This document shows positions 1 to 64,000 of a stretch of 64,000 nucleotides of DNA, in pieces. A program made the translations under genes and the position numbers. The stretch comes from Lytechinus pictus (taxonomy: Eukaryota): the NCBI RefSeq assembly GCF_037042905.1, contig NC_087250.1, positions 10,790,001 to 10,854,000 on the forward strand. Reading direction: 5' to 3'. Positions within the stretch are counted from its first letter, which is position 1; each line of letters starts with the position of its first letter. Below the pieces are notes generated by a model, which was not told the origin of the DNA, did no database searches, and worked only from the letters and a program-made list of their open reading frames with translations.

Positions 1-309
1 GAGATCCATTGCCTGCCGTCTCCTGAAGATTTCACTTAAACCGCTGACTATCTGCCCAATCTAGCTCCTCATAAAGAAACTTGGCAAGAAAAAATTGGGA
101 AAATATTCGTTCTCATATAGAAATCCAGTCCTCCTTCTCATTGGCAGTCAGACCTCTTTCCTTTTGGTTGGCGAAACCCGGATGTTTTCCTCAAACAGCT
201 AGAAATGTTTCTTCCTAAAATCGCCACCCCCCCCCCCACCAAACACAGACCTAAAATCACACCACCAATAACAAATCTTGTTTGAAGGTTTGCATGGTTG
301 CATGTACAA

Positions 310-565
310 TCGCTGATGTGGTTTACGGTACACCATGTGGAGTACTATAGAAACAGTGGATAGAAGAAGGGGAAAAAAAAGAAAAAGAAGAAAAAAAAAG
401 AAAATGGATAGGCGAGAAAGTGGAAGAAAGAATACTCTACTCTCAAATTTTCACTTTCTCGCCTATCCATTTCTTTTTTCTTCTTTCTTCGTTTTCTTTA
501 TTTTTCTTCTTCTATCCACTGTTTCTATAAAACTCCACATGGTGTACCGCAAAAAACATCAGCGA
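310..565. repeat. Foldback palindrome derived from the piggyBac-like family seen at 61629
   Basis: tcgctgatg...catcagcga arms of ~110-120 bp; 278-430 matches 61758-61880. Confidence 0.8.
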
Positions 566-1789
566 AAATAATAAATCTGATAGATCACGTTCCCTTCAAC
601 AAACCGCACGACCAATTCTCGCAACGATGAAAATAGTCCAGTAGAATCACAACATGATCGTTAAAGTGGGTATAAGTGCTTTTTTTGGGGGGGGGGGTTG
701 AACATTTTTTTCGAATCAATGACTTAAGAAACGCCCATTATTCGCACTCATCTTGCTCCTGATTTGTCTACTTTACAGAATAAATAATTCATGTTTGGTA
801 TCATATTGAAACTGATGAAAAAATAGAATGTAAATAAATTCATGTGGCATTAAAGTCACGTACAGGTCGTCAAAGGTCGAATTGGGTCACAAAAGGTAAT
901 ACAACATACACTACGAAGCGTCATATGTTCTAAAATATTACATGTAGCGTATCATATGCATATTCTGCTGAAAATTGTAGTTGAGAGTGTGTATATCAAT
1001 AATCTGGAGGTTGCAATCTTGGCACTCTAAGGCAATCTTGTTGATTGACATCATAAGCAACGTCAAATTTTCACATTTCTCTTAATTGACTTTTATAGAT
1101 TACGGAAAGTACATGTGATGTGTTGATAGCAAATTAAAGCTGTTGAAAAGTTTAACTATATGGATCTCATAGCATTGATTGCACGTAAAGTGCAGTTGAA
1201 GGATATTTGAGGTAATAAAAAGGTCAAATTGGGTCACAAAAATGTTGTTACTATAATGCAGAACATACGCAATGTGTTTTAAATACAAACACGTCAATAA
1301 TATTCATTTCGGGGTAAAAGTTGTAGTTTAGGGTTTATATATTAAAATTAAAGTACTTTGTCTTCCTTATAACAATTCTTTTTTTTTTTTTATTGAGCCA
1401 TGCACACATTTTACATAGCCATATTCGTCTTGATACAGTTTTAGGAATAGATATATCGTGTTTGATATTAGATTAAAGTTAATGAAAATTCCAAAATAGA
1501 TATTGACCATTAGGCATTGAGAACATGTGCAGGTCATTTTAAAGTCATTTAAAGTCTTTGTCACAAAGTGAACAAGAATTCAAATCTTAAAAGCATTTTA
1601 ATTAAGCATTTTAAATAGTTGAAATTGGAAAGTTAGTAATCTTAGCAATCCTAGCAATCAAGTTAACCCCAAGAGAACAATTATAGGATCCCAGGCTAGA
1701 GTGCTCTCTGGCGGAATAGGAGAAGTATGTGAATGATGTGTGCTGGGCAGTAGTACCGTGTGCAATGAGCTATGCATGAATGCTTGCTG

Positions 1790-2570
1790 TACAGTGCAAA
1801 TTATGTATGCATATGTATCGTTTGCTCCTCTTATCTTAATAAATTTTGCTCCAGTAAGAATTACTCAGAGGGAATGCTGCATTATCGACCGTGTTTAATT
1901 TCATCCAGTATGAATAACATTACTGTAAAGCACATAATTTCCATCAGCGCAAATTACGTATGCATGCAGTATGTCTCGTTTGCTTCTCGTATCGTAATAT
2001 AATTTTTCATTAAATCACTAGGAGGGAATACTGCATTATCGGCCATGTATTATTTCCTTTAGTATGAATTACATATTGGACATAATTTCCGTAAGTACAA
2101 ATTATGTATGAGTATGTCTCGTTGGAATCTCATATCTTGATATCACTTTTTTCAGTAAAAACATTACTCAGAAGGAATACTGCATTATCGACCGTTAATA
2201 ATTTCTCTTAGTATGAATTACATTACTATATAGGACATAATTTCAATCAATGAAATTTATGCATGCACATGTCTCGTTTCCTTCTCGTATCTGAATATAA
2301 TTTGTTTCAGTAAAAATAACTCAGAGGGAACGCAGCATTACTGAAAGCGTATATTTTCTCTCAGAAAAAATTACATTACTATATATGACATAATTTTCAA
2401 TAGGGCAAATTTAGGAATGCATATATCTCGTTTGCTTCGGGTAGCTTAATATAAATTATTTCAATAAAATTACTAAGAACGATACTGTATTCTTGACCGC
2501 TTATTGTTTCCTCCAGTATGAATTACATTATAATCATGATTATATATTAGACATCATTTCCATCATGGAA
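1790..2570 (+). repeat. Degenerate ~150-bp tandem repeat (about 5 units); related sequence at 27380-27495 and 28270-28490
   Basis: Recurring aattatgtatgcatatgtctcgtttg / ttactcagagggaat.ctgcattatcgaccg / agtatgaattacatt motifs. Confidence 0.75.
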
Positions 2571-2789
2571 ATTATGTTTATAATATATTGCGTTAGTTTG
2601 TTTAATACATGTATTCTATATCAAAATGAAATGGTAATTTTTGTAATTCCCCATTCATTAGAATCTAACAAATGATGATCCATGTCAGTAACCCCCGTCA
2701 GTATCATAATTTATTCAGATTATCAAATTGCTCGGAAAGAAACTGAGAAAAAGCGTAGTTTTGAATTAGGAATTATATAATTTCTCACT

Positions 2790-4303
2790 ATTTCAATAAG
2801 TTGGTGAATCGCCTGGAGAAGCATTTTTTGGGGTGATTTATGAATAAATGTAGCTCTCAGATAAAAACAAAAATCAAAATTACTAATCAAATGAATAAAA
2901 AACATTTCCTGTGAGTTTAGACAAATATGCATAAATTCGCATATTTAATGACTTTCGAAATTCTGTGTGGAAGTTTATTGACATGTAGCTCTACCAGATG
3001 GATTAAAAAATCAAAACATGTTTACAAATAATAAAGAAGAAGAAGCATATTTTGTGATTATGAATACATTTTGTGAATTGTGAAAAATGCAAATAAATTA
3101 GCATATTTAATGAGCTTAAAAATTATGTGTAAAACTTTCAAATCCACAACCTAGTGCTATCATTTAGAGCAATCGGAAATGAAATTGGGCCTGAAATGAC
3201 GAAGAAAAGGCATTTTGAAATTCGGTCAACAAAAAAGAAGAAGAGGCATTTTCAGTGATTTATGAATTTCGCATCAAATTAGCATAAATAATTTTCTAGT
3301 AAAAATGTCAAAATTCTCTGTCAATTTTCAGTGAACCTCATGCAGCTTTACCAGATGAAAGAAAAAAATAACCTTTATCGGTCAATAATTAAAAAAATAG
3401 GGGCATTTTATGTGATTTTTTTTAACTACACATAAGTTGATTTCGCATAAATTAGTATAACAATTTTTCTTGTCAAAATTTCAAATTTCTGTGTAAATAT
3501 TTGATAAAAATCATGAAGCTCTACCAGAAGGAAGCAAAAAAAAAAAATGAATAAAAATCGGTCAGCAAACACCAAGAGAGAAGCATTTTTTTTTGTAAAT
3601 AAAAAAAAAATGCGCATAAATTAGCATATTTAATGCGTTTTTTAATTATGTGTAAAAGTTTTTAATTCCCTACCTAGTGCTATCATAAAAAGCAAACATA
3701 ATTGTAATCGGACTTGAAATTATGAAGAAGAAGCTTTTTAAAATTCTGTCAACAAATAAAGAAGAAAAGGCATTTTCTGTGATTTATGACTTTCGCATAA
3801 ATTAGCATAAATAATTTTCTACCCGAATTTCAAAATTTTGTTCCAAAGTTTGGTGAACCTGATAAAGCTCTACCAGATGGAAAAGAAAATTCCAAAATCG
3901 GTCAAAAATTAAAGAAGAATAGATACTTTATGTGATTTTTTTTCAAACTACGCATAAATGACCCAAAAATTTTCTTACAAATCACATATATTATTATTAT
4001 TATTATTATTCAAAAGGTCAAAAATATGTGTAAAAATTTGGTGAACTTCATGAAACTCTACTAGATGGAAGAAAAAAAAATCGGTTAATAAAGAAGGAGA
4101 ATCATTTTTGGTGAATTTTGAATAATGTGCATAAATTAGCATATTTAATGAGTTTTAAAAATCTCTGTAGAAGTTTTGATCCCTTGTCTAGTGCTATGAC
4201 ATAAAGCAAACATAACTGAAATCGGACTTGAAATGACGAAGAAGAAGCATTTTGAAATTGTGGACGGACGACGGACGCCACGCCACGGCATAAGGAGCTG
4301 AAA
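2790..4303 (+). mobile_element. Non-autonomous Helentron/HINE-like element with internal degenerate tandem repeats
   Basis: Repeated gcataaattagcatatttaatg, agctctaccagatgga and gaagaagcatttt units, ending in a GACG microsatellite (ggacggacgacggacgcc) and gagctgaaaa. 5' boundary approximate. Confidence 0.6.
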
Positions 4304-7300
4304 ACACGTTCATTATGCTCTGGAAAACGTGAAGCAGCTTACCACCGCAGATTCTCAACTACTAAATTCTTACAAGGTTCCCTACTCATAATGCAACACT
4401 TTGCACTGTGCATTTATCCTTAAAATAAAATAAGTTCCTGCAGCAGAGTCTCGAGAACACCTGTAATCTTACCGAACTGCGTAAGATTACAGGAAATCGA
4501 TATTCGGTGTATGTAACCTTACAAATGTCCTTAAATAAAACACCCTTTTCCCCTTTTTAAACAGACCTCTTCTGTTAAATTGCTGAAAAATTCCTGTTTT
4601 AGGAATTTACAGAATGACACTGTTATTGCTTTTTGAAAAATCTTATTTTTTCTGTAAAATCAGGTTTTTTTTTACAGTGAGAGGAGTGTAGGCTTGCTAT
4701 AATAGTCCCAATTGAATTGTAAATTCATTCGTCAATACATCTTACAGCAATAATACAAAAATCTTGTTGCAAAAAATCCCATGTAAAAAGAAAAAAAATG
4801 CAGTTTCACGATACAAATGAAATAATTTTATAATTGACTTTCTTTATTATCAATAATTATCTCAAAATGTAAATTTTAAGACTACCTGTTTACAACCCAC
4901 ATTCAATGCACACACACGCACACTTCATTTCTTCATTGTTCTTCTTTATCCTTTCCTGATGTTTGTGACATAAGATTTTCTTCCAGGCCTATGGAATATA
5001 ATTGGTTTCCATGTAGCCCCTTTTTCCTTTTGGCTGCTACTACTCCACATTTATTTTGCCAATATAGTTTGCCACTGCATTTGTTTGTCACTACTTTGTC
5101 CTATCATTAATTTGTATTTATGTCTAAATTTTGTTATGGCACTGCTATAAATTTGTCATATTACAATGTACTTTAATGTCATGTTACGATTATGTTAATG
5201 TATTGTAAATTTATTTTGACTTTACAATTAATGCAGAAACACCTGCAAAAAGAAGATAGACAACAAACAAGTGTTTAATGGGAGTATGAGAGTATTAATA
5301 TCTCGTTTACCATCTGAATTTCTTTCTGATACTTTGAAATTGGCAATCTCGCTTACTCGTGTACGTGTAATGGGTCATGCTGAGACACAACGTGATAATT
5401 CTATTATTGTTATTATTATTGTGGATGAATCCAATGAAGGCTTACATTTAATTCTAATCATATTAAATATCATTATTGTATTGATAACCATGGCCATAGT
5501 GTGACCATGGCGAATATTACATTCAACTATGCTTAGCCTTGTCCCACGATGGACGGAGAAAATGGTTCCAACTGCTGTCTCTTAATCTGATGATAACAAG
5601 ATTGGAAACCGTAAGCGTTAATTTCTTTCAGCAAAAATTTTTTTTTTACTCTACTCTGTGTTTTTGATGGATTTTTTTTTAAAAAAAGCAGAGCGCTCAT
5701 ACACCATACACTGTCAAAACGTTATTTAAAATCAGAATGATGATAACCATATTAAGAACCTTACAGTAGTTGTTTGTTAGTTTAAAAACTGTATTTAGCA
5801 TGGGTGTTTAAATACAACCATGCCTAATTTATTGAGAATTGAAAATTATTATCCTCATACCATGCATACAAAGCTTTGATTTTATTTATTTAAATCTTTT
5901 CATTTAGTTTTAAGTACCTCATTGCCGTGGTCCATTACCATGATATTTATTTATTTCCTTTTTTGGGAAGAGGGGGGGGGGGGGGGGGTTAACAATGTTT
6001 GGGTGAATCAGCACTTTTCACAACCTCTACCACTATTACAAGCTTGATTCCAACTCAAAAACGTTGACCTCCCAAGAGGCATGCATTAACGACAAGATAT
6101 AAACTGATCATTAATGTCTTTTAAATCATATCTAGAGCAGGGTCTTATCATCTCTCATAATACAAAAAGAAACCGCATTAGCGACATAACTTCTTTCAAA
6201 TTGAAAGCTAATTTCTTAGATACCTCCTTGATACCACGTAGCATATTTCTATCTTTCTCTCTATCTCTCACTCTTTCTACATTCTAAGGGGGGGGGGGGG
6301 TGATTCTGAATAGCTACTGAGCATACTCAATAAACTAAATCAGCCAAAATATCGTCAGGTCAGCGGGAAATATCAATGACAGTACAAGCAAAAGTGAATA
6401 CACGAGCGGTATAATCATTTTTATAAGTCCCCGATGGAAAGGGGGGGGGGGTGGTTACTAGAAAGAATTACAGAGTTCCACAATGTGTGTCACAGTATGT
6501 TCACAGTGTATAACACAATGTGAAATCAACTTGAACTTCACACTGTTAACTTTGAGCATTTCGACAGTGTGAATCACAGATTTCACATAGTCGACCATGT
6601 AAATACGCGGTGAACAGTGTCGAGGTGAAAATATCTTCACACTGTCCAGACTGTTGAATTCGAGCATTTTGACAATGTGAATAATATATTTGCATATTCC
6701 ACTATGTGAACACACTGTGAAAACAACTGTGTTAGGGGGTAGTCTATAGGGAAACTATTGCACGTGCGGGAGTTTAATACTCTGATTTAATACTCGTGAC
6801 ACATCGATTAAATGAGATAAACATTAAAGTAGGTCTCTACCACTTCATATTTATTGACTGATTATTCATTTTAACACAAATGCAGTAAACACATTATTAT
6901 ATAATATGGGTTTATGATATTGGAAGACAAGCGAACTGTTCGATGGAACAACAAATGATCGATGAAAATACATAACAGTTCTGGTAACGTGCGTGAACTC
7001 ATTATACAGAAGCAAGTGTTTTGCGATTCAAATGCTAATTTCAAAGCTCTCTGAAATTTTATCAATGAACTTCAGTGTTCATACTTGTGAAAGATAAACT
7101 TAATATAATTTATTATGAACATACTGCACCTCTTAACAGAAGTTATGTAATTACAAACATTAAAATCAAAACTTGATGTGTACGAATTCCTTAGCTATCG
7201 GAACTCATGTGATATTATTACTTTCATGATTTTCTTCGCAATAGCTCTCAATAAATCATCATTGATACAATTATGTGTACACACACTATACAGCTTGAAT

Positions 7301-10300
7301 AAAAACGAGACGCACTCTTCAAACATAGTACCTGCAGTAAGCATTTTCCAAATACTTTCTATTGTGTTTCGAGTATGAGTGCAAGTAACCCAATAAATCA
7401 TTGCATAAAAAAAATTATAGAAAATAAGAAAACAATGTACAGACCCTTTAATTAAAACACGGAACACTACTATTCATGATTAATAGAAAAATGGTACATT
7501 TCTTATTTGACGAATTGCATTAAAAGCAAAAAAATTTCAAATTTGATCTCTAGGAAGAACAGTGTCATTATATCAATGGTTCTGAATAGAGTTATCCATC
7601 TGTATCAACCTAAGTCTTTATATATTCAATCTTGATATTTTCAAATTATATTTTGTCGTGATTTTTAAACAGTAAATGAAACCAAACCAAAGATTCCGAG
7701 ACATGTGCATGATAATTTGCAATTTCTGTTTTCTTCCAAACTTACGAACATTAATTTTCATCTTTTTGTTTAGAGAAAAACAATCATGGGAAAATGATTC
7801 TACTTATGCAAGTTGTGTACTCTATTTTTTTATCTCTTAGTCTTTAATTCTTATATTCTAAATTGATTTTAGTATTAAACTAAAAGCATATCTGATTCAG
7901 GAGTTTGTTCAGTAAATGATGTATATAATAAATATATCCAGAAGTGAATTTATGTATTCGATTCATTTCAACCAAATTATGGTCAACCCGTTCAAGCTAA
8001 AGTTTGTGAATGGGACAATACCATAACATAAAAAAAAATGCAAATCAGCAATATCAACAAAAGGACATGCATAAAGTGTTGTTCATGCAAATATAGTAAA
8101 ATACAATCAAATCGAATTAAATGTGCACAATCGCATATTCGGATCTCAACAATACGGTCCTTGCGACTTTATTATTTGTATTTCGAGGGAACATAACTCC
8201 ATTATCGCAATAGTGAGATAACGAAAATTGCTTCAAAAAGGATTAGCTCTAAGACGAGAGTCTCCTGTTTTTTTGAAAATAAAACAGTGAAAAATCAAGA
8301 TTCAACTGACACATAATACATACATGAACAGACAAATCAAAACTGTCAAAGTACATCAATCAAAAATAAATGTTCAAATCATTGTTTTTATAGTATATAC
8401 AGTACAATTCACTGTAACAATATGAAATAAAAGAAAAACAAATAACTATGCATTAATGACATTCAACACAGTAATGTTCATATTTTTTTGAAAAACCATA
8501 CAGGCATCCTATACATTTAGCTTTACAGTTTACATGGAAATATACATTGGTTTACAAATTTGAAAAATACTACTACGAAAAGGAACAAAATCGAATAACG
8601 TGACATCTGAACGTGACATCTAAATTCCCCAAAATATAATATCTCAATATTCTGAAATAAATGAATACACCACTGTGCAATTTAATCATGTTCGTATTGA
8701 CATGATCTAAATCTATCCCTAAGTTGCTTTGAGCGGAGCAGAATATAAAGGAATACTTATATCAAATTGTACATGGTCATCTGTTCAGTTCTATTAAAAT
8801 AAATCATTGCCAGGACAATTTCTACCAGGAAATTAACATAAAACATATAACATATTATAAGGCAGTATATACACGCATTGCTATAGCTACTACCAACAGT
8901 AATTTATTAACATATCGTAACAAATATACGTACATAAAATGAATAGATTTCATCATGGGGAGATTAGTATGCAGTAGTAAAGCTATACCATGCAATACAG
9001 CTAATATGCATACATAACAGTATCGAGCAACGTTTAGTTCCAAAACGATATATTTATTTTTCTTTACTAAACCATTATTTATGTTAAGTCCTAAGCATCT
9101 TCGAATTCATGTTTATAGAATTAAATTCAAGCTGAAAAGATCACTGAAAAATAATAAATCAACAAGTTTGGAAGCCTGTTCTCCAAACCACAGAACAGTA
9201 AATTAAAAAAATCTCGACCCACTGAAAGTACCTTCAATAATTATAGCGATTCACTCATAAAAAAACATGTTTCTGTTGTTAAATATATGTCCAAATGACG
9301 AATTTATTGATAAGAATCAACCATAAATTTGATCTACATTAACCCTTTTTAACAGACCGCCAGTTATTCACTAATCAAATTGTTAAATTTGACCAAATCC
9401 GCATAAATGTTTTCACCGTGGACCGCAAGAAAGATAAACACTGAACATTACCATAACCAATGAATTCATCTTACTCTGTCAGTATCACAATCATGTTCTA
9501 CGCAAATTCCTGTCTTTGATCTTAACACGACAGTCCCATTTTACAACAGGATTGCGTCTTTTGATTTCTATAATAACGGATGCGCACACAAAAATAACTT
9601 CTTTAAAGTCATACAAATGCACGTGCAGTTGTGGGCTGAATATAAACATTGTCGTATGACAATTTTTTGGAAATTGCATGTAACTTAATGAAAAGGCAAT
9701 TACATTCGGCTGGAACAGACATACTCAAAGCTCGCCTCAAAACTTAGTCTATCAATTTACCTGGCTTGGAGATAAACAGCGAGCTTTAGCAATTGCAACG
9801 GGGACGGCAAACAAAATTTATTGAAAATACCCGTCAAATCACAATTGACATTTTTATACAGGATTATGTTGAGAAGTGGTGAACCGCGAGAGCACATCGT
9901 CCTAAGATTCAGATCTGACGAAAAATGCAAACATGTCGTTGGTTCAAGACACTACTCTTTTGATTCACCAATTTTCCTCAAACTAAGGCAGCTATGTCAT
10001 GAAGAACCTTTGTATTGGTTGCAAAAATTCCCTATTAAGGCAGCTGCCTAATTTTCTTTCAAAGTAAGGCCATGTCCATTAGTGTCCCTCCTGCAATAAT
10101 CAGTTTTATATCACACACATTTTATGATTTCAGTTCAGCACACCATCCAATGGGGGGGGGGGGTATATAATTAAGCAAAAACAAAAACAAGGACAAATAG
10201 AATGTTGCATGTTTCTTCTCCTGTGAAAATTTGTCATCTCAAGCCTTTATTAACAGCGTTGTATCAAATGAATAGTATCATCACTATGCGGTGGTAAAAA

Positions 10301-10403
10301 TCTGAGAAAAAAATCCCCCAGTTATTATATAGCTTGATTTGCCGTTTTTCCCTTTCTACATTTTTTTTTAAATATGATTAATTTTTTTTTTGGTGGTGAT
10401 TAA

Positions 10404-11004
10404 AGGGATGGTCAAGGCTAAAGATATTTATATCTCAATAAATAAAGTAAAATTCACAAAGCCGGCAAAATTCTGAAAATTTGATCAAAATCGGATAACA
10501 AGTAACGAAGTCATTGAATTTTAAAATTTTGCATTATTCCGGTAAAACAGTTCTAGGCATGTCTTTATGAATATGTTTTAGGTGGGCTGATAATGTCATG
10601 TCCCCAATTGTTCTTTTGTATTTTATTACATGAAATTATATTAATTCAAACACTTTCTACCAAGAACTAAAACAATTGGATTGTCAACTGATTGAGTGCA
10701 TTACTTATTTATTGCCACAACTTATTTCATCACAATGGAGACACATCATTTACACAGGTATAAAAGTGAAATAATCATGATTTCATTTAATAACATAAAA
10801 AAGGGAAATGGGGATATTACATCATCAGTCAACCTAATGAATATTCATGACGATGTGCGTATAACTGATTTTACGAAATATTGATAATTTTAAAATTCAA
10901 TAACTGTTATTTGTTATTCGATTTTGATCAAATTTTCAGAATTTTGCTCCGTGAATTTTACTCTATTTACTTAGATATAACTATTTTCTGCCCGGATCAT
11001 CCCT
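10404..11004. mobile_element. Kolobok/T2-type MITE with TTAA TSD
   Basis: TTAA|AGGGATGGTC ... GATCATCCCT|TTAA, with long imperfect inverted arms. Confidence 0.85.
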
Positions 11005-11309
11005 TTAAAGCTTAACAGTGCAAGCATGCACTAGTAAATAGTGCTGTTGTTGGTGTGATGATGAGGCATTCACTTTTGGTATGTAAGTCGTGTTTAAAAC
11101 CAGCCATCTTGCCACTGATACGGTCATGCACATCATTACTTCATTAAAGATATATTTAAAAAATGTAACGGTTAAGAAAGTTACACTAATTACTTATTTA
11201 CTATTTAAATGTTTGATCATTAACTCAATTTGCAGATGGTCTTGTCCTTTATGCAATAATATTTAATATGCAAAACACGGGGCGTAGACAATTTCTTGCG
11301 AAAGCTTAA

Positions 11310-11893
11310 AGGAGAATAAAACTCTTGGAGCAAGTTAGCTTTTGTGAAAGCAGAAAAATCAAAGAATAAGATCAACAAAACTTTGAGTAAAATAGGACTA
11401 GCGATAAAAGAGTTATAAGCATTTGAATGTCGAGATCACTAATGTTATGGAGATCCTCCCATTGGCAATGCGACCAAGATCTGTGATGTCACACACGTAC
11501 AACTCTCCCATTTGGACACTGAAAATATACCCCAAAACATCTCTTTTTGCTTATTCTAATCATATGACAAACGATTCATCAATGGTATAATGTTGTGAAA
11601 CCTCTGTACTTGTCATCTCATAAAGAGAACACCTCACCATGTGATAGACTCTATAAAAGTGAGAATATAAAGTGAAATAAGTACTAGAGTAATGAGGGAG
11701 TTGTACGTGTGTGATATCACAGATCTTGGTCGCATTGCCGATGGGAGGATCTACATGGCACTAGTGATCTCAATATTTAAATGCTCATAACTTTCTTATT
11801 ATTCATTCAATCTTCCTCAAACTTTCAACAATATGTTTCTTTGATTTTTCTCTTTGATATGGATTCAGCTGGTTTCAAGGGTTTCATTCTCCT
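11310..11893. mobile_element. Kolobok/T2-type MITE with TTAA TSD (second family)
   Basis: TTAA|AGGAGAATAAAAC ... GTTTCATTCTCCT|TTAA; internal arms such as caatgcgaccaagatctgtgat / atcacagatcttggtcgcattg. Confidence 0.85.
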
Positions 11894-12063
11894 TTAAGAA
11901 TTCACGGCCTTTCAATGGATCTCATTTACAGAATGCTTCCTGGCTAAATTCTTGCGCGTATCCAGTTTTTTGTCGCCGCTTTATACCCACAGTCAAGTTT
12001 GAACAAAATCCTCGAAGATTTTGCTCGTGAATTCTGTTGCCGAATCGTCCAGCGTCTTGTCGG

Positions 12064-12071
12064 TTATGTCG
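12064..12071 (-). CDS. Candidate last coding exon of the ROCO gene (adds T-T-stop, then 3' UTR)
   Basis: Good acceptor tcttttattcatcttatag|CGACATAA; a phase-1 join gives ACG ACA TAA. An alternative acceptor at 10090 (attattgcag|GAGG) is also possible, so this call is tentative. Confidence 0.4.
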
Positions 12072-13184
12072 CTATAAGATGAATAAAAGAGATATCTGAG
12101 TTAAGATTTAATATCTCTAGGTCGTAATCAACAACCACCTTTAGTGATATAATCTTTTTGAGGTTATAATTTTACCGTTTCCTGGTAATTCTGCCATGCC
12201 TATCTTTTCTTTGTCGTTTTAGTTGAGCAGTGAAATATAAATGAGAGTATAGTTTGCCTTAAACACAACAAAATTCTATATAATATATATTGCATCAAGG
12301 TTCTAAGGGAACCATGATTTGTGGATTAAATAGTATTTCTTAAAAAATAGAGAACGCTTGATTTCTGCCGTATAATGTAGCTCTTGGATGATAACCGAAT
12401 TCTATATTAAAATAATGAGATTAATTTTCATTTTGAGCAGCTAAAAGTAATAATGAATCGTGTAATTGTTTGTAATAAACACAATGCCTTGTTGTGGCAA
12501 TCTCTTATAATCAGGGCTAATCCAGCTGATTTTTTTAAAGAAAAGAACAATGTTTGTTTCGATCATTGTTTGAGGGGGTGAAAACAATTAAAATCATTTG
12601 TTTTTTCAATCTGTATTATTATTTTTTTTTTAATGGGGTACCATGTTTTGAATACGAGTATACGTTTGGTCATTTTGGACTCCTCTCTACGTCACGCTGA
12701 AACATTACAAATATATCAAGCATCTTAAACAACTTATAAAAAACGAAACAACGAATTATCGGAATCGTATTAAAAGAAAGTACATTTCGCAGTCACAAAC
12801 ACGCACGGACATATAGACAGACACGCATACATACATACATACACAAATTTTCTTACAAATGGAACGAACACTGCATTTCTAACCTATAGATAGTTCATGG
12901 ACTAAAGTCTAAAGTTTGGTAAGGGTCAGTAGTATGAACTTTATTTATCAAAGCTAATGACAAGTTTTAAGATTCTACAGTTAATAATGAAAGAATACGT
13001 TGAACAACATGCGGGTAAATGGAGACTATGTAAACATATTGAATATCATAGACAAGATCACATAATATAAGAATAAGAAATAAATACGGTGTTATAACAA
13101 GAAAAATATCACAGGTTTAATTTGAAAAAAAAAATATTGGGGCTTCTCCGTATAATATTTGGGTGTTGAATTTTTTGTACTTAC

Positions 13185-13478
13185 TTAAAGGAAAGAGTTC
13201 ATCAGCAAGACGGATTTCATCTGACCTCTCTAAAGCAATCTTCAATTCTTCTCTTTCTGTACCAGGTTTTTGCTTACGAAGCCAATCCCGGAGCATGAGA
13301 AGAGTTCCATCATATGTTACATGTTGTGTTTTGTGGTTAGTAGCTATGTATTTCTGTATGTCTTCAGGAGCAAACCGAAGATTTAATCCTAACTTGTCTA
13401 TCTGCGAGTTTTGCGGGACTCTGCTGGCGACCGTGATCAAGATGCTATCAAACTTGTCTTCTGTGGATCTCAAGTTAG
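13185..13478 (-). CDS. ROCO gene exon encoding a complete death domain (ANLRSTEDKFDSILITVA...KLGLNLRF...DIQKYIATN...VTYDGTLLMLRDW...ELKIALE...LADELFPL)
   Basis: tttattccccag|CT acceptor and TTAA|gtaagt donor; 294 nt, phase 1-1, matching the upstream phase-1 donors. Death-fold pattern LG..L.F...I, ML..W, L..AL, LA..L. Confidence 0.88.
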
Positions 13479-15594
13479 CTGGGGAATAAAAACAATACAT
13501 ATGAACCGGTATAAGCAAAAAAAAAAAAAAAATTGCAAAACATTAAAGCAGCGGGATTTCATGAATAAGCCCCCCCCAAAAAAAAATATATATATAATAA
13601 TAATAATAATGTTCATTAAAAAACACTAAAATATATATTGTTAATGTGTAAAGTATTTCAATACCCCCTCTCTCACTCTGTTAAGTTAGTCGCTGTTTAG
13701 GACAGGGACCAATTGCCTATTTCAAGTAGTACAGGTATTGAAATAAAAACATAGGAGGAAAACAAAATGAGGAAAGGATACATATAGGCCCGATAGAAAA
13801 TTGGCTAAACCTTGTTTTTTCATTTATAAAATATTTTTGATTGGTTCTTGTAAATTCGAGGGTGCTGATACACGAATCTGAATGATGCCACTCGTGTAAC
13901 TTTAAGCATTTTCTGCAAATCGGCAAAATTCAATATGGCCGCCAAAATATGGAAATTACCCATGAAAATAATAAAATTGCCCGCATATGGGCTATAAAAT
14001 GATTGAAATCGCGTGGCAGGAGTGACATACTCTTTGAAAAAATGATTTTTGACAAAATATTGAATTTCTTGAAATTCAAAATGGCCGACTTCGGCCCTTG
14101 TATACTTTATTATGTACAATATGAATAGGGAAAAATAATGTTCATAAAAATGAACACTAAACTGAAAAATTGTGATCTATAAACGAAGTAATGTATGAAA
14201 ATCATGATTACTAACGTAATATATTATACATACCAGGCTTTGAGTAAGTATAGCGGGAAGTATTTTTTCGAGGTTTGACTGGCATATTTTGTTTTATATT
14301 GTACATTTAATATGGTAGAACAATAGTCTATACTCTTGTACAAGTGGCTATCCTTCTTTAATCTGAACTTAAATACAACGCGCTGCGCTGAATAATCTAC
14401 CTTTCCCGAAACCACGTGCTAAGCGTAACGCGGATTTGTGCCTGCATCGTCCCTTGACGGGACCGGTGCGCCCGAGAGATTGATTGATCTGCGTCAATGA
14501 TCGATGACGTCAATGATAGAATAGTCGACTATTCCATCATTCACGTCACGGAATAACACATTTTCTTGGGTGGGCGTTTCATTTTCGACATCATCGCAAA
14601 CTAGTTAGAATGTGTTAGGTCACATGATAATATTTAAACCAATCAGCATACATGTACATGATTTAATTTATGTAGGATATTACATTTATTATCATACATG
14701 GGAAAATTGCTTCATTTCGATTTTCAAAAAAGACGCAATGGGGGCCGAAAAAATCATATTAAAAGAGTGAGCAATAAAAAGGATATTATTAAGATAAACG
14801 AGTGGAATACTGACTAAAACATAATTATTAACAAAATATATTATTTAATATGCCATTTATTTGATAAATGCTGTATTTTGACATTCAAAATGACCGCAGT
14901 AGGCCCTATGTTAATTATGTACTATGCGAATAGAGAAACTAACTTTCAGAAAATGCATGAAAATGTGATCTATGAGTAAAATATTGTTTTAAAACATTTT
15001 TTCAAGCAATACTTATTTCTTTTGTCACGCATGAGATAAACGCTGTATTGTGAATTTCAAAACGGCCCCTATACAGTGCGAATACAAAAAACGGGACAGA
15101 TTTGAACAGTATACAAAATTTTGGTTTCAAATTATGATGTCTATATTTCGGTATTAATAGGTGGTCTGAAGTCTAATCTTTGAAATGCCATCAAACAAAT
15201 TTAGTTTCGTTCATGCTTGAGCGAACACGGAATGTTTTTGTCTGGGGTTAAAAAGGAGGCTTGCGCCAAAATGGCATAAAATTATAAATATGATGATCGG
15301 ATTTTCAAATCTGTTTATTTGCTTAAATTGTTCTGTTGTTGTTTCTTTTTAATATGTTCTCTTTTAGCTTTCAGTATTCCTTCTTTAAGCAAAAAAATTA
15401 TTTTTTTCAAAGTATGGGAGAGCGTGTATTTTTTTTCAAATGCTTTCATTGTGTGCTACAAAGGTTTTGGTGCCTATGAACAGTGGAATACAGATGGGCG
15501 GGGCTCGGGGTGTTCCCCCAATTACAAAAAAAGTGGAAAGGAAATCAAATGAAAGATAGAAAGTGAAACATGATTTATTTTCGGAATATTATGT

Positions 15595-17538
15595 AACAAG
15601 TGGAATGCCTCTGGCTGTCTCACCTGCATCATGCGATTCAATATAGCAGCAGTGCTGACTTTGAAAACTACTATAAAATTATTATTCACAAAAAACACAA
15701 TTTATATAATGATACAATGCTACGTTCATTGAGATTTGACCTTAAACTTGTCAGTGATACTTGATTACCCCTATATCCACATTTTATACACTATATCTTT
15801 AAACTTTGAAAGTTATGACAGCAATCTAATAATTACCTCTAAAATTGCCGAAGTTTAATGACCTTAAGTGACCTTTGACTTTGGTCATGTGACCTGAAAC
15901 TCGCATGAGATGTTCAGTGATACTAGATGACTCTTATGTCCAAGTTTTATGAACTAGACCAATATATTTATACAGAGTTATAATGGTAATTCAACAAATA
16001 ACCCCAACATGGCCAAAGTCCTTGACCTTTGACGTTGGTCAAGTGACCTGAAATTCGCACAGGATGTTTAGTGATACTTGATTACTCTTATGTTCAAGTT
16101 TTATGAACTAGACCAATAAACTTTCAAAGTTATCATGGTAATTCAACAAATACCCCCAACTTGGCCAAAGTTCATTGACCTTACATGACATTTGACCTTA
16201 ATCATGTGACCTGAAACTCACACAGGATGTTCAGTGATACTTGATTACTCTTATGACCAAGTTTCATGAATCAGATCCATTAACTTTCGAAGTAATGATG
16301 GCAATTCAACATATACCCCATTATGGCCAAAGTTCATTGACCTTTGAGCTTGGTCATGTGAAACTCGGACGGGATGTTCAAAGATACTTGATTACTCTTA
16401 TGTCCAAGTTTCATGAATCAGATCCATAAAGTTTCAAAGTTATGGTGGTAATTCAGCAAATGTCCCACATGGCCAAAGTTCATTGACCTTTGACGTTGGT
16501 CATGTGACCTGAAATTCGCACAGGATGTTTAGTAATACTTGATAACTCTTATGTTTAAGTTTCATGAATCAAATCCATAAATATTCAAAGTTATGATGGT
16601 AATTCAACATATATCCCCAAATTGGCCAAAGTTCAATGACCTTACATGACCTCTGAGCTTGATCATGTGACCTGAAACTCACACAGGTTGTTCAGAGATA
16701 CTTGATTACTCCTATAGCTAAGTTTCATGAATCAGATATATAAACTTTCGAAGTAATGATGGCAATTCAACATATACCCCATTATGGCCGAAGTTCATTG
16801 ACCTTTGACCTTGGCCATGTAAAACTCGGACGGGATGTTCAAAGATACTTAATTACTCTTATGTCCAAATTTCATTAATCAGATCCAAAAAACTTTCAAA
16901 GTTATGACGGTAATTCAAAAGATACCCCCCACACGACCAAAGTTCATTGACCTTTGACGTTGGTCATGTGACCTGAAATTCGCACAGGATGTTTAGTGAT
17001 ACTTGATTACTCTTATGTCCAAGTTTCATGAATCAGATCCATAAACATTCAAAGTTATGATGGTAATTCAACATATATCCCGAATTTGGCCAAAGTTCAT
17101 TAACCCTAAATGACACCTGGCCTTGGTACGTGACGTGTAACTCAAGCAGGATGTTTAGTAATACTTGATTAACCTTATCTCTAAGTTTCATGAACTAGGT
17201 ATATATATTTTCTAAGTTATGATGACATTTCAAAAACGTAACCTTAGGTTAAGATTTTGATGTTTATTCCCCGAACAAGGTCAAGTTTATTGACCCTAAA
17301 TGACCTTTGACCTTAGTCATGTGACCTGAAACTCAAGCAGAATGTTTAACAATACTTGATTAAACTTATGGCTAAGTTTCATGAGCCAGGTCTATATACT
17401 TTTCAAGTTATGTCTTCATTTCAAAAACTTAACCTTCGGTTAAGATTTGGTGTTGACGCCGCCGCCGCCGTCGGAAAAGCGGCGCCCATTGTCTCACTTT
17501 GCTATGCAATCTCATTCTGCTATGCAGGTGAGACAAAA
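15595..17538 (+). mobile_element. Helentron/HINE-like element carrying a ~150-160-bp satellite array
   Basis: Starts AACAAG. Subterminal inverted repeat gtctcacctgcat (15617-15629) / atgcaggtgagac (17522-17534). About 10 tandem units (gacctttgac...catgtgacctgaaactc...gatacttgattactcttatgtccaagtttcatgaa), a (GCC)n tract and a 3' hairpin. Confidence 0.8.
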
Positions 17539-17943
17539 TCTATCACAAAAATTGATATTTTACCCCAAAAAAATGAAATTTTTACCTGCTCGCTTCGCTC
17601 GCTCACAATACATTTCATCCGATCTGCTATGTCTAGCTCCTTCAAAATTGATTCAATACACCACTGCCATTGAAAAACATGAACCCTTTCCTGTTTGTCC
17701 TGTCAAGCAAACAATTAAACTTGGTCAAGGAATCAATAACCCCTTGAAATAGGATTCATGTTTTTAAAGGTACCATAACATAATTTGTTTTAGGTAATAA
17801 AATACGATTTGAATAATTACAAGTTCTCTCAATTAATAATGCAAATCTTCTTGCTTCGGTTGACAAAAGTCTTCTTACTTATGAAGGAAAATTCAAAGGC
17901 TAAAGAAATATTTTAATGAAAAAACAAACAAAATAATCAAAAT

Positions 17944-18233
17944 ACCGACGAAATTCAGGGATTTTTTTTCATATAAAAATAAATGTACGAAAAAAAATAT
18001 TTTTGTCATTACGACTAACACTTGGCTGAATCAAATATTTGAGATAAATGAAAATGAAATGTAAAACTAAAAGATAAACCAGCTAGCTTGCATGCACCGC
18101 GGAAATAAATTCCTTTCATTTCCGTGGCTTGCACATGCAGCTCTTGTTTACAAGCTAAATATAGCTAGCTAGCTGGTTGATCTTTATCGTACATTTATTC
18201 TTATATGAAAAAAAATCCCCGAATTTCGTCGGT
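17944..18233. mobile_element. Short palindromic MITE
   Basis: accgacgaaattc.ggga(t)n catata..aataaatgtacga / tcgtacatttattcttatatg(a)n tccccgaatttcgtcggt inverted ends. Confidence 0.7.
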
Positions 18234-20068
18234 CAGAATAATGATATCGAAATTCAAACAGAACGAGCGATCGAGTATCCATCCCACAGTTTATTTTCTC
18301 GTCGGTGCATATATCGTCTGCTGCTACTCATCATGAATTAATTTGGATACATACATTAATTGGTTCGGACATATCATTTTACTTGTTTGTAAGTTAATGC
18401 AATCACTATTTTAATTATTACATTTCGAAGTTGTTAAGTGAGAGAAGAGACTCTGTATCGTGGACCTTTTCCATTTTTTGGCCTGGCGTTTGGGTGGTAC
18501 GTGCACCGTGCAGGTGCAAAGTAATGTGAGTTGACTAACAACAGTTCACGTTCATTCCACTCTCCATCACCGGCGCAATTCCCCTAATTTTCCTTCTTCC
18601 ATGTCGCTTTGATGTTAACTAGAGCTAGAATCTTCATCATCAATATCTTCTTCTTCAACAACATTTCTTTCGAAATCCAAATCTAGATATAACTTATGTG
18701 TTTTCTTCCATTTCATGATCGAACTCCTCAGTGACAGTGTGGAGAAATCGCACGGACACTGGCATTTGCAGTATAGGTTTTGCATGCTAGTGGAGCTTGA
18801 CATGTGAGAGCCAATCACGTCTATCGTACAGACATACACGCCATCAAATTCGAGTCAATTCAGAGACCGATGCGAGACATATTTCAGGGAGGCATTTCAG
18901 CGCTTTTTAATTGGCGATTTCTACCTTGTGTACTATTTTTGTTATTTTCAAATGACCTAATGATAATCCCCACATCATTACCTTTCCATTGATATAAGGC
19001 CATATGTTTGAATTAATATATTTCTCCTTTAATTTATAGCATTTTGTCTGCAATGTAGGTGATCAATATCACTTTGTCATTCAAATTAGCTGGTACAAAC
19101 CCTTATTAAATTATGTAACATGTGTATAGGGAAACTGATTTTAACAAGAGTAAGAATCGTAAAATGCATGTAACTGTGATTTACCATTAAATATTGTAAT
19201 GAACATGATTTCTAATTTAATACATCAAATATTGGTCATGGAGGTAAAAAATGCTGTACTTTGAAATTCAAAATGGCTGCCGTAGGTCATAAAACTATTA
19301 TGTACATTGTAACTTGCGACATATATTTTTAAAAGAATTCGGTTTTGTTGACTATAAATATTGCATTTAATTGTGATGTAAAGGTGACACCATGGTGTCC
19401 AACGAGATATCATATCTTGTGTAATAAAGGGCATAAATGATTGAAAATGGTCACCATAGGTCCTTATCGTATTATGTACAATTTGAATTGGGACAAATAA
19501 TTTTCACAAAAGTGCATATGGCGGTCATTTTTAATGTTGTAATATACCATTTATCATCTTAATTGCCCAAGATATGATACGTTTTGTTAGAAATCATGTT
19601 TTCAGACAATATTTCACTCATAAAACACCATCTAGTCAAGCAAAGCCAAAATATGTTAAAATCATTTTTCTCAATTCACATTGTACATAATACCGTAAGG
19701 GCCTCTAGCGGCCATTTTGACTTTCAAAATACAGTACTTATCACCTACCTCACAGACAAAAAAATCATACATCTTGTAAGAAATTATGCTTTCAGACATT
19801 ATTTTACTCATGGATCACTATTAGGTGCATCAATGGTACTCACTCCTGTAAATATTTGTTTCCAACTTCTCATTGAACATACAGTCAACGTCTATAGCGG
19901 CCATTTTGAAATTCAAACTACAGTATTTAACACAAACTTGAAACCTGAATGATATATTTCGTTAAAATCATGTGTTTTAGACAGTATCCAATTTATTTAT
20001 CACAAATTCATTCATTAAGTGCTCACTCTTCTGATTTATTTTTGTCCTCTTTCTCATTGTACATTGTA

Positions 20069-20683
20069 CGATCCGATTGACCGTCAGATAGACATATTTT
20101 CGACACTATACCAATTATAATTTCATGTGTCGGGTGAAGGTGGGTTTTGAACAATGACAAGCCGCCATGCCTCAGCTGGATCAAAGGTATTGCTTTGATA
20201 CAGTACACGTATGGGAGAAAGTATACAAATGTGTGAAGTTATACATGTACAACAGCTTTGGCAACTCTTTTATTTAAATATTGTGTGAAAGAAATGGATA
20301 AAGAGAACAATAATAGGCGTAGCTTAAATCAAGGTTCCCCAGAGCTATCTATATCCTTTGGAAAAATTGGTGATGCCGAAAAAATGTCTCTGCCGGGAAT
20401 ATAACCCGGGCCCCCAGCTTTGAACGCCGGTGCCTTAACCCCTAGATCACAGAGACGGGTTAGTGGCTAGGGCGACCCCGATCCGATTGACCGTCAGATA
20501 GACATATTTTCGACACTATACCAATTATAATTTTCTGTATCGGGTGAAGGTGGGTTTTGAACAATGAAAAGCCGCCATGCCTCAGCTGGATCAAAGCTAT
20601 TGCTTTGATACAGTACACGTATGGGAGAAAGTATACAAATGTTTGAAGTTATACATGTACAACAGTTTTGGCAAGTCTTTTAT
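20069..20683 (-). repeat. tRNA-containing ~410-bp satellite, array 1 (1.5 units)
   Basis: cgatccgattgaccgtcagata recurs at 20069 and 20479; same unit as 48150-49413. Confidence 0.9.
20385..20456 (-). pseudogene. tRNA-like cloverleaf in a satellite unit (anticodon position TCA; B box mutated to TTATATT)
   Basis: GTCTCTG/CAGAGAC acceptor stem, CCGGC-GTTCAAA-GCTGG anticodon arm, CCGGG/CCCGG T stem, followed by T6. Confidence 0.75.
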
Positions 20684-20743
20684 TGTTATTTTGTTATGGC
20701 CCTAACATCATCGGACTTAAAATTAATAGCCTGACCGGTCTCA

Positions 20744-21054
20744 GCGGTGTGTACTTTTGCACTTTTTCCAACCATGCCCCTCGTAATCTTCTTGGGTCGT
20801 GTGAGTGAGAAAACGAGTGAGACACTGAGTGCATTCGAACATGATACCTTTCTTGTGAACCTCTTTTACATGCTTATGGATAGTTCTAAGGGTAATGTAA
20901 TGAAGTCTTTCTTGCAACATGGACAGCTATAAACATCCTTTATTCCCTTAATAAGAATAAGATTGTGGACCGGAGTCCGAAAATCTTGGAAGTCAATGAG
21001 GTCCTCAGCATCCGATTCCTCTGACGGGGTATTGGATGCAAGTGTTCTTTCCAC
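20744..21054 (-). pseudogene. Frameshifted C2H2 + CCHC-like zinc-finger coding fragment
   Basis: Removing a 5-bp duplication (ATTAC ATTAC) restores YSCPCCKKDFITLRTIHKHVKEVH-KKGIMFECTQCLTRFLTH...GHGWKKC. Confidence 0.6.
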
Positions 21055-21153
21055 CGAAAATCGGTTGTTATGGCCGTAACATCAGCGGACCTAAAATTAA
21101 TAGCCTGACCGCTGGGGATGTACATATACATATATATTATTTTACATGCTTAT

Positions 21154-21204
<51 letters not shown>

Positions 21205-21456
21205 TATATATATATACATATATTATATATACATAATATTTTGTCAAAAATCATTTTTCAGAGTATTTTACTCCTGCCACACAATTTTATGTATTTTATA
21301 GCCTATGTGGGGGGAATTTTAATTAACAAGAAACCAAAACAAATATTGTATTTATGAAAAAACAAGGTTATGCCTCTTCTATACTGGACTGAAAATGGGA
21401 GTCGTACGATTCATTTAAGAGACATAGGGCTTCATGAAGATATCCATGAAAATTAC

Positions 21457-21507
21457 CTGCAAATAGGGCTTGGCGTTCTGGTCCCATCCCTGCGCCTAGC
21501 CCACGAT
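21457..21507 (-). CDS. ROCO gene linker mini-exon (DRGLGAGMGPERQALFA)
   Basis: ccgtag|AT acceptor and GCAG|gtaatt donor; 51 nt, phase 1-1, after a 97-nt intron. A GC-rich island in AT-rich DNA. Confidence 0.7.
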
Positions 21508-21604
21508 CTACGGTTTGAAATACCATGCTTTAATTAATGCATTGACAAAAATTCTATCGAAAGTGATAGAAACAATTGCGATAACTTAAACAATAATTTC
21601 ATAC

Positions 21605-21830
21605 CTTCTGAATGCTTGTTGAATGCCTTCACGATACGACCCACATTTTCTGCACAGAGATTAATGCAAGTTCCCTTTTCCTTCTTTTCTTCCAGGATAC
21701 GTCTCATGTGAATGAACCCCTTCTTGCCGAATTTGGTACACCGTGTGCAGGGGATCCCGATAGAATATTCAATTCCTCTTGCCCAGAGCCTTTGGAGGCT
21801 TTTCAACGATTCATGTAGATGGTTAATAAC
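21605..21830 (-). CDS. ROCO gene exon, end of COR with CxxC (VINHLHESLKSLQRLWARGIEYSIGIPCTRC...NKHSE)
   Basis: tatcattcag|GTT acceptor and GAAG|gtatga donor; 226 nt, phase 0-1. 'W..G+.Y...IPC..C' is typical of the COR C-terminus. Overlaps ORF 21534..21806. Confidence 0.88.
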
Positions 21831-22329
21831 CTGAATGATAAAGTTTGCTAATTAATGTTACAAACAGTTCGTATAGAAAATCAATGAATGCAGCCATTGT
21901 ACCAACGAGCAACAGGGGTTTTCGTGCCCCGGGCACAACTTTTGGGGGCTCAAAACATAAAAATAGGGGATAAAAAGATAAAAAAAATATATAATGGAGA
22001 GAAAGACAAGTATACGTTTATGGCATAAGAAGAGTGGAAAACTTGGAAAATTGAAAAAAAAAATCACGTTGTTATATAACAAAAAATGTTCTCTCGCACT
22101 TCGAGCTCGCATAGGTTTGAAATATCCAGTTTTTATGTCAATTTAAAGAACATATCGAAGTTCGCATATCGAACTTTCATTATTACGTTTGATATACACC
22201 TTCACAAAAACTGCCAAAAAAAAGTTTTACGACTTAAGGTCTGAATATCAAATATATATATATTACACTTAGTACTAGTTAAAAGAGACGCAGTTTTAGC
22301 TCTAGCCCCGAGAGCTGTTTTTCCTAGAT

Positions 22330-23254
22330 TTTTTCTTTAAATAATTTTATTCATCAAAATATCAACATATATACAATATTTACATACACTCAGTACATGT
22401 AATACACATACCATGCATTCAGTAAAATACTACACCCAAACGCTTATACATAATATAAAACTTTAACTAAGAACATCAACAAAAGTAAACAGTCAAGTGT
22501 AAAACTACCACGGTAACAAGTTGGCACCTTTGTATAAAGCCTATTTCGACGAAAAGGCCCTCCCCCACCATTACTCTAAGCCATGTGATGTACTCACTCC
22601 CTTTCAAACTACCCGCTTATGAATTAAGGCTTGCACACTTGCCAATCTCTAAAATTTATTACTTTCCCTTTAAACCCAAAGCCCCGACCAGGACTGCCAA
22701 GGATAATGGGCCATTCAGCCAATTATGTGACATTCTTGCAATTTCTGAGATGCCATAAAAACATATTGTGAGGTCATGATAACTCACACAAAGTATATTC
22801 TAACTTTACCCCCTTCTATTGAACATAATCTTGACCCTTTTACCCACAGCTTTTCAAACTGTCTCCTAGTTATTCTGTTAAAATCTATCTCTAATCTTAC
22901 TCTTATCTCATTTTTAATTCTCAAAATTAACCCGTCATCTGTTATTCTTTCCTTCGAAAACAAAAACCCGCATCGCTTAGCCCAAATAGCATTTTTTACA
23001 ACGGTAAAAACAAACCAGGTTCGAGGCCAAGTGACCACATTCAAATTTAAATTAGGGAATCCATAAACAAACAATGATTTAACTAATGCGTGATCAAAAC
23101 CCAAATGACGATTTGCAAAATCGTCGACCCAGTCAAGAATTTTACTCAAAGACTTACATTCCCAGAACACATGAAATATATTTTCTAGTTTCCTAGATAC
23201 GCAACTGCTCTTTGACGAGGGTCCTTGAACAGACTGAAAGTGAAGTAAAAACAC
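22330..23254 (-). mobile_element. 3' end of a Tx1/L1-clade LINE (C-terminal zinc-binding region, 3' UTR, A-rich tail)
   Basis: ORF 22784..23254 with ENIFHVFWEC and K.AIW..R motifs; AATAAA and an A-rich end near 22330-22352 on the minus strand. Confidence 0.8.
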
Positions 23255-24108
23255 ATCTCATATAGCCGGGAGGTTTTTAGCAAAAGTTGGTGAACCGCAG
23301 CAGCAGTTTTGTCGGAGAGGTCTAAAAATTGCAAATACGTCATTTGTCCAGAGTTTTATGAAGAAACCGGTGTTATTATTCCCCCATAAAAAAAAATTTC
23401 GTGGTTGTTCTATTTTCTGAAGATCATTTGAAGATCCCTTTCATTTACTTCTTAAATGTTCTGTACGTCATCGATCAAACATATCTTAATCTCATCAGGG
23501 GCCGCGAAACCGGAATTCGAAAATTGATTTTCGGCCTATCTTTCCTGGTTAATATCCAATTCGTCCAATTGCAAACTCGTCTACTCTCGTTTTGTCTACT
23601 ATCAGTTCGTCCACTATTCACATGGTCTAATTGCCAAATCGTCCACCCATCATTTCGTCTAATGACCAGTTAGTTCAATAGCCATTTAGTCCTTATACCA
23701 TTTGGTCTAATTGGACTCAGTGTGTATTGTGCAAAATGAATGAACATGAAGTGGATAATAACTGGTTTTGAGACGAATCGGTCATAGACGAAATGGTGAT
23801 GAAGTGATGACTGGACCAAATGGTTAATAATAATAATATTGATAATGATCATAGGCATTTATATAGCGCGTCTATCTAGAAATATTATATTCCGAGGCGC
23901 ATAAGAAAACAGAGAATTTGGATGAGTGTCAAAGTGCCAATACCTAATACTGTTAGAAAAGATAATACTTCAGCTTAGATTTAAAAGTCTCCAGTGATGG
24001 TATACGGCAGATTATTGCAGAGAGAAGGTGTTGAGGTAGAGAAAACTCTCGCACCATATGCTACACGTGTCATGGGAGTCTTAAGAAGTTGCTGGTGTGA
24101 TGGTCCTA

Positions 24109-25474
24109 CACACAAAAAACGAGAACTATTTTCCATGAGTAAAATTGTTTTTTACATAAAGAATTAAGTGCATAAATTCGTAACGTATGTGTTTTTACTC
24201 GAGAATCTGGGTTTTTGTTACACCTGATCTTTTTTTCAAGGACATTACTTATTAACTACTTTTCTTGAGTATCCCTGTCAGTGAAAGTATGTAAAACAAT
24301 CCGTACAAATGAGTTTTTCTTCAAGTTTGTAAGGTATGATAGCAGAACGGGTGAAAAAACTCACAGCCAGGTAAAGCGATAATCTGACGATTAACTGCGC
24401 TGAGAAAATGAGTAGTATATGACTCTTGTATGTGAGTTTTGGGGTGTTGAGATCATGCATCCAAGTAATTTTACTCGGATCTCGCGTTAATTGCTTGCGC
24501 GCACACGTGATACCGGCCAAATGTGCAGAGCATGAAGACTTTTCTGGTAAGTTCTACATGTCTTTTTATTTATTTCCCCCCTTTTCTTCTATAATTACTT
24601 TTCTTGACAATAATAGCTTAGACCTACATGTATGGGGCAAACATAAATGCTATTTATGGTGACAACAGGGTGCATTGATCTACATTCTCATCCATCCGAG
24701 GCTCACGCCTCTCGGTTTGGGTAACCACACACCAGCCTGTTGTTGCGCCGCTACCCCGGGGCCAGAAGGGAGTGAAGGCCAGTGTGCCGCTACGATTGCT
24801 GGAGTCATTTATGAGGAGGGCAAATAAGTGACATCGTCCATGATTTATGTAATCATAGGCGTGAGCCTCGGATGGATGAGAATGTAGATCAATGCACCCT
24901 GTTGTCACCATAAATAGCATTTATGTTTGCCCCATACATGTAGGTCTAAGCTATTATTGTCAAGAAAAGTAATTATAGAAGAAAAGGGGGAAAATAAATA
25001 AAAAGACATGTAGAACTTACCAGAAAAGTCTTCATGCTCTGCACATTTGGCCGGTATCACGTGTGCGCGCAAGCAATTAACGCGAGATCCGAGTAAAATT
25101 ACTTGGATGCATGATCTCAACACCCCAAAACTCACATACAAGAGTCATATACTACTCATTTTCTCAGCGCAGTTAATCGTCAGATTATCGCTAAAACTAA
25201 TCAAGTGTGTAATATGCTCACATACTCAAAAAGTCAGTAAATATACTTTAAACATACTCATTACACTGGGTTAAGTTACTCATTAGATTGAGTTATTCAA
25301 ATTTACTCACTTGATGTGTCACTATAGTGTCAAATGAAATATACTCGACAAGATGAGTTTTCAAAGTACCTTCATTGAGTGAAAGTACTCATCAAAGTAT
25401 GTCGCTATAGTGTCAAAATTATTTTGACATTTGAGTACGATTACTAACACATGCAAGTTTCTGTTTTTTGTGTG
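24109..25474. mobile_element. CACTA/CMC-like non-autonomous element with TA TSD
   Basis: TA|CACACAAAAAAC ... GTTTTTTGTGTG|TA; many tgagta/tactca motifs inside. Confidence 0.7.
24375..25192. repeat. Near-perfect 336-bp inverted repeat with a 146-bp spacer
   Basis: 24375-24710 is the reverse complement of 24857-25192; the mirrored ORFs in the track differ at one residue (FPPF/FSPF). Confidence 0.95.
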
Positions 25475-26319
25475 TAGGCTACGAGTTGGTGTCTTATGCA
25501 TGGTTGTTAGTCGAAATGTTGATGGACGGAAAGGCATTAAACTAGACAGTGTGGTGAGTGGACGAGTTAGCAGTAGACGAATTGGTAATTTACCCCTTTC
25601 CGTACCATATTTATGCCCTTCTGAAATCTACAAATTAGGCTAAAAGAATTTGACCTATATTTTGCTAAGAGTTTTGCCTAAATTTGTATCAAACAAAAAA
25701 TGTCATATTAAGCTCTTGCCCACAATTGTTGACAGTCCAGCACGCAACTTTGTCGTTGAAAGCGCAACGGTTATCCCATTACCGCCACGTTGACGAGGTA
25801 CTCGAGTTACGAATACTATTAATGCAAATTCATGAAGTGCATTCTTCAACGGAACAAACCCTACTCTGTCGCTGGGGCTAAAATATATTTTAAAAAGCAA
25901 TGTAGGTACTGGGATGGGGGTGAGGGAAGGGGGAGAAGTGTTCTACGGGGACTTGTAGCGTGTACGAAAAATGACAGTAAATTGTTATTTCATGTTAAGC
26001 TCCCCCCTTCCTTTCTAAATCTCTCTACGGCCCATGTTATTGTTACGTTCTAGGAAATTGGTGTCATACGACTCTAAACTTTATAACGTTCATGGGTGAG
26101 CGATTATCACTGTCGGTATTTGTTCGAAAGCTGTCCACAAAAAAAAAAACATAGCACAAATCGCATTTGATTTCAAAGCAAATTATATATGTTGACTAAC
26201 CAAACAAAAACATATCCAACAGGAAATGGTATAAAGTTATTTGGGAAAATACTATTTCAGTGTATAATGCTTACCATTATTATGTGTATTGATATGAATA
26301 AGTAATGGGTCATACTTAC

Positions 26320-26394
26320 ATCCTCATTCAGGCTGACCATTGCTTTGGGGCGTGCGCCTTCTTCATTGTCAGGCACTATTGTATATATTGTGAC
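26320..26394 (-). CDS. ROCO gene exon (VTIYTIVPDNEEGARPKAMVSLNED)
   Basis: tgtttgtgtattttag|GTC acceptor and GAT|gtaagt donor; 75 nt, phase 0-0, open frame. Confidence 0.75.
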
Positions 26395-27501
26395 CTAAAA
26401 TACACAAACAAAATAGCCAATGGCGCAGGTCATGTTGGTCATTCTTATTCGAAGGATAATTTTTTTTTTGAAAAGTAACGAAAGTGTAATCTAGGGCTTA
26501 AACTATTATATTAATTCTAGGACCCATATAAGGAGCCATGAAATTGTAAGTGTAAATCATTGCAATGAATCAATAATTATCTCCTGTTTTAAACACGGTG
26601 TAGCACAAGGAAGATGACATTCGGCTCTATACCCTTTTCCCTCTTACTTGAAATCACATCCAAATTATTCAACAAATATTAGTTTGAATGTTTACAGCAA
26701 ACATTATATTCATATCCCTACTTATTCTTGAATATTTTTTTTTATGAAATCAGGTTGATTGGAATAACGTTCCCCAAGATCTTAAAAAAAAAAAAATGAT
26801 TGCCAACTGATTTAATACAGTAGATATTTATTGTTGATACTTAATATTATGTTATAAGCATGAATTAAATTATAATATTTGATTTGATCTATTGATAACA
26901 TTACAAGGTCGAAAATACTTCAAGACATAATATAATATGTACAACAAAATCATAGGTTTAAGGAACAAAATTCAATAAATAAAGTTACTTCAGATGACAT
27001 TTGTACTTTAAAGTAAAACGGAGGGTCTCACCGAAAATCAAATCTTGTACAAAAGGCAACCCCCTATGTTTCATTGCATAATTATAACAAAGAAATAATG
27101 GGCCGTATTAATATATCAAATTTTTGTTTTAACAAATGAATACAAATAATTTTTGTACAATTTACCAAAACACTGATGGATCGTGTGAGAAAATATTTTG
27201 TTTTACAATATTAGAGACAGAGGGGGGGGGGGGGGGGGGGTGAGGTGGATAAGAGAAGGGGGACAGAGGAGTGCAGTGTAAACTCATTAGAAAGAAGTCG
27301 GGCAGCAAGAACAGGTACTTTGGCCAATTGCAATTTTAAGAAGAAAGCAAAATATAGGACATAATGACATCAGTGAGAATCATGTATGCATATGTCTAGT
27401 TTTCTTTTCTTATCTTGATATATTTTGTTTCAGTAAAAATCACTCTGAGGGAACACAGCAGTACTGATCGCGTGTACTTTCGTTCAGTATGAATAGATAT
27501 A

Positions 27502-28267
27502 CAGTGCGTCTTTCAAAAAACGAAACCGAGATTTAGCGATGATTTTATCATAACTTAATCATAAACACAATAGACAAATGACCTACCAATGGTAAAGCTT
27601 AGAATCTCATTTTTCATCTGAATATAGTTAGATTATTCCTTATTCATGCATGAGTGAGCAAAACAATTTGAAGAAAGGATACCAAAAAATTATATGGCGG
27701 GGGTTATCTGAATTTCAAAAAGAAAATCACATGCCTAAAGAGTTTAATATCTGCTTTTGTTCCCTCGAAACAATGCTTGAATTCCCATAATTTCATTAAA
27801 TAAACGTGTTTTCACCAGTTTCCCACAGAAGCAATCGCACGGTTAACAAAAGACTTAATGCATGGCTGATCGTCAACAAAACGGAGTGTCGAGTGAGTCT
27901 GAAAGCTATCCTGTAACACATCTTCATTTTTTGAAATTATTGAAATTCAAGCCTTATTTCAAATAACCAAAACTTTGTTATTTCTTTACCATTTTCTGGA
28001 AATGAGGTTTCAAATTAAAGAGCAGTGATTGAACTTGTTAAAAACTTGGTTTTATTTTTGAAACCCAGATACAGCCCGCCAAGTGAATTTTTGATATCCC
28101 CTCTTAAAATTGCTCACTCATGCGAGAATGAGAAATAATCTAAGTAATTTCAGATGAAAGAAGAGATTCTAAGCTTTACAATGGTAGGTCATTTGTCTAT
28201 TGTGTTCATGATAAAGTTATGATAAATCATCGATAAATCTCGGTTTCGTTTTTTGTAGGTCGCACTG
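27502..28267. mobile_element. Tc1/mariner-type MITE with TA TSD and long TIRs
   Basis: TA|CAGTGCGTC..caaaaaacgaaaccgagattta ... taaatctcggtttcgttttttg..tcGCACTG|TA; arms extend about 220 bp. It splits a copy of the 1790-2780 repeat family. Confidence 0.88.
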
Positions 28268-28939
28268 TAGAACATCATTTCCATATGAAAATCATGTTTA
28301 GTATCCTGCGTTAATTAATATTCTATATCTAATTGAAATAACAATTTAGTTATTCCCCTTATTGATTAGAATCTGAAACATTAAGATCCATATCAGTAAA
28401 CCCTCTCAATATCATAATTTATTCAGATTTTAAAATTGTTCAATAAGAAACTGGGCAATGGCGTTATTTACATTATGAATTATATCATTTGTTTGTATCT
28501 TACAGAAAATATAAGTCATTTTTCTTTGTAATTTACTGAGTCGTTTTAGTCAATCGCCTGATAAGGAAGACATAACGTACACAAATGTATCTAAATATGA
28601 AATAATTATGATTTCATGTAATAATGTAAGGAAAAAGAAAGTGACGATGTGACATCATCGGCCCACATAATGAATATCTATGATAACGGGCATATAACTA
28701 GTTTCAAATACACTTTTTAGTTATTTTCTTCTTTTTCGTTCTCCCTTTTTTAGTTTCCCTTTTTCCTCTCTTCCGATTGTTTCCTTCACCTTTTTTTTTA
28801 TTCGTTGCTACTTTAAATATAGTAGGCATACGTTCTTAGAATAGAAAAGAAATGTTGTGTTGTATTGGTATATCCTTTCCTCTTTCTGACTAATCATGAC
28901 ATTTTCTATTTCCTCAGGCTTAAAATAAATAATTTTCTT

Positions 28940-28976
<37 letters not shown>

Positions 28977-29042
28977 TAGAGTGAAATACTTCACTTTAAG
29001 AGGGTATAGTTTTATCAAGAATAATGTATTCATTTAAATAAC

Positions 29043-29209
29043 CTTGATCTGATTAGGCTCTTCATTATGAATATCGTTGGTCATCTCCATTCTATGATCA
29101 CTATCTATATAGAACACCATTTGCCTGCAGTGAAAAGTTGGAATGAGGGACGGTTCTCTCTCCATTGACCACTTTGCCATTCGAACGTACAATCGGTGCA
29201 AAATGCCAT
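29043..29209 (-). CDS. ROCO gene exon, COR domain (DGILHRLYVRMAKWSMEREPSLIPTFHCRQMVFYIDSDHRMEMTNDIHNEEPNQIK)
   Basis: aaatag|AT acceptor and AAG|gttatt donor; 167 nt, phase 1-0. Splicing rebuilds FLPDGILHRLYVR, the conserved COR motif, across the intron. Confidence 0.9.
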
Positions 29210-29540
29210 CTATTTAACGATAAATTCAGATGTTATTGTTAACAAAGTGTATTTAGACAAATACAGATGATGACGAATTCAACATCTCAAATCATGAAAG
29301 AACAACTGTTTTATGTAATATCTAGTAATTAATAAAAATGTCACTAAATCTAAAATCCAAAAAATACAAGAAATTCATTTAATTGATTAACTGAATTTAC
29401 AGTTCTATTTTAGAGACAAGAAGTGTTGTCAGATGATATTCTCATTTAATACGTTTGCGATCGGAAACCTATGATTCATATAATGTTTAAATATTACCTA
29501 AGATACCACACTATAAAATACAGACATTAATATAATTAAC

Positions 29541-29652
29541 CTGGTAAGAAGTGATTGAAGTCGATGACAAATTCGATCTCATCTTCTCTCGTAAATTGTT
29601 GTATCTCATCAAGTATAGGGGAAGATCGGCATGGAACAAAAAAACTTCTCTC
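29541..29652 (-). CDS. ROCO gene exon, COR domain (ERSFFVPCRSSPILDEIQQFTREDEIEFVIDFNHFLP)
   Basis: aattgcag|GAG acceptor and CCAG|gttaat donor; 112 nt, phase 0-1. Contains 'FVPC' and the first half of 'FLP.G..HRL'. Confidence 0.9.
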
Positions 29653-30289
29653 CTGCAATTAAAGTTTGTTAAGACGATCTGATTAATATAGGGCAGTGAC
29701 CAAAATTAACATGAATTCTATTCATGTAGCCAATGATATTGCGCATTTCCTGAAATAAATATCACATTACAAATAAAATTATCATTATATAATTATAACA
29801 ATAAGGTACTAATCAGAGCTCTGTAGAACTCGATTTTTACATATAAAAAGGCAGCTTAAACAAAATAACAACAGTTGCACCCGTGTTTAAATGTGAGCGA
29901 GCAAGAGTGGCAACCCATTACGTGTCTTCAATATAATATATTCAAACATTCACCAATGCTTTTACTCTTACGTTGGGGTTAAAAACCTCTTCTTAATATG
30001 AATAAATTCAATCTTTAGTATGCTTCTTTATCTACTTCTCGAAATTACTATACCTATTTATTTACAAATGGGTCTACCAATGTTTCCATTCATGAGCAGC
30101 ATCATCAGGGAACAACACAGTGTTCCAAAGTGTGTGCCACAGTGTGCTCAAATAGTCAACCATGTGAAGGGCGCCCTAACCACCGAGTGAGACACAATGT
30201 CTTCATCCTGAACCCCACTAAGTTTTACCTTTCCTAATTGATTTTACTCGATGGTAGTAAAAAGGTAAGTTGATTCGTTGAATTAAGTT

Positions 30290-32821
30290 TCAGGACAATA
30301 GTGATTCATAATGAGCTCCAAAAGATTGCAGTACACCCCGGCAAAGATTAAATATTCCTCCGTCGGCAAGAAGGTTGGTGAGATATTCTGGTGTGAGTTT
30401 TTGGAGTTCAGTTGCTCTAGGTTCTGCCAAACCTCTTTCTGCTGTTTTACTGAAATCCATACTCACGTCCTCTCTGAATTGGCCAAATCTTTGGCAGCTT
30501 GCTGACACATTTACTGCAAATTCATGCCTACATTTGTCTCGGGTTTTTCACTTGAAAAGAGTATGGTACCTTGAATGAACTGTCTTGTTATTCAGCAGAT
30601 TATCATGAAGACGTGGGAGGGTGGTCACTAGATCATTCTGAGAACTGACTTATACCATGTTTAGGAATGCGAGGGTTATGCAGTATGTGAACCAGGCCAA
30701 TGCTTTCAATGCTATCATGATTAAATCAAACTCAAGGTACAGATGGCAGGCTTGAAAGAAGGTTGTTGGATTTGGGGTTCTGCAATGTTGCCTCATACTC
30801 GGGGATGTGAAAAAGAATCGGTGCAACAGTGTATCCCATCTCAGCAAAATCGGCGTTCATTGTAGAGGCTGTGCTTCTTTGTTTTGCCAGCAGATGCAAC
30901 CTCACACTCGAAGGTCTCCCACATGGATGACTTGTGTCCATCATTACTAGTCTTTTTTTCAGTGCCTGTAATGCTGCTATGATCACACTCTTCTAGAGGA
31001 AGGATATCAGGGTTGGCATGTATCAGTCAGACCGCAGGTCCCTATGCTAATGAGCAAAAGGCCAGATTCATCCAAATCATATCGTGGCTGAATCCTCCTC
31101 TTTGCAAAATCTCGTGATTCATGAGTTTTTCTTTCTCTAAGAATTTACCTGTTTTAATCTCAAGTCAAATGAAATATCAATGCACCATCAGATAGAATAA
31201 ATGTTACTCTTTCATATTGGTCATTTATTTTGTATACTATATTTTGATAAATAGGTGAATTTCTGGCCTGAAAATGCGCCTCAAAACTGAATTTTCTTCC
31301 TCTTTTTTTTTTTTTGCAAATTGTGCAAAATTTTTTATTTTGAGCCTCTATGATATATATATCAACATAAAGCTGAACTCCTGTACTTTCTCACAATGTC
31401 ACTCTTGATATGCGGCACCTTTTAATCGGGTCACGATCACACTTTTTCCATCAAGGTACAAGACGAGATTTCTGAAATTTTGTAGTAGCATGAAAACCAG
31501 AGTTCTGATTGGCTTTATAAGGTTCACAAAACAACAGGCGCGGGTAATTTGAGGAGATTACCACATGGGGAGTGTGACCTTCCCGTGAACCCAGGCACTG
31601 GAACCGTTGGAATTTACCATTGTGTGGTCTCTTTGACCAATCAGAGTGCAGTGTTCTTGTTTTCAAGCTGCTTTATGAACTTGGCCAACAAAAAGTGTGA
31701 TCTTGACCCGATTAAACCAATTCTTTTTTTGAAACCTATACCATTTTAAAGCATACATATTAAGCTTTATCATGATTTAAAAATCATTTGGGCTGAAACA
31801 ATAATAAAGTGTGAAAATAGCACCTTTTGTCAGGTGAAAATAATAATTTTTTAGCATAGTTTAGATCAAAAGTTTCACCTTCATTACAAAATCCTTCTAT
31901 AAATTCAAACACATTACCTGAAAGAATGATTCTCCTCCTTCACAATGATACCAAAATCATGAAATTCGATGCACAATTAGAGCAGCAATCACCGAATGAA
32001 AAGAGGTGTTTGGGTCTGCATCAAGCTCACTAAATATGCAAAACTTATCTTGTCATGAATATCACTTGGATGAAAGAAGCCACTTTTTGGGGACCTGCCT
32101 ACTGACTGGTATGCAATTAACTTTTTCACGAAGCCCTAACTTGACTTCATGCTGAAAAGGGGTAGAGATACTGCCTGCATCAATATACCTCACACGTGTG
32201 GCTCACACACAACAAGTGTAGAGGGATGTGCTGACTGTTAAGAGATGCTGCCATTTGATGTGTTTAGTAATGAGGAGTGGTAATAGTGATACATCACATG
32301 CGGTGATGAAGGGATACGTGCTGGAACTACTTGTGCATATATGTACTTACAAAGTCGATATAAAATTTTGGATAGTTGGCATGAGACAGGGAAAAGCAAA
32401 ACAAAAAAAAAGATCGAAAAGAAGAATGCTTAAACTCTTGATTGTTATGCACGTCATCTGTAGGAATCAATATTGTATTAATTCGCATTTTCGAGAAAAT
32501 ACGTAGATATTTGATTATATATGAATATAACATAAATGTCAACACTTATTTAATAAATGAATACCATAAATGGGTTCAGTGACCCCCATAACATAGGTTT
32601 AGACACCAATAATAGGCTCAGAGATGAAAAAAATACTGAGTTACGGCCCAAAACATGTATTTTTAGGCAATCCGGCGGCCATATTGGATTTTCGGGTTTA
32701 TCGGCCAGGGCCCCCTGGATTTCGCTTTTTTTTCTGATTATGGTTTCAGTGTGCACTAATTCATCAAACTAAGGTGTGATGAGCATGTTCTGAAAATGTC
32801 ACCCTCTACAGCCCACGTCTA
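30290..32821 (-). pseudogene. Decayed DDE transposase with a CxxH motif (hAT/P/MULE-related) and its element end, split by the 31024-32108 insertion
   Basis: Minus-strand fragments HIPLHLLCVSHTCE (32188-32230), KLGLREKVNCIHANPDILPL (continuous across the insertion), ACHLYLEFDLIMIALKALAWFTYCITLAFLNMV and RATELQKLTPE; many stops and frameshifts. Possible terminus TAGACGTGGGC at 32821. Confidence 0.55.
31024..32108 (+). mobile_element. Non-autonomous DNA transposon, copy A, 4-bp TSD GTAT
   Basis: GTAT|CAGTCAGACCGCAGGTCCC ... GGGACCTGCCTACTGACTG|GTAT; collinear with 54295-55376. Confidence 0.9.
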
Positions 32822-34660
32822 ATATTACCGATCCCAAACACGACATGGTGGAGGACCCGGATTTATAATTTAGAAATATTAAAATCATGGAGATCTTCGA
32901 GAAAAGACTGAGAAATGCTCTGATTAGAGCCAAAAGACAAATGAGATATCAGTTATTGTATTAGCACCGAACATAAAAATCACTGTTAGAACCTGAGCTA
33001 TGTATGATAAGAAGCACGATGACTCAAGACTACGTGCACATCTACGATAAACAAGGACAACTATGATTACCGCCAATAAAGAAGACATAGACAGATACCA
33101 TCGTCAACAAGGCCCCATCACCACTACGACAACAACATAAATCCTGAACTATAGAATGAACGACTCTTTCTCCGAATATATAAAACACTGGACATTACTT
33201 TAATTTTGCTATTCATTATACTCAATTGTAATCATTCTTTGGAGACACCTTCTTCATCTCTGATCGGAAAGTGAAACCATTTTTTTTTATTGTTCCACTG
33301 GCAAATGAGAGAGTGCGGGAGGCTATATTTATGTCCGTTACATGTGTATAATTGTATTTTAATTGTACACAGTTTCATTAATTTGTTTTAATAACATCAT
33401 CTTTATGGGAGTAACAACATTCCAAAATATTATTTTGACAAACACTGACTCTAACCAGATTCTTACTTCTGATTTAAGATTGACCATGATGAATATTAAA
33501 CCACCTTTATGACTTAAGACGAAGTCATTGACATTGACAATCCAAAAGAATACCGAACTAGATGTTTCATTATTTCTCAAACAACATTTGGGTGTCATGT
33601 AATCAAGATAGATGATATTTTGAAACAAGAATGTTTTATATTTCAATCAAAATCATGTTTATTTTGTATTTTGTTAATATTAACATGTAAAGCAAAGCAT
33701 TTTCCAGTGATAAATGATACTGGACTACACATATGCCAAATGTGTGAAGGAATATATTTTTAGTATTTCGTCGCTTTGTGTATAGTATGAGCTCAAATCA
33801 AGTTTGGATGTACTTGAAAATAACCATTACGATATCATCAGAGCAAATCAGGCGTGAAGTCATATAGAAGATTTGGTGCGTAATCCTATGACATATAATT
33901 ATATACTTCAGAATTTGAAGCGAAAATAGAAGCACATTTCCTTATGATGAGGACGCCCATCGCTCACAAATTGATTGAGTTATATAGTGTTGTTGTGGAA
34001 TGTATAGAAACTACTTTGGGGACATCACTATTGTCTGAAATGGTACAAGTGTGAACAGACCCTTAGAAAAATAATAAATCCTCAATACAAAGCAAGCGTT
34101 ACCCCCAATTCACCTGTTTTTATTACAATATCCAGACTAGTTGACAGGTACATGTACAATGACATTAAAATGGCATAAATGACCATTACTGAGAATTGCC
34201 CTGTGACCTATGAATCTCATGGAGATCATTAAAGTTTATTGTAACCTAATAACCAACAGGATAGGAATTATAGTAATAATTGAGTTTTATGTCGATTGCT
34301 TCATTTGAAGTACATAAAGGCCTTCCTAATCATGCGTAAAATCCGAATTCGGATGGAATAATTTCAAGAATCGCCACCCAATATATGTCTAAGAGTAATC
34401 AAGAAATACATCTGTAGATATGGAGATTTGAAGATTTTCAACAATCGAACTTAAAAAATCAATCAGACCGGGAAAAAATTCCGGGCCATATAAGAAAAAA
34501 GAGAATTAAATTGGACCGTATCCTTCACCCCAAAATGCAACATATAGGTAATTTTGAGATGTAAACGTATTTCATTTTTTAAACCCAATATCACTGCATA
34601 ACACAGAAGGGAATGTCATCCAAAGAAGGATAATCAAACAATCAAATAATTAAATCTCAC

Positions 34661-34834
34661 CACGTTCTCTCGACCTGGAATCTCGCAGATAAGATCAAAC
34701 TTCTTCATCATATCAATAATGCCATCGAGTTGCGCATGCTCTCCTTTAATTTTCGCCAATACAGCGTTGACGATGGCAATGTTAAGTATTCCATTGTTCT
34801 TCAGTTCCTTGTAATGTTTGCCCAGGCCAGTTTG
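34661..34834 (-). CDS. ROCO gene exon, COR domain (QTGLGKHYKELKNNGILNIAIVNAVLAKIKGEHAQLDGIIDMMKKFDLICEIPGRENV)
   Basis: ttgtttcgcag|CAA acceptor and GTG|gtgaga donor; 174 nt, phase 0-0. 'GIL' and 'M.KFDLI' COR motifs. Confidence 0.9.
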
Positions 34835-35329
34835 CTGCGAAACAATACAAATTATTTTCATTGTCAATTATTTTTTTACTTTAAGGTTTCCGATATGAGC
34901 CTTATTCATAATTGCAATAACAATTGTCGGCATGTAATGTCAATTTAGGTCTAATCTAAACTCCGGACAAAAGTTGCGGCTGAACTATGGACAGTTTATT
35001 GTGGCATACATCTCTTACACTGAAGAATCAACGTATTAGCCCACATGGCTCTCAAATCATTCTGAACTGTCTGAGAAGTATGAATAGGATAGTTGTCACC
35101 GTTAAAGAATTAGGAAGGAGCGCAGTAATCATTAGAAAAAAAAAAGTATTGGACATTTTGACGTGTATGACTTTTGTACAGAGTTAGACCGTGACCTAAG
35201 GTATACCCGACTTCAGAATACGGGCCATCGGATCAACCTAGATCAATGACTCTTGACTGGGATGAAAGTGGTTTGCAAGATGCGCTGGTTAGTGTACATG
35301 ACTGAAACTATTTTCTTTAACGCATGTGT

Positions 35330-35404
35330 TACTTTACCATTATTTTAATTTTGTGCCGAGTCACACGATGTGACTCGGCGCAAAATTAAAATAATGGTAA
35401 AGTA
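35330..35404. repeat. 75-bp hairpin (36-bp arms, 3-nt loop, one mismatch)
   Basis: tactttaccattattttaattttgtgccgagtcaca-cga-tgtgactcggcgcaaaattaaaataatggtaaagta. Confidence 0.9.
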
Positions 35405-35506
35405 CCAATAAATTATCTAACCAATGATTACACGATCGATTTCCCTTTCTGCAGTCCCCCTCTCTCCTTAAATTTGTCTATAAACTAAAGAAAATGAACA
35501 TCAAAC

Positions 35507-35689
35507 CATTAGTTCGTCGTCGATCACTGTTATGATGTCACCGATGATGGCATTCAGATACTGTGGCCTGAGTACGATGAGCTTACATCCTTGGTGATAT
35601 ATGATATGGCCTGTATCATGAAAGAACTGAAGAATTCTACCCTGCTCTTCTTTATTCTCGATTTGCCATGATTTCATTCTTGAGCGCGC
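35507..35689 (-). CDS. ROCO gene exon, COR domain (ARSRMKSWQIENKEEQGRILQFFHDTGHIIYHQGCKLIVLRPQYLNAIIGDIITVIDDELM)
   Basis: ttttcttttcaaatag|GCG acceptor and ATG|gtttga donor; 183 nt, phase 0-0. Carries the COR signature L.FFHD.G.I.Y ... V.L.P..L. Not in the ORF track. Confidence 0.9.
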
Positions 35690-36644
35690 CTATTTGAAAA
35701 GAAAATAACAAATCTTTCAAGCTGTAATTATCATGCATAACAATTTGCATGGGGAAAGGGGAATGCACAAAATAAAAATTTAATGTGTTTTTTTAATACT
35801 ATTAGTGGGATATAAATGAGCAATTGCAATTTATTGATTGACTTTATTTTACGTATTTCACATATGAACATAATATAAACACAATATAACATCAGAAATT
35901 TAACATGGTATATAAATCAGACAAGGCATCCTTCCTCTGAATTAAATAATAGAGTTATTAAAATGTCAAAGACAGTTTAGAATATGGTGAAATGTAAGAA
36001 AACTTGCTTGGAAAAGCAACGCTTGTTCAGTCTGCAGGATCCCCCAGAATATGATGTGAAGATGTATATTTCAAAAGGAGCTTATTCCACTTTTGTTTTT
36101 CTGTAAATCAAGTTTTTTAAATTCACCAATTGTTCATCGGCATGGATGGGCCTAGATTATTCATTCGAATCATAAGCTCAAGTATATCAGGCAATTCGTT
36201 TTTTAAACGCTGGAACATGAATATTCCAACATGAATGCATAAAAATCATACATTTTATGTATTTAATTTTTGTAAAATGAAGGATTTGTATGGGAATAAT
36301 ACCCACATTGACTGATCACCCTAATTCTTCGTTTTTGTATTTCAATTAAGGCTTTATTGCAGCTTCCTCAGATCAATATCCTATAAGTAAAATGTGATGC
36401 AAAGAGTAAGGTTTTAATTTAATTTAATAAATTTAATTAAATTAATTAAATTAATTTAATGAGATCAGGAATTGTTTAGTTTTTGTTTATAATACCATTT
36501 TTTCGAGAGGATAGTTTACATATATAATGACTTTGACATTTCCATGACAGTTCATTATCAATTAAACTCCGATAAATTTTTAGAATCAACTTACTGCATA
36601 TTGACATTACTACATAGTCAGGGAGATATATCAAAAAGTCACTA

Positions 36645-37116
36645 GGTGGTTTCAGACCGCCTCGAAGTTCGTCAGTTCCAGGTATTTTCTGATCGGGAAA
36701 TTTACCCAATCAGAAGATACCAGGTAATATTGGCAATGTGAAAGCATATTACGTGTAATATCCCCGAAAGAAAATACCCACTAAATAGTAGGTACTTTGA
36801 AAAATTACGAGAACTTTCGCGGGGATTTTTCCAAGTTCTTAGGTATTTTGGCAATATGAAAGCAATTTACGGGAACTTTTAGCCCAGCGTGTAGTTGGGC
36901 GCGGGCGCCTGGGTGGCTGATGAGCTAGTGGTTTTGAATCTCGCGCCTTGCTTGCTTATCAGACCATACTGCGCATGCTCCTAACTTCAGGAATTTATCC
37001 CGAAGGGTATGTTTCGGGGCGGTGTGAATGCAGGAATAATTAATGGGTGTTTTTAGCCTTAAAAAGTTCTCGTAATTTAACGGGGATTCTTATGATCGAG
37101 GCGGTTTGAAAATCCC
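36645..37116. mobile_element. PIF/Harbinger-like MITE
   Basis: GGTGGTTTCAGACCGCCTCGA ... TCGAGGCGGTTTGAAAATCCC TIRs; possible CTA TSD. Inserted in a decayed LINE. Confidence 0.7.
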
Positions 37117-37139
37117 TACTTAAAAGCATAACAATGATT

Positions 37140-37575
37140 TTGTTTACATTGAGTGATAGCAAGTCTGAAACGAATGCAATTCTCTATTCGAAATTATTAT
37201 TGAAGTTGAGTTACCGTGTGACAAAATAAGTTTGGAGACATCCGCGAATAAAAGAAATGACAGGCTATTTTGATGAATAATTAAAATCATTAATGAATAG
37301 TATGAATAGCAGTGGGCCAAAGGTGACCCTTGTGGTACAACACAAGAAATAATGTTTAATTTCTGATGTATAACCTTCTACTGATCAATCTGTTTTATGT
37401 TAGTTTAATAACTCGCGTACCATTCCAAGGCATTTGCACGCACACCATAACCATGATAATGTAAACACTTCTAAATCAAAATTTCATGATTGATCGTATC
37501 AAAGGCCTTGAAAAAATCAAGGAGTATACCAACACTGTACATGGAATTACCAATAGTATTTGCTACCTGATCAAA
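37140..37575 (-). mobile_element. Decayed CR1/L2-group LINE reverse transcriptase fragment (probably continues at ~36100-36400)
   Basis: Minus-strand remnants LLDFFKAFDTINHEIL, VVPQGS / PLLFILFIND and FADVS. Confidence 0.75.
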
Positions 37576-37941
37576 AATAGCATGAACTCGCGCACCATTC
37601 CACAATGAATGAAATTTCGAAAGCTAGTCGGGGTAGCCCGTTGTCTATACCATTTTAAAGAAATTGAAAAAAGAATATGGACCAAACGCCCGATTTTAGG
37701 AATGTATTCCACAAATGCTGCTGCGTCGTCTGAAAATCTTACAAAAGATTATTATTATTCAAAGAGCTCTTAAGAAGATTTTAGTGAGCAATGGAAAGCT
37801 CGAAATCACTTCGGACGATCTCTGTACAATAATATGTCAAAACGTGGCAAATATGCCAACCTTGATTTAAAGTTAGAAACAACAATGCAAGACAAAGAAA
37901 AAAAAAATTCTTCTTAAATTACAAAAATGACTAAATCTAAC

Positions 37942-38076
37942 CTCTTCCACAGTCATTGTATTTCGGTCGCTACCTTCTAATTCGCAAAGGAATGTATTCC
38001 ACATTATTGGAAAGCTGACTTTCATGTAGTCCGATGTAGAGATGATTACATCTATATGATGCTGGAGGCCATTCAC
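37942..38076 (-). CDS. ROCO gene exon, Roc/COR junction (VNGLQHHIDVIISTSDYMKVSFPIMWNTFLCELEGSDRNTMTVEE)
   Basis: aatcag|GTG acceptor and GAG|gttaga donor; 135 nt, phase 0-0. Contains the 'P..W..F' motif that opens COR domains. Confidence 0.85.
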
Positions 38077-39053
38077 CTGATTTTTTAATGAAAATGATAC
38101 AATTTAGTTATTTCTATTACTTTATGTGTTTGGGAAAAATGGTTTGTCAGTGCATAATTCATAAGAGATCACACGGAAATCTCGAGAGAGAGAGAAAGAG
38201 AGTGTGTAAGCAAAATAGAATGAACAATTTAAGATGAAGATGATGGGGCATAAACAATGCACTCTGCCACTTGTAACCTTGTGTTACCTTTAACCGTTGC
38301 CAGCTATAATGTCAATTACTCACTTCGTTCGCCTTCTTGGAAAATTGCATTACTTTTTTGTAATATTGGAATGTTTGATGATATCCAAGTATAGTCACAT
38401 TTCTGACCCTTTCTTGAACTGAATACAGGTATTAACTTGCAAGAAAAAAAAGATGCCCACTAACATAACAACTTCTTTAGTGATACACTGTTTTTTTATG
38501 GAATCACTAACTATGTAGCCTTAAACCATAGAGATGTATACTAATTACGCTAGAGTGTGGAGTCGCCATTCTTACAGGCATCAGTTAAAATAATAATAAT
38601 GATAATAATAAATCTCAACATTGTGAAAATATATCGATAATATGCATGAATAGTAAAGTGGTACGTATAGTCACATAACAAATCCCTATTGTTCTAAACA
38701 ATAGAAATATGAATTACGAAATATTATTTTTTTCTAAACAATAGTATATGAAATGTTAATAAAGTTATGACTATGGATCAATAAATATCAAATATGATTA
38801 TGAATTATGAAATGTAATTATGAAATATGAAATATGATAAATGGATCAGTAATTACGAAAAATTATATATGAATCGATTATTATGGAAATATGGATCAAT
38901 AATGAACACGTGACAATGAAGTCACGGACTGAGGAACAAATAACGTCATAGGATTGGGAAACATGATGACGACATCCAAAACAAAGTAGAGCAAAATAAT
39001 TGGTGGCAAGCATCGACAAGTGCAAAACGAAAGAAAAGTGAGGAAAATAAAAC

Positions 39054-40702
39054 GGTTACACTTCGTAATTCCGAAACACGTAAATTGCCTTTACCTCGAT
39101 GTTCGTTAATCCGAAAGCGAAAAAGAGTTCGTTAATCCGAACATTGTGGCGTTATTTCGAAGGTTCGATAATCCGAAAACGAAATAAGGTTCGTTGTTCC
39201 GAAGGTTCGTTAACCCGAAAACAAAATGAGGTTCGTTGTTCTGAAGGTTCGTTAATCCGAAAACGAAATAAGATTCGTTATTCCGAAGGTTTGTTAATCC
39301 GAAAACGAAATAAGGTACTTTATTCCGAAGGTTCGTTAATTCGAAAAATGAAAACCGGGAAAGCAGAGGAAGGGAAAGTGTGGTAGTGGAGGGGGAGAAT
39401 CGCCGTTGCTGTTCAATTGTTATGAGGATGGAAAGGCAAAGGCGGCCAAACGAATTTTTGTTTGGGGGCAAAGTAAAAAATGACACTCGTACGTCAAAAT
39501 GGGCACTTTGGTGATATTTTCACCATGAGATTATCATCTGCTTGAAGTCATTGTGTATTTTAAAGTAATTAAGCCTTTTTGAAGTGACTTCTGATTAGGG
39601 AAAGATGTATATTTAGGCTTTTTTTTCACGAGAGAGTATAATGAGCGAGCGGTTTGGAAAAAAATCAAAACTTAAGTTGTAAAACTCGTTTTGGGGGTCA
39701 ATTACTGTTAAAATGGCATTATTGCGAGGTGTTGCTAGCGAATCAAACGTTTGGAAATTTCATGTAGGCCTAATAATAATAATAATAATAATAATATTGG
39801 CATTATTTACCAAGGGAGGCCAATTCAGTTCTGAAAACTGTTCTCCTAGCGGGTCCTGCTATTAATTATCACCCCGGCTTTAGCTGGGCTGCCTAGGCGC
39901 CCAAGGAAGGCATTTAATGATTTTTTTCCCTACCGGGTACCCATTCATCTCACCTGGGTTGAGTGCAGCACAGTGTCGATAAATTTCTTGCTGAAGGAAA
40001 TTATGCCATGGCTGGGATTCGAACCTACGACCCTCTGTTTCATAGTCAAAAGACTATGATCACCTGGGCCACAACGCCCCACATAAAAAGTAAACAATCC
40101 GAGCATTTTTGTAATCATGAAGAAAGGATTAACATTGTTAACACTAGGCGTAACGATCAATAAAGTTTTATTAACATTGATATTCTTTATTTCCATTTTA
40201 TTATGATCATCGTTTAGATTATTCTGATCATCATTAGCATTATTTTTATATTTATTACTAGCAGAAGCTCATATTAAAAATGACATCCCCTCCAATACAA
40301 ATCCTATTATCTGGAGGTTACTCGCACGCGACCAACATAGGCAGCAATTGCTCAGATAAAATCAAAATTAAGACTATGCTTGATCCGGGCGCCTATTCTT
40401 AATGCAATATCTGCTTTGGCCACAGCACACACATGTATCATCGTTCGTTATTACTATTATTGCATAATATCCTGTTATCTTATAATGACAACACCATTCT
40501 TGTTACCAAAATGAGTTATTTTCATTTTCAGAAATACGAACCTTCGGATTAACGAACCTTCGGAATTACGAACCTCATTTAGTTTTCGGACTAACGAACC
40601 TTAGGAAATACGAACCTTCTGAAATACGAACCTCCGGAATAACGAACCTTCGGAATATCCGAACCTTCGGAATAACGAAGATTCAGAATCACAAATGTAT
40701 GC
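39054..40702. mobile_element. MULE-like non-autonomous element with a 9-bp TSD and tandem subterminal repeats
   Basis: aaataaaac duplicated at 39045-39053 and 40703-40711; gaaggttcgttaatccgaa arrays on the left, inverted cgaaccttcgga arrays on the right. Absent from the matching position in the right arm (~45330). Confidence 0.8.
39772..40080 (-). mobile_element. tRNA-derived SINE with a (TTA)n tail, nested in the MULE-like element
   Basis: Minus-strand head GGGGCGTTGTGGCCCAGGTG...GGTTCGAATCCC (A/B boxes); central ggtacccattcatctcacctggg segment resembling the Nin domain; microsatellite tail. Confidence 0.85.
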
Positions 40703-41759
40703 AAATAAAACAAAGGAAATGGCGTCATCCAAAACAAGAAACTCCAAAAGTATTAACGGCAAGCCCCAACAAGTACAAAACAAGACAATAGTTCAGAAAT
40801 GAAGGTTGTTTCGAAATTGAAACAGAAGAAAAGTAACGAAAGCGTTACGGGCCCTGGATGCGAGCCCTGGCTCTGGTCTTTCGGATGGTGGCATTATGTC
40901 TAAAGCTCGGTCAATTTCAAACGTGAATAATCATAATGTGAATAATACTTACCTGGAAATTACACCAACCATATACCTTGACACACACACACACTCATCC
41001 AAGTTTGTTGCCAAATTATTTTCCGAGAATTCAGGGCATACATGGACATGGACTTGTTACAGGGAAGAATGGTCAAGCACAAATGAAAACTTGCCCATTA
41101 TATATGAACTCATAGAGCGTAACGCTAGGGAGATACATTGAAAAGAAAACCGAATATAGATTTGTATAACATTACCATAAAAAACCATGTTGTCATGCAT
41201 CTTGTAGAGAACTGGCACGCGTATTATGTAATAGCTCTTTACTCTTGTTTGAATTGTCATGTATGTGAACCTGACTATTATATCAAACAGATCGATAAAA
41301 CGAACGGATGGTATATTTCGACAAATAATCAACGATTCTCATATATCTTTAACTTCCTTTTTTCATCATTTTTTTCATTCTAAAATTCGATTAAGAATTT
41401 ATTTCTATTTCTACTTTCCCTTCTTTGGTGCATATTTTTCTTTCACCAGAGACACATTGATCGTTGATATATTTTGTCAGACTTCCGCCGCGTCATATCT
41501 TAAGTTTCTCCAATTTAATTCATTCGTTAAAGTTTCTTCGGTTTCTTCACTTAATTTTCTTCATTCCTTCCATTTCTTCATATCCTTTCTTCATTTCTTT
41601 CATTTTTTTTCATTTCTTCATATTCTTTCATTTCTCCATTTTCTTTATTTTCTCCATTTTCTTTCATCTCTCAATTTTCTTCATTTTCGTCAACCATTCC
41701 GTCAAATCAACATAACACCACACCATAATTTCACCAATCTATCATACTATCATTTAAAC

Positions 41760-42570
41760 ATTTCATCAAATCGTCATACCATCGTATCGCCATTTCGTCA
41801 TATCGCCATTTCAGCATCCCGTCATATCACCAACCCGTCATTCCGTCATACCGCCATTTCAGCTTCCCGCCATTTACCATTCCGCCATTCCGTCATGACA
41901 TCACACCGTAATTTCGTCATACCACCATTTCACCATCCTGTCATATCCCCATCCCATCGTTCCGTCATACCACCATTTCACCATCAACAACCCATCATTC
42001 CATCATACTACCATTTAGCCATCCCGTCATATCACCAACCCATCATTCCGTCATACCGCCATTTCAGCTTCCTGCCAATTACCATTCCGCCATTCCGTCA
42101 TGACACCACACCGTCATTTCGTCATACCACCATTTTTACCATCCTGTAATATCCCCAACCCATCGTTCCGTCATACCATCATTTCACCATCCCGTCATAT
42201 CGCCAACCCATCATTCCATCATACTACCATTTAATCATCCCGTCATATCACCAACCCATCATTCCGTCATACCACCATTTCACCATCCCGTCATATCACC
42301 AACCCATCATTCCGTCATACCACCATTTCACCATCCCGTCATATCACTAACCCGTCATTCCGTCATACGATCATTTCAGCATCCCGCCATTTTACCATTC
42401 CGCCATTTCACCATCCCATCATGTTGTAATTTCGTCATACCACCATTTCACCATCTCGGCATACCGCCAATACACGAGCCCATCTTTCTGTCATGATATC
42501 AAACCGTCATTTCGTCATATCACAACTTCACCATTCCGCCATTCCGTCATGACTTCATACCGTCATTGCA
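41760..42570 (+). repeat. 48-bp minisatellite (ccgtcatatcaccaacccatcattccgtcataccaccatttcaccatc)
   Basis: Visible tandem units. Confidence 0.9.
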
Positions 42571-42730
42571 CCATGCTGGCAGTTGCACGGGGTCAGCGGC
42601 GCAGTAGAAATAATGCGAGGTCACTATGCGGTGTTCGATATGAAACTTGACATTGGAAAGTTAAAATGCAATAAAAGGGAAAAATTATGTTTTATTTCAT
42701 CATTTGCAAGTTTGAATCCATTGGGTCAAC

Positions 42731-43374
42731 ATGAATACTCGCGATACAGTAAAGCGTTACTGTTATTCAATGTGTAAAAAGTCTAAAAGTCGAAACTACG
42801 ATTTAAAGTGGCATCAAAGAGATGCACACCCTGAAATGGAAGATGATGGAGATGTGACCGATTACACTGAAGATTCTAGCGTTGTTGGAGGAGAAAGTGG
42901 CGACGAAAACACTGAAACAAGTGATTATGAAACAGAGAAAGGAGAAGAAAATTAAACAAAATACAGAGATCCTTGAAGGAGACGAACCAGCAGACAACCT
43001 GGCTTATCAAAAATGGTACAAAGAAGCGCTGTCAGCTACAGACCAACTAAGGGATGAAAAGTGCCATAAATATATATCCAAGGGTATTCGTGGTGACGAA
43101 GCTAAATAAAAGGCTCATGCGAAAGTACTATGGGCTATTAAACGCATATTTTTCGAACGCTACTCCAATTTCTTAAGGATTAACTTTATTTCTTGAAGAA
43201 GACCAAACCAATCAGGAAATTATATCTGATGTCAAAGAAAAAGTAGAAAAGGGTATTGATGTACGGAAAGCAATTCAAAGAGTCCTAGCCAGACATGGGA
43301 CAAAATTCGGCGGACTGTTCCAATATCAACCTGAAGATGATGCCGATGGTGATGAAGATATGGAAGGGACTTAA
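42731..43374 (+). pseudogene. Intronless decayed gene: N-terminal zinc finger, acidic tract and helical domain (Maverick/Polinton accessory-gene-like)
   Basis: YCYSMCKKSKSRNYDLKWHQRDAH, acidic run, then DNLAYQKWYKEAL...KAHAKVLWAIKRIFF...QEIISDVKEKVEKGIDVRKAIQRVLARHGTKFGGLFQY; two frameshifts and in-frame stops. Family assignment is from memory, not a search. Confidence 0.55.
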
Positions 43375-44029
43375 GAAAGCGGTAACTTAGACCAGCACAT
43401 AGAGGAACTCCTTATAAATCACAAATCCAAGTGATAAATGCAATTTGTTTCAATCGTATTTCAAAATACATAACTTCTTACATTATCTCCGACTCAAAAT
43501 TATGTTATACAGATAATAATAATGAAGAAGTAATGCTCTTATCATATGTATTTAGCAGCATATATATTTTGTATTTAATAATTTTTTTATTTACTTTTAT
43601 TTCGACAGGGTAGCCCCATCAATAATTTACATACTGTTATACAAGGGGGCGCTGCATAATATAAAAACAAATCGTTGCATGTAAAAAAAATGTGTTAACA
43701 TAAAGGAAAATCATAATGAATATTTCACACACAAAAACCATAATAAATAATGGGTGGTATAATTTACATCAAACATTTAAATTGGAATAATAAAACATCT
43801 GATACATCAACAATTTTATTGTATTTTACAGGAGTATATCATATTTTCATCGCCAACCTGCGTGAGATTTGGTCTACCCCTGTGTCATGAAAAAAAGAAA
43901 CAACACCCCCAAATATGTTGATATAATGTCGAAATGATGAGAAAAATCAATTTGTCGGCATAACGGATTTTCATGTGTTGGTATGACGAGTTTTAATGTT
44001 GGCATGACGTTGGTATGGCGTCCTATGGG

Positions 44030-44560
44030 TTGAAATGGCAGTATGACGGGATGCTGAAATGGCGGTACGACGAAATGATGGGTTGGTGATATGACGGGAT
44101 GGTGAAATGGCGGTATGACGGAATGAGGGGTTGATGATATGACGGGATGGTGAAATGGCGGTATGACGGAATGATGGGTTGGTGATATGACGGGATGGTG
44201 AAATGGCGGTATGACGGAATGAGGGGTTGGTGATATGACGGGATGGTGAAATGGCGGTATGACGGAATGATGGGTTGGTGATATGACGGGATGGTGAAAT
44301 GGCGGTATGACAGAATGATGGGTTCGTGATATGACGGGATGGTGAAATGGCGGTATGACAAAATGATAGGTTGGTGATATGACGGGATGGTGAAATGGCG
44401 GTATGACGGAATGATGAGTTGGTGATATGACGGGATGGTGAAATAGTGGTATGACGAAATGACGCAACGGCGGAATGGTAAAATGGCGGGAAGCTGAAAT
44501 GGCGGTATGACGGAATGATGGGTTGGTGATATGACGGGATTGTAAAATGGTGGTATGACT
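44030..44560 (-). repeat. Same 48-bp minisatellite in inverted orientation
   Basis: tatgacgggatggtgaaatggcggtatgacggaatgatgggttggtga units; source of the 16-aa periodic ORFs in the track. Confidence 0.9.
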
Positions 44561-45964
44561 ATACGTACCACTTTACTAAAGTTGTACGTATAGTCACATA
44601 ACTAATCCCTATCGTTCTAAACAATATAAATATGAATTATGAAATATTCTATTGTTCTAAAAAGTATAGTCACATAACTAATCCATATTGTTCTAAACAA
44701 TAGAAATATCGAATTTTAGAATGAACAAAGTGATGAAAAAAATAGGTTAAAGAAGTATGAGAATCGTTGATTATTAGTCGAAATATACCATCCGCTCATT
44801 TTATCGATCTATTGCATAATACGCGTGACTGTTCTCCACAAGATGCATGACACCATGGTTTTTTATGGTAATGTTATACAAAGTGATATTCGGTTTTCAT
44901 TTCAATGTATCTCCCTAGCGTTACGCTCTATGAGTTCCTATATAATGGGCAAATTTTCATTTGTGCTTGACCATTCTTTCCTGTAACAAGTCCATGTCCA
45001 TGTATGCCCTGAAATCTCGGAAAATAATTTGACAACGAGCTTAGATGAGTGTGTGTCAAGGTATATGGTTGGTGTTATTTCCAGATAAGTATTATTCACA
45101 TTATGATTATTCACGTTTTAAATTGACCGAGCTTTAGGCTTAATGCCACCATCCGAAAGACTCGAGCCAGGGCTCGTATCCAGGGTCATTGGTGCTTTCT
45201 CTACTTTTCTTCTGTTTCTTCTGTTTTAATTTCGAAACAACATTCATTTGTGAACTATTTTCTGGTTTTGTTCTTGTTGGGGCTTGTAGTTAAAACTTTT
45301 GGAGTTTCTTGTTTTGGATGACGTAATTTCATTTTTTCCTTCACTTTTCTCTCGTTTTGCCCTTGTCGAGGCTTGCCGCCAATTCTGTTGTTCTACTTTG
45401 TTTTGGAAGTCGTCATCATGTTTCACAATCCAATGACGTCATTTGTTCCTCAGTCCGTGACGTCATTGTCACGTGTTTATTATTGATCCATAATTTCATA
45501 ATAATCGATTCATATATCATATTTCATAATTAATGATCCATTTATCATATTTCATACATTTCAATCACATTTCATAATTCATAATCATATTTCATATTAT
45601 TTGATCCATATTTCATAACTTTATTAATATTTCATATTCTATTGTTTAGAACAAAAAATACTTCATAATTCATATTTCTATTGTTTAGAACAATAGGGAT
45701 TAGTTATGTGATTATACGTACCACTTTACTACTCGTGCATATTATTGACATATTTTCACAATGTTGACATTGCGATTTTAATTATTACATATTATCGTTA
45801 TTATTACTTTAACTGATGCCTGTAAGAATATGTATCCCATTAGATGTTTTTTAAAGCATAGAGATATATACTAATAACGCTAGATGGCGTACTTTGTCAA
45901 ATCTATGTGATTACGCGGAGACCGGCCGCCATTATACTCGATAGGTCTTAACAGCCTACCATGC

Positions 45965-46492
45965 CATCCTATTTCACTATTGAATAATGATTATACAATT
46001 TTGGCTAAGATCATTTCATTTAGGTTAAAAACAAGTATTAGACCCAATTATTCATGAAGATCAGTGTGGCTTCTTAAAAGGCCGTTACATCAGCGAGAAT
46101 ATTAGACTGTTTATTGACACAATGGATTATTGTAAATATAGAAATATACCGGGTGTTGCACTCTGTATAGATTTCGAAAAAGCATTCGACATGGTTGATT
46201 GGAAGTTTTTGTATACAGTATTACGTATGTTTGATTTTAAAGAATGTTTTGTACGTTGGGTACAATTGTTATACTCTAACATTGAAGGATGTGTTATCAA
46301 TAACGGATTCTCCTCAAACCCTTTTCCAATAAAGCAAGGAGTAAGACAGGGGTGCCCCCTCTCTCCCTATCTTTTTCTTTTGGTAGTAGAAATTCTAGGT
46401 ATAATGATTCGTCAACATAAGAATATAAAAGGAATCTCCATAGAAAATAATGAATTAAAATTAAGCCAATATGCAGACGATACTGTGATTTT
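45965..46492 (+). mobile_element. L1/Tx1-clade LINE reverse transcriptase fragment
   Basis: PISLLNNDY, DQCGFLKGR, IDFEKAFD, GVRQGCPLSPYLF and YADD motifs; truncated at both ends. Confidence 0.92.
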
Positions 46493-47981
46493 CTCCATCC
46501 CGCCTGCCATGCACGATATGGGGCATGTATACGGATGAGCACAGAACAGAAACAAATTTATGACATATGAGCGCGAAAGCAAATGGAAAAGCAAAATTGT
46601 AAAATAAAGTTCAAATTAACAAAGAATCTATCAAAACTAAGTCAAAACTGCCTATATAGTCCTATAGGGCATAATATATCCTACAAATGATACAGTCCAA
46701 CGATATACATCCCCAATCGTTTTTGCTTCGGTCATAAAATGTCGATGTATTATAAATATGACTTTTATTTTCTGATGATTTGGAAGGGATGAATATTAAA
46801 AATAACATGCAGGCCTTGGCAAATCGTTCTAGGTCCTGCAAATTTAACATGATCTGGTATTCAAGTTGACCTCATAAATTTCATAGGCCCTTTCACAGTG
46901 TCTGATGCATCCGAGACACAAGGTATCGAAAAAAACACGATTGCATTTTTTTTTCAAGTATAGTTTCCAAATTACTATGATGCTGATTGCTGGTAATTTA
47001 TTTCTTTACTTTTGATAAATTTTATAATTTATTTTCAATATAGATCTACACATATAAATCATATATAGAAAAGGGCCTAACTCCTTATCATGGTTTTAAA
47101 CGTCGATGTAACCAACATCACAATAACTCGTCATAAATGACCTTTATTGATAATATTTGAAAATGATTTATGCATTGGTCCAGTTAATTGATAAGTTTAT
47201 GACTTAAATTTCAAATGCTGTCAACCATCTGGTCATATTGATTACTTAAACGTGTGAGCAATTTAGAAATGTTTGTTGGCAGTAAAATTTACATATCAAA
47301 TGCGCGCATGCAGTAGTACAATTTTACAATGTAAAAGAGGCCTAGCAATGGGGTAAAGTGCAGGATGTTTACAGGGTATTATTGACTTGCAAACATTTCA
47401 ATATTTCGGAGAGTAAACAAATTACAATGCGTGTTTGACGCAACATAGAACAATTTCACTTTGATTTTCTGGAAAGTCTAAACTTGATTCACTCCGGCTG
47501 AAATACTATGCAGATCGGCAAACCGGCTGAAATATTCTGTTGATATAATTATGGCCGGCGTTTGTGATCCTATAATGATTGGACCAATATTATGTGAACA
47601 AATCAAGGATAGAATAATAAGAAAGAGAGGAATAAGGAGGAGGAGGATGATAAGAGAAGAAAAAGGGTGGGAAGACTGAGGATATTTGTATTATACTACA
47701 AATATTATTATTACTAAAACTGAGTGTATAAAACCAATTGATAACGATATCATGAAAGAGATTCATAAATGCAAACTTAATAAACTTATCATATAAAAAC
47801 GGTTGCAAAATTGTGAGTACTAAAACTGAACATAATATTATTTGAAGATTGAAAAACTGAAAAAACTTGGATTGCATTGTTAATACTTCCGTAATGTTGC
47901 ACTACTGACGACGGCATGGGGTGGCAATTTGGTGGCAATGGTGACGAATAAATCATACCTGTTCAACTGCAGCTAACTTAC

Positions 47982-48092
47982 CTCATTTGCTCGTGCATAA
48001 CGGTTGTCAAACAATCGAATTGGCCACATGACTTGCTTGCTATAAGGTCTCGATTCGATGAGTTCCTTCAGGACTTTTTCTTTGGAGGCAAC
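47982..48092 (-). CDS. ROCO (Roc-COR-death domain) gene, first exon found in the window: C-terminal end of Roc domain (VASKEKVLKELIESRPYSKQVMWPIRLFDNRYARANE)
   Basis: Acceptor ttcacttctacacag|GTT and donor GAG|gtaagt; 111 nt, phase 0-0. The 'RPY..qV....lFDN' pattern resembles the end of invertebrate Roc domains. Joins in frame to the exon ending at 38076. Confidence 0.75.
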
Positions 48093-48149
48093 CTGTGTAG
48101 AAGTGAAAGTTTAATTTGACATTGCTAAAGAATATATGTACATGTATAT

Positions 48150-49413
48150 ATATTGTGAAACAAATGGCTGAAGAGAACAATGGTAGGCGTAGCTTAAATC
48201 AAGGTTCTCAGAGCTATCTGCCCTTTGGAAAATTTGGTGATGCCAAAAATATCTCTGCCAAGAATCGAAACCGGGTGCCCAGCTTGGAACACCGGTGCCT
48301 TAACCACAAGACCACATAGACGGGTAAGTGGCAAGGGCGACCCCAAACAGATTGACCGTCAGATAAACAGATTTTCGACCCTATACCAATGATAATTTTC
48401 TTTGTCGGGTGTAGGTGGGTTTTAAACAATAACAAGCTGCCATGCCTCAGCTGGATCAAAGCTATTGCTTAGATATATATTACACGTATGGGGAAAATTA
48501 TACAAATGTGAAATTTTTTCATGTATAATAGCTTTTGTAACTCTTTTATTTAAATATTTTGTGAAAGAAATGAATGAAGAGCTTAAATAAAGGTTCCCCA
48601 GAGCATTCTCCCCTTTGATAAAATTGGTGACCCCAAAAAGTATCTGCCGGGAATCGAACCCGGGCCCCCAGCTTGGAACACCGGTGCCTTAACCACTAGA
48701 CAACAGAGACGGGTAAGGGCGACCCCGATCCGATTGACCGTCAGATAAACAGATTTTCGACACTTTACAAAATATACTTTCTTTTGTCTGGTGTAGGTGG
48801 GTTCTAAGCAATGACAAGCCGCCATGTCTCGGCTGGATCAAAGCTATTGCTTAGATACAATACACGAACAGGAGAAATTGCACAAATGTGATAAATTATA
48901 CATGTACACCAGCTTTGGCAACTATTTTATTTAAATATTTTGTGAAAGAAATGGATAAAGAGAACAATGGCAGGCGTACATGTAGCTTAAATAAAGGTTC
49001 CCCAGGGCTTTCTGCCCCTTGGAAAAATTGGTGATGCCGAAAAAATGTCTCTGCAGGGAAACGAACCCCCCCCCCCCCCAAGCTTAGAACACCGGTGGCT
49101 TAAGCACTAGACCACAGAGACGGGTTAGTGGCAAGGGCGACACCGATCCGATTGACCGTCAGATAAAAAGATTTTCGACACTATACATATACCAATTATA
49201 ATTTCCTTTGTTGGGTGTAGTTGGGATTTGAACAATGACAAGCTGCCATGCCTCAACTGGATCAAGGCTATCGCTAAGGTAGTGTACACGTATGGATGAA
49301 ATGATTCATGTAGAACAGCTTTGGCAACTCTTTTAAATAATTTAATTTTTTTAATCATTTAAACATTTTGTGATAGAAATGAATGAAGAGAACAATCGTA
49401 GGCTAAGCTTAAA
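48150..49413 (-). repeat. tRNA-containing satellite, array 2 (about 3.3 units; tRNA-like copies at 48250-48321, 48639-48710, 49046-49121)
   Basis: gattgaccgtcagata recurs at ~48349, ~48732 and ~49150; each unit has the cloverleaf with anticodon position TCC, TCC or TCT. Confidence 0.9.
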
Positions 49414-49856
49414 TGATTCAGTATACATATATTCTTTTTTTTGTCACATCATGGGCACTGACGAAGAGTGTGACTTTACCTTTCATTTTTTAGAGCTATG
49501 CTCCTTTTAAAATCTATGATTTTATTTCTACGGCATTTACTATACCATTTATGATTATTTTATATATATATATATATATATATCCCCACAACGCGCGCGC
49601 TGACGTGTTCGTGAAAACGTCGCGTACCGTGTAAACCATTTTTTTCGTTTTCACGAACCCGGCCAGTAGTTTGGAATGAACTTCCTTCTAAAATTTACAT
49701 CTGAGATTAAAAATATTTATATTGGCATGAAAAAGGTACGTTTTATACCAAAAATTACAGTTTGAGTGAATGAAAGTTTTCAAACGCGTTCTTCTCGAAA
49801 CTTACCTTTTTTCTTTGCGCGCTGTTGGCCGATTTCGTGAAATCGGTGACGATATA

Positions 49857-52800
49857 CAGTGCCGGCCGCAGGAAACGTCACGCCCGAGCACGCAAACACC
49901 CTAGGGGGCTTTTGCGTCTAACCGAGGGTATTCAAGGGGAGCCCCCTAGGGTGTTTAGCCGCGCCCGCAGTTTCCTGCGTGCTATGTAATATTGGCCGTG
50001 CCCGCACTTATCTTCGGGTACCCTAGGGTACGTACATTGCATTATGTTTACATGTGCATGTACTTTGGTTATGTTGTGATAGACCATTATATTTTTAAAC
50101 TAGCGTGATCAGAATCTATTCTAGATTTTTTTTTTTTTAGATGTTGTTTGTTTTGTTTTCTTTCATTTTTTCATTTCTGTTTCCCCTTTTAATTCTTTTC
50201 CCTTATTCCCTTTTTCCTTTCTTCCTTCCTTCATGTTTTCTTCTGTCTTTGTTTCTTTCAAATAATGAAGGAATTTTTTTTTTTTCTTTCTCTTTTCCTC
50301 CATTTTTCTTACTTTTCTCTTTTCTCTCCTTATGTTTTTTTCTTTCACACATTCATTCATCTTCCCTTCCTTTATTTTAATTCTTTCTTTCTTTATTCAT
50401 TTCAAGTAATGACGGAAACTGTTATCTGTCTTTTATTCTTTCTTTCATCCTTTATTCAAACTTTTTTCCTTTTAATTTTTCCTTATTTTTTTCTTTCCTC
50501 TCAATTCATTTCTTGTTTCCTCATTTTTTTCTTCTCTTTTGTTTCTTCCGCTCACCCTCCCTCCCCCTTTCTTAATATATTTTGTTAACAAGTCTAACAT
50601 TGTGTAGCCTTTTTGTTGATTTTTTGGCCTGGCTCGGTCGATCCGATGGTACATAGTGCTTTGTCGATTGTCCCGTATTTAATTTTGTGAAATCTGGTAA
50701 CCCTTGCTGGAACATCGAATTTATTGTTTTTCATTTACCGCAATGAATCTAATCAATTAATCTAATTTGATGCATTAGGTAAACTTTTTTTCCTTACGCC
50801 TTACGTGGGAGGCATACATGTATCATACAAACTTGTTTAAAAAAATAGGACACAATTGTGATTTAATGTCATGGAGATCAATTCTTTATCTTTTGTGATA
50901 AGTTGTTTTTTTCTCTCTCCATACGTTCCCATTCCTCTCCCTTCAGCGTGAACTTTACACCTAATCCCATCTCCTTATTATGAACAGTGTAAGAACTAGA
51001 AAACATTTGAAACATTCTTCCTTGAGTTTTAACGGGGTGCACAGGGTGGAATCAGGAAAGAAGAAAGAAAGGCATATCAACAACAAAAAATAGTTAAAAT
51101 AGACAAAAGACATTAATAAGCAGACTTGATTTTTTTTTGTAAATCAAAATTGACAAGTTATTAACAGAGTGAATGTTAACAAACATTAATGACAAACTTA
51201 AAATAAAACAGAATTATGAATATCAAGGGCATTTGCGAATTATCATTATGTTAAAACAAACGTGCGGTCAATATTGGGATCGTCAATTCGTTGACATGGT
51301 TGATAAAGCCCTAATAAAGGGAATGAAAGGTACGTGAAAACGAATACTAGTATAACCAAGATCTAACAAAGTAGACGTGCAAAAAGCGAACACCAGCAAA
51401 ACTGGTTGTGCTCATCGATTTGTTATTTGGTTCTTTTGTTATTGTCAACAGTCTGGTAGAGTCTTGCTCCCCGCCCACACCTTTGATCTCCTTTGATCAC
51501 ATCCGCTTCCCAATTTATGACAGGATGTTCATAGAAATGGGGGGGGGGGGATTAATTTGTTGATGCGTTAACAACAATAAATGAGGATGTTCTGTTCATT
51601 TCGGTTCAAATCGGGTCTCTAAAACCCTCACCCTATAAAAAGTATTTACCTAAATGTAACAGATGGAACAGATTTATCTTTTTGCTAAAACATCTGATTA
51701 CATTACCTGCACTCTATTGCGGTTTTTAAGTTACATTGGTAGATATTCGAATTGGGAAGAGATGAAAGTGTTGGAAATAATAAATGAGAAGAAGGAAGAA
51801 ATATTCTTTGTTATATGAATTGGAAATGATAAAACCAAGTCACAACTTGGTATAATACAGAATTCAGTGTTATATGGCAGCTAAAAATAATAATACATGA
51901 CATTTGTAAAGCGCACTTTCCATCTTGATTGGATGCTCAATGCGCTTCAGAGCAAAGCAACAAAAGCTATTTACATAATGTAACTATTTAAAAAAATTCT
52001 AGCGCATTTAGCTTCAATGTTTAAACACATACCCTAGTAAAAGTATGTTTTCGAAAACTACTATGACGTAGTGTGTGGAATGGGTACTTAACGAGTTAAT
52101 TATCACTTTCCGACAAAGCAAGAATGGAGCAGCTATACAGACCATTCTATTCTTTTGTTAAGAGTTTTGGTGGGTGCTCACGCAAACGCTAACTATCAAA
52201 CCTAACAATTCTTTTGGGGGAACAAAGGAGTCAGTCAAGCCAAGTTAAATAATGAAAGCCCCGTCCCGGTTCACCTTTATATAGTCGAAAATCCTTTTAA
52301 TCATCACGCGTGAGCATTACTGAGTAAAACAAGTTTCATAACTAAGTACTGCAGAACTATATGGTATACATATTACCATGAAACAATAAGCCCCCTCTAT
52401 TTTCTCTTTCTCCCCTTTCCCCTTCGTTTCTTCGCTCCCTTCTGCTTCTCTCACTTTTTCTATTTCCTTCTCATTTTCCCTCCATCCCTTCCTATTTGCC
52501 TTTTTCTTTCATTTTTCTTTCTTCTTTCTTGAAGGAGCGGATGTTAATTCGGGACAAGTTTTTAATTGATGCAACGAGAGCAGGAAATTGTGAGCATGGT
52601 GAGAGAAAATAATTACAAGATTGAGCGCAAGAATGTTCAATACTTGTCATCAGCGTAAAAATGGGCAGATGCGAGTTACTAACGTATTTTCTGACATGAA
52701 AATCTGGACAAATTCCCAAATTTTTCTTCCCACTTTCTCTCTTTTCCTCTACTTTTTCTTAAGTCCCACTTCTATTGTCCCCTGTACTTCTTACCTTTTC

Positions 52801-53845
52801 CTGCGCCCTTCCTTCTCTTCCCCTTTTCGCTTTTTTACTCCATTTTATTATGTCTCCCTTCTTCATTTTATTTAATTTCCCCCTCCTTATCATTCTCTCT
52901 TTCTCATTCTGTCCTTCCTTTTCTTCCTTTGTCTCTTCTTCTTCCCTTCGATTTTCAATCTATTTTCCTTTTCTCCTTTTCCCTCTTTTCTGTCTGCCTC
53001 ACCTTCCCTTTTTTATCCCCTCTGTTTTCTTCTCCATTTCACCTTTTCCTTATTTCTTTTCTTTACCCCCTCTCCCTCTTTCTCCTCTTCACCCCCCCCC
53101 CTATTTTCTCTTTCTGCACTTTCCCCTTCTCTCACTTTTTCTTTTTCCTTCTCGTCTTCAATCCATCCCTTCATTTTCGCCTTTTCTTTCATTTTTGCTT
53201 TCTTCTTCTCCCTTTTATCTGCATCTCGTAGATCCGCGCCTAAAAGGCATGTCAGGGTATATAAAAAAGGATGACCATGTAGGGAAAGAATAGAGTAGAT
53301 GGTTCTAGGACGACCTCTGGAATGTAGGGTCAACATCGACAAATACCTGCTCCTTTGTCAGAAACTCATTTACGATCACGACTAACCATGTCAGTGAATG
53401 AAATAACGGACACCACGGGAGAATATTCATATACATGTATAGGAAAGGACCCTTTACACTGGTGCCAGTGTGTAATCGAACACAATAAGTAATTCGGTGA
53501 AAAGCCTAAAATCCCAGTTATCAACCCAAAACTTTGTAATTTTCATAACAGATTTTATCCACGATAAATTATCGAAAACTTATGCTTGATATGAGATAAA
53601 AATCACATGCAGTCTTGAACGAATGTGTCAAATCAGACCTCCTCTTTCGACCAAGAATGCCCGGCCGAACATACTAGGGAAACACCCTAGGATAGACGCG
53701 GGCACTATCCTCGGGCGCTCCCCTAGGGCACTCATGTCCTAGGGGAGCGGACGCGGGCGTCTTCCCTCGTCCGCTCCCCTCAAATGTCCGCTACGGGCTA
53801 CCGCGTTCGCCCTAGGGGGCACTGTGACGTTTCCCGCGGTCGGCA

Positions 53846-53848
<3 letters not shown>
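49857..53848. mobile_element. ~4-kb non-autonomous DNA transposon with 25-bp TIRs and TA TSD (Tc1/mariner-like CAGTG ends)
   Basis: TA|CAGTGCCGGCCGCAGGAAACGTCAC ... GTGACGTTTCCCGCGGTCGGCACTG|TA; CCCTAGGG subterminal motifs and long pyrimidine tracts inside. Confidence 0.85.
51469..51510. promoter_or_regulatory. Motif cluster: GC box, two TCF/LEF sites and ETS-like cores
   Basis: ccccgccc (51469-51476), CCTTTGATC (51480-51488 and 51490-51498), acatccg/cttcc (51499-51510). Function untested. Confidence 0.45.
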
Positions 53849-53883
<35 letters not shown>

Positions 53884-54294
53884 CACTTTGATGTGTCATG
53901 TATTTCGACTGTCCAAATTTAGTCACGCTGATTGCACCCTAACACGGGAAAGCTTACCTAAAAATGTATGTTTTTGTTACTGTCGAATAAACAACATTTT
54001 GTCATGTCTGCATACCAATCAGATAAACATTTTCAGTTTCCTACCTTTCTTTTGTTAAATAACTTCCATCCTTTTCTTGCAAACGTTCCGACTAGTAGCA
54101 CCATGGGTTCATATTTCGACTCTTTACCAGTGTAGTAAAATAACACGAAATCGTCATTACGGTGTAGCCTTAATTTCGGTGAATGTTACGTAATCTTCGC
54201 ACACCGAATTCGCAGAGCGGCAGCATGGTCGAGTGACTTTTGTAGCCTGTTATTAGTCGTTTCGCGCGTATTTGACACAGAAGCTTGCACCGTG

Positions 54295-55376
54295 CAGTCA
54301 GACCGCAGGTCCCTATGCTAATGAGCAAAAAGGCCAGATTCATCCAAATCATCTCGTGACTGAATCCTCCTCCTTGCAAAATCTCGTGATTCGTGAGATT
54401 TTCTTTCTCAAAGAATTTACCTGTTTTAACCTCAAGTTAAATGAAATATTATTGCACCATCAAATAGAGTAAAAATTACTCTTTCATATTGGTATTTATT
54501 TTGTATACAATATTTTGTTAAATAAGTACATTTCTGGCCTGAAAATGTGCCTCAAAACTGAATTTTCTTCCTCTGTTTTCTTTTGCAAATTGTGCAAAAC
54601 TTTTTATTTTGAGCCTCAATGATATCTATATCACCATAAAGCTGAATTTCTGTACTTTCTCACAATACCACTCTTGATATGCGGCACCTTTTAATCGGGT
54701 CAAGATCACACTTTTCCCAACAAGGTACAAGACGAGATTTCTGAAATTTTGTACTTGCATGAAATCCAGAGTTCTGATTGGCTGGATAAGGTTCACAGAA
54801 CTACAGGCGCGGGGTATTTGAGGAGATTACCACATGGGAAGTGTGACCTTCCCACGAACCCAGGCACTGGGACCGTTGGAATTTGCCATTGTGTGGTCTC
54901 TTTGACCAATCAGAGTGCAGTATTCTTGTTTTCAAACTGCTTTATGTACTTGGCAAATGAAAAGTGTGATCTTGACCCGATTAAACCAATTCTTATTTTG
55001 AAACCTATATCATTTCAAAGCATACATATTCAGCTTTATCATGATATAAAATCATTTGGGCTCAAACAAAAATAAAGTGTGAAAATAGCAGCATTTGTCA
55101 GGTAAAAATATTTCTTTTGTAGCATATTTTAGATCAAAATTTTAACCTATATTACAAAATCTTTGAATAAATCCAAACACATGACCTGAAATAATGATTC
55201 TTCCTCTTTACAATGGTACCAAATTCATGAAATTCGATGCACAATTAGAGCAGCAATGACCGAATGAAAAGAGGTGTTTCGGTCCGCATCAAGCTCATTA
55301 AATATGCAAAACATCTCAAGTCATGAATATCACTTGGATGAAAGAAGCCACTTTCTTGGGACCTGCAGTCTGACTG
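54295..55376 (+). mobile_element. Non-autonomous DNA transposon, copy B, 4-bp TSD CGTG
   Basis: CGTG|CAGTCAGACCGCAGGTCCC ... GGGACCTGCAGTCTGACTG|CGTG. Confidence 0.9.
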
Positions 55377-57400
55377 CGTGCGATGATGCACACAGCACTC
55401 GCGCTCTTGACCGAAGAGCCGACCCAACATGCCCAATGAACTTACGCACAAACTAAGGCCTATACCTCAGGTATCTTTCCTTGCATGCACACACCAGTTA
55501 GTAGCTTCATGCACACACCAAACCACATCTCCCTGGTATACACATGATACATGTAATGATAAACATGATAAGAGAGAATTGAGAGGAATGAGGGAAATTG
55601 TTCTCTGACCATCGTGATCATTGTGAATGTAGGCCTACAAAACATGCATGCTAACTGACTACGGGACCAACCAGCCAGTACCAGTTAAAATAGTCACAGT
55701 TTCCCCCTTTTCTGCACTTAACAATCATTATAAAGCCAAAGGAAAAATAAGGGATATTATGATTCATGTGATATTGGACAAGTCATGTAAGTTTTATAAT
55801 TTCATCATGTTCATCTGTTTTGTAATTGATGATCCTGATGATTCCTTCACTGTGTCAGTGAACTGCATCAAAGACTCATAATTTTTATATAGTTTTTACT
55901 GGATTTTATTGTACATGTCGATCTTATGCTCCCGTTTCTATCACCTCTGAATATTAATACTAACGCAAATAATCTTCAATATCACTGTAGTAGTACGACG
56001 TTGTGTACATACCAGTACACTATACGTGTAGAATGAAAGTTCACATATCGGATACAAAAGTTTACGTGAATGACGGCTGTCATAAACGCCTACCAGTCGT
56101 TTTATTCAGCTTTGCAAAACTGATTTACATGTTCTTTTGCTAAATTATAACAAAATGGCACGGTAAAAATCTAATCGGCATGGATAGATCGGATGCTGAT
56201 AAAGTTGAAAAACAAAGTATCGTAGTTTGCGGAAATCCTTTTGTTTTGGGACAAATCGCCGGGAAGGGAAAGAAGGGGGAAGAGCTCGTGGAATCGTTCG
56301 CTCTCGCTTGTTTATCATAGGTTTGCGTGCAAATCTCTGTGAACCGTTGGCAGTGTGCAGCGCTCTCGCTGTTATCGATTCACTGTGGTGACCTCATTTT
56401 ATTACATGTTTGCGTAATGACGATTTCGCGTGATTTTACTACACTGTTTACTGGGATGCACTGCATGTGTGTACACAGACATCAACCAAAAATCGATCAA
56501 GTCCAAAATTGTTCGATGTGTTCTCACAGCGGACCCTGCCAACTGATATGCACACCAACAAAGATTGTTTAATGGTTTTAGTGAGGCAATTCCTGTTAAA
56601 ATCATAAGACATGGCAATTTACCTTAATTCCTGCAAGATCCAGTTCTATTTTGTTCCCCTTTTGACCACTAAAATTTGCCATCTCTTCTTGTATGTATAC
56701 GTCAGGACCCCTCTATACAGAACATCGTGAATAATCGATTTAACATTGTCAGAACCTAGAGGTAGTCTTTCCTGTAAAGCTGTTTTGATTGATTTGGCTA
56801 ATTTGCATATATCTAAAATGGCAGACAGGCGCCAACTTGAAAAAAAAAACCGCTTGCCCCAAAATGATGAGGAATGCCCATTTAAAGGGTTTAGGGTGTG
56901 TAGAATCCATTTATTTTATAATTTGTGCAATATAAGGTCATATTCAGGTGAAACCCCAGACGGCTGCCAGACACCATCTTGAAAAATTAAATTGGAACCC
57001 TTGCCTTAGAAAAGTGATTAATAACTATTTTAATTGGTTTTAGAATATGTACAATCCATTTCTATTAACGTTTTCGTAATAAAAGGTCATCTTCGGGTCA
57101 AATTCAAGATGGCGGCCACACGCCATCTTGAAGAATTGCTTTTGAACCCTCTACCTCAGAATGATGAGTAATATCTTTTTTTTTTTTTGGAGCTGTTATG
57201 TCTGTGTTGTTATACATACGAATCGTAGGAGCAATTACATTCATTTAATTTAGTTATTTCTTTTTTAAAGGAAATTCATAGCATATAATGATTAAGAATA
57301 TTCCAGAATGTCTCAGTAAAGCTTTCTTGGGTATGCTTATTTAATGAGGCTGAGTGATTTTCGTTATTTCTGGAATGTACTGACAAAGATAGATAATAGA

Positions 57401-57471
57401 GGTTACAGCCCGATAGACCGCGGGTCCGATAGACCGCGGGTCCGATAGTCCGCGGGTCCGATTGACCGCGG
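57401..57471 (+). repeat. 16-bp tandem repeat (ccgatagaccgcgggt x4) after GGTTAC; probable MITE end
   Basis: Direct inspection; same GGTTAC start as the 39054 element. Confidence 0.7.
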
Positions 57472-57647
57472 TGTGTGTAAAATTATGATCAGGATCTAGT
57501 GAATTCCAATGTTATCGAGAGGTCAAAAGGTCAATGATACGAGTCCATGGGGTTCTATAACGATGACCCACAGGAAAATCGCCCCCTGACATCTACTTCA
57601 AGGAAAATATCATCCCCATATTTTTATCGTCGGGGATTGTTACCCCT

Positions 57648-60420
57648 GTTGCACCCACAAATGTAATAACACTTTACCCACAAATGTAATAACGCCCACA
57701 AATGTAATAACGCCCACAAATGTAATAACACTTTACCCACAAATGTAATAATTTTTGATCGCCCACAAATGTAATAATGACTTTACCCACAAATGTAATA
57801 AATTTGAAGGGATTTTTGGCGAATCCGTTCTAAACTAAAATCCTATAGTAATGCGTTCATATAGCACAAAAGTGCAGTCTTTTTTCCAGACCCGGTTAAT
57901 TGAACATTATAGTACAAGTCCAAAATCTTTTTCCAGACCCGGTTGTTTCAAAATTATAATTTATGTCCAAAGTCTTTTTTCCAGACCCGGTTAATTAAAA
58001 AATTATAATGCAAGTCCAAAGTCTTTTTTTTTCAGACCCGGTCGTTTCAAACATTATAATATAAGCCAAAGTATTTTTTCCAGACCTGGTTAATAAAACA
58101 TTATAGTACAATTCCAGAGTCTTTTTTCCAGACCCGGTTGTTTCAAAAATGTTAATATAAGTCCAAAGTCTTTTTTTTTCAGACCCAGTTGTTTCAAAAA
58201 TTTTAATATAAGTCCAAAGTCTTTTTCCAGACCCGGTTATTTCAAAAATTATAATATAAGTACAAACTAAGTTACGTTAATGGTATTCCAGAAAAAAAAT
58301 GAGAATCGAGCTTAGTTTTTTCTCAAGACCCAGTTAATTAAAACTGGTGGAATTAATGTCTTTGTTGTTGTTTAACTTTTACGGCGTATATTGTGAATAT
58401 ATGCGCTAAGAGTAAATTGAGAATCAAGCGTAGTCTTTTCTCCAGACCCGGTTACTTAAAACTAAAAACTAAACCCAATAGCAATGTGTTCATATAGCAC
58501 AAAAGTGCAAAGTCTTTTTTCCAGACCCGGATAATTAAACAATTTCAATATAAGTTCAAAGTCTTTCCTCCAGACCCGGCTATTAAAAATTGAATTAAAA
58601 AACTTCAAATCTAAGACCAATTTTCCAAAGTTTCACCCAGAAAAAAAATATGTCTTTACCCCACATCCATTTTTTTAAAATAGTACTACGACCCAAACAA
58701 AACATTGTAATAATGCATGGGCAAAGCAAACATCCTTTCTCCAGACTTGGCTATTATTTGAAAAAGATAAAATAGTTTTTACAAATATTCTAAAACGAAT
58801 ACCCAATAATCTAATTACTGTGGAATAACATGAAGACCGATTGTCGAAGATCGACTTTCCTCCAGACACAATTATTTCAAGAATAAAAAAAAATCAATAA
58901 AACCCAACCCCCCAAAACGATTCTTAGAACCAAGAATCCTCAAATTAAGACCATCCATGTAGAAAAGCACATGTTTAGAGCGTTGTCTTTATTCCAGTCC
59001 CAGTAATTAAAAAATGATTTAAACAATCTTAAAAACAAAAGACTTTGTCATATTCTTATTCTTTTGGAATAAAACGAGTATTATGCTTAGTCTTTCAAAT
59101 ATTGAAACAAAATCACAGCTAAGACCAATCTTAAAAATTAAACCCACTTAAAATGCTTGGGCTTAGAGTGTTGTCTATACCCCTCACCCAGTTCACTTTA
59201 AAATACAAATTAAGCGAAATATTAATCTTAGAACTTAGACCCCAGCACCTTCCAAACTATAAAACCCTTGTGATAACGCATACTTAATTTCACCAGACCA
59301 GTTTACTGAAAAAAGACAGAACAAACAAAAAATAACCCTCTTCCAGCCTAACATCCTGTAATAAATGGTGTAATTAAACATTCATTTTTCTTCCAGGCAA
59401 ACACATTTATAATAAAAAACAACATCAAAATGAGTTGTTGACTGACGTTTTATCCGACACTGGTAGCACTGCTTCTTAGCCAATCAACATCAGGAACAGT
59501 TGTCAGATCTAACAACTTGTCGGACATAAATGTTGATGAAAAACTCCCCCAATCATCTTATTCATGTTGAACAGGCACAATAATATGATTGAGTCTTAGT
59601 TATGAGGATTTCATTTATCTTATTTTTTAAATGACAAGGTCTGGAATAAAGAAAACTCTCTAAACTTTTATTTCTTGAAAGTTCTTTTGGTTTGAAGGAT
59701 AATTGGGCCTTGGATTCTGTTATTTTTTTAATGATTTTGGTTATTTTGAAATAATTGGGTATGGAGGAAAGACTACACCATATTTCCATGTTATTCAATG
59801 TTGATAAGATTGCAGGTTCTTTGTTTTGTTGTTGTTGTGTTTTAAATGACTTATAACTGGGTCTGGAGGAAAGACTACGCTATATTTCCATGTTTTTCAA
59901 CATAAAGAGGATCGTGGGTCTTTGTTTGCTTTTTTATTATTACTAATTTATTATTACTAATTTATTATAATTATTCATCATTTCTTATTTGAAAGATCTG
60001 GGTCTGGAGGAAAGACAACGCTATATTTCCATGTTATTCAACATAAATAGGATCGTGGGTCTTTGTTTGCTTTTTTTATTATTACTAATTTATTATTATT
60101 ATTATTATTTATTCATTTGTTATTTGAAACATCTGGGTCTGGATGAAAGACTACGCTATATTTCCATGTTATTTAAAATCTACAAGAGAGTTGGGGTCTT
60201 TGTTACTTTTCCACCAGTTTTAATTAACTGGGTCTGGAGAAAAGACTAAGCTCGATTCTCATTTCATTCCACTAGAATATCATTATTGTGTCTTAGTTTG
60301 GACTTATAATAATTTTGAAATTACAGGGTCTGGAAAAAAAGACTTTGACATATATTATAATTTTTTAAACGGCCAGGTCTGGAAAAAAGACTTTGATATT
60401 CTATTATTATTTTGACCTAG
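57648..60420. mobile_element. Foldback-type element: 7 x cccacaaatgtaataa subterminal repeats, a ~60-bp ccagacccgg array (57880-58580) and the inverted array (59850-60390)
   Basis: Tandem arrays in opposite orientations; right boundary approximate. Confidence 0.65.
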
Positions 60421-60768
60421 GATCGAGACATTTTAGCCCTAAGGACATTTTGTCATCATATAATAATAATGACTATCTTCTATTTCTTTTCCTAAAACTT
60501 GTCAATATTTATTTCTGAAAAAGGGACAATTTAGTTATTATGAATTGATACAAATTTTATTTCATATTTCTTAATCTGTTAAGCCTAATGAGTGTGTGAA
60601 ATTTTTTGACAGTGCATGAGGCCTGAAAACTGGATATTTTAAGTATTTTTGTAATCATGAATAGGATTCATTGGTTGATATATCTTTAGCAAATAATGCG
60701 AGCGCAAATCGCGATCCGGAATTTTTTAATGAGGGGATTTAAGTAGTTTGTTATAGAATTAATATATA

Positions 60769-61628
60769 CAGTGCCGGCCGCGGGAAACGTCACAGTGCCC
60801 CCTAGGGCGAACGCGGTAGCCCGTAGCGGGCATTTGAGGGGAGCGGACGAGGGAAGACGCCCGCGTCCGCTCCCCTAGGACATGAGTGCCCTAGGGGAGC
60901 GCCCGAGGGTAGTGCCCGCGTCTATCCTAGGGTGTTTCCCTATGATGTTCGGCCGTGCATTCTTGGTCGAAAGAAGAGGTCTGATTTGACACATTCAAGA
61001 CTGCATGTGATTTTTATCTCATATCAAGTACAAGTTTTCGATCATTTATCGTAGATTAAATCTGTTATGAAAATAACAAAGTTTTGGGTTGATAACTGGG
61101 ATTTTAGGCTTTTTCACCGAATGACTTATTGTGTTCGATTACACACTGGCACCGGCGTAAAGGGTCCTTTCGTATATATGAATATTCTTCCCGTGGTGTC
61201 CGTTATTTCATTCACTGACATGGTCAGTCGTGATCGTAAATGAGTTTCTGAAAAGGGAGCAGGTATTTGTCGATGTTGACCCTACATTCCGGAGGTCGTC
61301 CTAGAACTATTTACTTTATTCTTTCCCTGCATGGTCATCTTTTTTGATATACCCTGACATGCCTTTCAGGCGCGGATGAAAGAAAAGGGCAAAAAGGAAG
61401 GGATGGAAGGAAAATGAGAAGGAAAATAATAAAAGTGAGAGAAGGAGAAGGGAGCGAAGAAAAGAAGGGGGAAAAGAGGGGGCTTATTGTTTCATGGTAA
61501 TATGGATACCATATAGTTCTGCAGTACTTAGTAATGAAACTTGTTTTACTCAGTAATGCTCACGCGTGATGATTAAAGGGATTTTTGACTATACAGAGGT
61601 GAACCGGGACGGGGCTTTCATTCTTTAA
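60769..61628. mobile_element. Second copy (opposite orientation) of the 49857-53848 element, cut by a piggyBac-like insertion
   Basis: TA|CAGTGCCGGCCGCGGGAAACGTCAC; reverse complement of 53848 to ~52245, lacking most of the 52490-53220 tract. Confidence 0.88.
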
Positions 61629-62450
61629 CCCTTTGCGTGCGACGGGCTTCCACAGAAGCCCAGCGAGTCGTTCACTTAGCTACGACGGGCTTCTACAGAA
61701 GCCGAGATTTGTTTGGTTTAATTCGATGAAGTTTTTCAGCTTTTTCGTAATTCGGATGTTGTTTGAAGGTTTGCATGGTGGTATGTACAATCGCTGATGT
61801 GGTTTACGGTACACCATGTGTAGTGTCATAGAAACAGTGGATAGAAGAAGAGAAGAAATGGATATGCGAGAAAGTGGAGATTTGAGAGTAGAGTATTCTT
61901 TCTTGCGAGTAGTCCTGAAACGGACTGTAAACCAGGAAAGATTGAAGAGTTGAGAACAGCTTGAGTAGTAGAGCCGATGAGGAGATGCTGGCTTGAGTCG
62001 GCGAGTAGAGATGATGAGTAGTAGAGAGACTCGACGTTTCGGGCAGGTTGACTGTCCGTCTTAAGGAGTGAGTGTTCGCTGTTGTTGTTGTTATTTTAAA
62101 TAGGCAAACTAGTCAGTTTTGACTATTGTTGCCTTGTAAATTTGCTTTCCCTTTTTTTTCAAAAAGAATAATTTCTTTGTTCAATCTATATCAGTTGAAA
62201 AAAGTAAAGGAAAGATAGGAAAGAAAAGTTCCTAGGAAATCGTGCAAGACCACCTCTCCTGCCCTGTATTAGTACGTTATCCTGACAAGCCCGCTCGAGG
62301 TACATTTCGAGGGCGTCTCAGGCGTACAAACAAATTGTACTCCCTATGTCTCTCAAACGTGAGCAGGTGGCGCTCTATCCGATACCTCGTAGAACTCCAT
62401 TTAAAATTCCGCAGGTGAAAATTTATGTCAAATCGATCAGATCAATTAAT
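61629..62450 (+). mobile_element. piggyBac-like element end
   Basis: TTAA|CCCTTTGCGTGC with duplicated subterminal cgacgggcttc.acagaagcc. The paralogous site at 52245 shows an empty TTAA. Right boundary not seen. Confidence 0.75.
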
Positions 62451-62684
62451 ATCAACATTTTTTTTTTATAACTTTTTAACAAACAAAAAAAAACATTTAC
62501 AGTAGAGTAAATACTGACATTCAAGGGCCATATGATAAAGTGAAAGTGACAAGAAAGGTGCACACATAGACTATTTAGGTGAAAACATCATCGATTACAT
62601 CATAAACAATTACCCCCCAAGATCGATGAATAATATTATATATACACCTTGCTCAGAAAAAGTATTATGGTTACGAAGTCTTGA

Positions 62685-64000
62685 CTACACCCTGTTGTAA
62701 TGGTTGCCATCCTGGCAACCATATTGAAATCTATAAGTCCTTTTGAAATATCTGATAAGTGCACTTTGGGTCTTTACTGCGAGATTCTCCACTTTACGTT
62801 CCGCATCAGAGATATTTTTAACATTTAATTCAGCAAGTAATAGGGCTCGTTGAATTATAAATCTAGGGCAAACATATAAAAAGTGGTAAATCGTTTCTCT
62901 TTCATTGCAGAAATCACACTTTCCAGTTGTGTGTCTTCCCGTCTTAAAAAGGAAGTCATTCAAACCCAAACCTCCCAAACGTAATCTGTGGATCATTTTT
63001 TCACCACTTTTGTCTGTGCAGAGATAATCAAAGGGTGTTTTTTCTGATACAACTTTCTGGTATTTTCTTAATTCTGAAGTTGACTTGTCCCATCTCTTCT
63101 GCCATTCATTTCTTGCAAGGACTCTTACAATCTTTTTTGTTTCTTGGATATTCAAACCATTCAAACCAATTCTGATCTATACGATGATGTAAAATTTTGC
63201 ATTCTTTTACATTCAATTACCCGCATAGCAGGCACGTAAAAACAAGCAGAGGCATTGCCGTGCACCGGGTCTCTCGAACCATCAGTGTCAATATGGAGAT
63301 TCTCTCTCCACTTTGTATTAATATACTCCACAGTTGTGTTATATTGATAAAAAACGTTATCACTTTTGGATACAAGCTCATGCAGCTTCAATGACACTTC
63401 TGGTGGAGAGAGATGCCAAGGAGGCAAGGGTGTATAAGACTGAAAAGATTCAGTTGTGTAGTATATCTCATCTTCCAAAACTCTCAAACCAAAAGGTTTT
63501 CGTGCTTTCTTATTTTTTTCGTATTCAAATTGCCAACAGTTCTTCAATGAAGATTGGAGTGGGTGTTTGGCATTTTGTCTTATTTTTGCTTTGTAAACCT
63601 TGCTAAGCATGTATCTTCTCAGATCGAGTGGTAATTCACCAGTATCTACCTGTAAGGATTCCAGGGAGGTACCCGGCAACGCCCCTGTGCACAATTTTAA
63701 AGCCTGGTATTGAATAGTCAACAAGAAGTTCTTCACATGATCATGAGCTGAATCATATGCTTCTGCTGCATAATCCAACAATGGCCTGATGACCACTTTA
63801 TAAAAAGTCAAAAGGCTTTTATAACTACTTCCCCACTTAGTTCCCACTAGTCTTTTCATTATATTTATTTTCTTTTTTGCTCTTGTTACAATCATATTTA
63901 TATGTGGTCTCCATGTTAACTTTCTATCCAGTACTACTCCTAAAAATAGATGTTCGTCCTTTTGTGGTAAGGGGACCTCATCTAATTCAATCTGTACACA
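62685..64000 (-). mobile_element. I-group (I/Nimb-like) LINE ORF2 3' part: RT thumb, internally deleted RNase H, CCHC knuckle
   Basis: FLGVVLDRKLTW, IRPLLDYA, IDTDGS...SSYRSEL (RNase H start), then a jump to WQKRW...RLRLG...CDFCNERETIYHFLYVC. Runs off the window end. Confidence 0.9.

Follow-up and report, generated by a model that had tools for sequence, protein, structure and literature searches.

Does a minus-strand locus of the sea urchin Lytechinus pictus encode a genuine Roc-COR protein ending in a death domain, and what kind of protein would this be? A sequence-only reading of a 64,000-nucleotide stretch of contig NC_087250.1 (the window) had proposed ten GT-AG exons joined in compatible phases with no internal stop. 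Rebuilding the minus strand from 48,092 down to 12,064 bore this out: an AG acceptor precedes all ten exons, a GT donor follows each exon except after the stop, and the frame stays open, with compatible phases, up to its sole, terminal stop. The joined model measures 1,485 nt (494 aa), 43 nt less than the 1,528 nt (about 510 aa) first put forward, and is 93.7% identical over 394 aa to the L. pictus RefSeq model LOC129263369 (P0001). Chance is excluded because the exons, taken one by one, show 80-100% identity to named sea-urchin proteins (tblastn) and because the spliced form is found in a public contig. With the Roc-region exons added, the extended model comprises 12 exons, 1,929 nt and 642 codons with no stop, and the gene covers at least some 90 kb. 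The locus is a real, very long, many-exon protein-coding sea urchin gene. Its introns are packed with transposons and satellites. The features found in the window are collected in Table 1.

Table 1. Coding features of the minus-strand gene in the window, in order of transcription.
Position (strand)	Feature	Length (nt)	Phase and boundaries	Profile or protein match
56452..56542 (-)	Roc-region exon piece (candidate)	91	starts phase 0, ends phase 1; AG/GT	84% identity to S. purpuratus P0148 aa 118-149 (tblastn)
54045..54121 (-)	Roc G4-like exon piece, VGTFARKG without Asp	77	AG/GT	91% identity to P0001 aa 1-23 (tblastn)
47982..48092 (-)	exon with end of Roc-like domain (G5 region)	111	phase 0-0; AG/GT	P0001, P0143 and P0138 (tblastn)
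37942..38076 (-)	exon with COR-A start	135	AG/GT	89% identity to P0001 (tblastn)
35507..35689 (-)	COR-A exon	183		Pfam COR-A E=9.7e-6, profile 30-83; 93% identity to P0001
34661..34834 (-)	COR-A exon	174		Pfam COR-A E=0.0038, profile 84-133; 91% identity to P0002
29541..29652 (-)	COR-B exon ending ...NHFLP	112	ends phase 1	89-95% identity to P0001/P0002
29043..29209 (-)	COR-B exon starting (D)GILHRLYVR	167	AG/GT	95-96% identity (tblastn)
26320..26394 (-)	COR-B exon	75		100% identity to P0001/P0002 (tblastn)
21605..21830 (-)	last COR-B exon	226	ends phase 1	99% identity to P0001
17653..17699 (-)	alternative 3' terminal coding exon, 14 codons + stop		AG acceptor, enters phase 1	80% identity to P0002 C-terminus
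13185..13478 (-)	death-domain exon	294	symmetric phase 1-1	
13117..13184 (-)	putative read-through tail, 22 more codons and stop, read from sequence		donor of death-domain exon unused	
12064..12071 (-)	candidate tenth exon, Thr-Thr-stop, read from sequence	8 (coding)	good acceptor	

COR-A extends across the exons at 35.5 and 34.7 kb, whose Pfam matches occupy consecutive profile positions, and the COR-A match on P0001 starts in the stretch encoded by exon 37942..38076. P0001 itself matched COR-A (E=1.3e-15) and COR-B (E=6.4e-9), while a second L. pictus model, LOC129263368 (P0002), matched COR-B over aa 91-239 (E=1.5e-10). Taken singly, the COR-B exons of the window are too short and none of the four matched Pfam COR-B; the domain is assigned by proxy, through the matched stretches of P0001 and P0002 that window exons encode at 89-100% identity. 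The HMMER comparison suggested at the outset thus recovered COR, directly for COR-A on two window exons and for both halves on P0001. The COR motif said to be rebuilt across a splice junction (FLP|DGILHRLYVR) was found as described, since exon 29652-29541 ends in phase 1 and G+AT restores the Asp. Searched against the PDB, the family profile matched COR-A of the archaeal Roco protein 4wnr (E=1.4e-5) and nothing else, DAPK1 included. As for ROCO membership, COR-A directly follows Roc, and COR-B is present by proxy.

Most of the Roc-like region lies outside the window, as had been anticipated for the 5' part of the gene: further Roc exons were located at window-equivalent 86.4, 95.0 and 103.1 kb, that is 22-39 kb past the right edge. 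The statement that 48.1-64 kb holds neither a P-loop nor a G4 Roc exon fails for G4, given the two pieces at 56542-56452 and 54121-54045. Joined, these form an open, in-frame stretch of 168 nt and represent a split duplicate of the intact exon at 86.4 kb, 22 kb past the window. The first, a candidate exon piece by its frame and splice bounds, corresponds to the first half of the duplicated G4-region exon and shares 83% DNA identity with the intact copy; the second is the first exon of P0001. About 2.3 kb of inserted DNA interrupts the duplicate within the window. The locus also bears an old segmental duplication.

The Roc G3 (switch II) motif DxxGQ is present beyond the window: the exon at window-equivalent 103,245-103,058 carries it as WDFGGQ and matched Pfam Roc at E=5e-4, under the gathering score. 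The G4 motif [NT]KxD is absent, the corresponding stretches reading GTFAKEG (86.4 kb) and GTFARKG (54.1 kb), both without Asp, and the relaxed form [NT][KHF]xD does not occur in the first 200 codons of the extended model. A Walker A P-loop (GxxxxGK[ST]) was found neither in the 642-codon extended model, nor in minus-strand ORFs of at least 25 aa from 57 to 134 kb, nor in S. purpuratus P0148 and P0149, which the Roc profile matched only from position 28, nor in the 7.5 kb that precede the G3 exon of two paralogues. A Pfam scan of 131 upstream ORFs of at least 45 aa, up to 134 kb, likewise returned no P-loop, and no LRR exon was found at the locus. Given these P-loop searches and the degenerate G4, and unless a short or more distant exon supplies a P-loop, the Roc part is probably a structural pseudo-GTPase and not a hydrolysing switch; with Walker A not found in the models and ORFs up to 134 kb and G4 lacking its Asp, the initial label of GTPase was overstated.

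The death-domain exon follows a long polypyrimidine tract and CAG acceptor, is closed by a GTAAGT donor, and is single-copy in the genome (runner-up match 74%). Pfam Death did not match the exon itself at E<=10, so that this half of the HMMER comparison was negative, and the assignment is supported by phmmer, a PDB profile search, an AF2 model and Foldseek. phmmer returned 140 relatives; among the 60 scanned, 19 carry Pfam Death (at least 10 of these 19 on the same stretch that the exon matched), 9 carry ZU5 and none carries Pfam COR or Roc. All seven PDB matches of the exon-family profile are death domains, including those of Fas, PIDD and ankyrin, with Fas the best at E=6.9e-5. AF2 predicts a bundle of six helices (pLDDT 93.4), for which Foldseek ranks 1-15 are all death domains (TM 0.53-0.73, though at E of at least 0.13). 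The exon therefore encodes a true death domain. Its closest relatives are the terminal death domains of urchin ZU5, NACHT and CUB proteins, it shares 36.8% identity with the death domain at the N-terminus of S. purpuratus P0149/P0138, and it was probably gained through exon shuffling.

The genome of L. pictus shows just three loci of this family, which does not fit the expanded family first envisaged. COR followed by a C-terminal Death was found in four of the nine family models, namely L. variegatus LOC121417254 (P0143, 70.7% identity to the window model) and S. purpuratus LOC115918438 (P0144, 52.4%), LOC100891098 (P0147, 48.4%) and LOC105437112 (P0148, 39.7%). These four are collinear with the window gene exon by exon and share its order of Roc tail, COR-A, COR-B and C-terminal death domain with no kinase. 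Their terminal death domain, however, is of another subtype, whereas that of the window falls among urchin death domains linked to ZU5, NACHT and CUB. An hmmsearch with a profile built from the four family C-terminal death domains found none of this subtype from -20 to +134 kb (6,817 ORFs of at least 15 aa; best E 0.79, on the wrong strand). The window is the best and only close genome match for P0001 and P0002, which align to it at 93-94% identity but are shorter, begin at internal Met codons and close, with no death domain, on different 3' exons, at 17.7 kb or 0.85 kb beyond the left edge of the window. Since they are not identical to the window, both likely come from another assembly or haplotype, as their accession series suggests.

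A contig from a public run (X1, record 1; 1,331 nt, depth 30) carries window positions 21605-21828 at 820-1043 and 13191-13478 at 1044-1331, the COR-B and death-domain pieces being contiguous at 21605|13478, exactly at the predicted GT/AG sites. This splice is seen in one contig from one run, presumed to be RNA. Mean X1 depth in bin 26008-26674 is 3.37 (30x75/667), which fits exon-only coverage of 26320..26394, and the 5.08 in bin 29343-30009 fits exon-only coverage of 29541..29652. Against the window, the COR-B piece shows 12 differences in 224 letters and the death-domain piece 0 in 288; the contig may therefore represent another allele or a graph chimera. A retrocopy is unlikely because the 21.6 kb exon (runner-up match 68%) and the 13.3 kb exon are both single-copy in the genome. 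Raw RNA-seq runs X9-X11 gave a mean depth of about 0-0.4 in the bins of the 29.6, 29.1, 26.3 and 13.3 kb exons. As 28,413 of the 31,255 placed X9 reads are only 90-95% alike to the window, the species or tissue of these runs may not fit. The X1 joint and the death fold encoded by the exon support the order Roc-COR then death domain, with no kinase after COR.

Beyond COR-B, exon 17653..17699 gives a form without the death domain, and a second alternative 3' exon lies 0.85 kb left of the window; both named L. pictus models skip the death-domain exon. Together with the death-domain exon, these 3' ends probably yield products that either carry or lack the death domain. An AATAAA stands at 12945, beyond the putative read-through tail, and neither AATAAA nor ATTAAA occurs within 760 nt downstream of the candidate tenth exon.

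We consider it probable that this minus-strand gene belongs to an urchin-specific ROCO-like family with Roc-like, COR-A, COR-B and death domains and no kinase, LRR or ankyrin. The eight exons between 48.1 and 21.6 kb encode the Roc tail and COR-A/COR-B, and the exon at 13.48-13.19 kb adds the death domain. By analogy with other ROCO proteins, the COR module would dimerise the protein, and the death domain would recruit partners via homotypic death-fold assembly. From these two properties we infer that the protein could be a signalling adaptor in apoptosis or innate immunity.

A variant of this scheme, which we regard as unlikely, is a P-loop-less pseudo-GTPase scaffold with splice-switched output. 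The shuffled-in phase 1-1 cassette would have replaced the ancestral death domain of the family and would be included or skipped via the three 3' ends, the duplicate G4-region exons (86.4 versus 56.5+54.1 kb, both in frame) would possibly be mutually exclusive, and the locus would be highly polymorphic. Versions of the locus differ by about 6% at the protein level; such high polymorphism, if true, fits an immune-type gene.

We also think it unlikely that decay or truncation has left the locus a mere remnant, such as a transcribed pseudogene or 5'-truncated copy, whose intact frame would reflect its recent past and which would make no functional protein. The G4-region duplicate split by its insert, named models that begin at internal Met codons, the P-loop that was not found, the lack, between -20 and +134 kb, of the C-terminal death domain usual in the family, introns filled with transposons and satellites, and the near-zero depth in three raw RNA runs would all agree with decay. 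However, twelve exons over 90 kb retain AG/GT sites, phases and 642 open codons, the X1 contig reaches a depth of 30, and the COR and death-domain motifs are conserved against the proteins of L. variegatus (70.7%) and S. purpuratus (52%).

That the death-domain exon belongs to a separate transcript (as the N-terminal exon of a tandem paralogue, decayed or distant, or as a small stand-alone death-domain gene), the COR gene ending without it, is improbable: its likeness to the N-terminal death domain of P0149/P0138 and lack of detectable likeness to the family's C-terminal ones, its omission from P0001 and P0002, an in-frame ATG just upstream of its acceptor, the old segmental duplication and the absence of COR from all 60 scanned relatives speak for such a transcript, but the X1 joint contradicts this case, which the sequence-only reading had itself raised, the strong polypyrimidine/CAG acceptor matches in phase 1, and a tblastn search of 33 kb downstream (window 1-13,000 and a further 20 kb to the left) turned up neither Roc nor COR exons.

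Returning to the preferred reading of a ROCO-like protein with a terminal death domain, we compared it with known systems. In published Roco classification (PMC6337361), three groups are distinguished, a death domain is assigned only to DAPK1, of the third group, and the layout of Roc-COR with a C-terminal death domain is described as metazoan-only. The window gene shares with DAPK1 a death domain C-terminal to Roc-COR, whereas DAPK1 has an N-terminal CaM-regulated kinase, ankyrin repeats and a GTP-binding Roc. Neither kinase nor ankyrin was matched among the examined window ORFs, the 131 upstream ORFs up to +134 kb or the nine family models. ROCO proteins of the mollusc Aplysia (PMC9334734) likewise combine an invertebrate Roc-COR with death-fold or TIR adaptor domains, and for their TIR or Death fusions an immune signalling role was proposed; they differ in phylum and architecture (TIR, LRR, EF-hand, Mbt), the likeness resting on shared domains. 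The death domains of ankyrin-1/G, PIDD and UNC5H2 are nearest to the exon in structure and sequence, but proteins of the PIDD, ankyrin and UNC5 type carry ZU5/UPA before the death domain, and tblastn found no ZU5 or UPA exon ahead of it in the window gene.

The gene adds one member to a small, three-locus urchin ROCO-death family and is not a novel gene type, its relatives being already in public databases as predicted genes. Its practical importance is modest, as it is one family member with related models already public and a function that we infer. For annotation, the current named models of the locus contain neither the death-domain exon nor, about 90 kb away from it, the 5' Roc exons. The kinase-less Roc-COR-death proteins of urchins form a small and unstudied set, and we found no paper in the literature that describes them. 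If their Roc is truly without a P-loop, the family would offer a natural test of a COR dimer and death domain working without GTP cycling.

The window is AT-rich animal DNA (GC 0.28-0.41 per 2 kb), and the pieces of a Roc-COR-death-domain gene described by the sequence-only reading are present in its minus-strand stop-to-stop ORFs. Refinement of their boundaries gave a ten-exon chain in which all acceptors are AG, all internal donors are GT and 494 codons stay open up to a single terminal stop. The refined total is 1,485 nt, 43 nt fewer than the 1,528 nt first announced, while the junction FLP/DGILHRLYVR was correct as given.

A protein search with the translated 21.6 kb piece returned two matches among 18 candidates, both "uncharacterized proteins" of Lytechinus pictus: P0001 (LOC129263369, 449 aa, 99% identity) and P0002 (LOC129263368, 275 aa, 91%). 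Analysis of these two RefSeq models by tblastn revealed a collinear exon chain in the window with 80-100% identity per exon, and in the 812 Mb genome of 368 contigs (window, G000:C6:10790001-10854000) the best, and sole close, match of both is this locus. Judging from 93-94% identity and the accession series, they would represent this locus in another sequence version. The public models capture the gene in part, lacking the exon for the death domain and the far 5′ ones. The per-exon identity to the window switches between P0001 and P0002, giving mosaic versions of the locus, and a contig of the public sequencing run X1 differs from the window by 5% in one exon and by 0% in the next. These mosaic versions suggest gene conversion or an unusual degree of allelic diversity.

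Two consecutive exons of the window matched Pfam COR-A, the first at profile positions 30-83 and the second at 84-133. At the protein level, P0001 matched COR-A (E=1.3e-15) and COR-B (E=6.4e-9), and P0002 matched COR-B (E=1.5e-10). None of the four single COR-B exons, which are too short to score, matched Pfam; the one relevant match obtained with individual exons of COR-B, Roc or the death domain was that of the 103.1 kb exon to Roc.

No Roc exon had been seen between 48.1 and 64 kb, but two are present there, at 56.5 and 54.1 kb, as revealed by the relatives P0148 (LOC105437112) and P0149 from S. purpuratus and P0143 (LOC121417254) from L. variegatus. Both are bounded by AG/GT and together they add 168 nt in frame. 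These pieces (91 and 77 nt) duplicate an intact G4-region exon that lies 22 kb beyond the window, the duplicate being interrupted by about 2.3 kb; the DNA identity between the copies is 83%, collinear matches extend over several kb, and each copy keeps the frame and has AG/GT bounds. The two may be used in a mutually exclusive manner, or one of them may be a pseudo-exon; the 54.1 kb exon type provides the start of P0001 and the 86.4 kb type that of P0143. The placement of the 5′ part beyond a large TE-filled intron was borne out by Roc exons at window-equivalent 86.4, 95.0 and 103.1 kb. In the resulting 12-exon chain, from 103,245 to 13,185, all phases fit over 1,929 nt and 642 open codons, and the gene therefore spans about 90 kb or more.

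The 642-codon chain contains no canonical Walker A motif. A Walker A regular expression found none in minus-strand ORFs of at least 25 aa up to +134 kb, and tblastn at E<0.01 detected no P-loop or N-terminal death-domain exon upstream over the same distance. In 131 upstream ORFs of at least 45 aa, Pfam recognised transposon genes and the Roc exon already known at 103.1 kb, and nothing else. Likewise, Walker A is absent from the S. purpuratus models, where the Pfam Roc match starts only at profile position 28, and, for two paralogues on contig C8, from the 7.5 kb that precede the G3 exon. In the G4 region the sequence is GTFAKEG or GTFARKG, with Asp missing. From these motifs, the Roc part is likely a pseudo-GTPase, a short or distant P-loop exon being the possible alternative. 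An AlphaFold model of P0149, meant to reveal a Roc-like fold, was too poor to use (mean pLDDT 34.6).

Pfam Death gave no direct match to the death-domain exon. A phmmer search of 1.84 billion representatives revealed 140 relatives at E<=0.001, 28 of them at E<=1e-10, the best being proteins of L. pictus, L. variegatus and S. purpuratus. Sixty of the 140 were scanned with Pfam, namely all 40 with 300 aa or more and 20 from the 100 below that length (each at least 181 aa). Death was found in 19 of these 60, in at least 10 on the exact stretch matched by the exon, together with ZU5 (9), NACHT (8), CUB, Ig, caspase, ankyrin and TIR domains in the scanned set; COR or Roc was found in none of the 60. 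A profile of 56 sequences matched seven PDB entries, all death domains (Fas, PIDD, ankyrin-1, THOC1). The AlphaFold model of the exon is a six-helix bundle (pLDDT 93.4), and Foldseek ranks 1-15 are all death domains (TM 0.53-0.73), with E values of at least 0.13, as expected since the query has only 97 residues. The exon is preceded by a long pyrimidine tract and a CAG acceptor and followed by a GTAAGT donor; its phase is 1-1, and either inclusion or skipping therefore leaves the frame unchanged.

Whether this exon instead belongs to a separate transcript, the point on which the sequence-only reading had staked its own case, was addressed by aligning four runs (X1, X9-X11) to 12,001-32,000. 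In X1, a set of Logan contigs whose RNA nature is a guess, record 1 (1,331 nt, depth 30, minus strand) carries 21605-21828 at record positions 820-1043 and 13191-13478 at 1044-1331. Because positions 1043 and 1044 adjoin, the two pieces are contiguous across the predicted 21605/13478 junction, which joins the death domain to COR-B, as read from one contig in one run. Mean X1 depths of 3.37 in bin 26008-26674 (30x75/667) and 5.08 in bin 29343-30009 (about 30x113/667) are the values expected if only the 75-nt and 112-nt exons were covered; this arithmetic on bin depths suggests that the spliced molecule continues further upstream. A retrocopy or close paralogue is an unlikely source of the contig, since the COR-B and death-domain exons are both single-copy in the genome (next best matches, 68% and 74%, respectively). 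The COR-B piece differs from the window at 12 of 224 letters and the death-domain piece at none, a pattern that points to another allele or to a graph chimera. The contig end at 13191, once read as an exon end, is uninformative, the predicted donor lying 6 nt further on (13185/13184). The X1 contig spans one of the junctions for which RNA-seq mapping was called for. The raw RNA-seq runs X9-X11 gave depths of roughly 0-0.4 in exon-bearing bins; with most aligned reads just 90-95% alike, these runs may come from another species or an unsuitable tissue.

Three continuations are in phase after the last COR-B exon: the 17.7 kb exon, which leads to a form without death domain, the last exon of P0001, and the death-domain exon, itself followed by three candidate endings. 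No AATAAA or ATTAAA lies within 760 nt downstream of the 8-nt exon of the original chain, and the 21-nt micro-exon of P0001 (DVPSVQS) gave no codon pattern or 5-of-6 peptide match from 21.7 kb to -2 kb.

Exons and 3′ ends of the gene (window-equivalent positions above 64,000 lie to the right of the window, negative ones to the left)
Feature	Position	Strand	Remarks
Upstream Roc exon	103,245-103,058		contains WDFGGQ; Pfam Roc E=5e-4
Upstream exon	95,018-94,929		
Intact G4-region exon	86,515-86,342 (G000:C6:10876342-10876515)		174 nt
Split Roc exon, first piece	56,542-56,452	minus	
Split Roc exon, second piece	54,121-54,045	minus	
Ten refined exons	48,092 to 12,064	minus	111, 135, 183, 174, 112, 167, 75, 226, 294, 8 nt
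Alternative 3′ exon	17,699-17,653	minus	AG acceptor, 14 codons + stop, matches P0002 end
Death-domain exon	13,478-13,185	minus	
Candidate ending, read-through	stop at 13,117		AATAAA at 12,945
Candidate ending, 8-nt exon	12,071		
Candidate ending, left exon (last exon of P0001)	-0.85 kb		
Last exon of P0001	845-931 bp left of window		100% identity over 29 aa, phase 1

The introns are rich in repeats. Inside a 10-kb intron, 38772-45610 is an element of about 6.8 kb that looks like a foldback-type transposon, with long inverted arms paired at 38772-39050/45332-45610 (89%), 40987-41237/44806-45056 (93%) and 42134-42581/44031-44462 (77-90%). The arms are filled by 48-bp tandem repeats, a source of long spurious ORFs, and the central ORFs, 42716-43374 (+), match no Pfam family. 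Transposon genes occur at 46029-46538 (+), 62688-64000 (-) and 37471-37623 (-) and include a reverse-transcriptase ORF (RVT_1, E=8.6e-24); a long LINE-like ORF without Pfam match runs off the window end. Upstream of the window, L017:2857-4827 (-) and L017:7009-7974 (-) hold an RT and GIY-YIG ORF arranged in a Penelope-like manner and a transposase of the Tc1/DDE_3 type. The intron between the exons at 26.3 and 21.8 kb contains a near-perfect palindrome, 24278-24662 and 24905-25274, in which identical ORF translations recur as mirror images on the two strands, separated by about 250 bp. Just downstream of the 17.7 kb terminal exon, 15897-17233 is a satellite with 147-bp and 461-bp periods, very deep in all four runs (the raw RNA runs have mean depths of 350-770) and rich in the "skips" and "goes back" joints that characterise tandem arrays.

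With P0001 as query, nine proteins reached E<=0.001 in a set of 2,599 candidates of comparable length; a set of 2,378 longer candidates yielded no relative at E<=1e-5, which is weak evidence. A death domain ends four of the nine family models after COR-B (P0143, P0144 (LOC115918438), P0147 (LOC100891098) and P0148) and begins one (P0149). The C-terminal domain of these relatives is of a different subtype from that of the window, which most resembles the death domains that close other urchin proteins (56-65% identity) and shares 36.8% with the N-terminal one of P0149. A profile of the relatives' domain found no match from -20 to +134 kb (best E 0.79). A decayed copy at 12.1-11.9 kb, suggested by a weak tblastn match (E=2.8) and a reading of the frames, was rejected, its ORF being unranked in this search. 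No death domain lies within 20 kb downstream of the two C8 paralogues. The most economical reading would be that the phase 1-1 death-domain exon was shuffled into the last intron.

No paper describing urchin Roc-COR-death proteins was found in the literature outside subscription journals; the surveys of sea urchin apoptosis and immune genes published in 2006 might mention them. As far as their available text goes, a Roco review distinguishes three groups with a death domain only in the DAPK1 group, behind kinase and ankyrin repeats (PMC6337361), an Aplysia immunome study describes fusions of ROCO domains to proteins that contain TIR and Death (PMC9334734), and an amphioxus domain-shuffling paper makes no mention of Roc (PMC2575513). 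The observations of the sequence-only reading largely stand and its interpretation does so in part: the genome holds only three family loci, at odds with an "expanded" family. The gene genuinely belongs to a small urchin family of uncharacterised ROCO-death proteins; its product would serve as a death-fold adaptor carried by a COR dimer, and GTP cycling would probably play no part.

Follow-up and report, generated by a model that had tools for sequence, protein, structure and literature searches.

The window, by which we mean the whole 64,000-nucleotide stretch of Lytechinus pictus DNA that was analyzed, holds on its minus strand a series of exons that map onto a COR-A/COR-B protein and, beyond them, a single exon encoding a death domain (DD; Table 1). 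By frame analysis, the DD exon consists of 2 nt, 97 codons, and 1 nt, with the acceptor ...tattccccag (AG at 13480-13479) on one side and the donor gtaagtac (GT at 13184-13183) on the other. Only one of its three frames is open, the other two being full of stops, and this single open frame with its particular make-up places phase-1 introns on either side; the frame is contained in an open stretch of 141 codons, at a local G+C content of about 33%. A whole death domain on one symmetric exon, as the initial annotation had proposed, is what we find here: 294 nt, AG and GT borders, and phase 1 at both ends. The encoded peptide (P0001, 97 aa) also carries, at residues 43-65, the motif that the same annotation had named, except that TN and VT are separated by five residues, where four had been claimed, and the motif reads Y..TN.....VT..GT..ML.DW.

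Table 1. Exons of the locus, in transcript order (a slash between letters marks an exon border)
Feature	Position	Strand	Phase, borders, and basis
First coding exon, P0004-type model	54045..54104	minus	ATG at 54104-54102; product starts MVLLVGTF...
Exon 2, P0004-type model	47982..48092	minus	37 codons, phase 0/0; borders acag/GTT, GAG/gtaagt
Exon at COR-A start	37942..38076	minus	phase 0/0; start 38076 read by eye
COR-A exon	35507..35689	minus	phase 0/0; P0004 alignment, COR-A E 9.7e-6
COR-A exon	34664..34834	minus	phase 0/0; end 34664 or 34661; COR-A E 0.0038
COR-B exon	29541..29652	minus	in phase 0, out phase 1; start 29652 or 29649
COR-B exon	29043..29209	minus	in phase 1, out phase 0; P0004 alignment
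COR-B exon	26320..26394	minus	phase 0 both ends; P0004 residues 314-339, 100% identical
Last COR-B/tail exon	21605..21830	minus	phase-1 donor G/gtatga; P0004 residues 338-415; X1 contig joins DD exon
Death-domain (DD) exon	13478->13185	minus	294 nt, phase 1-1; sequence and single open frame
Terminal (tail) exon	C6:10789154-10789066, just outside the window	-	acceptor tatag/CG, phase 1; P0004 mapping

The gene upstream of the DD exon could be identified through two L. pictus proteins that were found by a word search with the upstream exon, P0004 (449 aa) and P0005 (275 aa). In Pfam, P0004 matches COR-A (58.0 bits, cut-off 35.3) and COR-B (36.2 bits, cut-off 27) and nothing else; the COR exons of the window, taken alone, fall below threshold, at the E values given in Table 1. 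P0004 corresponds to nine exons of the minus strand, between 54104 and 21605, with 73-100% identity per exon, its best genomic matches all lie inside the window, and this exon-by-exon correspondence indicates that P0004 represents the same locus in another assembly or haplotype. All nine exons upstream of the DD exon are intact. Phase was computed for six upstream junctions and is 0 in five of them and 1 in the other, and two more that were read by eye are phase 0, which bears out the earlier statement that the COR exons are mostly in that phase.

The initial annotation had called this gene a ROCO GTPase, and that description goes too far. A complete protein of the kind is available for comparison in Lytechinus variegatus, P0008 (1332 aa), which consists of Roc, COR-A, COR-B, and Death; P0004 aligns to its residues 786-1184 (E 2e-42), with P0004 residue 2 corresponding to P0008 residue 786, and the start of P0004 thereby falls in the last Roc strand/G4 region of the full Roc-COR-DD protein, behind the G1-G3 motifs. 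COR-A and COR-B are present. No Roc, Ras, kinase, ankyrin, LRR, or NACHT domain was found by Pfam in the 248 minus-strand frames of the 14-64 kb part of the window or in P0004, none of the 141 matches of a genome scan for Roc (150 of 178 candidates scored) lies near the window, a regular-expression search found no P-loop motif, and comparison of the first-exon frame with P0008 found no Roc. As far as we can see from the sequence of the window searched, the host appears to be a ROCO-derived COR-A/COR-B gene without a recognizable Roc, for which the term ROCO GTPase says too much.

The joining of the DD exon to this gene can be followed in one assembled contig from run X1 (1331 nt, depth 30, minus strand), which joins 21605 to 13478 exactly; the 8126 bases that it leaves out begin with GT and end with AG in minus-strand orientation. 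On the DD exon, the contig covers 13191-13478 with 0 mismatches, and on the upstream exon it covers 21605-21830 with 12 of 226 bases mismatched against the window; its upstream piece starts at 21830, the acceptor that had been derived independently from P0004. The acceptor of the DD exon is thus supported by data, since the contig joins 21605 to 13478, and the contig ends at 13191, six bases short of the predicted donor, covering the acceptor-side junction only. As this joint is direct, nothing in the contig corresponds to the linker mini-exon placed before the DD exon in the initial annotation, and this part of its model is not confirmed. Run X1 is RNA only by guess, and intron stretches are covered in it too, at similar depth; the contig has the appearance of spliced mRNA, but the joint could also come from a retrocopy or from a deletion carried by that individual. 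In three raw RNA-seq runs with the same species label, the depth over the DD exon is 0-0.07 and coverage over the gene as a whole is next to nil, and among the runs recorded as RNA none was found to contain the DD exon.

A different continuation is seen in P0004, in which the sequence encoded up to 21605 is followed by seven residues, equivalent to a 21-nt phase 1-1 mini-exon, and then by the tail, with the DD exon absent. This mini-exon belongs to the isoform without the DD exon; a translated word search in the window and 1.2 kb beyond found nothing convincing for it, nor did a 4-of-6 match search in the window's first 21.7 kb and the 1.2 kb beyond. All three introns concerned are phase 1, so the DD exon can be included or skipped with the frame kept: the joints read G/CT...A/CG when it is included and G/CG when it is skipped. 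The predicted product with the DD exon is ...KHSE-A-[DD]-T-EAPMNRYKDG...stop, and the product type without it is represented by the annotated 449-aa P0004, and likewise by P0005. In-frame skipping, which had been suggested at the outset, is therefore possible and probably happens, given a P0004 without the DD exon and neighboring introns of phase 1; P0004 comes from another assembly, and its missing DD could reflect a haplotype without the exon instead of splicing. In two COR paralogues on contig C8, the homologous exon ends in G/gta at the same codon position, and this shared phase-1 donor implies that the phase-1 intron is older than the DD; no DD match is listed near either of the two among the 146 matches of P0001 in the genome. 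We read the DD exon as an in-frame cassette set into an old phase-1 intron.

The assignment of the peptide to the death domains had to be made through its paralogues because searches with the single sequence gave nothing useful: P0001 alone has no Death match in Pfam at E <= 10, the gathering score not being reached, and a single-sequence search of the PDB returned spurious rows only. Its own genome (812 Mb) contains 146 matches to P0001, of which 96 have E < 1e-3 (self included); 143 of the 146 are without a stop, and nearly all correspond to residues 5-96 within one short open frame. The Pfam Death model itself finds at least 150 places in the genome, some of them with 47-51% identity to P0001 and with scores of 32-34 bits, above the cut-off of 22.6. 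An alignment of P0001 with 61 genomic copies (A1, 62 rows, comprising close paralogues, NACHT-linked copies, ROCO-linked copies, and the best Pfam matches) has PF00531 at E <= 0.01 in 56 of its 62 sequences, and searched as a profile against solved structures it retrieves the death domains of RIPK1, FADD, Fas, and PIDD at 5e-12 to 1e-9. A profile built from no more than the 24 closest relatives finds solved death domains only at E 0.06-0.35 (ankyrin-1 at 0.06, Fas at 0.07), with an unrelated protein as its best row. An AlphaFold (AF2) model of P0001 has six helices at a pLDDT of 93.1; with this model, the first 11 rows of a Foldseek search are all death domains at TM 0.63-0.73 (E only 0.08-0.35), and in VIA-align rows 1-17 are all death domains, with the first CARD only at Z 9.0. 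The superposition on the FADD death domain has a rmsd of 2.2 over 88 residues and a Z of 12.4, which is just below the value of about 13 under which the program itself advises caution for helical bundles. P0001 is a complete six-helix death domain of a divergent clade.

Eleven genomic copies are 56-66% identical to P0001, and their contexts differ. Five of them (L011-L013, L015, and L016) are of the P0002 type, in which the exon contains a start codon, retains its phase-1 donor, and is followed by a long second exon; in L011 the second exon encodes a B-box, and 4 kb downstream of L012 there is a frame with a sub-threshold likeness to TIR (E 7e-4). Three (L017-L019) are the second domain of tandem-DD genes (P0012) in which the exon ends in a stop, and two (L009 and L010) are of the DD-only type (P0015). 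The last, L014, is an internal 1-1 exon of a 365-aa P0016-type gene and has the same borders as the exon in the window (ag/GT...A/gtaagt). Not all of these copies are sound: L018 and L019 have a stop upstream and look broken, and in L009 the AG is gone, from which we conclude that members of the clade do decay. As a side point, the DD exon of the window was also considered as the first exon of a P0002-type gene, a placement that was rejected because the downstream part of P0002 has no counterpart in the window.

The borders of these exons point to a module that has moved. The acceptor sequence is recognizably homologous in all 11 close paralogues and the phase-1 donor is common to six of them, although both 1-1 borders in an internal exon are found in only one of the 11 (L014). 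By a home-made heuristic scoring of splice sites, the commonest prediction after these domains is a phase-1 donor. The likeness between the DNA of the window and that of the paralogues ends within 15 nt of the exon ends, and no homology of the flanking introns was found beyond this. The same exon with homologous borders thus occurs in unrelated genes, as the idea of a shuffled module in the initial annotation would have it, and the exon in the window has the features of an exon-shuffling module: a whole domain on one exon, equal phases at its two ends, and borders kept in unrelated genes. A single 1-1 exon that brings its own splice sites has been put to use as the first, an internal, or the last part of unrelated genes; such a module is able to enter any phase-1 intron, and it shows the build-up of the much-expanded urchin DD repertoire at base-pair resolution.

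A tree of the A1 alignment (62 rows, 93 columns) places the domain more precisely; the context labels of its rows were given mostly by coordinates, together with a few annotated proteins, and an initial TTG or CTG codon comes out as M in the alignment tool, with an effect on the first column at most. A split with support 99/98 parts the tree into 14 and 48 rows. The smaller side holds five top Pfam matches, seven NACHT-linked DDs, and two Roc-COR-DD exons (L030 and L031), and the larger side holds the DD of the window, ten NACHT-linked DDs, and the remaining rows. Within the larger side, the DD of the window falls in a clade of 12 members (support 100/97) in which DD-only, tandem-DD, internal-DD, and DD/B-box genes are mixed, and in which its own branch, at 0.4, is the longest.

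The two Roc-COR-DD exons bear on the question of whether the domain is simply inherited. L030 and L031 are collinear with P0008 and belong to true Roc-COR-DD genes with a different, canonical DD, the Roc-COR-DD loci of this genome being at C9:3.91-3.96 Mb and C6:26.62-26.72 Mb. Under vertical descent, the domain in the window would be the ancestral C-terminal DD of a DAPK1-like or Roc-COR-DD gene that has diverged fast; it does follow COR-B, the same position as in P0008, and the DD exon of L030 also has a predicted phase-1 acceptor, by the same kind of heuristic. However, a tree constrained to unite the DD of the window with L030 and L031 is worse by 34.5 log-likelihood units (p-AU 0.001) and would have to cross the 99/98 split, a BLASTP comparison of P0001 with P0008 finds nothing at the DD, the DD of the window is 56-66% identical to DDs of genes that are not ROCO genes, and the two nearest COR paralogues, those on C8, have no listed DD match near them. 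We regard vertical descent as most improbable. The initial annotation had named clustering with DAPK1 death domains as a result that would speak against it, and at an AU p of 0.001 the domain stands apart from the DDs of this genome's Roc-COR-DD genes, which formed the comparison set in place of a named DAPK1 orthologue; the refuting outcome did not occur. The gene likewise falls outside the DAPK1 group, in which a CaM-type kinase and ankyrin repeats at the N-terminus are followed by Roc-COR and by a C-terminal DD of the group's own: it has no Pkinase or Ank match in the frames scanned or in P0004, and its DD is of a separate lineage (p-AU 0.001).

The long branch could also be a symptom of decay. 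The locus would then be the remnant of a truncated ROCO gene, with the DD exon a functionless passenger that arose by neutral exonization and is rare or limited to some haplotypes; no Roc was found in the host, the depth in the three RNA runs is near zero, the annotated P0004 and P0005 are without the DD, and the degenerate L018, L019, and L009 belong to the same clade. Yet the exon in the window retains an open frame, canonical splice sites, and a confident predicted fold, the nine exons before it are intact, and the X1 contig joins it in frame. Every one of the 15 clade-invariant residues is retained in the DD of the window. Its dN/dS against six paralogues is 0.26-0.48 at a dS of 0.63-1.14, and values between paralogues are alike, from which the copies are seen to be old and constrained. 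A decaying or neutral exon consequently seems to us an unlikely account, if less so than vertical descent.

Relatives beyond this genome give a broader picture of the company that the domain keeps. Out of 1.84 billion proteins, the 24-row profile matched 440 representatives with E <= 0.001, and a Pfam scan (E <= 1e-5) was applied to the 53 proteins of at least 300 aa among the best 150 of the 440. Of these long relatives, 13 contain ZU5, nine NACHT, seven Death only, and 14 nothing; the others contain Caspase (2), Ig (2), CUB (1), Ankyrin (1), Kinase (1), a HOIP-like RBR (1), BIR-RING (1), and fn3-NHL (1). Roc or COR is found in none of the 53 long relatives of the DD clade among the best 150 of 440. 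Nine of the ten relatives that were looked up are sea-urchin proteins, and one is without a name. In the NACHT-bearing relatives, the DD is mostly N-terminal, and those looked up are Strongylocentrotus purpuratus NLR-like proteins; of the NACHT proteins, P0077 scores best, with 43% identity (E 8e-21), and proteins of other builds are 50-65% identical.

It was from such proteins that the initial annotation had derived the domain, supposing that an N-terminal DD of the NLR type had moved onto a ROCO GTPase, where homotypic binding could couple ROCO and NLR signaling. Several observations agree with an NLR connection of some kind. NACHT linkage in this genome was judged by coordinates and not from gene models, and on that basis ten of the 17 sampled NACHT-linked DDs fall in the large group with the DD of the window, NACHT-linked domains such as L046 and L047 carry the motif, and comparison by hand places 24 of the 146 genomic matches before a NACHT match on their own strand, at a distance of 0.5-13 kb upstream; to these may be added the nine NACHT-bearing library relatives with their mostly N-terminal DDs, and P0077. 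The nearest relatives, however, are not NLRs. The 11 closest paralogues are DD-only, tandem-DD, internal-DD, or DD/B-box genes, the closest clade is without a verified NLR, and the one candidate within it, L014, is explained by its P0016-type gene, which ends 3.6 kb before the neighboring NACHT frame (that frame lies 5 kb downstream of the L014 DD). NACHT-linked DDs are 22-33% identical to P0001 in this genome and at most 43% in the protein library, and ZU5 proteins (13 of 53, 50% identity) and other builds are equally close or closer. On the tree, the 17 sampled NACHT-linked DDs require eight changes and are not a single clade; forcing the DD of the window with the ten on its side costs 194 units (p 5e-9), and those ten are themselves not one clade. 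This domain and the DDs of NACHT proteins form no group that leaves other architectures outside. What survives of the NLR type is a resemblance, with the motif in L046 and L047 and the NACHT-linked DDs as more distant members of the same urchin-expanded group, and not a specific origin; the motif Y..TN.....VT..GT..ML.DW is a mark of the whole group and not specifically of NLRs. The proposal is further weakened because no Roc was found in the host, which leaves no GTPase to couple. We consider the transfer of an NLR domain onto a ROCO GTPase quite improbable, and a link between ROCO and NLR signaling pure conjecture.

The reading that we prefer, and consider rather probable from the sequence comparisons, is that a shuffled urchin DD cassette came to lie in an old phase-1 intron of a Roc-less COR gene, where it may serve as a splice-switchable adaptor or decoy. 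The DD module is one of a promiscuous clade of single-exon DDs that has expanded in sea urchins, and a copy with its own splice sites would have entered the phase-1 intron that separates the last COR-B exon from the short terminal exon. COR is a dimerizing element in ROCO proteins. Inclusion of the DD would give the COR scaffold a homotypic death-fold docking surface, and the skipped isoform would be without that surface, such that splicing would turn the docking function on or off; the product with the DD would then work independently of GTP, as an adaptor or decoy within the large DD network of the urchin. As a case of exon shuffling this is fairly ordinary, and it touches no long-standing open question.

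A more far-reaching version, which we find doubtful, is that the Roc-less COR protein has re-created the ROCO-DD layout, an independent DD having been captured in the very intron at which its Roc-COR-DD relatives have their canonical DD, and having produced a splice-switchable, dimeric, GTP-free scaffold. If true, the gene would exemplify domain replacement by convergence and, unusually, a COR that works without Roc, with a COR scaffold that joins, on demand, an urchin-specific network of DD-only adaptors, ZU5-DD proteins, and DD-NLRs. Short of this, a COR-A/COR-B gene with no detectable Roc has some interest in itself for ROCO biology, as Roc and COR are normally described as an inseparable tandem (PMC6337361, in excerpt), and the DD isoform, if real and regulated, would provide a handle on what COR does alone.

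The closest known counterparts of the whole gene are the ROCO proteins of the DAPK1 group, which is defined by an added death domain (PMC6337361, in excerpt), and the Lytechinus Roc-COR-DD protein P0008. The gene in the window resembles them in having a DD after COR-B and a homologous COR (E 2e-42 with P0008), and differs in that no Roc, kinase, or ankyrin was detected, in that its DD is of another clade, and in that this DD sits on an internal 1-1 cassette with a short tail exon after it, whereas theirs is on the terminal exon. The ROCO-plus-DD layout itself is therefore known, and what is new is a Roc-less COR gene with an independently derived DD as an in-frame cassette; a keyword search of the open-access literature found no description of this gene, of a COR-DD cassette, or of the phases of echinoderm death-domain exons.

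For the domain alone, the nearest relatives are other Lytechinus proteins, namely P0015 (100 aa, DD only), P0012 (195 aa, tandem DD), P0016 (365 aa, internal DD), and P0002 (622 aa, N-terminal DD, with the paralogue L011 carrying a B-box), which are 60-65% identical to the DD of the window, fall in one clade with it, and share a homologous acceptor and/or phase-1 donor. They differ from the gene in the window in having no COR, and the exon itself differs in carrying a start codon in the P0002 type and a stop in the P0012 and P0015 types. The ZU5-UPA-DD proteins of L. variegatus (P0017 and P0020, of the ankyrin/UNC5/PIDD type) have a C-terminal DD of the same clade that is 50% identical, and in these the module upstream of the DD is ZU5, where that of the window is COR. 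The S. purpuratus NLRs with an N-terminal DD (P0077, P0064, and P0033) are in the same broad urchin-expanded group and have the TN...GT..ML.DW motif in common with the window, but they are 29-43% identical, have NACHT and LRR domains that are absent from the gene in the window, and are not its sister group. Expansion of innate-immune multigene families in sea urchins has been described before (PMC2575513, in excerpt). Shuffling of symmetric-phase exons within ROCO genes, accompanied by alternative splicing, also has a precedent in brown algae (PMC11378527, in excerpt). What has been shuffled in the brown-algal genes are LRR exons of 72 bp and phase 2, located upstream of a Roc-COR that is intact (PMC11378527), whereas in the window a single phase-1 DD exon lies downstream of a Roc-less COR.

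The window's COR gene may belong to a small Roc-less family together with two further loci on another contig (C8) of the same genome (Table). Both loci resemble P0004, the annotated 449-aa L. pictus protein of the COR locus, at 36-63% identity per exon, and their last COR exon ends at a phase-1 donor shared with the window's gene. Among the genomic Roc matches listed, there is no clear match close to the two C8 loci, the nearest (E 0.77) lying 61 kb off. Residues 416-422 of P0004 correspond to a 21-nt phase 1-1 mini-exon of the annotated isoform, which was found neither in positions 1-21700 of the window nor in L069, the stretch just beyond it. This assembly appears to be without the mini-exon, and the difference may reflect haplotype variation, divergence of the copy, or an artefactual model.

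Further sequence features lie in the introns and surroundings of the COR gene. A tRNA-like sequence in one intron, labeled 'SeC, anticodon tca' by ARAGORN, is probably a member of a transcribed tRNA-headed SINE family: the stretch around it reaches ~5,700-6,900-fold coverage in three RNA runs, with read starts stacked at position 20069, and the translated frames at 20.0-20.7 kb resemble those at 48.1-49.4 kb. Reads over a tandemly repeated stretch contain numerous internal joints and one that 'goes back', which suggests either copy number differing between individuals or satellite transcripts. Four reverse-transcriptase or zf-RVT-like frames look like retroelement debris. A large mirror-image arrangement (~38.8-45.5 kb) lies wholly within one COR-gene intron, with His/Pro-rich tandem repeats in both arms; the frames flanking these repeats are mirrored too (for example, 38846-39055 on the minus strand versus 45327-45533 on the plus strand).

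Table. Features in the window, on contig C8 of its genome (G000), and at L012, a locus of a close paralogue of the death-domain exon
Feature	Location	Strand	Remarks
Tandemly repeated stretch	15340-17340	+	18-140-fold read coverage, first mate on + strand
tRNA-like sequence	20385-20456 (within 20009-20675)	-	Rfam tRNA, 44.4 bits
RT/zf-RVT-like frame	22784-23257	-	within COR-gene intron
RT/zf-RVT-like frame	37144-37623	-	within COR-gene intron
His/Pro-rich repeats, one arm	41.25-42.65 kb	+	
His/Pro-rich repeats, other arm	43.87-44.6 kb	-	
RT/zf-RVT-like frame	46029-46538	+	
RT/zf-RVT-like frame	62685-64000	-	upstream of first COR-gene exon
P0004-like COR locus	G000:C8:12990206-13009531	+	
P0004-like COR locus	G000:C8:30026857-30100679	+	
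207-aa frame	L012:8961-9581	+	weak TIR_2 match, E 7e-4, under Pfam cut-off

Paralogous death-domain exons occur in other gene contexts. A two-exon gene family includes L011:6098-7840 (+), L013:2645-4339 (-), and P0002, a 622-aa Lytechinus protein; exon 1 encodes the N-terminal death domain and exon 2 encodes 560-580 aa. The second exon of L011 contains a B-box (Pfam, E 1.9e-5), and those of L013 and of L015, a further paralogue locus, have no Pfam match. At L012, the death-domain exon (4804-5082) has a phase-1 donor and lies 4 kb upstream of the TIR_2-like frame, and the two could form a MyD88-like death domain-TIR arrangement.

Follow-up and report, generated by a model that had tools for sequence, protein, structure and literature searches.

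The window analysed here, 64,000 nucleotides of the genome of the sea urchin Lytechinus pictus, contains a repeat of about 400 bp in which every unit carries, on the minus strand, a segment resembling a tRNA gene, raising the question of what such a repeat is and how it came to be there. Two loci of this kind are present, one with three units and the other with 1.5 (Table 1), and they probably represent two old insertions of a non-autonomous 406-bp tandem retroelement, most likely copied into (TA)n microsatellites by Penelope-like elements (PLEs). A sequence-only reading of the same DNA had described four tRNA-like segments, each followed by five or six T residues, within a repeat unit of about 400 bp. 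Reading the sequence confirmed the former, and a direct-repeat search the latter, as six repeat families extend across 48141-49414 with a copy spacing of 380-428 bp in each, for a family monomer of 406 bp.

Table 1. Features of the two loci in the window (m, position in the family monomer).
Feature	Position	Strand	Remarks
Old insertion of the 406-bp family	48142..49415	-	about 3 units + 50 bp, from near m124 to m~175
tRNA-like unit 1	49046..49121	-	anticodon position TCT; ARAGORN Pyl-cta (poly-G copy); under Rfam gathering score
tRNA-like unit 2	48639..48710	-	anticodon TCC; ARAGORN Gly-tcc; Rfam tRNA 47.8 bits
tRNA-like unit 3	48250..48321	-	anticodon TCC; decayed (sequence and alignment)
Second locus, about 1.5 units	20069..20694	-	m~168 through m406, then m1 to m~377
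tRNA-like unit of second locus	20385..20456	-	TCA; ARAGORN SeC-tca; Rfam 44.4 bits
Oligo-T run (T6) directly after unit 1	49040..49045	-	read in sequence
Oligo-T runs after the other units	48635-48639 (T5), 48245-48249 (T5), 20379-20384 (T6)	-	read in sequence
Leader upstream of unit 2 (~m350-406)	48711..48767	-	degenerate antisense copy of the tRNA-like sequence
TA-rich remnant of target microsatellite, 3' junction	48131..48150	.	after motif ...TTTCACAATA
TA-rich remnant, 5' junction	49421..49432	.	read in sequence

With a single unit as BLAST query against the window, the units proved 74-100% alike; the array, with units only 74-87% alike and containing indels, was not reported by Tandem Repeats Finder. 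Aligned to the family monomer, the three-unit array terminates at the 3' end referred to below as type A. Unit 2 is its best-preserved copy, while a poly-G expansion in the T arm disrupts the T stem of unit 1, and unit 3 has mutations in the acceptor, D and T stems alike. Recognition of the four copies by tRNA detectors, which had been proposed as a check, was partial: ARAGORN called three of them and two passed the Rfam tRNA gathering score of 29 bits, unit 3 being called by neither. The 3' junction is of the type shared with 385 type-A junctions genome-wide, and a longer (TA)n lies at ~49561-49583, beyond the 5' remnant. Alignment to the monomer also finds the antisense leader in the window units. 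The array is an old, decayed insertion. In sequence, the second locus is nearer to the young consensus; its ends are atypical, and that at m377 was also found at one other locus (L043). A zinc-finger-like ORF upstream of 20694 was considered as an autonomous partner and rejected, the DNA there being single-copy, with one other partial match.

Genome-wide, the monomer is 406 bp long with a GC content of 44%, and combines a tRNA-derived, Pol III-type gene of 72 nt and its T6 run with an upstream antisense leader and about 250 bp of AT-rich spacer. At least 2,112 tRNA-like units lie within three mismatches of the 72-nt consensus, versus none for a reversed-pattern control at the same threshold, so that the tRNA-like family is not due to chance. 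The minus-strand consensus proposed from the window copies is nearly identical to the genome-wide one, and the suggested spread as short tandem arrays is borne out; about 1,000 short insertions are dispersed in the genome. Insertion sizes range from 28-bp fragments up to an array of 44 monomers at exact 406-bp spacing (C2:8866126-8883655), with a type-A junction at its end (C2:8866017), and to the long arrays of C28:788-910 kb, where 14 sampled 3.4-kb stretches, several of them overlapping, all consist of tandem monomers throughout. The tRNA cassette is, however, not the self-contained spreading unit that had been envisaged, as it represents only 72 of the 406 bp and what moves has its ends at other positions.

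These ends were determined for 82 arms in 55 dispersed loci. At the 3' side, 38 arms end at m~175 (type A), 37 at m~225 (type B), and seven elsewhere, a concentration on two sites that departs strongly from a uniform spread (binomial p ~1e-69, all 82 arms) and that is also seen in arms not chosen by their junction, 55 of 62 terminating at one site or the other. The two sites are offset by about 50 bp. The 5' ends, in contrast, occupy all 14 bins of the monomer, with arm lengths of 28 to 1,045 bp. (TA)n is found on both flanks of the dispersed copies (on the 5' side in at least 15/18 of one locus set and in 17/19 of another), and junctions into TA repeats number 385 for type A and 612 for type B genome-wide, with none in the controls. 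An adjacent inverted arm is present in 22 of the 55 loci, its 3' end and that of its partner facing outward in all 22; the end types are A+B in 17 of these, A+A in one and B+B in none, and a count of outward pairs from coordinates only likewise gave 17 A/B versus one A/A (p = 1.4e-4).

Fixed 3' ends, 5' truncation, (TA)n flanks and outward inverted arms are published hallmarks of PLE insertions. PLE copies are described as heavily truncated at the 5' end, arranged as partial tandems, accompanied by an inverted neighbour that is itself 5'-truncated, and provided with a tail of 30-40 bp at one end, and a (TA)n preference is stated for Naiads (Craig et al., 2021, PMC8557442). The family shows each of the corresponding features, i.e., fixed 3' ends, 5' truncation, partial tandems, an inverted copy with a tail and a microsatellite target. 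It differs from PLEs in that it has no ORF, a unit of only 406 bp, no detectable sequence in common with the PLE 3' ends sampled in the genome, and a tail of about 50 bp. Together, the (TA)n target and this Penelope-type architecture explain the dispersal of the family.

Potential helpers are present in the same genome. GIY-YIG matches at E <= 0.01 were obtained for 59 of 468 candidates, and all four ORFs scanned contain RVT_1 followed by a C-terminal GIY-YIG domain. One PLE family comprises 880 candidates, of which 150 were scored; all of these share at least 95% identity with the query, and their frames are open up to 981 aa, many being of 909 aa. The 3' ends of the six PLEs inspected all run into (TA)n, and intact PLEs with such ends are abundant alongside the family. 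The monomer has no similarity to the 3' regions of 18 PLE loci, except for nested fragments of the repeat itself, and no tRNA-like sequences were found within these 18 loci. Rfam reported no hammerhead in a PLE 3' region; putative hammerhead cores (CUGAUGA...GAAA) were spotted by eye in five of six PLE 3' regions. The PLEs found here are of C-terminal-endonuclease types, while the (TA)n preference has been published for Naiads (PMC8557442); this counts against PLEs as helpers, as do the offset of about 50 bp, longer than the published tail, and the lack of a shared 3' sequence.

Whether an RNA of the family exists was addressed with three standard paired-end RNA-seq runs, in which transcription is not separable from DNA carry-over and a 72-nt RNA is invisible. 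Each run contained only 628-1,294 family reads, equal in both mate directions, whose depth tracks genomic copy number and which lack discrete ends. Reads crossing the monomer junction ("goes back 406") numbered 27, 39 and 24 in these low-depth, strand-symmetric data. The reads may therefore be DNA carry-over or passive read-through.

An alternative for which these reads leave room is spread at the DNA level, with satellite fragments or extrachromosomal circles being captured by microhomology at broken, fragile (TA)n tracts, without reverse transcription. TA microhomology at both junctions fits such a process, and the long homogeneous arrays could shed circles. Random capture nonetheless predicts that both ends behave alike, whereas the 3' ends of 55 of 62 arms fall at two sites and the 5' ends are monomer-wide; the outward orientation of all 22 inverted pairs, 17 of them A+B, and a target common to the autonomous PLEs of the same genome further argue against it, making this route an unlikely one.

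What, then, is the tRNA-like module? The family consensus scores 60.9 bits as a tRNA, with all four stems paired, conserved D and T loop positions intact, A and B boxes present, and oligo-T runs at m73-78 (T6, immediately after the module) and m92-96 (T5), much as the sequence-only reading had described. The family shares its T arm, base for base, with real Glu-CTC/TTC, Gly-GCC/CCC, Gln and Pro genes of the same genome (anticodons assigned by us); in the first 100 of 233 matches, none of the real genes with exactly this T arm had the anticodon arm of the family. A decoding tRNA is expected to have a pyrimidine at position 32 and an anticodon for a sense codon. The family has G32, whose non-canonical nature had been remarked upon and which turns out to characterise the family, being present in 22 of 23 distinct variants, and the anticodon TCA, found in 163 of 171 full-length copies; overlapping stretches of the C28 arrays supplied many of these copies. 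The module is very probably not a decoding tRNA, and the "drifting anticodon" of the window copies reflects decay plus an older TCC subfamily.

Upstream of the module, the leader aligns with the tRNA-like sequence in antisense orientation, with a local alignment score of 22 on the family monomer compared with 13.6 +/- 2.1 for shuffles, three of 500 of which reached 22. In read-through RNA, the leader is predicted to sequester the tRNA-like sequence in a long hairpin, with a computed energy of -75.5 kcal/mol versus -54.0 kcal/mol for the cloverleaf-constrained fold. The monomer RNA as a whole is predicted to be rod-like (MFE of -134.2 kcal/mol, versus -101.4 +/- 4.7 kcal/mol for shuffles, z = -7.0). 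No Rfam ribozyme family matched either strand of three consensus monomers at E <= 10, and no hammerhead core (CUGANGA...GAAA) was seen by eye in the monomer.

The module had been proposed to be a structure-conserved, non-decoding tRNA mimic serving the host, whether by supplying a small ncRNA or tRFs, by acting as a TFIIIC insulator, or as a primer or decoy, in which case the repeat would be its vehicle. Its near-perfect consensus as a Pol III tRNA-type gene with a terminator, and the persistence of both G32 and the cassette in the older TCC and younger TCA subfamilies, are in keeping with this proposal, as is the diversity of the tRNA part, which is half that of the rest of the unit (34/1967 versus 318/9778, Fisher p = 1.5e-4), a figure that comes from non-independent copies at loci picked by overall similarity. 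However, the copies decay: covariation of the stems had been suggested as a test of structural conservation, and among the 23 distinct variants there were no compensatory changes, 17 pair-breaking ones and eight one-sided ones, and thus no sign of purifying selection on the fold of the copies. Substitutions fell on paired and unpaired sites of the tRNA-like part alike (25 on 42 and 16 on 30, respectively), and in the window, where stems have been lost, the tRNA part decays about as fast as the rest of the unit. Copy number and placement moreover follow insertion mechanics rather than genes, and the cloverleaf is predicted not to form in read-through RNA. A host function as the reason for the family's existence therefore appears improbable.

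As the sequence-only reading held, the family is neither a classical SINE nor an ordinary tRNA gene array. A Pol III-transcribed, LINE-copied SINE that later formed tandem arrays would account for the tRNA-related head with A and B boxes, the antisense leader could be a snap-back relic of an ancestral 5' end at m1, and SINE-derived satellites have been described in squamates (PMC10702118). T6 right after the tRNA and T5 13 nt further on would nevertheless stop Pol III before the body, only two of 81 arms have their 5' end within 10 nt of the tRNA start (m1), and exact matching of the tRNA picked out 20 loci, all with upstream monomer sequence, so that this explanation is largely refuted for the present family and has very little left to commend it. 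Hardly any credit can likewise be given to a working tRNA gene family, for instance one of opal suppressors or of tRNAs of an unusual selenocysteine or tryptophan type, despite the intact consensus stems and D/T loop positions and the UCA anticodon, given G32, the absence of the long variable arm of tRNA-Sec, the neutral decay of copies and the location of the 2,112 copies inside a mobile repeat. Opal suppression or selenocysteine use in the PLE ORFs was also rejected, as the in-frame TGA at the second Cys of a CxxC motif in one PLE copy (L068) is a one-off (1/150 scored copies) and the other in-frame stops lie at differing places.

Satellite-like repeats of Helitrons and Helentrons have defined 5' and 3' termini and a 3' hairpin, and insert at AT or TT without truncation; the variable 5' ends and the two 3' ends inside the monomer do not fit carriage by such an element. 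Repeats carried in this way are described for oysters (PMC7492417).

Closer parallels are offered by the animal non-LTR retrozymes, which are described as dispersed tandem repeats, low in GC, with units of 150-450 bp and sizes ranging from dimers to large multimers, whose RNA is predicted to be highly self-paired and for which PLEs have been proposed as helpers (Cervera and de la Pena, 2020, PMC7229834; Li et al., 2026, preprint 10.64898/2026.07.22.740005). The 406-bp, 44% GC tandems share with them dispersal, a self-paired predicted RNA, co-existing autonomous PLEs and, as a proposal in both cases, a multimeric or rolling-circle template. Retrozymes differ in carrying a type I hammerhead in each monomer, where the family has no recognisable Rfam ribozyme but a tRNA-like Pol III cassette, its terminator and an antisense copy of the cassette; they are also expressed as linear and circular monomer RNAs, a point on which the family offers the low-depth, strand-symmetric junction-crossing reads given above. 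The family is thus most likely a non-autonomous, retrozyme-like passenger that lacks a hammerhead and has a tRNA-like module instead.

Anatomy, copy numbers, end statistics, target, resident PLEs and the missing hammerhead are direct observations, whereas an RNA intermediate, PLEs as the helper and a role for the tRNA-like module are inferred. In the mechanism that we favour, the reverse transcriptase and GIY-YIG endonuclease of PLEs would copy the family by target-primed reverse transcription into (TA)n microsatellites. The template would be unprocessed multimeric, possibly circular, repeat RNA rather than the 72-nt Pol III product, with m~175 and m~225, both TA-rich, as the positions at which priming occurs. 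Random stops of synthesis would yield 5'-truncated partial tandems, and the second DNA end would often prime too, thereby generating a head-to-head inverted arm that terminates at the other site. Long arrays would be the same insertions made long or expanded later. The role that we prefer for the tRNA-like module is that of a cis element which master copies retain, and which might keep arrays open as a Pol III/TFIIIC site or contribute to the structure of the rod-like template.

A bolder version of this scheme, tentative and on balance rather unlikely, is that the family represents a novel class of mobile, retrozyme-like RNAs in which a tRNA gene takes the place of the hammerhead. Two RNAs would then arise from one and the same DNA: more than 2,000 genes would give rise to a Pol III cloverleaf RNA with the anticodon UCA, and a long template, multimeric or circular, would have its tRNA locked in a hairpin by the antisense leader. 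The hairpin would hide the tRNA from RNase P and RNase Z, so that the template survives for PLE copying into TA repeats, and the module would act as a functional switch or as a promoter or chromatin element of the parasite. If so, the host could in turn be affected by the small RNA, through a pool of tRFs or through weak opal suppression.

Combinations of tRNA-like modules and mobile elements have precedents. With tRNA-derived SINEs and SINE-derived satellites (PMC10702118), the family shares an A/B-box tRNA module and tandem arrays originating from a mobile element; unlike in SINEs, the terminator directly follows the tRNA part, copies start elsewhere than at the tRNA, the upstream flank of the tRNA is mobilised along with it, and insertion is (TA)n-specific. 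Cassandra, Helenus and Ajax (Kojima, 2024, PMC10886601) likewise contain a tRNA- or 5S-like sequence in a non-autonomous, non-SINE retroelement, but they are LTR elements of other organisms, whereas the family has no LTRs and a PLE-type insertion. No report of a tRNA-like satellite was found for bivalves or sea urchins, in the literature searched, although the family may already be catalogued in Repbase or Dfam; the search for Lytechinus returned genome papers only, and none of the literature matches listed concerned a tRNA-like module in PLE passengers.

The family links satellite DNA, tRNA-like Pol III genes and Penelope-like retrotransposition, which are normally handled separately, and indicates that retrozyme-like tandem elements can do without a ribozyme. 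Its approximately 1,000 junctions, two priming sites and heterotypic inverted arms constitute clean natural data on the poorly understood insertion cycle of PLEs. For L. pictus, a model sea urchin, it accounts for thousands of "suppressor/SeC" tRNA pseudogene calls and for many of the repeats flanking TA microsatellites in the genome and, should the tRNA module be active, the family would form a large mobile reservoir of Pol III/TFIIIC sites.

The 406-bp family is real and abundant in the genome. A search of the same assembly with one unit from the window returned 1,298 first-look candidates, with 406 bp as the commonest monomer length, and the 72-nt tRNA-like consensus has 2,112 genome matches at three mismatches or fewer (reversed-pattern control, 0); among the matches listed, many are exact and they are spread over different chromosome-scale contigs. 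Scored as a tRNA, this consensus reaches 60.9 bits with zero mispaired stem positions; its anticodon is TCA and its position 32 is G. Monomers also form long arrays: 44 of them follow each other at a spacing of exactly 406 bp on contig C2, and 14 sampled 3.4-kb stretches (several overlapping) of C28:788-910 kb consist wholly of tandem monomers. Runs X2-X4 and X6 (organism B) and X17 (organism C), which carry two other species labels, contained about half of the 31-letter words sampled from the consensus dimer; related species may have a nearly identical family.

Repeat copies in the window and parts of the monomer consensus (m, monomer position counted from the tRNA start)
Feature	Position	Strand	Basis
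Three-unit array, units ~400 bp	window 48142-49415	minus	sequence reading, direct repeats, pairwise comparison
Second locus, 1.5 units	window 20069-20694	minus	sequence reading, pairwise comparison
tRNA-like sequence	m1-72		monomer consensus
T6	m73-78		monomer consensus

Every unit in the window carries a tRNA-like segment of 72-76 nt with a T5-T6 run directly 3'; the sequence-only reading was right about the anatomy of the units, and the anticodon positions of the four copies (TCT, TCC, TCC, and TCA) are as it had given them. ARAGORN calls a tRNA in three of the four segments and two of the four exceed the gathering score of the Rfam tRNA model (47.8 and 44.4 bits); the copy at 48250-48321 is called by neither, its decay being too advanced. 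Tandem Repeats Finder did not report the array, because its units are just 74-87% alike, with indels. C31>T, together with a base other than A at position 36, is common to the three array units when they are compared with the young consensus, and points to an older TCC subfamily; beyond this they differ from the consensus by private changes, at rates per site of about 10% in the tRNA part and 12-14% in most of the remaining monomer. Judged by their sequence, the window copies are old members of the family. The array is probably intronic and on the same strand as the gene, since an exon-like open stretch (window 48020-48095, minus) ends in a GT donor (...AATGAG/gtaagt) and, some 50 bp downstream of where the array ends on its 3' side, there is an AG acceptor. 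Near the second locus, a frame-shifted C2H2-zinc-finger-like ORF lies immediately upstream (window 20741-21081, minus), in DNA that occurs essentially once in the genome, and a (TA)44 microsatellite is found at window 21154-21239. A 157-aa open frame at window 22784-23257 (minus), with a ...HVFWEC...-type motif, resembles the C-terminal end of a LINE ORF2 and is unrelated to the repeat.

The units had also been described as a structure-conserved, non-decoding tRNA mimic with a drifting anticodon. That selection keeps the fold in each copy is unsupported: among 23 distinct variants, representing 171 full-length ungapped tRNA-like copies, there are 0 compensatory double changes, the stem changes are 17 pair-breaking and eight one-sided pair-keeping ones, and substitutions number 25 on 42 paired sites vs 16 on 30 unpaired sites. 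The apparent drift of the anticodon comes down to decay and the history of the subfamilies. Across the 15 dispersed loci retrieved with the whole unit, the diversity measured around the majority base was 1.7% (34/1967) in the tRNA part vs 3.25% (318/9778) elsewhere (Fisher p = 1.5e-4); as these copies are non-independent, this is no more than a hint that source copies keep the tRNA module.

As a driver of SINE-type mobilisation, the module was ruled out, because T-runs follow it (the T6 and, 13 nt beyond, a T5 run in the consensus) and copies start elsewhere than at the tRNA. In inserted copies it is always contiguous with both flanks, so neither RNase P nor RNase Z had cleaved the template at the tRNA. 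The leader (m350-406) repeats the tRNA, minus its anticodon arm, in degenerate antisense form (local alignment score 22 vs 13.6 +/- 2.1 for shuffles, reached by 3 of 500 shuffles). Folding in a read-through context is predicted to give a long hairpin at -75.5 kcal/mol, vs -54.0 kcal/mol with the cloverleaf enforced, and predicted pair probabilities are near 0 for the acceptor, D, and T stems, the anticodon stem alone surviving; a leaderless Pol III transcript starting at m1 could adopt the cloverleaf, at a modelled energy of about -30 kcal/mol. Tentatively, we take the module to be a captured tRNA that master copies retain as a cis element, and not a decoding tRNA. Its T arm is the same, base for base, as in real Glu, Gly-GCC/CCC, Gln, and Pro genes in the genome, and no one parent stands out. 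A large genuine cluster of tRNA-Gly(GCC)-type genes lies at G000:C3:30240611-30284407, in which, among the matches listed, adjacent genes are separated by about 600-3,400 bp, and such a tRNA gene array is a possible source type for a tRNA-bearing tandem element.

The mode of insertion was addressed by mapping 55 dispersed loci (15 found by whole unit, 20 by exact tRNA match, and 20 by 3' junction alone) onto the monomer, giving 82 arms. Of their 3' ends, 38 are of type A, at m~175 after the motif ...CTTTACAATAT, 37 are of type B, at m~225 after ...CTTTACACATTT, and seven lie at other positions; when the 20 junction-chosen arms are left aside, 55 of 62 end at the two sites. The 5' ends occupy all 14 bins of 29 nt, with only two of 81 arms beginning within 10 nt of the tRNA start, and arm lengths range from 28 to 1,045 bp. 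Nearly all cases have a (TA)n microsatellite on both sides, and junctions into TA repeats number 385 (type A) and 612 (type B) genome-wide (controls, 0). The 44-monomer array on C2 terminates in the same junction as the type-A dispersed copies. An inverted arm abuts the direct arm at 22 of the 55 loci, and the 3' ends point outward in all 22 pairs, among which 17 are A+B, one is A+A, and none is B+B; junction coordinates alone, on contigs C1-C7, give 17 A/B vs one A/A outward pairs. This polarity and symmetry speak against capture of random DNA and for primed, directional copying from two template sites. In two inverted pairs (L074 717-925 and L075 196-926), the arms meet near the same monomer position (m95/m106 and m56/m58, respectively), as though the copying enzyme had turned back onto the strand it had just made. 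By analogy, the antisense leader, which adjoins the tRNA in each monomer, could stem from an old snap-back.

Primed copying could be provided by Penelope-like elements (PLEs), and we consider it likely that the family spread by PLE-type retrotransposition into TA microsatellites. PLE insertions, in the portion of Craig et al. (2021; PMC8557442) that describes them, are strongly 5'-truncated and often partial tandems, often have an inverted 5'-truncated copy directly adjacent, bear a 30-40 bp tail at one end, and are biased to microsatellites, (TA)n for Naiads. As far as that portion goes, 5' truncation, partial tandems, adjacent inverted copy, tail, and microsatellite bias are all seen in the 406-bp family, where the A/B offset of ~50 bp would be the counterpart of the tail. 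PLEs are also numerous in this genome: their endonuclease domain, GIY-YIG, has 59 matches at E <= 0.01 (from 468 candidates), and in all four scanned ORFs of 896-1,026 aa the reverse transcriptase domain RVT_1 is followed by a C-terminal GIY-YIG. One PLE family has 880 candidates, and the 150 copies scored show 95% identity or more to the query, with open frames of up to 981 aa, many of them 909 aa. All six PLE 3' ends inspected run into (TA)n. The monomer has no detectable sequence in common with 18 PLE loci, and the resident PLEs are C-terminal-endonuclease types and not Naiads, whose (TA)n bias it is in that portion of the source; a PLE helper is therefore something that we only infer. Repeat fragments of 28-87 bp, ending at type A/B sites, lie within TA microsatellites flanking autonomous PLE copies (L065 6236-6437, L064 3638-3665), and the same microsatellites were thus struck repeatedly by different elements. 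One copy of a very abundant PLE family (L068 4932-4934, G000:C15) has a TGA at the second cysteine of the GIY-YIG CxxC motif, after which the frame continues for 88 codons; recoding was rejected in favour of a point mutation, because the remaining 149 scored copies of its family have no in-frame stop at that cysteine.

Among runs recorded as RNA and checked for the repeat, none contained it. Three raw RNA-seq runs labelled Lytechinus pictus (~12.9 million records read per run), aligned to one monomer, gave 1,294, 860, and 628 reads of at least 93% identity, with equal mate directions, no preferred starts or ends on the monomer, and a depth that climbs toward m~170, parallel to genomic copy number. 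Many of these reads extend into unique flanks, and 27, 39, and 24 cross the monomer junction. Read-through transcription from dispersed copies and from arrays could explain these reads, and DNA carry-over could do so equally well; on a 72-nt RNA they have no bearing.

Animal non-LTR retrozymes, in the relevant portions of the literature (PMC7229834; preprint 10.64898/2026.07.22.740005), are low-GC repeats of 150-450 bp that occur in tandem, as dimers and up to large multimers; they express self-paired linear and circular RNAs, have co-resident PLEs as proposed helpers, and have as their defining feature a type I hammerhead in every unit. By that description, the 406-bp monomer is like them in size, GC (44%), array behaviour, and predicted self-pairing (z = -7.0), but lacks the defining hammerhead, neither strand matching a ribozyme at E <= 10. 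By analogy, the family appears to work like retrozymes despite failing their defining feature, and we file it as a retrozyme-like, PLE-type passenger, with PLEs as the helper that we infer and a tRNA gene in place of the hammerhead.
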